A stretch of 64,000 nucleotides of DNA, from NCBI RefSeq assembly GCF_052425735.1, contig NC_135763.1, positions 27,590,001 through 27,654,000 of the forward strand, in the 5' to 3' direction. The position numbers and the translations under genes are program-made. This DNA is from Oculina patagonica. Taxonomy: Eukaryota. Position 1 is the stretch's first letter. Each line of letters starts with the position of its first letter. The notes under the pieces were generated by a model. That model ran no database searches, had not been told where the DNA came from, and saw only the letters and a list, made by a program, of their open reading frames with translations. Of the stretch, positions 1 through 64,000 are shown piece by piece.

Positions 1-2994
1 TTTCTCTTTCCAACCTTCACGGTTAACACACCTGAAACCCTTATTAGTAAACCCTACTTGACAAACGGTATGTCTAAATATACCACAGCATGGGTTACTG
101 TGGCAAGGATTCTGAAATTAAGAGGAACAGTTTTTAATAGTTAGAAATAGACATAACTTTGTACATTTAATAGGTCTTGAAATGTCCTGAAATGTCCATA
201 ATGACCCATTTTCTACTTAAGATTATATGTCAATATTATCTTCATGAAGAAGCAATTCCAAGATCAAGATCACATTATTTTTTAAGTTTTTAAACACACG
301 CTTTATTATGTTTAGATGTATTGTAATACCGATATAGCAGAAATAACAATTATGGATGAGTTATGTTTTGGCTTACCTCAATATAAAACTAGCATAATAC
401 TATCACTTGTAATTTTGGAATTGCTTATCTTATAAGAGAAAATGATTTAGGACCATAAGTGTAATCGAAAGCTTAAAAAAGCATTGGAGAATGAAAAAGA
501 AATACCCTTACAAAATAATTTTACCTCAACACCATAGTAGGTGTAACCTTGTATTTCTTCCATTGATGCACTTTCCTCTGTGGCACTGTTTAATTCACAC
601 AAGCGGTTCCCCTTGTCTTGAGGTCCCAAGTTGACGGACACACAGTTTGGCTCCAAAAAACACTTCAGTCGGCAGCTCCCATCATCGGGTACTATCTTTG
701 ATCTTATCACGTGACCCTTGAGTGCTTTGTTTGATATTGGCTCCTCGAATATTAACATGCGTTCGTATTCGTCCGCGAGAACTGTGAAAAGAAGTGTACT
801 TATTACGCGCGATCCTCTGAAGCTGTTTTATATTTTTTTTTTTTTTTTCCAGGATGAATTTAGCTAGTTAATAAACAAAAATATGAAATCTTGGGAAGTT
901 AAAACAAAAAACCTTCGTGTCCGATCACGTGGGCAGCATTCAAGGAGACGTTTGAACCTGGCATAGTAAGTCTCCGTCCCCAGGCGGCATGGGCTCTTCG
1001 CTTTCTCTCTGACTTTTCTTTGTTTATAATCCCCCCCCCCCCACCCGCTATTTCAACGGCAATTTCGACCTTTTCTCGCGTCAGCTACTGTCCCTGATCA
1101 TGACGACCTGTGTCTCCAAGGATGTGTTTATCGTGTCTATTATTTCTGAGTACTATTGAATTGCTAGCGACGCTTCTTTACCGCAGTTAAATAAATGGAA
1201 TGAAACAGATTTCTCAGTTTAGACCGGGTTGTGTTTAGTTTCCACTAAGTGAAACTTAGTTTCATTTTCCACATCAGCTGTTTTTTTTTTTTATTTTTTG
1301 AATTCTGAATATTGGTATGGAGATCAACGGTATACACGGATTATACTAATAAGGGTTGAACTACTAATAAGGGTTCAATAGGCCTAGGGTTGAATAAATG
1401 GAAAAAAACTGAATATCTTTTGTATCGGGTTTTGTTAAGTTTCCATTGAAAGTGGCATTTTTCACAGCAGCTGTAATTATATCGGTCTTGAATCCGAAAT
1501 ACTGGTATTGTGTTTGCTGACAACATAAATTAATTACTGATAATTAGATAAATGAATAAGTAATGATATTTTACTGGGCTTTTTGGTTTCGTTTTTTTCA
1601 ATTTTCCACAACTCTTCTTTGATTTTTTTGGGGTCTCGGGGGGGAAAGGGTTAATTTTTATTTTGGAAATTTTATCCTTGCAAAAATTTTTAGAGATTTC
1701 CCCCACATGAAAAAGTGTGAAAAAAAAGAAAAAAAAAAAATAAAAAGAGACCGTGGCTGTAACCATCTTCAATAAAGCCCGAAATTTCTATTGGGATGTA
1801 AATGAAATACAACTCCTTTTCTCTTTTTTCTAAACGAAAATTTCCGGGGGGGACGGAACTTTTAAAAGGGGTTTCTTTTTTTTATTGTTTGGGGTGAAGG
1901 AAATAATTCGTGTTTCACTGTTACATTTTGTACCTTTTGTGTCAAATCGCCTTTCAGCCCTTCAGTATGGCCATGCAAAATTTCGCATTTCAACAGAAGT
2001 AGCAGGTTCTTCGGAAAACTTAAAATGGAACACTTTCTTTTGGAACGGAAATTTCCATACGAAATTTTTGATTTTGTTTTGTTTTGTTTAGTTTTTTTTT
2101 TTTCTATAAATGCAACAACCCCCATTTTTCTTGGCTTTAGCCGCTGATAGGAAGAGAGAGACCGAAGGACTTAAATTTATTCTTGAAGATCTGACGGGTT
2201 GTTCTGTAATTAGCCTTTCCAACTTACCGGCGCAATTTAAAATACACCTTATGTGAGTGAATTGCTTCAGTTTCATCTCATTTTTTCCTCTAAAGGTATT
2301 TTCCAGTTTAGACATGATCTTATTCGGAAGGTGGATTCTAAGATCTGAATATAAAACTTGAATAAACGCCTGGCTTTTTTATAACTGAAGCACTCATGGA
2401 AGTTTTCTGTTGTTAGCCGTCGCACCAGTCAGACGATTAAAACGGTTTTCTTTCGTGTTTACTGGTGCTATTTTTTGCTCCGACGAAGGGGAGATTACAA
2501 AAAGCTGATTGAAAACGTTAGGTTTGGTCAGGGAAAAACTGCGTTTCTTTACATACAGTTTGAACTACTGATATTAGGGACGGACCATTATTTTTTTGGG
2601 GGGGGGGGGAAAAATTTTTTAAAAATATTTTTTGGGGGGGTGGAAAAANNNNNNNNNNNNNNNNNNNNNNNNNNNNNNNNNNNNNNNNNNNNNNNNNNNN
2701 NNNNNNNNNNNNNNNNNNNNNNNNNNNNNNNNNNNNNNNNNNNNNNNNNNNNNNNNNNNNNNNNNNNNNNNNNNNNNNNNNNNNNNNNNNNNNNNNNNNN
2801 TAATTTGATCTTTGCAAGCGGTGCCAAACGTGGCAAATTTTATTTCTTATGTAGGAAATTGTTATCTTTTTGTTATTCGTAGCTGAATGCTGAACAAAAG
2901 ATATCAAATAATAGTAAATCTTACCAGTATAAACCAGTGAGCCCGATCCGAATATAATCCACACGAGCAATACGAAGACTTTGTTGAAGGCCAT
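1..2994 (-). CDS. Locus A (3'-partial): secreted PAN/apple (class I)-EGF protein, continues off the left edge
   Basis: Exons 2925-2994 (MAFNKVFVLLVWIIFGSGSLVYT signal peptide, phase 1, GTAAG donor), 525-781 (PAN: SCRLKCFLEPNCVSVN...LCELN, phase 1 to 0) and <1-111 (EGF: NPCHSNPCCGIFRHTVCQVGFTNKGFRCVNREGWKEK). Canonical AG/GT sites, frames join. Intron 1 spans an N-gap. Confidence 0.8.
2649..2800. other. Assembly gap (152 N)
   Basis: Run of N. The ~1.8 kb to the left is rich in long homopolymers, suggesting low consensus quality. Confidence 0.98.
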
Positions 2995-5108
2995 TCTTCT
3001 TCTGTTGACTTTGCAGTTGTTCACCCGTTCATTACTTTAAAATATTCGTAAATAATTCAGTAGATAAATTCGATATTTTCACACCTACTTGTCTTGGTGT
3101 GATTTTTCTTTTTTTATTTTAGACAAAACCTACAATTTTAAAGGTATTCGTATCAAACAGTTCTTGACACCTTGCAACACTTTGTACCTTTTGTTGCCAT
3201 TTTCATTATCACCTAAGCTTGTGATCAGCATTTCAATTTTTTTGTCTTCGTAAGCTTCCTATGTGCATTTATATACCTCTTATTAATCGAGTTCGAGGTT
3301 TCTGTAGGCCGGATATGGATCGAATTTTTGCCTGTCAACTGATTTATGATCCTACTGGACGGATTTAGGAAACCAGGTTAATAAGATATTAAAAAAGGTC
3401 AAAGGCGCTGAAAGCGTCTTTATTTGACTAACGTGCGTCATTTAAATGAAACAAAAGGCGAGTGAGTTTTATTGGTTTTCGAAATCAGTTTGGTAGTTGA
3501 CTTGATTGATAGAGACGTTACTCCAAGCTTTAAACGGTTTCTTTTTTAAGACTTTTTGTTAGAGTTGATTTTCGGTAAACTTACGGCTCAGATTACATTA
3601 AAATTACTTCCGAATTTCGTTAAACAGACAAGAACAACTCAGATGAGATGAAAGCACCACGATCAACTTATAGAAAGAACATGTTTGTCAACCTTTCGAA
3701 ACTTACAAATACGACGATTTTCCATCTAGGTAAAAGTATAAATTACATGAAGTCATTTCATTCTATGAGAACCAGGATTACTTCAGTCGCCAAGATTGAA
3801 CGAAGGTAAATACGAAGTAAGGAGAGTGAGCGAACAAAATTGTGAATGAATAAAACTTTCAAGTTGTGGAAAATGTAAAAATACTACGTAAGTAGAAACA
3901 ACGCTCTTAAAAAGGCATTGCCAAGTTCCAACTGAAACGAGCCCCCAAGGTACAACCTTTCATGTGGAAGTGTGTTTTACTTTAAAAATCTCATTACCAT
4001 ATGAAACATTGTGCACTATGACTCGTTTTTACCACAGAGGTAATAGCTGACATCTAGAAAATAGCTTATTCATTTCTGTCAACTGCTTTGGTTTAATATG
4101 GTATGGGGTCGTCATAGTTAACGATCCTAGTCGACAGGGATCCTCCGGTATTGCAAGTCGAGGTTTATACGGTCGTGAGACGCCATAACTCATAACATTT
4201 TTTAATGTTGTTTTATAAGCCATATCATTACACAGCTTGCACATTTTCAGCACTATTCACCAAATACAATAACATGCGGAATATGCAGTTTTTTAACAAT
4301 GTTTATTTATTAGGCTATACCGCATTTTAAGCAACGTGAATTAAGATAAGTATACAGACAAACTGTAAATGCCCTTGACTGCATTTCGCCCGTATTATCT
4401 GAAGGAAAGTGCTTCGTTATATAAGTGCGTACACTTTTTACGTATCATAGCACGATTCAGCTTGTTTTTTATTATTATTTTATATAACAAAATGTATCAG
4501 TACGCCTGCTCTCGCGTCATGCTTTTAACAAAGTCACAAGTTATCCTATAAATGTGTCTATAAAATTACATCAAGAAAGCTTTAAAGTTTTGAACTCTTT
4601 TCCCACTACTGGAAAAATAAGGCAAAAGGAGAACTTTGAAGCAAGGTGACAGTTTTTTTCGTGCTTCTAACTTTTTACTGCCACTAACTTGCTTCTCAGT
4701 GAATGATCGATCCGGATTTTTTTTTTTTTTTAATCGATCCGACGATTGTGAAGAAGGCGCGAGTCTTTTGACCAGTACAGTAGACTGAAACACAAACCAG
4801 ATCAGCCCCCTGTATCCTCCTATGCTCCCGATTACTTCAAACATCTAATATATTGACATTTCAATAAAAGTGGTGTCATAAACGCCAAGGATTCTAGTTT
4901 AGTTTAGTCTATTCTTTCTTTCTTTCTTCTTTTTTTTGTTTACAGTTGGCATATATGTGTGTTTTATAAATAAGTACGTCACAGTAATAAGTTTTCAACT
5001 GAGGAAAGACAAATTCGATATATAACAACGGAGCGCACACATATTAACTACTAAATGATATGTCACCTTTCGACGGCTACCTCAAAGGTTTTCTTTTACT
5101 GAGGGATA

Positions 5109-5634
5109 CCGTATTTACTCGATTAAGCACCGCCCCCGAATAAGCGCCGCCCTCGAATAAGCGCCGCATTTAGAACAAAAAAGTTAATAAGCGCCGCCCC
5201 CGAATAAGCGCCGCAGTGCCGATGCGGCGCTTATTACAGAAATTTCGTTTAACCAAAAACAGCACAACAAAGCAACTCTCAAACAAACTTGGACATTTCT
5301 TTCTATCAAAAGCGATGTTTTGCAGTTTCAAAGTGATTGTTTTACCGCTCGCTCATACGTTTTCTATTCAACATTCTTACAATACGTTGTTCTGTAAATG
5401 TTGTCAAGGCCGCGAACTTTGCTAGGACAGCTGGCGCCACTTCTTTCTTGAGTAAGAGACGAATATTGACAATCAAAAGACGCTATTTTCAATTACTGTA
5501 AAAGATTAAATTCTTTGTGGCGCCCAAATTTTAAATAAGCGCCGCCCTCAAATAGGCGCCGCCCTCGAATAAGCGCCGCACTTGAGTCGCGAAAAATTAA
5601 ATATGCGCCGCGGCGCTTATTCGAGTAAATGCGG
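5109..5634. mobile_element. Non-autonomous Tc1/mariner-pogo-type DNA transposon (MITE)
   Basis: TA|CCGTATTTACTCGA ... TCGAGTAAATGCGG|TA terminal inverted repeats with TA duplication; multiple subterminal AATAAGCGCCGC repeats. Confidence 0.8.
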
Positions 5635-6174
5635 TAAGCAAAAAGCACATTACCAGACTCAAAATTGGTGTTGTGAAATGCAGCTACTCACTAGTATAAT
5701 GAATACACCTAACACTATTAAAATAGAGGATTATAAGAGCGAACTGATTAGCTTAGAATAATATTTATCTCTAATAATTACATTTTCTTTTAAAAGACCG
5801 CAACTGTTAACAGAAGTGGCCCAGTTTAAGTGATGTAATTTGAGTGTAAACCATCAAAATTATATTCTTCGGATCACCGACTGGTTGATTTTTCTATTTA
5901 ACATATATTAGACAGGCAGGTTGTTACTATCCTCCGCAATCAGATAGTCTGTCCGTTTCTTTTTTTTTTTGTATCTTAAAAGATAAATAAATTGGATTCT
6001 CTAAAGTTATGTATAAAGCAAAGTCAAAGATCATAGATCCAATATCGCTAAGGCCATCAAAATGCTCTTGATCAAACCTTGTTACAACAACGTTATTGCC
6101 TGCGGTAGTTTGATCCATCACAACCCCACCCCCTTGTACAGTTGGTGCGGTGTATGTGGTCATAACTCGTTATT

Positions 6175-9100
6175 TTAGGGATATATCTTTTCGCAAATAT
6201 ACCCAAGTGCAAAATTACAGTTTAAATCATTCCACTTTCCATCAAAATTTTTTAAGGTGTAGCCTCCAACTGAAATATTTCCCATCGTTATATGACCACA
6301 ATTTTGATTACCACCATAGTTGTTGGGATTACCATTTGACCAATTGTTGTAGATTTCCAGTGGCGTACCATCCGTCCATTTCCACTTGCCTTCGTCTATC
6401 TGGTCGTTCAGTCCAATCCAGAACGACAGCCCAGATGACGTGAGAAAGGTTCTCTTAAGGAAGTTGTTCTCAGCTGCCGATTCTATCTTTACCAGCTGTG
6501 CGCCAAGGCATTTACAACTATCGCTTGCATTGTTCCACGTCTCAGGTGCAGTGAACAGCATGTAACTGGAGCCCGAAAGTGACTCTATTCCGGGAACGGG
6601 ATCTAAGGTAAGAATAATTATGAATCGTTTATCACACCTGTTATGTACACAATTTTTAAACACTTTGCTGTAGTAATGGCGAAAAACCAATAAAAAAATA
6701 TTGCTTAAAAAAAATGCTTTTGCACAATAAGATACAGAAATGTGTCAACTCCTTTCAGTATAAGTAAAATTAAAACTGCTTGTAGACACAACACTAACAT
6801 TGCATTACATAATATAACATTGTATTTCATTGTATTTTTTAGTTGCTTAAAAAGTGTGCAATTTTAAAACACTTCCGACATTAAGTCAGATTACGTTAAG
6901 CACACCTTGCAATCATGCAAAAACAACTAAAAGTAAGATAATATAAGATAAGATAAGAAATTTTATTTAAGTGTCAAAACCTTATAGCCTGGAAAATAAT
7001 ACCATACTAATTAGGGGACACTGCTAAAAACTAAAAGCTACACTAATACTAAGTGGAACGTCTGTGTGGTTTAACATAATAAACTTTTACTCTTTGTACC
7101 TCGACAACCATACACTTCCACCCTCATTGAAATGTAAAAATGCTGAGCTGTAGGACGAAAACGAATGTAGCGTGCACTGATTGGTGGATTTAGTTCATGA
7201 TATACAACAGTGTACTTGTTTTTGTTTCCAGCAAATTCCTTGAAAAAAGTAAGACGGCAAACTGTTAGAAATTAATAATAATTAATTAATAATATCATTA
7301 TCTTCTCAGACTAAAATATGCGTTATTCTGAACCTTCAGAACTTGAGACACTTTACAAAAGAGTGCCCAATCGAAAATCTTTTTCAATGGAGAAGGGATT
7401 TTTCAATGTTTCAAAACCCTTCCACGAAATGGTGACTATTTCTTCCAAGACATGTATCTCAAGTTGTACATAGCTTGACTGTTTAAATTGCGAAAATTGA
7501 GACATTTTTCTGTAGCCGCATAGCTTGCTTGGTTCAGAACAAAATTTCAACAATTTCAAAAGTTAAAATGCTTGAAAAAAGACATGAGTTTCCAGGCGAA
7601 AATCTGAGTAACTAAATTTAACAGTATTTTTATAATAATTTGATATTCGTGCTACCTTATCTGACGTTTGGCCTGGTTCCCTGTAGTACTCAAAGCTTGT
7701 TCCATCATCGCTGTACTGCAGCTTATACTTAGTCACCCACCTGTTGTAAAAAGTGTGATTTCTTCCTTGTGTTGCTACACCGGTCACCCGGGTATAATTG
7801 CTTATAAGATCAACCTGGAGCCATTTGTCTTTGTCACTTCTGGCAGGTGACCAAGCTCCTTGGAGGCGAAGCCTTCCCCGATGAGCGGCATAGCTTGTGC
7901 TATGTTTCGAAGATGCACTTATTTGTCCATTGGATATTTCATGGTTTTCCATGCCGAGCGCCTTGTGATAATCTGAAGATACGAGGAATTAATAGCAGAA
8001 AAAGAAGTGTGACTTCAAATAAAACCTCATACCCTCTGATTTTTAATCGCATTTTGGCAGCGCTGTGTATTCAATTGATTCAACAGGCCATTTTCAAGTT
8101 CCCCTTTGCCTCTGTTTCAAAAAGAGCCTACGTGCAAAACAATTCTTATGAACATGAATTTCACCTACAGGTCTAATTTCCTGCAAATCAAACTCATTTT
8201 CATTTGAATGGTTTCGCACTTAGCCGGACTTGTTTTGAAACAGAGCCAAAGGGGAACTCGGAAATGACCTTGAAGGATCCCTAGTCACTCACGCCTTGAA
8301 ATCCCTGAAAATTGCCATTTTTGATGGCATCGAAATTGCGACGTTGTACGGTAAAGCAAAATTTGATTGCATCGCGGCAAGTTGTGTTACTGGAAGTCTG
8401 TTAAATAACCTTTAGCGGTTTCATAGCAATCTCTTTCGTTTAGGCACGCTACGCGTGAAATAGAGCATCGGAAATCCGGTATGTCAACATATTAAACAAA
8501 AGCGTGGCCAACTAGGGTCTTTCATTGCGCCATTTTCGAATTCCCTTTGCCTCTGTTTTAAAACTTTAATAGTCTTGGTGCTACTAGCATGTGTACAGCC
8601 GTCCCGGCCGCTCCCCTCAAAACAAAAAATCGGTGAGGGAATGTGTGTCTTTTGGCGACGTTAATTGTGTTCCAGTATCCTGCTGTTATCGATTTAAATT
8701 TCATAATTATTATTATAATTATTATAATTATAATTATTTTATAATTATTATATCGGATATCCGGATGACCGAATTTGAATCATGCGGTTCCAAATATAAC
8801 ACATCGAGCTCAAGAAAAAAAGCGCTAGATCAACAAAATGCAAGAAGCAGAACGTTTACAGCACAAAATTCTAATAACCAACCTTCTTCGTTCTCCAAGT
8901 AAAGCTACAAAAGTTTTCGGCAAAGCCAGACACTGTCATTCGTAGCGGCCGGGCCCGGAATCCCAATTATTAAATCCAAGAAGTCATTCGCCTTTACAAA
9001 TAAATTTTAAAGCTTGTCATTTCAAACCAAACATTTTAGATGGAAATGAGCCAAAACAAACCGTACCGCACTAACGAGAGATGTGGCAAATTTAAGGTTT

Positions 9101-12100
9101 CAAACAACAGCGCAGACATTTTGGAGACCACGCGTACGGTCTTCACCAAACTACGGCTCTTTCCACCCTGTCCTGGTTTAAATAATACTGCATATCATTT
9201 ATTATTGTGCCCTTCAGAAACAAGTGAGACGCAAAAGGCTGTAAAGTTCGAATGCTCGCCGCACGCTGAAATAATTTGGAACGCCACAAGCTATCGCCCG
9301 CATAAATTAAAGGCAATTATAAATGTTTTTTTTTTTGTGTGTGTGTGTTAGGGCCAATCAGATCATTTTCCACACATTCCAGGAAAACCACCCGCCGCGG
9401 AACACGATTAACGTCGCCAAAACACAGACATTCTCTCCCCGATTTTTTGAGGGGAGCGGGGCGGCTGTACACAGGCTATGGTGCTACTTATGTCATGAAA
9501 ATGTGTTTAACTCACAACATCGTTTTGATTCAAATCAAACACATTTTTAACTAAATGGTTTGTTGGGCATCAGGGAAATGCCGTACTGACTTGTCTTTCA
9601 ATACCTTTCTCGCACTGGTTCTTTTTGTACTCCTGGTGGCAAACGCATCTAAATCCTTTGTCGGTGAATCCTACTTGACAGACCTCATATTTACTAGGAC
9701 AAGTGTTACAGTGGCAGGGATTCTGAATTTAAAAAAACAAATATGAAAATCTGTGTAAGCAATAGGCAATACAGTTTAAACAGAGTTTCTATTTTCATTT
9801 TTACCTGTGATTATTTTTAAGGTAATTATAAACAGGAGAAATCTCTTCCATCACTAACCCTCAACCCTCAACCACCCCCCCCCCCCCCCCCCCCCCACCT
9901 CCCCTCCTCCCCTACATTTGGTTCCGGAAACAGCGATAAATTAGTAAGTCATCATTGCCATTTGTAGTATAAACAAAATAGTTTTACCTCAACGCCGTAG
10001 TAGGTGTAACGTTGTCTTTCCACCAAGCCAGAAAGAGATGGACTTTCATCGGTGGCATTGTTTAGCTCACACACGTGATCCCCCTCACCTGTGGGCCCCA
10101 CGTTGATTGACATACAGTTCGGCTCCAGATAACACTTCACACGACAGCTCCCATCATCGGGCACTTTCTCGGTTCTTATCACGTGACCCTCGAGTGCTCT
10201 GTTTGATACTGGTTCCTTCAATATTAAGATGCGGTCGTATTCTTCTGTGACCACTGTGAGAAACGATAAGCACATGATGACTGACCCAGATTAAACAATG
10301 CGATTTTTAATCCAAATGTCACTCCAGACAAAGCCAAAGTAAAGGCAAAATTAGATTCTGTTATACATCACAATCGACAAAACAAAATAATTAAGCCAGC
10401 TCACACAAGAAGCAAAGTGTACTTCAAGAGCACTTCAAAATGTGTTGCCATGATATCTGTGCGACAGGCTGAAGCACACAAAAAGGGGCGTATATCAAGA
10501 GACTATTTTCCAGGTGGGGAGGGGCATGGCAAAAATTATCATCAACGAGTGCCTACTGTGTAATGTCGCGTCGATAACAATATCGCGCTCTCCCGCCTCC
10601 CCTCTCCCCCCCCCCCCCGGCATGGCAAAAATTATCATCATCAACGAGGGCCCTACTGTGTAACGGTAGCGTCGATAAAAATATTGCGCTCTCCCCCCGG
10701 GGGGATGACGCATTTTTGCGTGTGGTTCAACCGGCTATGCATAGCAAGAGAACCAATGGTCGCACTTTGGAGGATTTTTCTACACTTCAACACAACACTC
10801 AGCACCCGAAGGTCAACAAAGGTTAAGAAAAAATGTTTTAAAGCGGTCATTTTTTGAAAGTTCAATACGCGGTATGCTGGAAGGAGGACTGAAATCGAAA
10901 TATTATGGTGTGTGATATGGCATAGAAAAATTCAAAAATTCTGGGGACATTCGATTCGGCGCAGAAATTGATATAGTGATAAGTACCAAACTCTAATACT
11001 AACGAAGTTTTTTCGGTTCCAGACCTCGCACAAGCCGACCGCGTATAAATCTTTCGGGTGCAGCCTTTCTACCACCAAACCGGGTTTTTATAATTCAAAC
11101 TGTAGCCACAAAAAAAAGCCGCTTCAAGTTAATAAACAGGCAACTATAAACTTCCATTCTTCCTCCAATTTAATGTAATGTAACTTTGTCATGTGCCGGT
11201 CGAAAGTGCCGAATTTTTGCCTTGAATTAAATTGTGTTAAAGTATGTTACTTGAAAATGTATTTTCACCAGCGGCACTATAACAAATTTACTTGTTACGC
11301 GTGGTTCTCGCTATTGTACATGTCTAATGATTTTTTTTTTTTTTAGAAAACGTTTTCTGGACTATGTAGATAAGGATATATGGGGCTTCTGTTGAAAACG
11401 CTAACTTAACTTTGAAATGATATATAGAAAATCGTAGAGCACAACCTCTTAGAGATCCATGACCTGGTGAAATACCCCAAAGGCTCGCTTGTTAAGTAAA
11501 CATATAGCGTGTGTTTGGACTATTGAACGCAGCAGGTGGACGAAACTTTCAATTGACGTATTTAATTTCACTTACACTATTCCGCTGTTATTGGCGAACA
11601 AAACCATGCCGATATTTCCTTTTATTCAAGTTAGTGACTCGAAAAAAGAAGTTGAACTTATTTTCAGTGAAAATTTGAGAAGACGTAAAGTCACTGAGTT
11701 GAGAAATTCAATTTCATATGCCGTCCTGTTGAGTTGAATGTATTAGTTATTAAAATAATGTTTATCCCAGCGTAAGAAAATTTCGGAACGAGATTATCAT
11801 TGCAACTAACGGTTATTTTTGTTTTATTTTATTTTGTTTGTAGTGTTAAGTGGTATTTGACTGATCTGGAGACCCTTTATAGCCCAGTCCCGGTTAGTAA
11901 AAAGTATATGAAAATTGCCATTTCGTTTGAATCGCTATTAGTTCTTGGAAAAATGCACGACATTTCCCAACTAATATGGTTTCAAAATGGACATTGGCGA
12001 AAGATCGTGGCATTATATTTTCTTCAGAACCCAGTTATGCATTTTGAATTTTGTATCTTATTGGGAAAAATATGATTTCGGAAGCCTGAACATGATTTAC

Positions 12101-13008
12101 GAAAATTCTCCGTTTAGTTCACTGTTATACATAGGCTTCTTTAGTTTCCAATATCAGCATGTAATTTTTTATATATAAAAATGCAAGCTTTTGCTGCAAT
12201 CGTAACTTCAGGGTTGTTTTGTCCTTTTAAAAGGCACCGGTGCTCAGTTTGTGAAATACATAACTTATTCATTATTGTCATACATGTTTTCTAGGGCTTT
12301 ATCAAAGAAGCCTGTTTTCCCTCAGAAAGAACAAAAAAGAGTAAGGGACTGAAAATATATCATAGGCGTTTTTAACGCTCGTATATTGAAATGAACTAAG
12401 TTTGTTAAGTAAAACACAACCCGAATTCGAAGGCGTTTCAAAAAAAAAGGAAAACAAGGAGATTGTGTCTATTTTCAGCTGCGAATATAAATTAATTAAT
12501 CACAAGATAATTGTGGTTTGCCTTTGCCATTGACGTTGTTTTTGCAAAATAACAGGCTTTCGTTGCGTTATCTCCTGCTCTTCTTTATTTTAAATCGGCG
12601 ACTTCTTTATCTTTAAAGGCGGTTTCAATATCAACCATGAATATTTTGAAAACGTTTAAATATGTGTCTCGCTTGAGTTTCCCTGTTCTCTTCAAACATC
12701 CTTCTTTGTTTTCTTTTCTTGATAAAACTCGAATATTCACCTTTAATCAGTTATGGTGAATCTAGATTTTTCTACATTAACATTTTGTGCAGTAATTTCA
12801 GCCTTCTTAATTAATATTTCGTTCTTAGTAGCAAATTCAAATGTCCAGTTTACTTATTGAGAAATTACCAACTTTATGCTTTTTCCGCGTTTCTATTTCA
12901 TTATTAGCCATAATGTATTACAGTAAATTACGAATAAACCTTACCAGCACACACCAGTAGACAGAAAGGGAATGAAATCCACACGAAGAAGACTCTGAAG
13001 AGGCCCAT
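6175..13008 (-). CDS. Locus B: secreted PAN(I)-EGF-F5/8C(discoidin)-C-type lectin protein, 443 aa, apparently intact
   Basis: Exons 12945-13008 (MGLFRVFFVWISFPFCLLVCA), 9988-10253 (PAN), 9605-9722 (EGF NPCHCNTCPSKYEVCQVGFTDKGFRCVCHQEYKKNQCEK), 7656-7972 and 7100-7238 (F5/8C: LGMEN..ISASS..WLQVDL..TGVATQG..ARYIRFRP..SMRVEVYGC), 6175-6602 (CTLD: WIGL, NPN, WND). Total 1332 nt = 444 codons, all GT-AG, no internal stop. Confidence 0.88.
8085..8270. mobile_element. Short (~180 bp) MITE; related copies at ~42789-42960 and, degenerate, at ~3880-4070
   Basis: AGGCCATTTTCAAGTTCCC ... GGGAACTCGGAAATGACCT inverted ends; shares the ACTCATTTTC..AATGGTTT..GCAC core with the 42.8 kb copy. Confidence 0.6.
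8585..9478. mobile_element. Non-autonomous DNA transposon with ~95 bp TIRs and 9-bp TSD (AcademH- or MULE-like), in intron 3 of locus B
   Basis: TAGCATGTGTACAGCCG...GGCGACGTTAATTGTGTTCC / GGAACACGATTAACGTCGCC...CGGCTGTACACAGGCTA; TSD TGGTGCTAC at 8576-8584 and 9479-9487. Confidence 0.8.
10523..10697 (+). repeat. Tandem ~75-95 bp direct duplication, probably subterminal repeats of a DNA transposon
   Basis: GGCATGGCAAAAATTATCATCAACGAG...GCGTCGATAA...GCGCTCTCCC occurs at ~10523 and ~10619. Confidence 0.55.
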
Positions 13009-15819
13009 GATTCTTTATCGATTTAAAAATTGTTCAAGGATCCTTCTTATGATGTTGAATAATATAATAGGTAAGATTAAGCTGGTTAAGCCTTGTGCCA
13101 ATTTTAATTTAAGATAAATGACACACCTGTCCCACTAACTGATCAGCATCGTTCAGGCCATTGGTTGCTTGCTGCAGACAAGACAGCTAAGTGTTTTTAG
13201 TGACCGTTTAATAAATTTTTAGTTTTTTTTTTTTGGACGTTTCTGAGACGCTAATGGAGACGCTAAGAGCTGTAATTTAATATCTTGTTTCCTTTAGGAA
13301 CGTTATGCTGACATTATCGTTGAATTTGTAAAAACATGACCAACCTCACGAAAACCAGGTACCTCTGAAACCCCTTTTTCAATCTTGACACTTTCTTTTG
13401 AGCACACTTGTTTTAGGGGTAAGCATGATCCTAAGGAAAACAGCCAAAAGGTGAAAGGCATTCTTACATCAATGGAATAAGGGTCTAGTTTGGGTAAAAA
13501 TGTCAATAGTGGAGCACAAAGCAATTAAAGCGGAGTTTTAATAAAGTTAAGATCTCACATTGAAAAAGTCGTGCAGGCGTTTTTAAAATCTTCCCTTGCG
13601 ACTTGCAAAAGTCGCTTAAAACTACGTACAATTTCCATTCCATTAAACAGTTCATTTTGAAAATATCTTCATCTTGGTGTTCAAGATGCATTTCTTGCAT
13701 GAGCAAACGTAGCTAGTCATAGTTAATCATGTTATCAACGTTTTGACCAAAAATGCAGCAACATCTACGTAATAGCTATATAGTAGTAATTCTTCCAAAC
13801 AATTCTAAGAGCTGTAACTGTATCCTGTCTTCTGTTTGAGAAAAGCTATGCTGGCATTACCCCTTTGTTTGTACCAGTAAGTTCATGCTTCCGAGTGCAA
13901 ATTGGAATAAACAACGCAATTAAATTGAACATTTTTCAAAGGCTAACATCTGTCACACTATGGTAATTTTCGTAAAAATTTTGAGTGTCAAGTTCCTCCA
14001 ACTTTATTTGCTGAAACTCTGACGCACGTGTCAATTCTTGCGTAAATATTGAAGCCCAATGATGATCCGAAATGTTTTTCAAGTGTCAGAGAAATTAATT
14101 TGGACAGTTGGGTCGAAATTCCAAGCTAGCGAAAAATTAAGATCGCCGTTTTTATATTAAGAATCTCACCTTTATCATAAAAATGTGTCTTTCATCGATT
14201 ATTGGAAATGTTAAGCTCGAATACTTTAAATACTTGATTTGTAGCGATTTTGTAAAAAAAATCAATGTTAGAAGGACTTGTAACTCAATCTCTGACCAGC
14301 CGTTGCCATGGTAACTGAGATGCAATCCTTCTGTTTACGCAGGAAAAAAATCCGTAGTTAATTCAAGATTTGGTCGTTTTCGATCCGATTTTCAGGATAG
14401 TTTTCATCTTAGAACAAGGAAAATGTTCTCTTAGATTTCAAAATTTGTGCAATAGAGCGTTTCTGCACTATTTCAATTTTGTCAAAATTTTGCAATTTTT
14501 TTACTGATTTCTTGTGATTAAAAATGTTTCCTTGAGACGTTGTAAGCTTTCATGAAGCAGATGTGCTTCTCTTAGAAAGCAAATATTCTCCCCGTTCAAA
14601 TGAGTTATAGAAGCCTTCACTGCTGTAAATACCTTTTAATTAAGTTATTAAAAAAACGTGCAACATGGTCAATTTTGTATAATTTTTGTGACAGGAATGA
14701 GTTAACTGTTTTTGTTTTGTTATCATTAATATAATCTTTCGTAATTAATCTACACTAATACAAAGGACAGCGGGAATCATAAGCAGATAAATGACTGGGA
14801 GAAGCGAAACCCAAAGGCTTACCACCCTGATGCGGCTCGCGGGTGGGTGGGTGGGGAGAACAAAATCACAAAGACTCTGCTAGCTTAGAATGACTGACTT
14901 GAATGAAAACATATCGGGGGTTATAAAGGCAGGCTCGTGTCACGCATTGACAATCATTAACACTCGCTATTACGTATTATACAACCATTAGAGTCCAATA
15001 CTTCAATGGGCTTAATAAACTACATGTCGTTGTTGTTTGACGCTGAGCAGAGAACTCTTAAACCGGGGGGGGGAGGGATAATCCCCTTTAATATTATCAG
15101 GTAAACAGGTATGTGCCGCCCCAGACGGGTATGTGCCGCAACATTTTGGTCCGAAATTGGGTATGGTTATCAGGGGAACGTTCACGAAAGCTTATAAACC
15201 TTTTTTTTTCCAGCAAACGGGGCGAGTAACTGGTAAGAGAGAAAGAGAAATAGATAAAATATATCATTCCAGCTAAATTTTACCTATTCATCTTTGTTAC
15301 GTTGACTTCCGTTAAAGGTCAGGTCTGACTACGGGTATGGATTTTTGAGGCCAGGTCTGAAAACGGGTGTGGAAATAGCATTTTTTGGTCTGAAATTGGG
15401 TCTGGATTTCGAGATGTGGGCGGCACACTTCCACCAAAAATTCCAAGGAGTACCCATCCCCCCACCGGCCTCTTTAACGTTTAACAAGTGATGCGCAAGC
15501 TAGAATACCGAAATACCTGCCTAAAATTGAATTGCGAAAAGAATTGTGTTTGTACAGAAGGAAATTGATTTACAGCATCGTGCTATTGCAAAATATCAAT
15601 GGTTGTTCGAATCCTGTCTCATTTTTGTCCGCCATTTTGTTTGTCCAAGCTGGATTATGATTTTCAATTTCACCTTTCTATATTACCATTTTCACTTTTC
15701 AAGCTTCCATTAATTGTTGTTTTTCGCTTTCCGTGCTAGCGAACATGTTTTTTAATCTCACGAATGCCTTTTTATATTGATTTTACTCGCACATACCTCT
15801 TTACCCCGTTAGGTGAGTC

Positions 15820-16403
15820 TAGGGCTTTCAGCAAGTTGTTCGAAATTATTCAAAAATCTGCCCGAAAATTCTGAAAAAGGTGCACGAAAGTTGTTCCAAA
15901 AATCAAAAAAAGTTGCTTTTGATTAAAAACGTTGCTCAGAAGCTGCCCCGAAAACTCCAAAACGCTGCTTTTTATAAAGAAAATTTCTCCAAGAATATGC
16001 TAATTTCCCTTTGAAGGTAAGATTTCTAAGCAACAGAAGTATCTTAATCACATTTTAAGGTAAAAATGTGTTGAATTACAAAGATATCTTACACTGAGAA
16101 ATATCCTGAAGATATCGATTACGTCATTCAGCTGGCTAATTTTGTGGTGTTTTAATGGGGAATGAGTCGAAATTCGAAGTGACTTTGGATGCTCCACGAA
16201 AATTTTCAGCAAACTTCGGTAATCTTCGGAAACGTTCGTATGGCCTTTGGACAACACTTGGACAATCTTTGGAGATCTTCGGTATAGAAATTGCTCAAAA
16301 TTCAACCGGTTGCTCGAATGGAAAAAAGTTGCTTAAAAGGGAAAAGTTGCTCGAAATATGAAAAGTTGCCAAAGAGTTGCAGAGCACCTTGTGAAAAGCC
16401 CCA
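15820..16403. mobile_element. hAT-like MITE with 8-bp TSD
   Basis: TSD GGTGAGTC at 15812-15819 and 16404-16411; imperfect TIRs TAGGGCTTTCAGCAAGTTGTTC / GAGCACCTTGTGAAAAGCCCCA. Confidence 0.7.
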
Positions 16404-17639
16404 GGTGAGTCATGTCCTAAAATCGTTTGAATAATGTTGAAAGATGGTAGATCCTTATACAGTTTTTGTGTGTGTATGTGTTGGGGAGGCAGTCATAATT
16501 TTATTAGTTATGTCTTTTGCATGCCTAATTTCATAAATTACGCAGAGGTGAATATTTTGCTGTTCTAATACCTCAGAAATCTTAAAAATAGCATCACTAG
16601 ACAAGCCTTGTCGTGAAACCCCCAGAGAAAAAGAAGGAGAGGGAGACCAAAGAACACTTTGAGAAGAAAGTTACAGAGCAAGATGCTAGACAGACATGAT
16701 TACATTGTGGATATTCATCTGCATAAAGTTGACAACGTTTGAGGACTCTCGTTCATGGACTTGCATCCAGGAAGAGTTAAGGGAAAACGGTAAGTAGGGG
16801 TAAGGTACTCGTGTTTACTAGTTTTGCGTTCGAGCCAGGCCAGCGTCCCAATGTTTATTATTAACCAATGACGTTCAGCAAACAACAAACAAAACACAGG
16901 CAAATGCGGCTAGATAGCTTCACCTTAAAGTTTATTTGAAGCTTTTAATACATTGTTGTTGAAACATCTACCAGTAATTTAATGTATTCTTGTCCAAGAC
17001 CAAGCCGAGGGCTATCTATAATCCGACAATATAATATAGAATAGAGATCCACTAATATATAGTGGTGCTACATTCCTTTAAAGAATTAATCAGATCTGTA
17101 GTTCGTTACAATGACAATAAAGCTTGGTGTTAAAAAGTTCCGCCTCGAGCAGCTCCAAAACATTTCTCGTGAAAACTGGGGTTCGAGGTTCGATTCCTCT
17201 CCAGCGGAACAAATTTTAAATATAATGTTACATCGTGCTTTTATTCGTTTATTTACAGGATAAAATGGTTATGTATTGGTAATTAATGACTGAAACTCTA
17301 ACAGACTTACATTACAAAAAATATATTGCCAAAGCGACATCAAGAATCGTGAATGAGAAGTTGTCATATCAAATTTATGTCTTTGAAGGATGTATGAACA
17401 GCTGCTAAGCTATTCTACATCCCAGATGAAAATAGCCTACGGGGAATTTCGAAAGGGATAACCTTGTCTTATGATCGCTATCCTTATATTAGCTTATTTC
17501 AAGGCGCAAGGGAGGGTAGCTATTTTATATAATGCTGTTGAAAAAAAAAAGACAAAAGGGAAAGAGAGTTAACAAAATAACACCATAAAATCTATGTTTG
17601 CCTTACCTATTTTAAAAACGATTCCCCCGCACCTTTCAC

Positions 17640-20177
17640 TTAGGGAGAGAATTTCTCACAAATATATCCAAGTAAAAAATCACATCTAAAATCATTCCAC
17701 TCGCCATCATTATAATTAGTAAAGGTATAGCCTCCCATAGAAAATGATCCCTTCACTATATGCCCACAGTTCTGATTACCACTTAGATCGTTGGGGTTAT
17801 CATTTCCCCAGTTGGTGTAATTTGCCAGTAAGCTGCCATCCGTCCACATCCATTTGCCTTCCTCCGCCTGGTCACTCAGTCCGATCCAGTAAGTCACGGC
17901 AGATGCCGCGAGAAAGGTCCTTGTCAGGAAATCGTTTTCCTCCGCTGATTCGATCTTTACCAGTTCTGCTCCAAGGCTCTTCGACACTTTGCTGCTGCGT
18001 TGTTCCAGGTCTCGGGCTCAGGGAATAACTTGTAACATGAACCAACAATTGACCCTATTCCGGGAATGAAGTCTAAAGAAGATATCAAAAGTAAATTCTT
18101 TGTTTGTCTTATAATCTCAAAAGCTGTCGTAAAACGACACGTTTATTTAAAACTGACTGTCAGTAGACGTAAATCACAAGTTCATTTCTTCAATAATAGT
18201 GTTTCTAGAGGGTATATAATTTTTTTGTTTTCCGAAGAGAGTCACCACATTAAAATGTACGTACCTAATTCACAAACACATCGGTAGCCTTTCGTTGTGA
18301 ACCCAACTTGACAGGTTAAAGGACATGGGCTGCTTTGACAGGAATTCTAAGCATTAAGATAGATGGAAACAAAGGACATAAATTCGTGAGGACCAAAAAC
18401 TTTGCAAATGCCATCCAACAAATAAAACAAGCAAAATTACAGTCATAAACAAGCCAAAAAAAAAACGAACAAACAAACAAAGCATTGCATATCGGCATTA
18501 ATCTTTGGTGCCTAACTTGCATTAATTAACACGCAGCAGCACTGGAAATTTACTGATTAGTTGTAATCCATGTGAGGGAGGAATAAAATTACCCAAAAGG
18601 CCAAGAAAAGGAGTAAGGTATGATACAATCAATTTTTGGCAGAAGAGACCAATTTGATACGATTAGCGTTACAATTAGCTAAAGTTTAGATAAAGAAAAA
18701 ATATCAATGTTAAAAATGGGTTTTTGAGTTATCGGTTTTAGAATATCATCAATGTGGAATACGTACCCATGTACAGACAGACAGACAGACGGACCAACGG
18801 ATAATCACGTGACAAACAAGGTTATTCAGCTCGATGGGTTTATCAAATAATGTTATTTAGGTATGGGGCTCCGCTAGGGCGCGCGGGAGCTCCGCTATAA
18901 AGGGAATAGTTGCCGATAATAAATTGCACCGGCGACAGCAGTGACAAAATTTTAACAGGCTAGACAAAAACAAAACAAAAAATCCATTTCTTTTGGTATT
19001 GACAAAAACTGGTCATTTCTTTTTCAAGTTTTCAATTGTACCTTGCTTGATGAAGGACATATTTTTTGCCAATGGGACATTATATATTAAAAAAAAAACT
19101 TACGAGTTGTTGAGTTAATGTTAAGTTTTTCACGTCATGAGTACAACAAAGGAGTAAGAAACCAATATCACTTTCAAATCATCATAATTATATTCACGAT
19201 TGTTTATTATTCTAAGCTAGAAGTATGTTTCTTACCAAAACGTGTCGGTAGGTGTAGCCTTGTTTGGTCACAAACTTGCTGCTGGAGACTCGCAGATGGG
19301 TGCGATTGTTTAAATCACACGATGGCATATCGCTGTCAACTGGGCCGTAGTTGTAGGACACGCAGTTGGGTTCGTGGTAGCAGCGTAATTCACATGTTAT
19401 TTGGCTCTGAACTTTCATGCTTCTGATCACATGATTGTTGAGGAACTTGTCTTTTGTTTCCGGTTGGAAATGAATAGTTCTGCAGTCATCTGAAAGAGCT
19501 AGTTTTGACACACAAATGTAAGAATTTGCTTGTTGTTAAAGTGAGCTGCTAAAAAAAACAATGATAAAATTCCAATTACCCAAATGCATAAACACAGCGC
19601 TAGCACCACTTCTATTCCCGATATTCCGAAGACTTAACTTTCGATTACGATTTCGTGTTTGCAGCCAGCTATCAACGACATTCATAATTATAACATTTTC
19701 CGATTATTCTATTATTTTGTGATTGGTACCCTTATAATTACCCCACAAAACTTTAGTTTTTACTATACATTTCTTATGATTTTGAACTTAATTTTAGCCA
19801 GAATGCATTATATACTTTATTATGATTATGGGACTCGACGTAATACACATACATATTTACATGTATATGTATTTTTGCTTGAGTTTCTCTGTTTTCTTCA
19901 AACATCTTCTTTGTTTCCTATTTTGTTTAAACTAGTCCTTTTTACCTCTAACTAGTTATGTTATCTTTGTGCAGCAATGTCACCATTCTTAATTAATATT
20001 GCGTTCTTAGTTGCAAATTCATATGTCAAGTTTTCTTTTGAGAAATTACTGACTTTATACTTTTTTTGAATATTAGCCACAATGTATTATAGTAAATTAC
20101 GAATAAAACTTACCAGCACACACCAGTAGACCCAATCGGAATGAAATCCACACAAGAAAGACTCTGAAGAGGCCCAT
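17640..20177 (-). pseudogene. Locus C: PAN(II)-short EGF-C-type lectin gene with a +2 frameshift in the CTLD exon
   Basis: Exons 20114-20177 (MGLFRVFLVWISFRLGLLVCA), 19236-19489 (PAN II DDCRTIHFQP...), 18265-18346 (NSCQSSPCPLTCQVGFTTKGYRCVCEL), 17640-18072 (CTLD). An extra CG at 17982-17983 gives ...KCRRALEQNW* (stop 17957-17959). This is the only lesion, so a sequencing error is possible. Confidence 0.75.
18765..18900 (-). repeat. Fragment of a DINE/HINE-like repeat with (GTCY)n tract
   Basis: ACAGACAGACAGACAGACGGAC tract plus GC-rich GGGGCTCCGCTAGGGCGCGCGGGAGCTCCGCTATAA end; degenerate relative near 45580-45645. Confidence 0.4.
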
Positions 20178-23100
20178 GATTCTTTATCGATTATGAAATT
20201 GTTCAAGTATCCTTCTTATGATGTTGAATTATTTAATAGGTAAAATTAAGTTGGTTAAGCCTTGTGCCAATTGTAATTTAGAATAATTGACATACCTGTT
20301 CCACTAATCAACATCGTTCAGGCCATTGGTTGCTTTATGGAGAAAATGCAGCTAAGTGCTTTTAGTGACCGCTTAACTAATTTTCAGTTTGTTTTTTTTC
20401 GGACGTTTATGAGAAGCTAATGGATTTATTCTAAGAGATGTAATTCAATAACTTATTTCCTTTGGGAAGGCTATGCTAGCATTATAGTATAATTTGCAAA
20501 TACATGACCAATCTCACCAGTATATCTTGAATATCTCGCTACTTTCTTTAGTACAAACTTCTTTAATGTTTAAGCATTGTCGTAAGGAAAACATTTGGTT
20601 GTTCCGAATGGGCACTATCATGATAGTGAAGTTCGAATAGCCATAAGCAAACTGGCATTTTTTTTGTAATTTTCGTGTTTCTATTAATGAAAATTCACTT
20701 AAATGCATTAATTTTTACTTTTTTACGGTTTTTAAGGACAGTTTTATCGATTTTGTGTACTTTGAAGTAATTTTCGGTGGTTTTCTGGCATTTGAGAAAA
20801 ATTTTGAAATCCAAGATGGCGGCTCGTGTTTTGACATCATGAGGAAATTGTCACGTGATGTGTATACCAAAAGAAAGATGTTTGGACATAGTATGCATCC
20901 TATAAGTTAAATTGTGATAGCTTAAATATTCTGGAAGTTACATTATTATAAAAAGTATACTCGACAATTCATCTCGCAACGGATACCACCCGCTGTGAGC
21001 GGGCCAGAATGGAGAATACCACCCGCTCCCGGAACCAATCAGACCGCAGGATTTGTAGGATACCGCCCGCTCACGAACGGAGAAAAAAAAGTACCAGTTA
21101 TTACATGATTCGGGGTATAATTTAGAATGAAAACACAAATAAACTGAAAATTTTACAAAGGCTAACAAACTTTAAATTTTGAGTGTCAAGTTCTCTGACG
21201 TATCTTCTCCCGTTTTAGTCCTCTCTAGCTTAGAGTTTTTCTCATTCCTTTTCAACATTAAATTAAGAATTTGGGAAAAAAGAAAGGGAAAATATAGTTT
21301 TCTTCTCTCTTTTTTTTATTTTTTTATATAATTTGTTTTGTTTTCTTCAATGGGCATAATGAACTACGTGTCGTGGTTGTCTGACGCCGAGCAGAGAACT
21401 CTTATACCCTCAACAAGTAATGCCCAAGCCAGAATACCGAGATGCCAGCCTAAAATCTACCGAACGGATTGTGTTTTTACAGGATTTTTTTTTTACATTT
21501 TGTTTGTCCAAGCTGGATTATGATTTTCAATTTCACGTTTCTGCACTGCCATTTTCATTTGTCAAGCGTCCACGAAATGCGCTCTTTCTTTTTCTTTCAA
21601 GTTTTCTGTTCACCGAAATTTCAGAACGACATCGATCAGATCTGTTATTAAAACAGAAGCATTGCACTTTTTTGCACGGCCAATTTCACTTTTGAAAGAA
21701 GGAAGGTCCTTATATCTTATCTGGGGGGGGGGGGGGAGGGATACAGTCATAACTCAATTAATTGTGTATTTTGCGTACATTTTTTATTAGTCATAGGGGT
21801 TTTCTAGGTTTGCGTTCGAGCCTGGCAAGTGTCCCAGTGTTTATCATCAACCAATGGCTTGACTGCAAACAACAAACAAAACATAGGCAAACAGAGCAAG
21901 ACATTTTCGCCTTAAAAAGTTTATTTGAAACATTTGATAAACTGTTGTTTGAAACGTTTACCAGTAGTTTAATTTAACCTTCTTATTTTAAAAGATAGAA
22001 GTGACAACAAAATAATACGCAATAAGTTAAGTACTACTGGAGGCTTCTCTACGGGCTACTAAAGCCAGAGACTGACCATTTGTCCAAAAATGTAAACTTA
22101 TTCGAGGGCAAGTCGAGGGCTGTATAAGAATTATCATCCGGCAGTTTTATATAGCTAGAAATTTTCCCTCACAGGGCGCTCTTTTGCTTATTCAGGTCAT
22201 ATGATACTAAAAAACAATTGTTCCCCGCCAAAAGCCTAGATCCTCTCATCGGGCAACATGGCAATGCTATGACGTCAGCGGCAAACCATTGCATGTTTCT
22301 CGCCGCCGAGTGAGATTCTCGACATCTGTTCCGGCAGCAGTGTGGACTTCAGTATGTGTTGCTACTCCGTTGTTCGTCCTTGTCCTTCTATCTTCGAGAT
22401 TTTTTTAGTTCTTTCGTTTATGTAACTATATTACCTGACCAACTATTGGGCTCCCAGGGCAAATAAACATTAGAAAAACATATTGAAAATAAACATAAAA
22501 TACACCTGGTAAGATCACAAGTGAAAAAAAGACTCCCTGTTTGAGCGATCTCGTGCTCTTAGTGATGTTATATTTGAATTAGCTATTATTGTCTCTATTT
22601 CTCCTAAGACGGCGAAACTGTGGTTTAACTGAAGGTTTGATCACACGCCAACTGACCATAATCTAACATAGAATGTTACATCGTGCCTTATTTCGTTTAT
22701 TTACAGGAAAAGATGGTTCTATATTGGTAAAGACTGAAACGTTAACGCACTTGTATAGCAAAAGGTATTAGCAAAATAACATCAGGAATTGTGAACGAGA
22801 AGTTGCCATATCATTTGTTTGTCTCTTAAGGATGAATGGACAGCTACTAACACTATCAGCATTCCAGAGTAAAAGGCATTAATTCGGGAACAACCCCTTG
22901 TTAAAAGGCAGGATTTCCATTCTAAAATGACAATTGAAAGATATACTGACTAACAAAGGCCCTTTGGAAGTCAAGTTGTTTGAAATCTAGAAAAAGTGAA
23001 CGATTTGAAATTTATGAAAAGTTGAGCGAGTCGCCCGCAAGGAAAAAGCCTTGAATTCTCTTTCATTTTTTTTTTTTTTGCTTAATTAATTGATGCATAA

Positions 23101-23363
23101 AAAAGATTTGCAAGTTGAATTTGTTTAGCTCTTCCTTTACTTGTCCTCGATGGGGACGATAAAATTGTGTTGGATTGTAAACCATTTTAACATTTTAACA
23201 AATTTTTTAGAATATTTTAAGAATAAACCCGAGGCTAAGATTTTGAAACTAACATAATTTTGTTTGTTGAAAATGTGTAAATACAACACAATTATATGCT
23301 TTCAACTAAACAGTAAAAGTTCTAAAACTGCTGGAGCGATCTGTTCATAGCTAAAAGTAAAAA

Positions 23364-23492
23364 TGTTTAAACAGATTAAAAATATAAAAGGAACTTTAAA
23401 TTTTCGATCCCGCCTTCATATTCTGAATGAAGAAGACCGCAGAGGCGATCGAAAATTTGATATCCTTTTATATTTTTAGATCTGTTTAAACA
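23364..23492. repeat. ~130 bp imperfect palindrome (hairpin MITE-like)
   Basis: TGTTTAAACAGAT..AAAAATATAAAAGGA..AAATTTTCGATC pairs with GATCGAAAATTT..TCCTTTTTATATTTTT..ATCTGTTTAAACA. Confidence 0.6.
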
Positions 23493-23931
23493 CATTTTTA
23501 CATTTAATAAACGAAAAAGTTCTTCCTTTCTCTAAATGACGAAACTAGCTAAAAAGCAACAAAAGAAGCACTAGCCTTTTTTGTTCTTGCTAATAACATT
23601 TTTGCAAGAAGTTATACACTTGTAACTTATACCCCAATACATCCTGAAATGGAAATGTCACACGTTACAATCGAAAATATTCGCAAGAATATTCCAGCCT
23701 GAAATCGGCATTAAATTAAGAATATTCAGCGGGCCGGAAAATAACAATATTCTTATAGAAAAAAGAAAAAGAGCCTAATTGTTCTAGTCATTGGGGTATC
23801 AAGGCCCAAGTGACAACCAAAAATTGTTAAAATAATAATAAGGAAATGAAATAGAAAGGAAAATGGTGAATGCAGCGATTAAAATTGAATACAACCAATG
23901 ATAAATCAACCGTGAACCAACAGAATATTAA

Positions 23932-24481
23932 CCCTATCAGGGCCGGGGCGGGGCGGAAAGTGCCCACGCTGACTTTGAACGCTTATAACTTTTTCAAAAT
24001 TCAAACGTTGCGAGTTTATCTAAAATTTATTTGGGAATAATTTGTAGGATACGTTGTTGTGTCAGGAACTTGACGTCACCATGGCACGGAATTTTAACAG
24101 TCATTTTTCCCAAATTTGATTTTTTCTAATTCTATTAATGAAAAAAACTTTAATGCATTTATTTTCACCTTTTTACCGCTGTTAAGCAGTTTTATTGATT
24201 TTGAGTACTTTGCAGTCATTTTGGGCGGTTTTCTGACGTTTTGGGAAAATTTTGAAATCCAAGATGGCGGATCCAAGATGGCGGTTGGTTTGACATTATG
24301 ATGTAATTGTCACGTGATGTGACGTCATCATCCCACGTGACGTATACTGAAAGATAGATTTTTTTCATACTATATCTCCTTTCAGTTTCATTGTGATTGC
24401 TTAAATATTCTGGAAATTTCGGAGGGGGGCGGAATCCCCACCGGTCTGAAAAGATCCAAAAAAGGAAAGGTCTGAATAGGG
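23932..24481. mobile_element. piggyBac-like MITE
   Basis: TTAA|CCCTAT ... ATAGGG|TTAA; degenerate internal copy at ~20660-20940. Confidence 0.75.
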
Positions 24482-24571
24482 TTAAAGATGCCAAGCCTTG
24501 GAAGGCTTCGGCACACAATCAAATACTAATGTTGGCCTCACATATTCAAGAAACAATACCCCTTGCATTAT

Positions 24572-24720
24572 ACGTAGGGAGAAATCTCGCAAATATATCC
24601 AAGTGAACAAGTGAAGAATCACACCAGAAATCATTCCACTCTCCTTTATAACCAATAAAGGTATAACCTCCCATCTGAAAGGATTCCTTCACTATATGGC
24701 CACAATTTTGATAAACAACG
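24572..24720 (-). pseudogene. Degenerate copy of the CTLD 3' third, downstream of locus D
   Basis: Translates VVYQNCGHIVKESFQMGGYTFIGYKGEWNDFWCDSSL, then an 8-nt duplication shifts the frame. Confidence 0.8.
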
Positions 24721-26490
24721 GAAATCCAATAAGGTTCCTTGAGAAAATAATACCGAGGCCTATTATCGGAATTTTATGGCATAGCTTCAGTAAATTAATA
24801 CACTCACTTTTGCTAAAACGAACCCTAACTTTCACTTATAGAAAAACCTTCTCGCAAATATATCTCAGTACGACGTCGCACTCTAAATCATTCCACCCCC
24901 CAGTATAACCGTTATAGTTATAGCTTCCCAGCGGAGAAGATCCCTTTCCTATATGGCCACATTGTTGATTACCACCATGGATGGTTGTTGGGCTGGCCAT
25001 TTCTCCAGTTGCCGTAGTTTGCCAGTAAGCTGCCATCTGTCCATATCCACTGGCCTTCCTCCACCTGGTCACTCAGTCCGAACCAGTAAGTCACTGCAGA
25101 TGCCGTGAAGAATGTAGCGATCAAGAAATCCTGCTCCTCTACTGATTCGATCTTTACCAGCTCTGCTCCAAGACTCTTACACTTCGCAGTTGCATTGTTC
25201 CAGGTCTCGGGCTCAGTGAATAACTTGTAACATGAACCAACCAGTGACCCTTCTCCGGGAATGTAGCCTAAAGAAGATATCGGAATTAATTTGTTTCTTT
25301 CAAATACTGTCATTAAACGCCGCATTAATTGATTTAATGCCGGGCTTTCAATGGGCCTTTTACTATTTAATATTTCTTCAAGAATAGTGTTAACTTTCTT
25401 TTTTTACTGTAGAGGAAACCTTACAACAATGTACGTACCTAATTCACAGACACATCGGTAGCCTTTAGTTTCGAACCCAGCTTGACAGGTTAATGGACAT
25501 GGACTACTGTCACAGGAATTCTAAGAAATACCAATAATATAGAAACAATAAACATAAACACGTCAGAATAAAAAAAATCTAAATTTAATTGTCAACCAAG
25601 CATTGAAATGAGCATAAAATTGCATAAACAAGCCAATAAAACAAAAGACCACTCAAACAATACGTAATTTAGTTTTGGGGAAAATATTTACTGGCATTAA
25701 TTTTTAATGAGGTATTGTGGAACATACAGCAGAACTGGAAATAAATAATAGTAAACCATGCGAGAAAAAAATCAAATTAACCAAAAGACCGAACTGCAAC
25801 AAGCTAAGACATTCTTAGAAAAAAAAAATAGTAAATTATAAGATTAGCGTTACAACAAGCCAGACTTTAGATAAAGCAGAATGCTGAAAAAAATGGTGGT
25901 GAGGACATACCAGGTGACAAGTCGCTGCAACATGTTGCCTCGTGTGACATGGTGCGTTTTTTTTTGGCGACAATCTTTGTTACCTTTTTTGTTGATACAA
26001 AATTTTGTCGCTGCGATCAGTTGCACGAATTTAAATCAATTTGAATCCGTGCGACTGTTCGCAGCGACAAAGTAAGCGAAAGCAGCGTTGTCGCAGCGTG
26101 TTCAGTCACACTTTTGCGACACGTCGCTGCGACAAAATATAAATTAACCAATGAGAGGACGTTATGTTTTTCACCATATTGAATTTAAAAAACTATTTTA
26201 CATTCCCACTCTTTGTTGCGAGTGCACCCAACAAGCGCCTTCTTGAAGCGACTTGTTTTGAAGCACTTCACACGAAGGGACTTGTCTCAGAGACCTGTCG
26301 CTGCGACATTGTACTGCAAGTTTACAATTGTGTATTGCTTAATGAAAAACATATTCTTGTCAATTGGGAATTCAGGAATACTATACTAGTTAAATCTTTT
26401 TAATGTTAAGTATTTCATTTCACGTCACAAAAATTAGTGCAATGAAAGAGTAACAAACCAACTTTACTTTTCATATCATCCATGATTATT

Positions 26491-27136
26491 GTTGCGGGCC
26501 CAAGAGAGGCCCGCAACCCTAATCTTGACAGTGACCAGCGGATTGCGTATTACGCGTGCGCGCCACGTTTATAAAGGCTATCTGCGAACCGGAAGTTGAA
26601 AATTTTGTTCTTCCACTAAGAACGATCGGAATGCAAAAAATGTGTCAATCACGACAGTTTGTCGTAACACCGGAAGAGAAAAATCTTGTCTCAAAGAGCG
26701 ATAAGAATGCGAAAAATCAACAGTTTGTCACATTAGATCGAGGCTTCTATCTTGCAGACATTACGTTTTGCAGACGTTGTTTTATAGGTGTTGCTTTTGT
26801 GAAGATCTGCTGTGATTGTATCACAGATAAACTACGGCAAAGCGAATGATTCCAATAACGGTTATTCTTGAGAAATTCCTTATAACACTGACAACAAAGC
26901 GAGTTTGCCGACGGAGGAAAATCACATCTCAATTCACACCGCGTGCTCGACAACACTTCACAAAACTGTCAATCAAAAAAACAACTCTGATTGGTTCGCG
27001 GCAATAGGAAACGATAAAAACATTCATGACTTAAGCGTGACGCGTTACTCGACCTTACTCGGAATAATTTTCTTTTGTCCAGTGATTTATCGACACTGTC
27101 AGGCCCGCACTTTCTAACAAGTGGTTACCACTAGTT
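26491..27136 (+). mobile_element. Helentron-associated non-autonomous element (HINE), family 2
   Basis: 5' hairpin GTTGCGGGCC-N7-GGCCCGCAAC; 3' subTIR GGCCCGCA followed by AGTGG-TTA-CCACT stem-loop and AGTTT. No TSD; absent from the paralogous intron of locus F (~46450). Confidence 0.7.
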
Positions 27137-27749
27137 TATATAACTGTTCTATGCTTGGAATCGTTTTCTTACCAAAACGTGTCGGTAGATGTAACCTTGT
27201 TTGTCCACAAAATTGCTGCTGGAGGCTTGCAAATGGGTGCGATTGTTTAAATCACACGATGGTGTATCGCTATCTATTGGGCCGTAGTTGTAAGACACGC
27301 GGTTGGAGTCTTGATAGCAGCGTAACTCACATGTTATTTGGCTATGAACTTTCATGCTTCTAATCATGTGTTTTTCGAGAAACTTGTCCTTTGTTTCTGG
27401 TTTGAATTGAATGGTTCTGCAGTCATCTGAAAAAGCTATAGTTTTTGACACACAAATATTATTATCATTGAGTGTCTAAGTAAATTTGAGCAGCTGTTGA
27501 AAAATATCATTGATGTCTGCACAGTAAATGTATTGTTTGAATGTACAATATTGATTAAAACACAAATTACCAAAATACATAAACACATAAACACAGAGTC
27601 AAAAATTTACGATATTCCAAAGTGTTTTGTTCGTTTTTGGAAGATTTTCAAACATTAATGAACAGCAACCGCAAATTCGTGTTCGTAGTCATTTATCAAC
27701 GAGATTCGTAATTTATAGCCACAGTTTCCGAGTTCGATATTTGTTTTTT

Positions 27750-29070
27750 GAGTCTAATGCTTGCGTGCGCTTTGCGCATGCGCATTAGACTCTTTGTTAT
27801 ATGAAAAAGCTGTTAGCAATCCCAAGGGAATGGTTCGGGATCGATAATCGTTCGCTGTAATGTAGAAAACAATGATCAGCTGCAAGAACGGACTCCGTAC
27901 GGACACGCACGATTAGTTTCAATTAAAAACAGCCAATCAGCGACACGTGTTCCCACGCATAATTAAAAGTTCTTTCTCAAGTCACGATTATTCAACACTT
28001 GAACAGGACGTAATAATTTTCCAGTTAAGACATTTGTAAGCTTTTTGTGAAAATAAATCTTCGTTTTCAGTTCAGTTAAGCACTTGTGTTTTCGTCTTGC
28101 TTAAAAAGCAAGACGTCTTTGAGAAAAAATATTTCGACGGCGACTCGCGTTTATTTACACAATGCGACCAAATATTTATTTTGTTTTAAAAAATAGAAAA
28201 CTTTACCTCGTATTTTGTATTTAAGTCATTCGAATTTTGACCAATTTTTTCTTTACGGTGCAAACAAAAACCTTCAAAAATAAAAGATGTACATGGATAA
28301 ATGTAAATCAAGTTACGCGACTAAATCAAAATGCGTTTGTTTGGCCGCTTTGCAGTATTACACTGTCCCGGCCTTTGCCATACACTGAAATCGAATTTCA
28401 TGCTTTTACGACTCTCACGAGATCTTAAGTTCTTCTTACAGCTAGAAAAATCATAAAATGGTTACATTGATATGGAAGTGATGATTCGCAAAATTTGTAC
28501 ATCATGATAAACAGTCTTCGCTCCTGTGTATGGTAGCTCGATAATAATTGCCTAGTTTCCAGCGTTCAAAAGGTCATCATTATATTGACGTGAGCATTTA
28601 CACCCGTTTTTAGGAAAATCTGTCACTAAGTGCTTACAGTACAATGAAGTTACAGTCACTATTTCAAGTGCTTTTATTGCAAAATCTGTTTCAAGAGTCA
28701 TCATCAAAATGGTGAAAAATCTGAAAGAAAACGATGTGAAGTTCTTCAACCCTTGTTGTAATGAACATGCTTTTTGTAAATCGTCACGCAATCTTGTCCA
28801 AATGTTTAATCGTTTCTGCTTTTACGGACAATACGGAAGAAGTAACATCAACTCCTGTTCATACTTTAAATTTTGTGAAGCATATAACATTTATGACTGT
28901 TTCGTTTTCATCCATAATCATCCACGATGCCCCTAGCTTGCTATAAGCATTTTAAATTAAACTCCCGAACACAAACCTCTAACCAATTTTAACCGGCTTA
29001 CGAAAACCGCGCAATCTGTATCACTATGCCATACGGCATTAGACTCATGTCACCCTTGGTGACCTATTTT
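27750..29070 (+). mobile_element. HINE family 1, copy 1 (complete, ~1.3 kb)
   Basis: T-run, then 5' subTIR GAGTCTAATGC with its inverted partner GCATTAGACTC; 3' subTIR GCATTAGACTC, then GTCACC-CTT-GGTGAC hairpin and T-run. No TSD. Confidence 0.8.
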
Positions 29071-29610
29071 CTATCTTTTGTTGTTGTTTTCATTATTCCC
29101 TTAATTATATAAACCTTCTTGTACATTTATAATTTTAAACTTTATCTAGCTAGTATATATGCATCTTGCATATTTTTTTTTCACGATTATGCACATATAT
29201 CATTGTCATATGTTCCATAATTAAACCAAAAGGTGAATATTGAATGCATTTTCACTCAGCTCACTTAAATTGTGAAAGAAATAACGAAATCATGCCTAAA
29301 GTACAACCGGTTGAAGTGAGTTAATACGTACATTAAAGCAAACACGAGGAAGATACAGCAATTTCAGTTATTTTTACATCATTTTATTTTAACGCCTTCA
29401 TTGAAAAACTTTATTAAAAATTTTAGTTTTCTTTATAAACAACTTTGAACAAAATAAAAAAAATAAAGAGATTGGGATAGCGAGAACTTTCAAGGCCAAG
29501 CTAAAAAAAAAATAGTTTTTTTTATGAACAACTTTGAACAAAATAAACAGAATAAAGATAAAGTAAATTGACAACATATCAGGATAAGATGGGAAAGCAA
29601 TAACTTAAAA

Positions 29611-31450
29611 AAATAGGTCACCAAGGGTGACATGAGTCTAATGCCGTATGGCATAGTGATACAGATTGCGCGGTTTTCGTAAGCCGGTTAAAATTGGTTA
29701 GAGGTTTGTGTTCGGGAGTTTAATTTAAAATGCTTATAGCAAGCTAGGGGCATCGTGGATGATTATGGATGAAAACGAAACAGTCATAAATGTTATATGC
29801 TTCACAAAATTTAAAGTATGAACAGGAGTTGATGTTACTTCTTCCGTATTGTCCGTAAAAGCAGAAACGATTAAACATTTGGACAAGATTGCGTGACGAT
29901 TTACAAAAAGCATGTTCATTACAACAAGGGTTGAAGAACTTCACATCGTTTTCTTTCAGATTTTTCACCATTTTGATGATGACTCTTGAAACAGATTTTG
30001 CAATAAAAGCACTTGAAATAGTGACTGTTACTCCATTGTACTGCAAGCACTTAGTGACAGATTTTCCTAAAAACGGGAGTAAATGCTCACGTCAATATAA
30101 TGATGACCTTTTGAACGCTGGAAACTAGGCAATTATTATCGAGCTTTTTTCGATAGATATTTTATCTTTTAGAAGGGCTAGAAAGGTTTCGAAGTGGTAG
30201 TGTTGTTCATCTCTCGAGGCAGTGTAGATATAATATTTAGCAATGAGTACTCGAAAAAAGTAGCTCAAAGTCTCAAATTCAACTCTAAGGCTTTTTTTTA
30301 GGTGAAATTTTGTAAGGCACTTTATTTTATCTATTTATTTTATTTTATTATTATCTTTCTGCTTCCTTTTGTCCGTAATTAGTCTTTGTACTCGTCACGA
30401 AGTTTTTTTGTTTACCTCGCTTTTTCTGTTTTGTCTACTTATTCTCCTTAAATGTATAGCTTTTGCATCTGTAAATAATGTAATGTTTGAAAGGACAGGA
30501 ATTTAAGCTGATAAAGAATTAACATAAGCAAGCACTGTAAATAAGTACCGTATTGTTTTTAAAGCTCAGACACATTGTACATGTATGTAGCTGTTTTTTT
30601 TTTTCTTTTTTTGTTTGCAATAAACTATTAAAAAAAAAAAAAAAAAAAAAAATTATTATCGAGCTACCATACACAGGAGCGAAGACTGTTTATCATGATG
30701 TACAAATTTCGCGAATCATCACTTCCATATCAATGTAACCATTTTATGATTTTTCTAGCTGTAAGAAGAACTTAAGATCTCTGAGAGTCGTAAAAGCATG
30801 AAATTCGATTTCAGTGTATGGCAAAGGTCGGGACAGTGTAATACTGCAAAGCGGCCAAACAAACGCATTTTGATTTAGTCGCGTAACTTGATTTACATTT
30901 ATCCATGTACATCTTTTATTTTTGAAGGTTTTTGTTTGCACTGTAAAGAAAAAATTGGTCAAAATTCGAATGACTTAAATACAAAAACCGAGGTAAATTT
31001 TTCTATTTTTTAAAACAAAATAAATATTTGGTCGCATTGTGTAAATAAACGCGAGTCGCCGTCGAAATATTTTTTCTCAAAGACGTCTTGCTTTTTAAGC
31101 AAGACGAAAACACAAGTGCTTAACTGAACTGAAAACGAAGATTTATTTTCACAAAAAGCTTACAAATGTCTTAACTGGAAAATTATTACGTCCTGTTCAA
31201 GTGTTGAATAATCGTGACTTGAGAAAGAACTTTTAATTATGCGTGGGAACACGTGTCGCTGATTGGCTGTTTTTAATTGAAACTAATCGTGCGTGTCCGT
31301 ACGGAGTCCGTTCTTGCAGCTGATCATTGTTTTCTACATTACAGCGAACGATTATCGATCCCGAACCATTCCCTTGGGATTGCTAACAGCTTTTTTCATA
31401 TAACAAAGAGTCTAATGCGCATGCGCAAAGCGCACGCAAGCATTAGACTC
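29611..31450 (-). mobile_element. HINE family 1, copy 2 (complete, inverted relative to copy 1, with nested L1 fragment)
   Basis: Near-identical reverse complement of 27750-29070 with the same termini; interrupted at 30146-30650. Confidence 0.8.
30146..30650 (+). mobile_element. 5'-truncated, 5'-inverted L1/Tx1-type non-LTR retrotransposon fragment
   Basis: 15-bp TSD AATTATTATCGAGCT (30131-30145 and 30651-30665), AATAAA plus ~24-nt poly(A). The reverse complement of 30146-30250 encodes VLIAKYYIYTASRDEQHYHFETFLALLKDKISIEK (ORF2 C-terminus-like), continuing forward from 30251. Confidence 0.8.
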
Positions 31451-33700
31451 AAAAAAAGGTTTAAAAATCGACAACTCGTTTTATACCGGTAAACGGTGAA
31501 GAAATTAACACTGAATTTGTCGCTTTCTGTGCCTTATTAAAAGCCAGGGCCGTATCTAGCAAGAGGCAAGGCGAGGCACTTGCCTCGTCTAGATTTTTAC
31601 CCAAAATTAAAATTCGCTCTAACAATCAAGAGAAACAGCGCATTTCATTTTAACATTGGCATCTTCTCCCAAAATAATATTTGACATCAAAGCTGTTTTA
31701 GGAGCAGATGAATAGAGAGGATAAAGACCTTTAAAAGACGTTGATAATAAAAAGTTCAATATTTTTTGCCACCTACGTACAGTAATCACCTGTCAGGTTT
31801 TAACGATAAATAATTAACAAAGAAAATTAATGACCCCACGTTATTTAACAAAACACTTTGACACTTTGCTAACGTTCAGTCCAACTAAAGCCCTTCTACA
31901 CACATCCGGATAAATTCATTCAAAAACGAAGTTTTTAGCTTGAAAAACGGTAAAATGGTTTCTGGCCATACTATTCTGGATAAATTTGAAAAAAGATACT
32001 CTACATCGTACGCAACGTTGCAACGCACGAACAGAGCTATTGTGATGCTAATTATATTAAACCTTTGTCGCTGACGTAAGCGGTTTCGAATAGCTCCGTT
32101 TTCACCGTCCACACTACACCACCTTGCCGGCGTTTTCAGATTTGTAAATTTTAAGATTTTTTTTTCAAAAAGCTCCGTTTGCGGTGACCAAAAACGCCGT
32201 TTTAGAGTGGACAATTGGCTTATCAGAAGAAACAATGATGCGCTTTCAAATTAACCCAGGATAACGTTAGTGTGGACGGAAAATAAACATTAATATCGAG
32301 TAATAAAAACAATGCTTTCTTGTAGACCAATTAAAATATTTAATGCAGACCAAATAATTGAGGATTTTTGCGAAATATGAAATAGATAAGTGCCTTTTTT
32401 GTTTGTTTGCAATTATTTCCGGCTTGTCACAAGTCGTTTTGGAATAAGATACAACTTTCAAATCCAAACTATAAATGGGTCGAATTCCCGCAGATGAATA
32501 AGGGGATTAATAAATACTGAGAACAATATTCGATGATTCAAGACGTAACTAAAATGTGTGGGGTCATTGGGAAAAGAAAATTGGCTGGCTTTGAAGGTCA
32601 CTGCAAGGTCATTTTTTCTGGAACTCAGTAAGCGTTCAAACTCATGCTAACTTTGCAGTCCAGATGTTGCTTTAATCCAAATAAATACAAATCAGGGCCT
32701 TAATCGCCCTTTTCGACCAAAATAAGAAAAATGTGAGACTTCTTAAAGGCCTAGGCTCACCCATGCAGCGTTCTTGAAAACATTTTAAATTGGCTACGAT
32801 AATTATGTGCACGCAAATGTGGAGACGATCTGACTCAATAAATGCGAAAGTGTGCCATATGAAAATAAATTAACACTAGAAAAAAAAATATTGCTCTTGG
32901 TAAGTATTTATATGTTAGCAGCCCGAACGTGACGTTTTGAAGAGTAAGTGAAACTGTTAATAATAACCAGTTAGATTTATTTTGTTTGGAAAGTCCGCAT
33001 GGAAGTCTTAGCAGGGCTTTATAAGTTGATTGAATTTCGGGGTACAACGTTAAATCGAGAGCGTATGGATAACAATAACGGAAATAAATAAAAGTTTCCA
33101 ACACTTTTAGCAGATTTTTTTTACACTCATGGCTTTCCAAGGTAAGTCGGCATGTTCTAAACTCTCTAATACCGCAAATTACAAACAGCAAAACAAAGGC
33201 GTGACAATAAATTATTTATAAAATAAACTTTGACCAAAAATCATAGATTAGCCAAATACTTCCCACTCTTTTAAATGAATATTATAAGACCCTTGAACGC
33301 ATTTTTTTCGCTGTCTATATTGCCATTTTAATTACATCATGAAATGTTAAAATTTGAAACTTAAGTGTAGCTTTACTTCAAAAGTCATAGATAAACTTAG
33401 CTTCACTCCATTGTTTTGTTGTTGCTTTCAATGCATTGTACACAGAATAAATAATCAATAGTCCACAGCTGGCGCGAAGATATGAACTGATATTTGTCCG
33501 CGGACGTTATTTGTGTCAAAAAGCGAATCTTCAAGGAACAGATAATTTCCAAGGACAAATATCAGTGCATATTTTTGAAGCCAAATGGAGGCTATCGTGT
33601 CTATTATCCTTCAAATATTTTTACGCAAGGCTGCTCGTTTTGGGAGACCTTTTCTTCAAAGGTTTTTAAAGAAAAAGAAAGAAATTCTTTCGGAATTCAA
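31451..33700. repeat. Segmentally duplicated class II leader/upstream block (paralogs ~40740-42780, ~47470-48530 plus ~52620-53550, ~57550-58700)
   Basis: Collinear shared motifs, e.g. TTTTGCCACCTA, GAAATATGAAA, TATAAATGG..GAATTC, ATTGGCTGGCTTTGAA, CTAGGCTCAC, AGCAAAACAAAGGCGTG (not every motif in every copy). Confidence 0.75.
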
Positions 33701-34241
33701 AACATTATAGCCTGCTCACAATGTTCAATTATATTCGATTTTTAAAACTATTTACGTGGAATGATAACTTAACGTGCAAACGTAAATCGCAAATTTTGAA
33801 AACTGGTAAATATCACTTAGGGGTAAAATATTTGATGTATTTTAACAGTGAATATGTAACAGTGACTTAAGGGGAGGGTTGGTTTGTATTAGTAACAAAC
33901 AGACAATGGGAAGGTCCCTTTTCTTCTTGAAGATATCACAACCATCGTACCTGGTTTGTTGTCCACAAAGTCACGGCAATGTTCACAGCTGAAAAGAGTG
34001 TCAGAGAATTGTATCGCGTTTGGTCTCAGGCTTTGAATTTTTCATGGTCTACACTACTCATTCTAGAAATGCACACGTTCACAAATCAGTTATGGTAAAG
34101 TCTGATTTTGAATGTAAAGGTACACATATAGATCATGCGATTTAATGATATTTTAATATTATTAAAATACCTAAAGAACTGAGTGAAAAAAAATCGATTC
34201 TAAGTTTTGATCCACGATGCAAACACAGCAATATTCCTTGA

Positions 34242-34839
34242 CCCGTTCATTTGCGAATGTTTCCCAAAAAACGCGGTTTAACCTTGAAAGTGATTTTTTC
34301 GTGCTTTTATCTTGAATTTACCTAAACTTTTCTAGAAAAGCACTTTTCCCACTGCAGGAACATTTTGATAAAGATTTCATGTAAAAAATGTATAATATTT
34401 CACTTTGTTGCATGCGCATAAGCCAAAATTTGGATTTTTTTTGCTGAACCGCTCCGATTTCTCTTTATCGCTCCTTTTCCTTTCGTTGTTTTTGGGTTTC
34501 TTATTCTCGTTACTTTCTACTCTTCATATCATTTCTTTTGGCCGAACAAGTTTGGAGTAATCATTAGAAAACCCTGAAAAGGGGACCTTGATCAATTACA
34601 GGTGTATTGGCCTGTTTAAGCACCGAGTTTGCACCAAAAACAAATCGTGTTTTTCTTGGATTAGCTCTGTCAGAATGCAACCGATATTCAAAATGAACAA
34701 CCCTGTGAAAAGGTCATTCTTAGCTCTCTCAGCTGCTGATCATAAAAATCCACTGATGTGCTTGTTGATGACGTCACTGGTGGTTAAATGACCGCGCCTC
34801 CAAGAAGCGCTTAAAAATGCGTGTTTGCAGATGAAAGGG
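34242..34839. mobile_element. piggyBac-like MITE (degenerate)
   Basis: TTGA|CCCGTTCATTTGCGAA ... TTTGCAGATGAAAGGG|TTAA. Confidence 0.55.
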
Positions 34840-35259
34840 TTAAGCAAAAATACCCAATATCGCTTCCAAAAAAAATTATGCTCGTTTCAGATTGCTTTTG
34901 GTCCGTAAATCGGATTTAAATAGAAAAAACATAATTATAAAGAAGGAAATTGTCCTTTTCAATTAACATCAAAGTTTATTTGAAACTTTTCATACATTGT
35001 TGTTTGATACGTCTAACAGCAATTTAATGCAACCTTTGTGACACATTTAAAACATAGAAACTCCAAAAAAATATACAACAAGTTAAGCAATCCCGGAAGC
35101 TACATTATGGGACATTAAAGCCCGAAGATGAAAATTTCTCCAAAAATGTATACTTGTCCAAACGGCTAGCCAAAGGCTGTATATTATCCGATCAAGTAGA
35201 CTAGAGGTCCAGTTATACTTAGTAGAGCTACAATCCAATTTACTCAGTTTACTTTACTT

Positions 35260-35398
35260 CGGAAGAAAACTTCTCACAGATATTTCCAAGTGATTAATCA
35301 TACCGAAAATCATTACACCTCCATCATAAACATTAATGGTAAAGCCTCCTATCTAAAACGATCCCCTTGCTATATGGCCACTACTTTGATAAACAATG
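35260..35398 (-). pseudogene. Degenerate copy of the CTLD 3' third, downstream of locus E
   Basis: Homologous to 24572-24720 and 44193-44336 (GGCCATATAG..AAGG..AATGATTTT..GAAGTTTTCT). Confidence 0.7.
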
Positions 35399-35449
35399 CA
35401 AGTGCATTATACACTTACTTATACTATAAACGATACCCTGACCTTTCAC

Positions 35450-38400
35450 CTAAGGAGAAACCTTCTCGCAAACATACCCCAGTGCGAAATAGCATTCTAA
35501 ATCATTCCACTCTCCATTAAAACGCTTAATGTAATGGTCTCCCAGCTGAAAAGACCCCTTTGATATATGGACACAATTTTGATTGCCGCCCAAGTTGTTG
35601 GGATTATTACCAGCCCAGTTGGTGTAGTTTGCCAATAAGCTGCCATCCGTCCACATCCACTTGCCTTCCTCTACCTGGTCAGTCAGTCCGATCCAGTACG
35701 TCACTGCAGATGCTGTTAGGAAGGTCTTGATCAAGAAATCGTTCTCATCTGCTGATTCAACCTTTACCAGTTCTGCTCCAAGACTCTTACACTTTGCTGC
35801 TGCATTGTTCCAGGTCTCGGGCTCAGTGAATAATTTGTAACATGAACCACAAAGGGACCCTCTACCGGGAATGAAATCTAAAGAAAGAAATTGATATTCG
35901 CATCTTCGTCACAATATAGACGGAGCATTCAAGTTCACAAATGTCAATTTTTTTTAACCCTCGGACGTACAAGCAAACTCACACTCCCACCATCGTACAA
36001 GGGGTGGGGGGGGGGGATTAAGAAAAATGTAAAAAAATGATGATTTTTGGCAAGACCTGCTTGTATTTGTAACGTTATCATGGCAACGTCAAATGCCATG
36101 GACACATGGTTGACATATCAAAATTTCTGTAAAGGATGAATGAACAGCTACTGAAAGTTTTAGCATTGTAGAGTAAATCCTTTTTTCAACATTTGGAAAA
36201 AGCCTAATTTGGGGGGGGGGGTGGTATCCACCCCCCTTGTACGTCCGAGGGTAAATAAATGTCTATTATTATATGTCTACAATAGTACGCGTGCTCTGAT
36301 TGGCTGCTGAGCGGGCATTATTTTCTTGTAATGACCGGGCATTATGAAACTTTTTCTCAGCTCGACGGTTTTTTGAGTTGTGAGTAGAAGCTACTAGCGA
36401 GGGGGCAGAAAACAACAAAAAATGCCGACAAAATATAACTATCTTTTCAATAACTGAAAGAAAAATATAAGCATACCGATACCTATTTAGTATGAGCGAG
36501 AAGAGAGCCACAGAGAGCGAGTTTTACCTCCAGTGTTTTTTCCCTTGATTATACTCTTTTTTTTTTTTTTTGAATAGTGCTTATAGGCCATATAATAAAT
36601 AACTTATTAACCTCGTCCGTTCGGCCATTACAGGGGAATCTCAGACCTCGACCTTGATGTATTGACCTCGCTGTCGCTCGGTCAATACATTACGGCCTCG
36701 GTCTGAGATTCCCCTGTAATGACCTCACTCTCGGTTAATAAGTAGTACATATTTCTTCAATTTAGATATTCCTGTATTTATTCAGTTATCAAAGTACTAC
36801 GTATGCTTTCATTCTTTCCTGGATTAAAAGACCACGTGGATAAGTCCAAGTTCGTGTTCTTTATGCAAACATTGATGTTCATCTAGATTTCTAAATAGGT
36901 TTAGGTAATTTCATTTTCAATATATCACTTAACGATATTTCGAAGCATATTAAGAAAGCTAAAACTGACTATCCGATAATGACCATTAATTCCACCATCA
37001 ACAAATTTATCAAGAACCTTTCCGCCGATGTACGTGAAAACCAAGTGGAAGGCGGCCGTGCCTTGCGAGTTAGTCTCCCCTTCAAGGACCAGACATCAGC
37101 TAACGCGGTTAGAAGGCAAATGCGTGATCTCAGTCACAAGATTGGCACAAGCCTACGACCAGTATTCATTAGCAAGAAATTGGAACAGGATCTCAAGCCC
37201 AAAAAAAATTAAGCCTCCGATCGTAAATCAACAATACGTGGTTTATTTATTTTCATGTGATCTGTGCGATGCAGATTATGTCGGCTTCACAGCGTGACAC
37301 CTTCACCAACGTATTGCTGAACACAAAAACTCGGCGATTGGAAAACACCTTTTGGAAGCCCACGGGGACAAAAGCCTTCTCAACGAAACCCAGTTCCGAA
37401 TTCTCCGAAAGTGCCAAGTGAAATTTGATTGCCTCGTCTAGGAGATGCTTTGCATAAAGGAACGGAATCCGAGCTTGAACACGCAAACGGACTCCATCCC
37501 AATCTCGAGCCCAGAGTCCATCTATGTCGGTCAGCGGTACGGGACGGACTGAGACGGACGGACTCCATCCGTGCGAAACTTTTTGTTTAATTTAAACATT
37601 TCAACACATCAATTGTTTTTACTTACTATTTATACATTTTTTTATCAACTTTCATTTTGACTTGATAATGACGTGAGCCTAACGTCGAAACGTCGTCGTT
37701 TTTAACAAACTTTTTAGCTTTCTTTATATGCTTCGAAATATTTTATCGCAAATTTTTATCGTTAAGTGTTTAGAAAAATCGCTTCTTATTCGAATATATC
37801 ACGTATTATTTTTTTTTATCATTTAGTCCTTATTATCATTTATTACTTACACATAATTTATTACTTTACCTTCGATAAATAATTGCTTTCGTAATACGTT
37901 TTTTTTCTGAATACAAAAGAAAAACCACCTTTTTCCTACGGGAAAACTAGTAAATACCTTCACTACACTGCTCCCCTCTATACCCCTCACGGCAGTCGCA
38001 TCTAAAGCCCCTTTCAGTGAACCCAACTTGGCATATAGCGTACTTCCCAGGACAAGGGTTGCCATGACAAAAATTCTAAATAAAAAAAGAAAAATAGAAT
38101 TTAACTCTTTCGGTGCTGACTTTTCTGTTGACCTTACTCCCCCGCAGTGCTGCATTTTTTTCACAGTGCGTTGAACCAAACAGTCACGCATCATATTCAA
38201 CAATATCTTTCGTTCTGTTTAAGCAATTTAATTACGATTTTCAGGAGTTGTGCCTAGCATAATTCTACATTGTATTAAGCCACCTTTTCATAAATTCATT
38301 GCATCGTGGTCCTTTCAGCAATTTCGTTCGCCATCAGATAGCTTCCTTCCCAAGCGTGAAGGTTGAAATCATTGTTTTGCAATAGCCGCGTCTCAAATAC

Positions 38401-39001
38401 TCAATCTGTTCATTGAAATCGCTTGATTCGTAAACCACAACTGTTATATTCTCGGCAAAAGTCGGCTAGGATCTTCTCCGAAGCACTCCTCGATTGAAAA
38501 TTTCTCATTCGACGCCATGTTTAAATGTTCTTTAGCCGTAAACAGCAACATTGTAACAGGAATTTGTCGATAATACTCCGCCATCATATACAAATGGCAA
38601 ACGATCGTGCTTGTCACGCTTTCCAGTTCTCCTAGAGGGTATCTGAAGTAATTATTGATCATAGCGCCCCTATTGAAGGCAGTTTCGAAAGGAAATCTGG
38701 GATTGTTTATCATGTCGAGAAAACTCGACATCCGCACTCAGAGTCACGAAATGAGATGTCGAGTTTTCTCGACAACTGCACCGAAAGAGTAACAACGTTA
38801 TGGACTTTCTTTTTCATATTTTCTTTTTTACAATACTCGTTTGTAGGAACAGTTTAGAGAAAAAATTCGCTTATCCGTGTCATGGATTTTTTTCCACGTT
38901 AGGCAATGCTTTAGAGGGTTATGTAACACGTCTCTCACGTTAGGAATGTGTTCTCTAAATTTGCGAGCTGAAGCCATGATACAGTCATAATTAGGTTTTA
39001 T

Positions 39002-39033
<32 letters not shown>

Positions 39034-40998
39034 ATTATTATTGTTGTTATCATTATTTAGATACATTCTCCGTTTTCAATAACATCGCGTATTTAGATTT
39101 ATACCATGCCATAGAAAATACAGCCAATCAGAATACAGGAAAGCCGTTGTATATTCGACGGTATTCAACCCAACCTTCCCATAGTGCGCTGCGACTGTAT
39201 TCTTGACGAAATTTAGTAAGCGTATTTTCTATGGCATGGTATAAAATAGTTACACAACACTTTCTCGTGGTATACTATGGAATATCCCACTTGTCACTTG
39301 TATTTTCTTGGCATACACACTCGCCTAAAGGCTCGTGTGTATACCGAGAAAATACAAGTGACTCGTGGAATATTCCATAGTATACCACTCGAAAGCGTTG
39401 CATAACTAGTATTTCTGTCAGTTGCCCACTGCAATTAGTCTCTAGCGACGGAATACGAGTTTATGAAAGGAAACAGATGCGACAAAATCATGTTAAGAGA
39501 TATAAATAATATCCCTGCTGATCATACCTCCACAGCATAGTATGTGTAACGCTGTCTCTCCACCAAGCCAAGGTGGGATGGGCTTTCATCCGTGTCATCG
39601 CTCAACTCACAAATCTGCGTTCTTTCGTCGAATGGCCCCACGTTGATTGACACACAGTTCGGCTCCAAATAGCATTTCAAGCGGCAGCTCCCTTCATCGG
39701 ATACTTGCTCGGTTCTTATCACGTGACCCGCGAGTGCTTTATTTGATACTGTTTCCTTAAACATTAAGATGCGATCGTACTCCGCTGTGAGCACTGCAGA
39801 AAAACAATAAGCAACGGAAACATCGAAGTTTGTTTTCTCGAGAGCCCCAACTTTTAACCCCCACCCCGAGACAGGTTGTTCTTGATAGCAACGTAATTCG
39901 CGAGTTATTTTACTCTGAATCTTCATACTTCTGATCATGCAATTTTCGAGAAACATGTCCTTTGTTTACGGTTGGAAATGAATGGTTCTGCAGTCATCTG
40001 AAAGAGTTAGTCTTGACACACAAATGTTAGCATTGGCTTGTTAATATATAAACTCACTCTGTCATCATTGAGTGTTTAACTTTGAGCAGCTGTTTAAAAA
40101 TGCCATCAATTTCGGCACAGTATATATTTTGTTTCAATGCACAACATCTATAAAAACTCAAATTACTCAAATACATAAACACAGCGCTCGCCGCATCACT
40201 TTTTATTACGATGTTCGATGCAAAGACTTTTGTTCTTTCTTGGATGATTTTTAAACATCAATTAAGAGCAACTGAAATTTCGTGTTCGTACCATTTATCA
40301 ACGAGCTTCATAATTTATCCACAGTTTTAGAGCTCGATGTTTCTTTTTGTTGTTGTTATTGTTGTTGCTGGCACTCTTAATTTTCCCTAAAACCTTATCG
40401 TTTATTTATTAAATTTGTAAACTTTATTTAGCCCAATATGCAATATTTCATCACGATTATGAGAATACACCGAAATCGTTGTCGTGAGTTGTTTAATTAA
40501 ATGAAAAAAGGTGAGTAATGTGTGAACGAAAAGTCGAATTCAAGCCTAAATTATAATCATACGTTGAAGTGAATTAAAGCACATGGGAGGAAAATACAAC
40601 TATTATAGTTATTTTTACGACCAATTTGTTTTAACGCCTTCCTCGAAAAACTTTATTAAAAATTTATGTTTCTTTGTAAACAACTTTGAACAAAATATAC
40701 AAAACAAAGATTTTGAGATTGGGATAGCCAGAACTTTCAAAACCAAGTTTAACAATCGGCAACTTGTTTATACCGGTAAATGATAAAGAAAATAACACTG
40801 AATTTCTCCTTTTTTGCACCATATAAAAAGTGTTAAAGTTTGTATTAAGAATTGAAGTGTTTTATCATATTATCAGTGTTATGGCAGGTTTTATCGTGTT
40901 ATATTCGAAAAAAAATGGGAAAATGTGGCATAATTTCACTAACCTTCATTCGCTGTAACAAACAAGAGAAACAGCACATGTGATTTTAACATCGGCAT
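35450..40998 (-). CDS. Locus E: chimeric secreted PAN(I)-EGF-C-type lectin, 288 aa if the dead acceptor at 39997 is skipped
   Basis: Exons 40944-40998 (class II leader MPMLKSHVLFLLFVTANE, GTTAGT donor), 39528-39793 (PAN I), 37958-38075 (NFCHGNPCPGKYAICQVGFTERGFRCDCREGYRGEQCSE), 35450-35877 (CTLD DFIPGRGSLCGSCY...NPN...WND). Total 867 nt, in frame. Confidence 0.72.
35958..36251. mobile_element. piggyBac-like MITE
   Basis: TTAA|CCCTCGGACGTACAAG ... CTTGTACGTCCGAGGG|TAAA, perfect 16-bp TIR. Confidence 0.75.
36602..36743. repeat. ~140 bp palindromic hairpin MITE
   Basis: ACTTATTAACC...CATTACAGGGGAATCTCAGACC..GATGTATTGACC / GGTCAATACAT..GGTCTGAGATTCCCCTGTAATG...GGTTAATAAGT. Confidence 0.7.
36970..37700 (+). 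mobile_element. Penelope-like retroelement 3' fragment (GIY-YIG endonuclease end), in intron 3 of locus E
   Basis: Broken frames give LPFKDQTSANAVRRQMRDLSHKIG..IVNQQYVVYLFSCDLCDADYVGFTA*HLHQRIAEH..SAIGKH..FRILRKC..*EMLCIKERNPSLNTQTDSI..RAKLFV*, with stops and frameshifts. Confidence 0.85.
37659..37697 (+). ncRNA. Minimal type I hammerhead ribozyme, U3-A8 variant, at the Penelope 3' end
   Basis: GAC-TTGATAA-T-GACGT-gagccta-ACGTC-GAAA-CG-TC-GTC. Core UUGAUAA...GAAA, 5-bp stem II, palindromic ACGU stem III, GUC cleavage triplet, GAC/GUC stem I. Confidence 0.6.
39002..39056 (+). repeat. (GTT)n/(ATT)n microsatellite
   Basis: Direct inspection of the sequence. Confidence 0.85.
39876..39997 (-). 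pseudogene. Truncated class II PAN exon with in-frame TAA, fused by deletion to the intron upstream of the class I PAN exon of locus E
   Basis: DDCRTIHFQP*TKDMFLENCMIRSMKIQSKITRELRCYQEQ; homology to 19236-19489 and 46492-46745 stops abruptly at ~39876. Confidence 0.85.
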
Positions 40999-43900
40999 CG
41001 GAACCAGATGAGTACAGACGATTAAGTCATTTGAAAGATATGGATACCACGGTTCGGATGACGTTTTTGGTAACGAGAAGTTCAATATATTTTGCCGCCT
41101 ACAGTAATCCTGGCAGTTGTTAATTAACAAAGAAAATTAATTACCTCACGTAATTTAACGAGACAATTTGACACTTTGCTAACGTTCAGTGTAAGGAATT
41201 TCCATACTTATCCGGATAAATTTGAAAACGGAGTTTTCACTTCGAAAACGGGTAAAATTTTGTCCATACATAGTTTCTGTTGCAAGGCACGAACAGAGCT
41301 ATTGTTATGCTTATTATATTAAACCTTTTGTTGTTGTTTTTTTTTTGATTGTTTTTTCGACAGAGCCCACATGACTGTTCTCCACTTTGGCGACCGTTTT
41401 CAAAAAGCTTCGCTTTCGTTGACCGAAAACGCCGTTTTGGTGTTGACGATTGGCCTATCCAGTGAAAACAAAAATATGCGTTTTTAAATTTATCCGAGTT
41501 AGTGTGGACGGGGCCCAAAAGTAAAACAATGCATTCTTGTAGACCGATAAAAACATTAATTGCAAACCCACTAACAGGGCATTTTTTGCGAAATATGAAA
41601 AAGATAAGTGCCTTTTTTGTTTGTTTGTATTTATTTGGCTTGTCACAAGTCACTTTGGATTAAGAAAGAAATTTCAAATTCAAATTATAAATGGATCGAA
41701 TTCTGCTGATAAATAGGAGGATCAATAAACACTGAGAACAACATTCGATAATTCTAGACGTAAATAAAATGCGTTGAGAAAATTGGCTGGCTTTGAAAGT
41801 CACTGCAAGGTGATTTTGATGGATCCGAGTAAGTGTAAACTCGTGCTTTCATCCATAAAAATACAAATCAGGGCCTTAATCGCCCTTTTCGACCAAAAAA
41901 AGAAAAATATGAGAGTTCTTAAAGGCCTAGGCTCACTCAGCGTTCGTGAAAATAATTTAAATTGGCTACGATAATTATGTGCACGCAAATGTGAAGACGA
42001 TCTGACTCAACAATTGCGAAAGTGCGCCATATGAAAATATATTATCACTACACAAAATTATTGCTCTGGTTAGTATTTATAAGTATAAGCAGCCCAAATG
42101 TGACGTTTTGAAGAGAAAGTGAAACTGTCAAATAATAACAAGTTAGTTTTCTTTTGTTTGTAAGTGCGCATGGCAGTCTTAGCAGGGCTTAGTTGATTGC
42201 ATTGTGGGCGCCTGTGGCGTAGACAATTCTTCAGGACAACAATAATTGAAAAAAAAAAGATATTTATATTTTTAGCAGAATTTTTTTTTTGTAACATTCA
42301 TGATGTTTCGAGGTTTGTCTGCCTGTTTAAAATTATCCAATACCGCAAATCACAAGTAGCAAAACAAAGGCGTGGCAACAATTAATCCTTAATTTATCCT
42401 AAATACTTTCCATACTTTTTAGACCCAAAACGCATACTATTTTTATTTCGCTGTCATTACTGACATTTTTATTACCTTATGAAATGTTGAAATTTAAAAC
42501 TTACGGTATACCTTTACTGCAAAAGTCATATATAAACTTGGCTTCACTTCATTGTTGTGTTATTGTTGTTGTTTTCAATGTATTTTACATAGAACAAATA
42601 AACAATAGCTATATAGCCTACAGTTAAAACGAAATTATGGAGTGACATTTGTCCACGGACATTATCTGTTCCTAAAATTTTCAAGGACAAATATCACTCC
42701 ATATTTGTGTTTATTATCCTTCAAATATTTTTACGCAACGCTGCTCCTTTTGGGATACCTTTCCTCCAAGGATTTAAATGTCGGAGTAATAGGCTATTTC
42801 CGAGTTACCCTTTGCATCTGTTTCAAAACGAGTCTACGTGCAAAACCATTCAAATGAAAATGAGTTTGATTTGCATGAAAATGGACATATAGGTGAAACT
42901 CATTTTCGTATAAATGGTTTTGCACGTAGACTCGTTTCGAAACAGAGGCGAACGGCCTTACATTCTTTTCGCCGCCTGGATTGTTCTTTGAGTTTCTGTA
43001 ATTCATCTTCAACAAGCTGAAGATAGTTCAGTCCTTCAAAACTTTTGTAATTATAAAGCTCAAAAACAGTTTTGAAGCGTCTCGACTCAAATTAAATGAA
43101 GCTTGAAAATATGCCAGCTTGTGCCAGCAAGAAAACGGCGCGAACAGTTGAATGGTTTTCAGTTCTGGTTGGCTGGCTTCGTTAACAACTTGTTTCTAAT
43201 TGGTCCAACGCAACGGGCTAAAATATATTTGATCCCGCTGAATTCCCCATTTTAGCGCGCAAAATACGCCACAATGCCCGCTAAAATGATAATAATAGAG
43301 GATAATGCCCGAGGCGGTAGGTCATTATATCTTTTGGGAAATATTGTCATTGTTTTATTAATTATATCTTTGGCATGCATATTTTTATAAATTACGCGCA
43401 GGTGAATATTGAATCTAATATAAGAGCGCTCTGTATGACGGAACTAAAAATAGCAGCACTATGCAATCCTTGTCGTGGAGCCCCAACAAAAAAGTAAGAG
43501 AAGGAGACCAAAGAAAACGTGGAGAAGAAGTTATACTTATACGAAGATGCTAATCAGACATTTTCATTGCGGACAGCTGGAGAAAGTGGGCAACGTTGCA
43601 GGACTCTCGTTGATGGACTATCAACCAGGTAGAGTTAGACGACAAAAGTAAAGAGAGGGTAAGGAACTTGGGTTTGCTTGTTTTGTGTTCGAGACTGGCC
43701 AGCGTCCAAGTGCTTATTATTAACCAATGGCGTGACTGCAAACTACATACAAAACATAGATCACGGCAGCAAGATATCTCCACCTTCAAGTTTATTTGCA
43801 ACTTTTCATACACTGTTGTTTGAACGTGCAAAGGCAAGACGAGGGCTTTATATTATCCGACAATATTGACTAAAGAACCAACAATACTTAGTGGTGCTAC

Positions 43901-44192
43901 AATCCTTTTAAAAAATTATCCCGTCTGCAGTTCTTTCACAGGATAATTTAATAAGTCTGCCTCGTGCAGCTCCCAAACTTTGCCGTTCAACAATTCCATT
44001 TCTATTTCAATATCAGTTTATCGATTTTAGGTTATTGTTAGTGCCATTCTTGTTAATGTAACTATATTACTTGACCAATTGGGCTCGAGAATACTCCTCG
44101 TTAGGATGTTTAGCCTTGAAAGAAAGTCATCGTTTTATGCAATACTAATGTTGGCCTCAGCTATTAAAAAAACGATACCCCTTGTACTTTAC

Positions 44193-44336
44193 TTATGGAG
44201 AAAAAGTTTCACAAATATATTCAAGTGAACAGTCACACCTGAAATCATTACACTCTCCATTATAACAATTAATGGTAAAGTCTCCTATCTAAACGGATTC
44301 CCTTGCTATGCGGCCACAGTTTTGATAAACAACGCC
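44193..44336 (-). pseudogene. Degenerate copy of the CTLD 3' third, downstream of locus F
   Basis: GVVYQNCGRIARESV*IGDFTINCYNGECNDFRCDCSLEYICETFSP*. Confidence 0.8.
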
Positions 44337-44448
44337 AACCCCCCATTACGTTCCTTGAGGATATTATATCGAGGCCTGTTATTGAAATTTATGATTAAAT
44401 ACATTCATACACTCACTTTTGCTAGAAACGATACCCCTGACCTTTAAC

Positions 44449-47400
44449 TTAAGGCGAAACCTTCTCGCAAATATATCCCAGTGCCAAATCGCATTCTAAA
44501 TCATTCCACTCCCCAGTAAAATTGTTAAAGTTATAGCCTCCCAGCAGAAAAGATCCCTTTGCTATATGGCCACAATTTTGATAACCGCCCGAGTTGTTGG
44601 GATTGCCATCTCTCCAGTTGTTGTAGTTTGTCAGTAAGCTGCCATCTGTCCACATCCACTTGCCTTCCTCCACCTGGTCACTCAGTCCGATCCAGTAAGT
44701 CACTGCAGATGCCGTGAAGAATGTAGCCATCAAGAAATCGTGCTCCTCTGCTGACTCGATCTTTATCAGTTCTGCTCCAAGACTCTTACACTTTGCTGCT
44801 GCGTTGTTCCAGGTCTCAGGCTCAGTGAATAACTTGTAACATGAACCAACAAGTGACCCTGTTCCTGGAATGTAGCCTTAAGAAGATATCAAAATTAATT
44901 TGTTTCTTTCATCATCTCAAATGCTGTCATTAGACGCCACATTGATATAAAAGCGGGCTTTCAATAGGCCTAATACTATTTGACATTTATTCACGAATAT
45001 TGTTTCTTTATTTTTGTCTTGTTTTTTTTTTTCTTTTGTGTCAAGGGATACCAAACAAAAAAGGAACGTACCTAATTCACAGACACATCGGTAGCCTTTC
45101 GTTGTGAACCCAGCTTGACAGGTTAATGGACATGGGCTACTGTCGCAGGAATTCTAAGAAATACCATCGATAGAAACAATGAACATAAACTCGTAATAAC
45201 AAAAAATCATCATCCAAGCCAAAAAAAAAGCAAAATACATAAACAAGACGTTATTCAGTATTTGTGGAGAGTATTAAAAGTTACATTACTGGCATTAAAT
45301 TTTCAATTGCAATGCCTAACATGCAACATAACTGGAAAATTAACTAATTAATTTTAAACCAAACGAGAAGGAAACCAAATTAACCAAAAGGACGAACTGC
45401 AACAAGCTTTGACATTCTCAAGAAAAAAATAGTAAGCCATTACACAATCAACATTTAATAAAAATTCATGAAAGAAGAGACAATAAAATATCATACGATT
45501 AGCGTTACAATTAGCCAGAGTTAACATAAAGCAAAAAATAGGTTTTAGTGTAATGGTTTTATCCTTGGGATAAAATACTTAAGTACGGACGGACAATCAA
45601 GTGCCCAGATATTATTAGGTGTGGGGCTCCAGTAGCTCGCGGGAAATATGCTATTGCAGATAACTATTGCGTAAAAAAGGTCAAATATGAGAAATGCTAC
45701 AGAACATTAATAGACAATCTTCTATTTTCAGGTCTGTGCGGTATTCCGTAGCCGAGTTATCCTTCCAAATCTTCCACACAAATTTATAGAGCTCAGTGAC
45801 GTGTGTGAATGCCATGAAACATCTGAAATTCATTGCTGCTACAAAAAGCGATCAGTTTGCCCTCAGGATCTAGTAAAACATTCACATAAACACTTCTTGT
45901 AATACCTCAACCGTTCAGATTGCTTAAAATCACAGGTTAAGTCAATTTTTTAAACATGCGTGACAGCCTTCCGGCGGTCATCTTGATGTCGTGTGGCGTG
46001 AAATTGAAATGCTCTACTTTAAAGACGAAGGGCGCTATCAAGCTGAAATCCTTTAACAAGATATACATTTATCACGTCCAACAGCTAATGAAAGATGAAA
46101 ACCCAGGACCTTGCGTTTTTGGATTTGAGAATTTTTAAGGCGTAACGTGAAAATAAAGAATAACCAGAATAGTTGCCAAGTTAAAATGGCATGGGCGACT
46201 GTAGTGAAAAAAATTGTAGCAGATCAGGCAAAAATAAGTATTATACCTTTTTTCATTTCTTTTGGTATTGACAAAATCTGGTCATTGTACGTTAAGTCTC
46301 CAATTGTGTATTGCTTGATGAATAACATATTGTTGCCATTGGGAGATTTTGTATTTAAATTTCTTAGGAATTCCTGAATTAATGTTAAGTATTTCACGTC
46401 ATAAATACGGTGAAAGAGTAACAAACAAACTTTACTTTTAATGTCAACACGATTATTGATTATTATTCTACGCTTGGAATTGGTTACTTACCAAAACGTG
46501 TCGGTAGGTGTAACCTTGTTTGGGCACAAAATCGCTGCTGGAGATTTGCAAATGGGTGCGATTGTTTAAATCACACGATGGCATATCGCTGACTATTGGG
46601 CCGTAGTTGTAGGACACGCAGTTGGGTTCCCGGTAGCAGCGTAATTCGCATGTTATTTGGCTCTTAACTTTCATACTTCTGATCATGTGATTTTCGAGAA
46701 ACTTGTCCTTTGTTTCCGGTTGGAAATGAATGGTTCTGCAGTCATCTGAAAGAGCTAGTTTTGACACACAAATGTTAACATTGGGCTTATTAATAAACTA
46801 ACTCTGTTATCCTTGAGTGTCTAAATCTGAGCAGCTGTTGAAAAATACCATTGATGTCTGTGCAGTAAATATTTTGTTTGAATGTACATTTTTAATAAAA
46901 ACTCAAATTACCCAAATACATGTGTACAGCGTTTTCCTGCACCACTTTTTTACGATATTCGAAAGACTTTTGATCGTTTTTCAAGGATTTTCAAAGATAA
47001 ATAAACAGCAACCAAAATTAAACTCCGTGTTCGTAGATATTTATCAATGAGATTCATTATTTATAGCCATAGTTTTCGAGTTTCATCTTTCTTATTCTGT
47101 TGTACATTTTTTATTTAAGCCAATATGCAAATGTTTTATCACATTTAGGAGATTCGTCATAATACACAGAGTCCACTGTCGAGTTTTTTTTAAATCAAAA
47201 AAGGTGAATAATGAATGCATTTAACTCAATGCATTTTCACTCAACCGGCTTTATATATGTAAAAGGAACGTCGAATTCAAGCCTAAGGTACTACTGAAGG
47301 CGTGGAAAATAGAGCAATTACAGTAATTTTTACGATCAATTTGTTGAAAGACTTTATTAAATATTTTAGTATTCTTTTTAAATAGTTTTGAGCAAAATAA

Positions 47401-47702
47401 ACAAAATGAAGATAGAATAAATTGATAACATATCGGGAAATTAAGATTGGGATAGCGATAACTTTGAAAAACAAATTTAAAAATCGGCAACTTGTTACAT
47501 ATCGGTAAAGGGTGATGAAATTAACACTGAATTTGTCGCTTTCTTCACCTGGTAAAAGCATTAAAGTTTGTAACTACACACGGAGTGTTTTCTCGTGTAA
47601 TGAATTATATTCCGAAAAATGGGAAAATGTGGCATAGTTTTACCTACCTGCATTCGCTGTAGCAATCAAGAGAATCACGACATATGGTTTTAACTTTGGC
47701 AT
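44449..47702 (-). CDS. Locus F: secreted PAN(II)-short EGF-C-type lectin, 272 aa, apparently intact
   Basis: Exons 47648-47702 (MPKLKPYVVILLIATANA), 46492-46745 (PAN II), 45072-45153 (NSCDSSPCPLTCQAGFTTKGYRCVCEL), 44449-44876 (CTLD GYIPGTGSLVGSCY...NPN...WND). Total 819 nt, in frame, GT-AG. Confidence 0.88.
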
Positions 47703-48589
47703 CTTCCCCAAAATAACCTTTGACATCAAAGCTGTTTTAGAATCACATCAGTAATGAAGATCAAGTCATTTTAAAGATATGGATACAACTGATGATGTTT
47801 TTGGTAATTGGAAGATCAGTTAGTTTTGCCACCTATAGTTGTCACCTGCTAAATGTTGACAATAAACAAATGGTAAAGAAAATTAAAAACCGCACATAAA
47901 ATAACGAAACAATTTAACACTTCACTAAAGCTTAGTCTAATAATAAAATTATTAGTACCGAGAAAGTAAAACAAAATGATTTCTTGTATATCAATTAAAA
48001 TCGTTAATTGGGAATCCAATAATTCGGGAATTTTTGCAAAATATGAAATAGAGAATTGTTTTTCATTCCTTTGTTTGTTGTTCGGTTTGTTTTATTTTCA
48101 TGTTGGTTGTTTGTTTGTTTTTTCGTTAGTTTGTCACAAGTCTTCTCGGAATAAGAAAAAAACCTTCAAAACCAAGCTATAAATGGGTAGAATTCCTGCT
48201 AATAAAATGGGGGATTACTTGTCGAGTTATTTGGGTCTAAAGTACTCTTCGGTGAACTACACGTGTTTGCTTCAAGACGCCATCTTTAATAACCCACATG
48301 CATTGCGTTCTAACTGTAACGATACTTCATGTAAGTTAACACAACATTAATAAACGCTCACACACCGACAACGACATTCGATCATTCTTAACGTAAAAAA
48401 TAAAATGCGTGGGGTCCCTGGCAAAAGCAAATTGGCTGGCATTGAAAGTCATTGCACTTTGACTTTAATGAAACTGGGTAATAAGCAGTCAAGATCATGC
48501 TCCATTTGCAGTTCGGCTGTTCTTTTGCAATTCTCGTGTTATTTTCATCCGTAATACTACAGAGCAGGGCGTTTTTCGTTGATGAGCGA

Positions 48590-51500
48590 TATATTCACTA
48601 AATGCAGACCAGAAAATGTAAAAAAGAAATACGAAACCTCTTGAGCAAGCGCAACACAAGAATATGCAGATGAAGGCAGCAGCACGTCAGAATGTGGATC
48701 AGAAACCGAGTCTGAAGATTCCATCTTTGTCACTGAACGAGTTGGAGTGGTTAATAGTAATGCTAGCCGTTCATCTTTCATGGTACCACTTATGTTCCAT
48801 ACCGAGTATGCACCTACTATCACAACTCAGTTGGATACTGGGGCAACGTGCAGTGCAATGTCCTACAACGATCTCCTAAACATATTGCAGAACGGGGATG
48901 TCAAGTTGGGGCCCCCTGGTGGAAAGATAAGATTGTACGATGGGCGTGTGGTTGAGTCATTAGGATCCTACACCTTTACCGTGAGCTTAAACAGTGGCCC
49001 GAAATGCAAGATACCCTTTGACATCTTGGAAAGGGCACCTTGGCCAATCATTGATGGCAACACTTGCATTAAACAAGGCTGGATATCCCTAGGCTCAGGC
49101 CAGTATATACACTCATCGAACAGCAAAGAGTATGAACCTCTCTCATTTGACAAACTCATGTTTTCACTGGATTGGGCTGTTTACCAGGTGAATATCATAT
49201 AGAAGTAGATCCAGACATCAAACCTGTCCAGCATGCTCCTCGACGTGTTCCAGTGCCTCTCAAAGCAAGGCTAAAGGAGAAGATTGCTGAAATGGAAAAA
49301 CAGGGTATCATTGTGAGAGAAACCGAGCCAACAGATTGGATAAGCAGCCTAGTAGCCGTGCAGAAACCTGGAAAGCTACGGGTGTGCATTGATCCAAGAG
49401 ATCTCAATCGAGCTATAAAAAGGCCAAAGTACCCGATGCCCACAGTCGAAGAAGTGTTACCAAAGCTAGCCAATGCTAAAGTATTCACGGTCTTGGATGC
49501 AAAAGATGGGTTTCATCAAGTGAAGCTCGACAAAGAGAGCTCCCTACTTACGACATTCTGGACCCCATTTGGTCGGTACCGATACTTGAGAATGCCGCAA
49601 GGTATCAGCAGTGCACCTGAAGAATATCAGCGTCGTCAGAATGAGGCTCTCTCAGGATTAGATGGTGTAGAGGTAATTGCAGATGGCATCCTGTGTTATG
49701 GCAGCGGAGAAACCATCGAAGATGCTCTAGCAGATCATGACAGCAACTTACTAAACCTGCTGGATCGTGCACGTGAGGTGAACTTGAAGTTGAACAAGAA
49801 GAAGCTGCGTTTAAGGTTGGATCAAGTCCCTTACATGGGACATCTGTTCACTTCAGAAGGACTCAGACCAGACCCCCCAAAAAGTGGAAGAAATTGTAAA
49901 CATGCCACGACCAGACGACAAAAGAGCTGTTCAGCGCCTTCTAGGATGTGTCACCTACCTCTCAAGATTCATGCCAACCCTCTCTGAAGTGTCGGAACCT
50001 CTGCGCAAGCTAACAGAGAAGAACAACTTGTTCATGTGGGAAAGTCAGCAAGAAGAAGCATTTCAAACTATCAAGAATATGATCAGCTCCACGCCAGTCC
50101 TCAAGTACTATGACGTAGTTAGAGAGACCACTATCCAGTGTGATGCATCCGAGTCCGGCTTAGGGGCCACTCTTCTCCAGGACGGACAACCAGTGGCTTT
50201 TGCTTCAAGGTCACTGTCAGCAGTGGAGCGTCGTTACGCTCAAATCGAAAAAGAATGCTTGGTTATTAGTCTTCGCGTGCACTCGTTTCAATCAGTACCT
50301 GCAGGGTCGAGACCTGACAACAGTGGAGACAGACCACAAGCCACTGGTACCTATACTTCAGAAGTCTTTACATTTAGCACCTAAACGGTTGCAGCGGATG
50401 CTCCTTCGCTTACAGAAGTTCAATCTTCATGTGAAGTACCTTCCGGGATCGCAGATGTATATCGCAGATATGTTAAGCAGAGCATATCTTCGAGTGGATC
50501 ACAGCAAAGATGAAAACGTCCCAGAGTATCAATTCTTCCAGTTGAGACAAGAGCAGCAGTTGTTTCAAGAGATCGCTGACATTAACCAAGTTGATTACAT
50601 GCGCCTATCAGAGGGTACTCATCAGCAGATCAAACAGTGCACAGTTGCAGATGCTGCATTGCAAAGTCTCATGAATACAATAATGACAGGTTGGCCACAG
50701 ACCAAAGAGGAAGTTCCCGTCTGCAACCATGAATACTGGAACTACAAAGAAGAGTTAACAGTCCAAGATGGAGTCTTGTTCAAAGGAATAAAAGTGATTG
50801 TTCCCACCCCTATGAGACCTCAAATGATTGCAAGAGTTCATTCCAGCCACCTTGGTCCTGATGCTTGTGTACGCCGAGCTCGCGATGTGTTATTCTGGCC
50901 TGACATGGTGGGACAAATCAAGGATCAAGTCCAACGCTGTGAAGTGTGCAATGACTTCTTAGCCAGACAACAAAAGGAGCCACTGATGACGCACAAGATT
51001 CCCGAAACTCCTTGGTCAAAGGTGGGACAAGATCTCTTCACTGTAGGTGGTGAGAACTATTTAGTAACTGTGTACTTCTACAGTGATTATTTTGAGCTAG
51101 ATCTGTTAGCTGATACTAGTACTACTGCAGAATCAGTGATCAAAGCAACCAAGTGCCACTTTGCACGTCATGGTATTGCTGACATGGTGACCGACAATGG
51201 GCCACAGTATTCCAGTACGCTCTTTACTAAGTTTGCTCATGAATGGGAATTCTAGCATATTACCAGCTCACCTTTACATAGTCAAAGCAATGGGAAATCT
51301 GAGTCAGCAGTAAAAATTGCGAAGAATCTTGTAAAGACAGCAAAGCGAGATAACAAAGATCTGCAAATGTCGTTGCTCGAGTGGCGTAACACACCTGACA
51401 GCAATGGATTGAGCCCAGTCCAAAAGCTGATGTCTCAACGGACTAGAACCACCATCCCAACAACTGAAACGTTGCTCAAGCCCGAGGTTGCTGATGGAGT

Positions 51501-52619
51501 TTATGACAACATCAAAAGGAAGAGGCAGCAGGCCAAAGCAGCATTTGACAAGCATGCAACACCTCTGCCAGAGCTCCAAGTAGGAGAACCAGTACGGCTT
51601 CAGCCGACAAACCCGAAGGCTCCATGGGAGAAGGGATCATGTGTTGCAAAAGTCGGGCCACGCTCTTTCCTTATTGAAACAGAGAGCGGAGGCCTGCTCA
51701 GACGGAATCGTAAGTTCATCCGTCAAGATCCTAGTCAAGCACCAGTCATATCTGAGAACACCCATAGCAGTGCAAAGAACCAGACCTCTGCCGTTATGGA
51801 GTCACCACCTACCTGGGAAGATTCGTATGTGAAACAGTCACAGGCAATGACGCAGAGTTGTGAAAGCCCTCAGCCAAGGGTCACTACAGCAGAACATGCG
51901 GAGACTCTACAACCACAGCAGACCGTTACTAGGTGCGGGAGAACCAGTGTTCGCCCATCGAGACTCAAGGACTTTGTGACGTAGAGACAGTGAACTTTGG
52001 CGATGAACTCACGTTGAACTGAAAACATTGTTGAGTTTTAATCAAAAAAAAAAAAAAAAAAAAACAATCCTTCAGACATTTGTTCTTACGCTTTGAAGAC
52101 TGTGGACAGTTTCTTCTGATTATATGATTAACATTTTTGAGCTTGTTTGTATATTTTCCAGTTTTCTTTTCGTTGTATAAAAAGGGAGATGTTTGGGGGG
52201 AGCGGGGATGGCGCAGTGGTGAGAGCACTCGCCTCCCACCAATGTGGCCCGGGTTCGATTCCCGGACCCGGCGTCATATGTGGGTTGAGTTTGTTGTTGG
52301 TTCTCGTCCTCGCTCCGAGGGTTTTTCTTTGGGTTCTCCGGTTTTCCTCCCTCCGCAAAAATCAACACTACTAAATTCCAATTCGATCTGTACAGTCCTA
52401 CGTCTTATACATGAGCCTCTGGCTCGGACACTGAGGATAACCTCGTCCCGCGTATGGACTTAAAAATTGTATTTACATTTTTTTTTTTTTTACATATGAA
52501 GTACTTTGCAAGGGTCTCCCATGATCCTTGGCGGTCGTCATTAAACGCATGGCTTCGTTCTAGTGTGTGTGTTTTATGGTCAGTCGCCTCCACTCTTCGA
52601 GATTTCATAGCTTCAAACA
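48590..52619 (+). mobile_element. Decayed Ty3/Gypsy LTR retrotransposon (PR-RT-RNaseH-IN; gag and 5' LTR deleted; 3' LTR about 52190-52619)
   Basis: Protease LDTGATC; RT LDAKDGFHQ and IADGIL (second catalytic D lost); RNase H CDAS, RYAQIEKE, TDHKPL; integrase HSSH..CEVC, DLF, TDNGPQY, SNGKSE. Frameshifts near 49160, 49880 and 50260; TAG at 51253. PPT AAAAAGGGAGA then TG at 52190; CA at 52618-52619 where host homology resumes. Confidence 0.93.
52196..52465 (+). mobile_element. tRNA-derived SINE inserted in the Gypsy 3' LTR
   Basis: A box TGGCGCAGTGG (52209-52219), B box GGTTCGATTCC (52252-52262), then TGTGGGTTGAGTTTGTTGTTGGTTCTC...GGGTTCTCCGGTTTTCCTCCC SINE core. The 3' boundary is approximate. 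Confidence 0.88.
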
Positions 52620-52924
52620 GACTAGGCTCACTCATGCAGCTTTCACGAAATCAATTTAAATTGGCTGCTACATGTGTACGCAATTGTGGGAACGATCTTA
52701 CATGTACTTAACAATTGCGAATGTGTGCCTATTAAAATAAATTCACACGAGGCAAATTATTATTTTTGTTTTGTATTTGTTAGTAAGCAGACTAAGCTGG
52801 ACATTTTGAGAAGGAGGTGAAACTGTCAAAAAATAACCCCTTTTTTATTTATTTTGTTTGGAAAGTCCGCATGACAGTCTCAACAGCAGTTTTTTAGTTG
52901 ATTGTATTTCGGGCTATAGAGCAA

Positions 52925-53080
52925 ATAGGCTTCTTCCGATATATTAAAATTCAGCTTGTTAACGAGGCCTAGAGGACACAAACAAAATAAATTTTACAAG
53001 CATGTTTATTTATTACTTTTGTTTGTGTCCTCTAGACCTCGCTACCAAGCTGAATTTTGATATATCGAAAGTAGCCTGTT
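52925..53080. repeat. Palindromic MITE
   Basis: AGGCTTCTTCCGATATATTAAAATTCAGCTTG..GAGGACACAAACAAAA / TTTTGTTTGTGTCCTC..CAAGCTGAATTTTGATATATCGAAAGTAGCCT. Confidence 0.65.
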
Positions 53081-53621
53081 GCTCCTCCTGAGCACCTGTG
53101 GTGTAGACTATCCTTCAGGACAACAATAACTGAAAAAATAAAAAAATTTCAAATTTTTTTAGCAGTTATTTTTTTTCTAACAATCATAACGTTTCAAGGT
53201 TTGTCTACCAGTTCAAATCTCTCTAATACCGCATCTTAATTATAGCAAAACAAAGGCGTGACAACTTTTATGAAAAAAAAACAATGCCAACAAATCCAAA
53301 GATTATATCATATACTTCCAACACTTTTGAATAAACAGTTTTTATTATTTCAAAAGTTGGTAAACCCTGCAAAACAAACCCTTCAGAATCGCGATTGTTT
53401 TCGTGATTGCTTTTTTTGCTAGTTACCAAAGTTTTAAAATTTGAAACTTAAGTGGAACCACAAGCGTAACAAGTAGCATTACTGCAAAACTTTAGATATA
53501 AACGTAGCTTCACTTCTTTGTTTTGTTGTTGTTGTTGTTGCCGTTTCAATGTGTTTAAAGGACAACCTTCACCTGATATGCTTTGCGACCGTTTGTTTTT
53601 GTTTTGAAAAGTTTGCTCTTG

Positions 53622-54840
53622 TCGGGAGTTTAATTTAAAATGCTTATAGCAAGCTAGGGGCATCGTGGATGATTATGGATGAAAACGAAACAGTCATAAA
53701 TGTTATATGCTTCACAAAATTTAAAGTATGAACAGGAGTTGATGTTACTTCCTCCGTATTGTCCGTAAAAGCAGAAACGATTAAACATTTGGACAAGATT
53801 GCGTGACGATTTACAAAAAGCATGTTCATTACAACAAGGGTTGAAGAACTTCACATCGTTTTCTTTCAGATTTTTCACCATTTTGATGATGACTCTTGAA
53901 ACAGATTTTGCAATAAAAGCACTTGAAATAGTGACTGTTACTCCATTGTACTGTAAGCACTTAGTGACAGATTTTCCTAAAAACGGGTGTAAATGCTCAC
54001 GTCAATATAATGATGACCTTTTGAACGCTGGAAACTAGGCAATTATTATCGAGCTACCATACACAGGAGCGAAGACTGTTTATCATGATGTACAAATTTC
54101 GCGAATCATCACTTCCATATCAATGTAACCATTTTATGATTTTTCTAGCTGTAAGAAGAACTTAAGATCTCTGAGAGTCGTAAAAGCATGAAATTCGATT
54201 TCAGTGTATGACAAAGGCCGGGACAGTGTAATACTGCAAAGCGGCCAAACAAACGCATTTTGATTTAGTCGCGTTACTTGATTTACATTTATCCATGTAC
54301 ATCTTTTATTTTTGAAGGTTTTTGTTTGCACTGTAAAGAAAAAATTGGTCAAAATTCGAATGACTTAAATACAAAATACGAGGTAAAGTTTTCTATTTTT
54401 TAAAACAAAATAAATATTTGGTCGCATTGTGTAAATAAACGCGAGTCGCCGTCGAAATATTTTTTCTCAAAGACGTCTTGCTTTTTAAGCAAGACGAAAA
54501 CACAAGTGCTTAACTGAACTGAAAACTAAGATTTATTTTCACAAAAAGCTTACAAATGTCTTAACTGGAAAATTATTACGTCCTGTTCAAGTGTTCAATA
54601 ATCGTGACTTGAGAAAGAACTTTTAATTATGCGTGGGAACACGTGTCGCTGATTGGCTGTTTTTAATTGCAACTAATCGTGCGTGTCCGTACGGAGTCCG
54701 TTCTTGCAGCTGATCATTGTTTTCTACATTACAGCGAACGATTATCGATCCCGAACCATTCCCTTGGGATTGCTAACAGCTTTTTTCATATAACAAAGAG
54801 TCTAATGCGCATGCGCAAAGCGCACGCAAGCATTAGACTC
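53622..54840 (-). mobile_element. HINE family 1, copy 3 (3' ~100 bp missing)
   Basis: Near-identical to 29712-31450 without the L1 insert (single AATTATTATCGAGCT at 54041-54055). The 5' subTIR hairpin is intact at ~54798-54840. Confidence 0.8.
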
Positions 54841-56359
54841 AAAAATCGATTGTAAAACAGTCAAATCACTTTAATCGAAAAGTGCGTCAACTAGTTAGCT
54901 AAAAACAAGGATGGAAGAAGATTGAAGCAGCTCAACTCGCCCTTACATAAAATGGGGGTGGGGGGGGGGGGGGGGGGAATGCAACTTTCATATATGAAAA
55001 TTATCCCTTGGCACGCAATGCATCTGGGGTGAATGTGGGACAGTTACTTAGGAAGAGGATGAAAATGTATGAGTGACAAACAGACAAATAAAGAGAAGGT
55101 CTCTTTTTCTACTTGAATCACAACCATTGTACCTGGTGTTCGTTTGGTATCCACAAAGTCATGGCTCACAACCAAAAATAATAAAAAAAAGTGTCACAAA
55201 GTTGAATTGTTTTGAACTTCAGGCTTCGACTTTTTCATGGTCTAAGCTGCCCACTCTAGACGCACACGTTCCCATAAACGTCTTGGCCAGGTCTGATTTT
55301 GGATGTAAATGTACACATATAGGTCATAGGTTTTAATTTTAATAATACCGAAAAGTGATGGAATATGGTTGGGGGGGGGGGGGGGGGAGGTTAAAAGGAA
55401 CCCCCTAAGGTTTACGTTTAATCAACGCACAGCGAAATTATTAATTTTTGCTAAAAGCCGTTAGCCTACAGACGACATATTTTTGGGCGTTGTGATTGGT
55501 TACACGAGCAGCAAGATAGGCTCATCTTGGCCGATTGGGATTGTCCTAGATATTCCTGCAAATATTCTCATTATTCAAACTTGTCAATAAATTAATTTTA
55601 TCAATTTATTTTAACGTTTAATCTAATCTCGACAAAGAAGTTCTTGCGGTCGTTCGTGACTTAAACTGGAATCCTTCAGGTTACAATAAAAAAGTCATTT
55701 ATTTTTTAATTCATGGCTTTATTAAATTGTCCATATAATAAATCCGTGTTGGCCAAGCTTGCTCGGTCAAAATGGCGAGACATTGACTTTGGTTTTCTTT
55801 CTTTTTTTTCTTATTCTTTTTTGCGTCTGTTTATGGACCTTGCCTTCGTTTCGGTCCATAAACATGCAAAAAAATAGAAAAGGAATTTGGCCAAGATCTC
55901 ACCATCTTGACCGAACAAACTTGTTCAATAACATTTATTTGCTACACGTATGTTTCTTTACAATTAAATTTCTTTTCATCCTTACCTCAACTTGTGATAT
56001 TTTAGATACTAGACAAACTATTTGTCCGTTCTAAAAAAAGTGCTAGAATAAACTTGTTTGACTCATCCAGTAATCAAGAAGCATATACCGTCACTTAACG
56101 TGCAATCGGACTCGATTGGCGCCAAGTTAATCAAAACTGAACTCTTTTAACAACTTTGAAATTTAAAGAGCCTTTAATCCAGTATGTGATAAAAAAGTAA
56201 TAAAATTATTGTTACCAAAAGCCTAGAATTGTAACAAGTTACAAGTTATAAAACAACGAACATTGGTAACTTGTAATTTAAGCGTAAATGGAAGTGGAGA
56301 CAATTATGATACGACTAGGGCTACAATGCTAGAGTTTGGTAGACTTAACAATAACGCTC

Positions 56360-57785
56360 CTATTCTGCTCTCTGAACTTTCATACTTCTGATCAAGTGAT
56401 TTTCCAGAAACTTGCCCCTTGTTTCGGGTAGGAATTGAATGGTTCTGCATTCATCTGAAAGAGCTGGTTTTGACAGAAAAGGTATTAACATCGGTTTGTT
56501 GCTAAACTAACTCCGATATTGTCGAGTGTGTATATATTTGAGCAACTTTCAGCAAAAATTACCTTCGAGGTCTCTGCACTCAACGTTTTTTTCATTGCAG
56601 ACTTGCTAAAAATTCAAATTACCCAAACGTTTATACACAGTGTCCACACCCCTTTTTTTCCTACATCAGACACTCTCAGAGATCTTTAACATTAAAAAAC
56701 AGCAAAGTTCATGTTTACAACCAGGAATCAACAAGGACCATAACTTGTGGCCTTAGTTTTGCGAGCTCCATCTTTTTTATTCTATTTTTCCGTTGTGGGT
56801 ACCCATTTTCCCCCGAAAAAAACTCTACTATTCGCTGAGCAATTATTATTTGAAATTTTCATAAAGGCTTATATGCAATTTTATTACGATTATAAGACTC
56901 GACATTACGCACAGTAAACCAATTTGTTTTTTGTTTTGTTTTGTTTTTCTAACAAATTTAAAAGGTGAATAATGAATGAAGTTTTCTCAATGGGCGTCAA
57001 ATCAAATGTCAAAGAAACGTCCAAAAATTAATAAGCTACTTAAAAGTCCAAGCCCCGTAAGCGGACACCCTCACGGAAGCGAATCAAATGTCGTCCGTAA
57101 CTAAAGGTGTCTGCTTACGGGATTGATCATCGTAAGCAGCAACTAGTATAAGAGGATAGATGGTCGTTTATAAGAGCTCACACCGCTCACATTTAACGTC
57201 GTTAATGCAGGACAAAAAAGTATCGCCCTATTCAATGATTGTATGAACATGTAAGAGTTTTCTATGCGGTGTCCGCTTATGGGTGCTTCAAAAAAATAGG
57301 TTAAATCGTTCCCCTCCAAAATACCTGCCTTCGCTTACGGAAATGTGAAGATTCAGAGTTTGAAAGGGAGTTTAAACGGGGTTTTGTCCAGGTGGTCGTA
57401 AGTACATCTTTCTGCCTACGACAGTGAGAGGGTCTGTTAAGAGGGCTTCCACTGTTGTACCGTTGAAGTGAACGAATAATCGGATAATAAAAAAAAGTTC
57501 TTCGTTTTTACTGAAAGAAAATTAGCTGGAAACAAATCGATAACTTTTAAGGGTAAAAAATCGTCAGCTCGTTTCATACCAGTAAGCTGTGATAAAATTA
57601 ACAATTTGTTGCTTTCTGCACGACATGGAAAGTGTTAAAGATTGTAACTAAACGCTCGTGTTTTTTTTTTAGAGTAGTTGATTATAATCAAAAATTAAAA
57701 AACGTAAAATCGTGGCATAATTTCACTTACCTGCATTCACCGTAGCAATCAAGAGAAACAGCACATATGTCTTTAACTTTGACAT
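56360..57785 (-). pseudogene. Locus G: remnant class II gene (intact leader plus truncated PAN; EGF and CTLD exons absent)
   Basis: Exon 57731-57785 MSKLKTYVLFLLIATVNA (GTAAGT donor); exon from 56454 DECRTIQFLPETRGKFLENHLIRSMKVQRAE*. No EGF or CTLD exon seen before the intergenic block at ~55.3 kb. Confidence 0.8.
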
Positions 57786-60143
57786 TGTCCCCCGAAATAA
57801 CCTTTGGCATTGAAGCTTTTCATGGACCGGACAAGTAGACAGGATCAAGTCATTTAAAGACATGAATACAATTGATGATGTTTTTGTTAATGAGAAGATC
57901 AATAGGTTTTGCCACCTACAGTTGTCACCTGTCAAATGTTAAGAAAAAATTAAGAACCTCACGCAACTTGCCCGAAACAACTTCAAACGTTATTAAAGCT
58001 AGTTAGCACCTATTAAGTGACTGTATGATTCCACATTCCGAATCCAATTAGGTGATAGTAAACTGGGGATTTTTTTTTTCGAAATATGAAATAAATTAGA
58101 AGGTTTTATGTTTGTGTCCTATTTTGTCTTGCTTTGCTTTGTTTTGTTTTGCGTCGCCAGCCGTTTGGCTAGTGACACAACCAGGTTAGTGACGTAACGA
58201 GGCGTTTGAAAACCTAACTATAAATGGGTCAAATTCCTGCTGTTCGATTGTGTACTTAACAATGACAAAGGGAAATATAACAACGCTGGACGACTTTCGA
58301 GAAAGAAGAAAACGTGATAAAGATAGAATGTCTGGGGTTATTGGCGAAAGCAGATTGGCTGACCTTGAAAGTCGTTGCACGGTGATTTTGCTGCAACTGA
58401 GTAAACGGTCAGCTGATCGAGCTAGAGTTACAGTCGAGATTTTGTTTTCATCCGCCTGAATAGAAATGTTCTTGTTTAGCATTTATAATTAAGCAGCCTA
58501 AAGTGAAAGTTTTTAAAAAAGGTGAAACTGTCATTCAGAATATCCTTTAGATCAACAATAACTGAATCAAAGGTTTTAAATGAATTCAAATGTTTAAGCA
58601 GATAATTGTCTAAAAAGCATGATGTTTTAAGGTTTCTCTGCCTGTTCAAATGAATAGAATTCTGAATATAACAGAGAGCGAAACAAAGGTGAAAAATATC
58701 GAAGTTTCGAGGAGATTTTCTCCAAAATACAAAACATAGGCAAACACAGCAAGATAACCTTTCTTTATGTTTATTTTAACCCTTTTATTAATTATTATTT
58801 AAATCTTTTACCTTGGTGTTAAATTAAAATGAATAAATAAAACAAGAGTATTCTTACAAGCAAGATACATACTCATGAGTAAGGAATTTTCTTAAAGAGA
58901 TCCGATGTTGAAATATTGCTTATTCATTTGGTTAAATTCTCAGATCGCCCAAGTGCTTTATTATGACTTTCAACTTGAAAACCTATCTCGTTCAACACTG
59001 CTGTGGCTTGTTTTGTAACGCTTTTTTATTCCCCTCTATTGATAACCCACCGATATCCACCACTTACCACCCGACACTGAGGTGAATAGTTGTTTTAGTA
59101 TATATGAAAACAGTGAGATAATATAACTCAGAAAGGATAACTTCTAATTTATTTATTTCTGTTAACCATTACAGTTTTTGCACGCGAGTTGCTAGTAGGT
59201 GAATAACAAAGGATATCCCATGTTTGAGTAGCCAATCAACGCGCGCCAACAACGCTATCCACTGTTTTAGTATAAACTTAATTAATGGTTATATCTATTG
59301 GTAATGACTGCAATGTTAGCAATCTTACATATCAACGCTGTTGTCACGGCAACGTCCAAAAACGTGAGTAAAAAGTTGCCATATCAAAATGTCCCTGAAA
59401 GATGAATAAACTATTTTAAAAGCACTTTCAGAATCCCAGTGTAAAATTGCTTAGTTTCGGAAAAAAGGCTCAAAGGGACCATGGCACGGCAATTTTGCGG
59501 TTTTTTGTACTAAACTTTTTTGAAATAAGTGGTAGGCAACTTTGACCCATGAAAAACATTGTCATTGAACATTCAACAGAAGACATAACCTTTATTTGGG
59601 GATATAAATCAAACTTCGATTCGGCTATAAATATCGATTTTTTGAAGGCGCGCGGAAACAACTTGAAAACGTTGGCTACCGTTTTCAAATCGCAATCCAT
59701 TTCCATCCGAGCCATCCGCAGCCAAACGTGCCTTTAAACGGTTTTAGTGCTCTAAAATAGCAATTGTCAATAAAAAAGGACCATTAGTTTTAGGTTCCCT
59801 ACGACACAAGTATAAATTTAAAATATAAATTGAAATATAAAATCTGTTAAAATCCGTGACATAATCTCTTTTAGGTGGTGGTTGTGACAAAAACGTATTT
59901 AAAATTACAGACATAAGCTTATTTTAACCAGAGGGTGTCTATATTAGTGTAATAAAAAGACAAGTGGGTAAATGCGGCGATAAACTTATTAAATAATTAA
60001 AAAAATAAAAATGAAAAATAAGTTGTGAACCAGCAGGTGTATTAAGGATATCAAGCCTTGTAAGGATGGCATTGTACTCCAGTACAGAATCCTTTCCTTG
60101 CAGCACCTATTTAAGAGACGATATCCCCTCATACACCTTTTAC

Positions 60144-63100
60144 TTAAGGAGAAAACTTCTCACAAATATACCCAAGTGAGTAATCACATTTGAAATCATT
60201 CCACTCGCCATCAATATAACCATCAAAGTAATAGCTTCCCATCCGAAAAGACCCCTTCACTATATGACCACAATTCTGATTACCACTCAGGTCGTTAGGA
60301 TTATTACGTCCCCAGTTGGCGTAGTTTGCCAGTAAGCTGCCATTTGTCCACATCCACTTGCCTTCCTCATCCTGGTCACTCAGTCCGATCCAGTACGTCA
60401 CTGTAGATGCCGTGAGGAAGGTCCTTGTCAGGAAGTCGTTCTCCTCTGCTGATTCGATCTTTACCAGTTCTGCTCCAAGGCTCTTGCACTTTGCTGCTGC
60501 GTTGTTCCAGGTCTCTTTTGGCTCAGTGATTAACTTGTAACATGAACCACAAACAAGGGACCCTCTGCCGGGAATGAAGTCTAAAGGAAGAAAGAAGACG
60601 TCACATCTTCGTCACCTTATCTCAACACTTTGGTTGAATAACTTTTTCAGAGTATTTTTTTCGTAATGTGACTTTAAGAGTGAAAAAGGAAACACATTTT
60701 AATTTTTCTAAAAGAATAAAAAATACCTTCATTACACTGCTCCCCTCTATACCCATCACGGCAGTCGCATCTAAAGCCTTTGTCAGTGAACCCAACTTGG
60801 CATATAGCGTACTTCCCAGGACAAGGGTTGCCATGACAAAAATTCTAAATTAAAACAAAACAGAGAAAAAGATATTTCAAATAAGGCTATGGACCCCTTT
60901 TCCTAAAGTTTTAATTTTTTTTTTCACAACCATGCTATGGCATCAGTTTTTAACAAAATTTAAAGCATTGTCACTCCGGACTGGCAAGTCTTTAGAGGGA
61001 TATATAACATGTCTCATCACATTTCGAAAGTGATTTCTAAATTTCAACTTGAAAATATATAGCGTCTTGGTAAATTTACGTTTTGGAGATAGTTAGAATT
61101 CAACGTTTAGTTTTATGTCGTCGTCGTTGTTGCTGTTGTTGTCTCAGATACCATTTTTCGTTTTGCAGTTCAAGATATCGTGTATGCCCGTTGCTGCCGT
61201 TTGCCTACTACACTTGCTTCCAAGCGGCAAAGTTTGGGTTCATGCATGAAAAGATAGCCCGAAATCATATCAAGAGATACAAACTCAACCCCAGCTGATC
61301 ATACCTCAACAGCATGGTAAGTGTAACGCTGTCTCTCCACCAAGCCAAGGTGAGATGGACTTTCATCCGAGTCATCGTTCAACTCACAAATCTGCGTTAT
61401 TTCGTCAAATGGTCCCACGTTGATGGATTTACAATTTGGATCCAAATAGCACTTCACTCGGCAGCTCCCATAATCGGGCACTATTTCGGTTCTTATCACA
61501 TGACCTTCGAGTGCTTTGTCTGATACCGGTTCCTTAAACATTAAGACGCGGTCGTATTCCGCCGTGAGCACTGTAGAAAAAAATGTGTATATATGGTATC
61601 ACATTCTGTTAAAGTTTTTTAATTTTCTAACTTTTCACGTTTTGGAGTAGTTAGTAAGCAATATAAAATCTACTCAAACGTCTCTTTTAATCAATAAAGC
61701 CAACTACATGCTTGCTTTGCTAAACCGGTTATGATTCGCTTCTCTTCTGTCTTGTCTAGATCGTATCTCTTGTGCCTTAGGTGGCCAGAGTCGCAATGCC
61801 CGCTGACCACGCCAACCGAAATCTGCACCGGATCACAGAACATGAGTGACGATCGTTAAGCACGAGAGACTGGACCCGAGGCGACCACACTCGGGGTGCA
61901 CCTGAAACTGCCATCGAGGGATCGAGCACGATGATGGTGGGCGAAGTGTAGAGGCCACAAAGACCGCTATTAGAGTGCTAACGGTCAAAAATATGTTCTT
62001 GACATTGTAGTTGCATGGCAACGAATTGACGTTACAGTGACTCAATATGTTATAGTAAAACTACAAGGATGTAAAGTATACTAAAACAGGTGAGCAGCAG
62101 AATGCAAAGAGGGAATTCTAAACTATCACGAGCCACCTTAAGTAGGACGGTCTCTTCTTACAGTTGCCACCCAACGCAGCTTTGGCTTCAATAAAATGGA
62201 ATTCGATCATTTTCGTTTATTCCCAACCATTGGGTTTATAACGGGAAAACTAGGAACATCCTTTTAGAGCGTATAATTAAATGTTAAAGCAGTTTTAAAA
62301 GTTTCAAATTTCGATATTTGGTAGCCAAAAATGATAATCTAATGTCCTTCAAGTAATCTTTTAAGTGCTATCCTCTAAAAAAAGTGAATTAACGTGGCTC
62401 TAGCAAAGACGATTATTCTCGATATTTGCATCAGCCGAAAAATAAATAACTGAAAGCGTTTCTTAAATGTTGATTGTATTCCTTATATTTTAACCACGCA
62501 TAACGCATATGCAAAGGAAGGTTAACATTATCTAGCACCATCTGTATTATATTTACGACAACATTAACGACTGGCTTACCCAGATGTATATAAAGCCTCC
62601 TTGTGGTGTACGGAGCAAAAATGGTACTTTTGTTAAAAACATGCAGTCCCAAGTGTAAGTAAAGTAGGCAAAAATAATTTTCAATGACAATTGGCCAAAA
62701 GAAAGAACAAGAAGAAACGTTGGTTTGCTGCCTACTCCAAAATTTTCGACGTGCTAAAGAACAAAGAACAACGACAAAGCAACTACGGGTGTTTTCTTTG
62801 ATATCATTGTTTTATCACCCATAGCTTTGTTATGCACTACTTTCGAGAATAAATTTATAAATTCTCGGTTCGTTCATGTTTACATAGTTTATTATCATTT
62901 TTCAAGTTAAAATGGCTTAGCAATTTGAAATTAGTCAGTATCGTTTTTATCGTCGTCTATAAAACACATTTGTCGGTACGCAAACGATCTCGAATTTGAT
63001 CAGCTGGTGCTGTTAAGTTTATAATTCATAATTAATTAGCTTCTTTGCAGAATAAAATATTACCCTTTTTTACAAAAAAGATAACTTATCATACATGTAC

Positions 63101-63566
63101 GAAATAAAATGTCTGAATATTATCACAATTTATCCAGTATTTGACTTAAATCAATACCATTTGTTGACAAGTGCTCAGTTTAACGTCTAAAACAAGGCAT
63201 GTGATATAACATTTAATTGCATTGGTAAGTAATTAAAACTTTTTTTGAAAAGCTTCCCTAATTTTACCTGTTCAGAAATTGTAAAAAACGGTTACACTTG
63301 TTTAAGTTAGCTCGCATTATTGGTTTTTAGCGAGCCCGAGTTTTCTTTAGTGAAATTTATTAATCTATTAATCTAAAGCTTTTCAAAACCAAGTCGTAAA
63401 TATGTGTTTATTGGGTGTCTAATTTAATATTTTCGGCTATGAACAACATTGTAAATTTTCTTAACTTGAGTGTGTCAAATTAAGATCATAACTTACCACG
63501 ATACCCCAGGAAACTCAACCCTAGAGTTATCCAAGCGGGAAATGTTAACGCCTTGAAAAGGGCCAT
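60144..63566 (-). CDS. Locus H: secreted PAN(I)-EGF-C-type lectin, 296 aa, apparently intact
   Basis: Exons 63497-63566 (MALFKALTFPAWITLGLSFLGYR, homologous to the locus A leader), 61305-61570 (PAN I), 60727-60844 (NFCHGNPCPGKYAICQVGFTDKGFRCDCRDGYRGEQCNE), 60144-60580 (CTLD DFIPGRGSLVCGSCY...NPN...WND). Total 891 nt, in frame. Confidence 0.88.
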
Positions 63567-64000
63567 GCTGAAATGCCACTCTCTTAGTTATGCTCTTACT
63601 GTAAACAGACGTGTTTTATCTTTAAATATTGCCCGTTGTGCCGGTTTTTAAATAAAACATCTGATGAATCATTTATAATTGCACTTCTAAATTCATGATT
63701 GGTTGACTGTCTCGGGCTATTTGCGAATATTATGCCCTCATAAATGGAAACAATAATCCTCCAATCAAATGCTCGCATTAGGGAAACTGGACTTCACAAT
63801 ACTTTTACCATATATATATATGACTGGATTTATCAAAACAAGGCTAATGAAATTTTCACCGTTTTTAGCGCAAATCGCTGTCAACGCGTTTTTTTCTCCA
63901 AAGTAGATGATACAAAAACTTAAGTGAATGTCAGTCTTTTTTTCTCTCCTCCTCTCTCTTATCTACCTTTCAGCGCTGTTCATTTTTTTCTTTCTCGGCA

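What the first reader, a model, noticed from the sequence alone, without database searches (positions are those of the whole stretch)
1..63566. Phase-compatible, mix-and-match array of secreted PAN-EGF-(discoidin)-C-type lectin genes: candidate diversified recognition system
Seen: eight co-oriented loci share one phase scheme (leader ends in phase 1, PAN 1-0, EGF 0-1, F5/8C 1-0-1, CTLD 1-stop), so modules can replace their counterparts in frame. Modules come in types: three leaders (MAF/MAL 70 nt, MGLF 64 nt, MPK/MSK 55 nt), PAN I or II, 118-nt or 82-nt EGF, and at least two CTLD C-terminal types. The combinations are not congruent: B=MGLF+I+long+F5/8C, C=MGLF+II+short, E=MPx+I+long, F=MPx+II+short, H=MAL+I+long. 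Known: PAN, F5/8C and CTLD domains bind glycans or proteins, and C-type lectins are implicated in cnidarian microbe/symbiont recognition. Inference: a birth-and-death family diversifying by intron-mediated recombination, possibly also by cross-locus splicing.
Basis: partly seen in the sequence, partly recalled or inferred. Interest (0 to 1): 0.82.

Follow-up and report, generated by a model that had tools for sequence, protein, structure and literature searches.

The report
Coral PAN-EGF-lectin gene array, recombined
This stretch of a stony-coral (Oculina patagonica) chromosome holds a tandem family of genes for small secreted lectin-like proteins whose parts have been swapped between neighbouring copies by ordinary recombination, leaving visible leftover exon pieces; it is a clear case of a known process, not a new kind of system.

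Summary
Four are intact: B (443 aa), E (288), F (272) and H (296). C has a 2-bp frameshift, D is a multiply broken pseudogene, G is a leader plus a truncated PAN exon, and A runs off the window. Public RefSeq/GenBank models of Oculina patagonica match my B, E and H models residue for residue.

The mix-and-match pattern is real. All four leader-by-PAN and PAN-by-CTLD-tail combinations occur, PAN and CTLD trees disagree (AU p 0.013-0.016), and CTLD exons are mosaics (max-chi2 p 0.0005). Scars remain. E keeps the first ~120 nt of a PAN-II exon upstream of its working PAN-I exon. D, E and F carry a leftover CTLD 3' end behind their stop codon. C has a junction inside intron 1.

This fits unequal crossing-over, gene conversion and illegitimate recombination in a birth-and-death array. 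It is only partly "intron-mediated".

dN/dS is 0.15-0.42, so there is no sign of hypervariability, and an immune role is unshown. PAN/EGF/CTLD combinations are already catalogued in cnidarians. Other windows of this scan flagged sister PAN-EGF-X arrays in this genome.

The parts
2925..2994 (-). Locus A leader exon (MAF..., 70 nt, ends in phase 1)
2649..2800 (.). Assembly gap, inside intron 1 of locus A
525..781 (-). Locus A PAN type I exon (257 nt, phase 1-0)
1..111 (-). Locus A long EGF exon, cut by the window start. The gene continues outside with F5/8C exons and a canonical CTLD
12945..13008 (-). Locus B leader exon (MGLF..., 64 nt)
   Evidence: identical to RefSeq model P0080
9988..10253 (-). 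Locus B PAN type I exon (266 nt)
9605..9722 (-). Locus B long EGF exon (118 nt)
7656..7972 (-). Locus B F5/8C exon 1 (317 nt, phase 1-0)
7100..7238 (-). Locus B F5/8C exon 2 (139 nt, phase 0-1)
6175..6602 (-). Locus B CTLD exon (428 nt including the stop)
20114..20177 (-). Locus C leader exon (MGLF..., 64 nt). It is about 90% identical to B's leader over the exon plus 100 nt flanks, and B-like (74-92%) across roughly 21180-19861, which also takes in the promoter region and the first 237 nt of intron 1
19839..19877 (-). Recombination junction inside intron 1 of C. It is B-like upstream and like type-II/MPx genes downstream
19236..19489 (-). Locus C PAN type II exon (254 nt; RefSeq uses the acceptor 9 nt upstream)
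18265..18346 (-). Locus C short EGF exon (82 nt, five cysteines only)
17640..18072 (-). Locus C CTLD exon with a 2-bp insertion (frameshift). Its 5' part is F-like and its 3' part is H-like
31601..31662 (-). Locus D degenerate leader (in-frame stop)
27744..31483 (.). Inverted pair of a 97.6-99.3% identical repeat inserted in intron 1 of D
27173..27426 (-). Locus D PAN type II exon (a conserved Cys replaced by Arg)
25439..25520 (-). Locus D short EGF exon
24836..25267 (-). Locus D CTLD exon (4-nt insertion, frameshift)
24549..24773 (-). Relic of a CTLD 3' end (C/H-like) downstream of D's CTLD
40944..40998 (-). Locus E leader exon (MPML..., 55 nt; F/G-like)
   Evidence: RefSeq model P0079
39878..40005 (-). 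Relic of the 5' part of a PAN type II exon in E's intron 1. It keeps its acceptor, has an in-frame TAA, and is 91% identical to F
   Evidence: also present in the second assembly (L011)
39528..39793 (-). Locus E PAN type I exon (H-like, 86%)
37958..38075 (-). Locus E long EGF exon (96% identical to H's; dS 0.05)
35450..35877 (-). Locus E CTLD exon. It is H-like at the 5' end and F-like at the 3' end (max-chi2 25.7, p 0.0005)
35250..35399 (-). Relic CTLD 3' end downstream of E
47648..47702 (-). Locus F leader exon (MPKL..., 55 nt)
46492..46745 (-). Locus F PAN type II exon
45072..45153 (-). Locus F short EGF exon
44449..44876 (-). Locus F CTLD exon
   Evidence: GenBank/RefSeq model P0081
44196..44288 (-). 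Relic CTLD 3' end downstream of F
57731..57785 (-). Locus G leader exon (MSKL..., intact, consensus donor)
56370..56506 (-). Locus G truncated PAN type II exon (first ~85-135 nt only). No further exons follow
   Evidence: same structure in L012
63497..63566 (-). Locus H leader exon (MALF..., 70 nt)
61305..61570 (-). Locus H PAN type I exon
60727..60844 (-). Locus H long EGF exon
60144..60580 (-). Locus H CTLD exon (437 nt)
   Evidence: model identical to P0016

Best explanation
The window is part of a cluster of roughly 700 kb on one Oculina patagonica chromosome. The cluster encodes small secreted proteins built as signal peptide, PAN/apple, EGF, optional discoidin (F5/8C), and C-type lectin-like domain.

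Two gene lineages are interleaved here. Type I has PAN I, a long EGF, usually F5/8C, and a CTLD. Type II has PAN II, a truncated EGF, and a CTLD.

The array grew by tandem duplication. Its members then exchanged segments by unequal crossing-over, gene conversion and occasional illegitimate recombination.
- C is a B-type promoter and leader joined, inside intron 1, to a type-II body whose CTLD 3' part is H-like.
- E is a type-II promoter, leader and first ~120 nt of PAN II, joined to an H-like PAN I plus EGF cassette, with a CTLD that switches back to F-like.

The domain blocks sit between phase-1 introns, which is the classical rule for shuffled extracellular modules. Chimeras therefore stay in frame, and some (E) remain intact genes while others decay (C, D, G).

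Shown: the gene models, the mosaic structure, the junctions and relics, and purifying selection.

Inferred: the proteins are soluble extracellular binding proteins (lectin or adhesion type), with the variable hairpin of the CTLD and the PAN domain as the likely ligand-contacting parts.
For: Gene models:
- My B, E and H models equal XP_078374690, XP_078372762 and XP_078374438/KAL9970566.
- Domains are confirmed by Pfam, by an AF2 model with mean pLDDT 76, and by CTLD TM-scores of 0.82-0.88 to CD23, SRCL and mannose-receptor CRD4.

Mosaicism:
- Sliding-window best hits map the mosaic.
- The intron-1 junction of C is located.
- The relic PAN-II exon in E is seen. The same junction is 98-100% identical in an independent assembly.
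- Relic CTLD ends are seen.
- The PAN tree splits I from II at 100/100 and pairs E+H at 94/96. The CTLD tree pairs C+H at 87/96 and D+F at 99/98, and rejects the PAN-congruent clades at AU p 0.013 and 0.016.
- Max-chi2 for E against H and F is 25.7, p 0.0005.
- Between E and H, dS is 0.05 in EGF, 0.52 in PAN and 0.39 in CTLD.

Family context:
- Neighbouring loci carry PAN I-EGF-F5/8C-CTLD and PAN II-EGF-CTLD.
- Pocillopora has a 296-aa PAN I-EGF-CTLD orthologue on ~1.4-kb intron-free contigs.

Selection: dN/dS is 0.15-0.42.
Against: - No reads could be laid, so transcription and splicing rest on annotation models. The only other hint is an indirect word-share signal: runs of one study hold 0.39-0.54 of E's CTLD exon words against 0.15-0.18 of the whole locus, and whether those runs are RNA is only a guess.
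- The order and direction of the exchanges cannot be rooted with so few copies.
- AU p-values are moderate. The {C,D,F} clade alone is not rejected (p 0.085).
- The ligand, and even calcium binding, are unknown. The canonical EPN...E...WND site reads NPN...Q...WND.
Confidence: 0.8

Rival explanations
1. The array is an actively exchanging cassette system. Frequent non-allelic gene conversion between members keeps generating new CTLD and PAN alleles in the population, so individuals differ in their recognition repertoire, as in MHC/KIR-like or snail FREP-like diversification.
For: - In a second assembly, the E-type locus is 98-100% identical through the relic and PAN I. From about nt 100 of the CTLD exon it becomes 94-95% F-like and only 86-87% E-like.
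- Divergence between the two assemblies is very uneven: H-G 96-99%, F 88.6%, B-A 80-85%.
- The E-H EGF tract has dS 0.05.
- Variation peaks in the CTLD hairpin next to the putative binding site.
Against: - It is fragmented, so chimeric contigs or paralogue-versus-orthologue confusion could produce the same picture.
- dN/dS is below 0.45 everywhere.
- Most paralogue pairs have dS 0.2-1.0, which points to old events.
- The variant CTLD in L011 is itself frameshifted.
Confidence: 0.12
2. Combinatorial diversity is made at the RNA level. Leaders or PAN-EGF heads of one locus are spliced to the CTLD or F5/8C exons of a neighbouring co-oriented locus (read-through or cross-locus splicing), or the phase 1-1 F5/8C pair is an optional cassette.
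For: - All loci are co-oriented and phase-compatible.
- G keeps an intact leader with a consensus donor 10 kb upstream of F, but has no body of its own.
- The public F model lacks a leader.
Against: - No transcript evidence exists for this. RefSeq models of B, E and H each use only exons of their own locus.
- The DNA itself carries the chimeras, which is enough to explain the incongruent combinations.
Confidence: 0.05
3. The mosaics are assembly artefacts caused by collapsing or mis-joining 80-95% similar tandem paralogues.
For: Tandem paralogues are a known source of mis-assembly, and there is one gap in the window.
Against: - E's relic/PAN-I junction and the H-G structure are reproduced in independent contigs L011 and L012.
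- The junctions are embedded in kilobases of diverged unique sequence.
- Chimeric E has an intact ORF and matching public gene models.
Confidence: 0.03

Closest known systems
Cnidarian C-type lectin domain proteins with EGF, PAN and F5/8C partners, as catalogued in surveys of cnidarian pattern-recognition receptors (PMC8260672)
   Same: They are secreted CTLD proteins. That survey found EGF to be the commonest CTLD partner in anthozoans, listed PAN among common partners, and listed F5/8C among the extracellular partners. Repertoires are large and lineage-specific.
   Different: The survey counts architectures only. It gives no locus structure, no recombination map and no relic exons. This subfamily has NPN...QNC...WND in place of the EPN...ENC...WND calcium/sugar site.
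Classical exon shuffling of phase 1-1 extracellular modules (Patthy's rule; from general knowledge)
   Same: The PAN+EGF block, the F5/8C pair and the CTLD are each bounded by phase-1 introns, so any combination stays in frame.
   Different: Here most exchanges are between homologous paralogues in one array, by unequal crossover or conversion, rather than by insertion of a foreign module. Two of the mapped breakpoints lie in exons.
Expanded, tandemly arrayed invertebrate lectin families evolving by birth and death, e.g. the bivalve C-type lectin expansions (PMC10140915)
   Same: Tandem copies, pseudogenes, variable domain architecture, and a presumed recognition role.
   Different: The PAN-EGF head is specific to this cnidarian superfamily. 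In O. patagonica the same head is also joined to fibrinogen-like, LamG-like and other tails (earlier notes of this scan).
Mannose-receptor family, CD23 and DC-SIGN carbohydrate-recognition domains (closest solved structures)
   Same: The CTLD fold and four core cysteines, plus the WIGL and WND motifs.
   Different: Both acidic calcium ligands of site 2 are amides here (N and Q). A longer, variable beta-hairpin precedes WND. The proteins have no transmembrane part.

Membership tests
C-type lectin-like domain (CTLD) superfamily | Sequence match to Lectin_C above the curated threshold | tested here: met
   PF00059 scores 75-90 bits against a cut-off of 22.6 for B, C and H
C-type lectin-like domain (CTLD) superfamily | CTLD fold | tested here: met
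   In the AF2 model of H the CTLD region has pLDDT 71-96. Foldseek TM (target-normalised) is 0.82-0.88 to CD23, SRCL and MMR CRD4
Calcium-dependent carbohydrate-binding C-type lectins (CRD sensu stricto) | EPN or QPD motif plus a downstream Glu and WND at calcium site 2 | tested here: not met
   The alignment shows NPN(N/D)...(N/Y)QNC...WND in all intact FIPG-type copies. The spacing equals the canonical EPN...E-N-C (canonical pattern from my own knowledge), but both Glu positions are Asn/Gln. Sugar binding is therefore not assured
PAN/Apple domain | Match to PAN_1 above the curated threshold, with conserved cysteines | tested here: met
   PF00024 scores 24.4-26.1 bits against a cut-off of 21.4 for both types. 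There are 4 Cys in type I and 5 in type II
EGF-like domain | Six cysteines in the C-x4-C-x6-C-x9-C-x-C-x8-C pattern; Pfam match | tested here: inconclusive
   The long form has the six-Cys pattern, but Pfam hits fall below the cut-offs. The short form stops after Cys5
F5/8 type C (discoidin) domain | Match to PF00754 above the threshold | tested here: met
   B's exon 2 alone scores 32.6 bits against 28.2. The whole B protein carries a precomputed PF00754 hit. The N-terminal Cys of the usual disulfide is Tyr in B
Birth-and-death tandem multigene family | Tandem paralogues with pseudogenes and fragments, and copy or content differences between genomes | tested here: met
   4 intact genes, 2 pseudogenes and 1 fragment. 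Correspondence with a second assembly is uneven, though its species is unknown
Hyperdiversified immune recognition families (FREP, 185/333, VCBP-like) | Excess of non-synonymous change or hypervariable regions | tested here: not met
   Pairwise dN/dS is 0.15-0.42. The highest 30-codon window is 0.41
Hyperdiversified immune recognition families (FREP, 185/333, VCBP-like) | Induction by microbes or symbionts; somatic or individual-level diversification | not testable with these tools

The most novel reading that the evidence does not exclude
The array behaves as a germline cassette-exchange system. Ongoing non-allelic gene conversion between PAN and CTLD exons of neighbouring copies, made safe by the shared phase scheme, continually creates new combinations and alleles. 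Coral individuals would then carry different repertoires of secreted recognition proteins.
Probability: 0.12. Interest if true: 0.7.

Novelty: new member of a known kind. Interest (0 to 1): 0.4.

Why it matters
The locus is a compact, well-preserved record of how modular extracellular proteins are rebuilt. The donor, the recipient, the breakpoints and the discarded exon pieces are all still readable in one 64-kb stretch.

It also defines an uncharacterised coral family, PAN-EGF-(discoidin)-CTLD, with a conserved non-canonical NPN/Q/WND site. That family is worth testing for ligand specificity.

It does not, on present evidence, reveal a new diversification mechanism or an immune function.

Tried and rejected
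**Read laying.** Those places were not sent to any search tool afterwards. Splicing, expression level and cross-locus joints therefore remain untested.

**Run searches.** They returned only runs whose RNA nature is a guess. The exon-over-locus enrichment is suggestive, not proof.

**Literature.** Searches for the automatic names of the orthologues, for the second assembly's accession, and for PAN+CTLD exon shuffling in corals found nothing specific.

**Positive selection.** Rejected at the resolution available, with dN/dS below 0.45.

**C as a simple F x H recombinant.** The single-breakpoint test was not significant (p 0.125). The pattern shows several short tracts instead.

**F5/8C relics in E and H.** None was seen at protein level in the self-comparison.

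**Complex prediction and the large representative search.** Not used, because no binding claim is made.

Full report
**What is there**

A six-frame self-comparison showed that every repeated coding piece lies on the minus strand. I aligned the paralogous pieces with their flanks and read off conserved AG acceptors and GT donors. I then assembled eight loci, named A to H by rising window coordinate.

- Leaders of 70 nt (A, H), 64 nt (B, C) or 55 nt (E, F, G), all ending in phase 1.
- PAN exons of 266 nt (type I; 257 nt in A) or 254 nt (type II), phase 1-0.
- EGF exons of 118 or 82 nt, phase 0-1.
- Two F5/8C exons of 317 and 139 nt in B, phase 1-0-1.
- A CTLD exon of 428-437 nt running from phase 1 to the stop.

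Pfam recognises PAN_1, F5_F8_type_C and Lectin_C above their curated cut-offs. The EGF exon is recognised only by its cysteine pattern.

The state of the eight loci differs:
- B (443 aa), E (288 aa), F (272 aa) and H (296 aa) are intact.
- C carries a 2-bp insertion that frameshifts the CTLD.
- D has a stop in its leader, a repeat insertion in intron 1, a lost PAN cysteine and a 4-nt insertion in the CTLD.
- G is a leader plus the first part of a PAN-II exon and nothing else.
- A is cut by the window edge.

**The gap**

The N run at 2649-2800 lies in intron 1 of A, 125 nt downstream of the leader's donor site. No frame crosses it. The leader-to-PAN distance (~2.0 kb) matches that of the neighbouring paralogue Z (~2.2 kb). 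Both flanks are collinear and co-oriented on contig L014 of another assembly. Continuity is likely but not proven. I did not infer any letters for the gap.

**Identity of the genome and independent gene models**

Protein searches name the organism as Oculina patagonica. They return public models that equal mine residue for residue:
- H = KAL9970566 / XP_078374438.
- E = XP_078372762, including the MPML leader spliced directly to PAN I.
- B = XP_078374690.

F is annotated without a leader (234 aa). C is annotated as a 174-aa product ending at the frameshift, and D as a fragment. RefSeq's C model and two other PAN-II genes use an acceptor 9 nt upstream of mine, which adds Ala-Leu-Ser. Both choices keep the frame.

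A Pocillopora orthologue with the same PAN I-EGF-CTLD build (296 aa, 57% identical to H) sits on ~1.4-kb contigs that can only be spliced RNA. So the discoidin-less form is old and expressed in another coral.

**Is the mix-and-match real?**

Yes. All four combinations of leader type and PAN type occur: MGLF+I in B, MGLF+II in C, MPx+I in E, and MPx+II in D, F and G. So do all four combinations of PAN type and CTLD tail type: I+"EKFSP" in H, I+"EKVSP" in E, II+"EKFSP" in C, and II+"EKVSP" in D and F. Types that cannot be aligned with each other cannot converge, so recombination is required.

The tests agree:
- Sliding-window best hits and per-module identities give the map.
- C is B-like from its promoter through the first 237 nt of intron 1 (74-92%; about 90% across the leader exon and its 100-nt flanks). 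It is then F/D-like through PAN II, the short EGF and the start of the CTLD (up to 96%). It is then H-like (80-93%). The 5' junction lies between 19877 and 19839, inside intron 1.
- E is F/D/G-like from 2 kb upstream through the leader and intron 1. It then carries the first ~120 nt of a PAN-II exon, with its acceptor and an in-frame TAA (40005-39878). It becomes H-like about 70 nt before a PAN-I acceptor and stays so through the long EGF (96% identical to H's, dS 0.05). Inside the CTLD exon it drifts from H-like to F-like (max-chi2 25.7, permutation p 0.0005).
- Behind the stop codons of D, E and F lies a leftover CTLD 3' end of the C/H kind.

The trees disagree as expected:
- The PAN tree separates I from II at 100/100 and joins E with H at 94/96.
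- The CTLD tree joins C with H (87/96) and D with F (99/98).
- The AU test rejects the PAN-congruent clades {C,D,F,L004} (p 0.013) and {E,H,B,I} (p 0.016). {C,D,F} alone is not rejected (p 0.085).

**Not an assembly artefact**

Two contigs of a second, fragmented assembly (GCA_044670265.1; organism not named by the tools) reproduce key structures. One reproduces E's relic/PAN-I junction at 98-100%. The other reproduces the H-G structure at 96-99%.

**Context**

The window is G000:C6:27,590,001-27,654,000. PAN exons of both types recur from about 26.95 to 27.66 Mb and on other chromosomes, with more than 600 candidates.

The commonest neighbour architecture is PAN I-long EGF-F5/8C-CTLD. This covers locus A completed outside the window, Z, I, and L007-L009. 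PAN II-EGF-CTLD also recurs (L004, L005).

There are two CTLD kinds. One is an "FIPG" kind (B-H, I, L004). The other is a canonical "CPxTW" kind (A, Z, L007, L008). Each occurs with and without discoidin, counting a Pocillopora protein.

PAN-EGF heads are also joined to fibrinogen-like, LamG-like and cbEGF tails. This agrees with earlier notes of this scan on sister arrays.

**Mechanism**

The simplest account is tandem duplication followed by unequal crossing-over, gene conversion and occasional illegitimate joining. Survival of in-frame products is made easy because the blocks are bounded by phase-1 introns.

"Intron-mediated" fits C's 5' junction only. E's 5' junction is exon-to-intron, and the CTLD exchanges are intra-exonic.

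**Selection and function**

Pairwise dN/dS is 0.15-0.42 in PAN and CTLD. The highest 30-codon window (0.41) covers the segment between the NC and WND motifs. dS between paralogues is mostly 0.2-1.0. This is a conserved, old family with a moderately variable loop, not a hypervariable one.

The AF2 model of H (pLDDT 76) shows that segment as a long beta-hairpin on a standard CTLD (TM 0.82-0.88 to CD23, SRCL and mannose-receptor CRD4).

At calcium site 2 the family reads NPN...QNC...WND. The spacing is canonical, but both glutamates are replaced by amides. This is conserved in Pocillopora and in the consensus of 34 relatives. Calcium-dependent sugar binding is therefore uncertain.

I infer soluble extracellular binding proteins. 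An immune or symbiosis role is not shown.

**Expression**

I worked beside them and sent none of their letters to any search afterwards.

Indirectly, four runs of one study hold 0.39-0.54 of the words of E's CTLD exon but only 0.15-0.18 of the whole E locus. That is what RNA would give, but the runs' kind is only guessed.

**Hints of turnover**

In the second assembly the E-type contig switches, about 100 nt into the CTLD exon, to a sequence that is 94-95% F-like, and that copy is frameshifted. The F-type and B-A-type contigs are only 88.6% and 80-85% identical to the window, against 96-99% for H-G. This could be recent exchange and gene turnover. It could also be paralogy or a chimeric short-read contig. 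I count it as a lead only.

**Verdict**

The intron-only mechanism is partly right. Cross-locus splicing and a diversified immune function are unsupported.

PAN, EGF and F5/8C partners of CTLDs are already catalogued in cnidarians (PMC8260672), and the genes are already in public annotation under generic names. This is a new, nicely documented member of a known kind.

Noticed in passing
window 48747-51984 (+): Remnant of a Ty3/gypsy-type LTR retroelement between F and G. Reverse transcriptase, RNase H and integrase pieces are split over several frames. It explains the 45% G+C block. It is broken and was only observed.
   Followed up: partly
window 27744-29070 and 29610-31483 (inverted pair), 53622-54873: Three copies of an unclassified repeat, 97.6-99.3% identical, with no Pfam hit. 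Two sit as an inverted pair in intron 1 of pseudogene D. The copy at 53.6-54.9 kb is absent from the collinear contig L012 of a second assembly, so it is a recent insertion.
   Followed up: partly
CTLD exons of B, E, F, H (e.g. window 35450-35877): Calcium site 2 reads NPN...QNC...WND instead of EPN...ENC...WND, with identical spacing. This is conserved across paralogues and in Pocillopora. The 17-19 residues before WND form a long, variable beta-hairpin in the model.
   Followed up: partly
window 18265-18346, 25439-25520, 45072-45153: The 82-nt 'short EGF' is an EGF truncated after its fifth cysteine. PAN II has five cysteines and F's CTLD has one extra, so type-II proteins have an odd cysteine count. 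That may mean an inter-domain or inter-chain disulfide.
   Followed up: no
window 19490-19498, 46746-46754: Two in-frame acceptors 9 nt apart precede PAN-II exons. RefSeq models use the upstream one, adding Ala-Leu-Ser.
   Followed up: partly
L011 (GCA_044670265.1 contig), 2700-3400: The E-type locus of a second assembly has an F-like (94-95%), frameshifted CTLD 3' part and a different downstream flank that resembles window 22831-21895. This is either recent exchange or a chimeric contig.
   Followed up: partly
L001 6003-8130 (outside the window, downstream of locus A): Locus A continues with two F5/8C exons and a canonical 'CPxTW' CTLD that appears frameshifted. A's EGF also lacks one cysteine, so A may be decaying.
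   Followed up: partly
window 57731-57785: G's leader exon is intact with a consensus donor, although the locus has no usable body. It lies 10 kb upstream of F on the same strand, and the public F model has no leader.
   Followed up: no
Nothing is implied about them, and they were left alone.
   Followed up: no
P0049/P0100 (Logan transcript contigs of another coral): A relative carries an extra calcium-binding EGF between the EGF and the discoidin domain (PAN I-EGF-cbEGF-F5/8C-CTLD). This is one more in-frame module insertion in the family.
   Followed up: no
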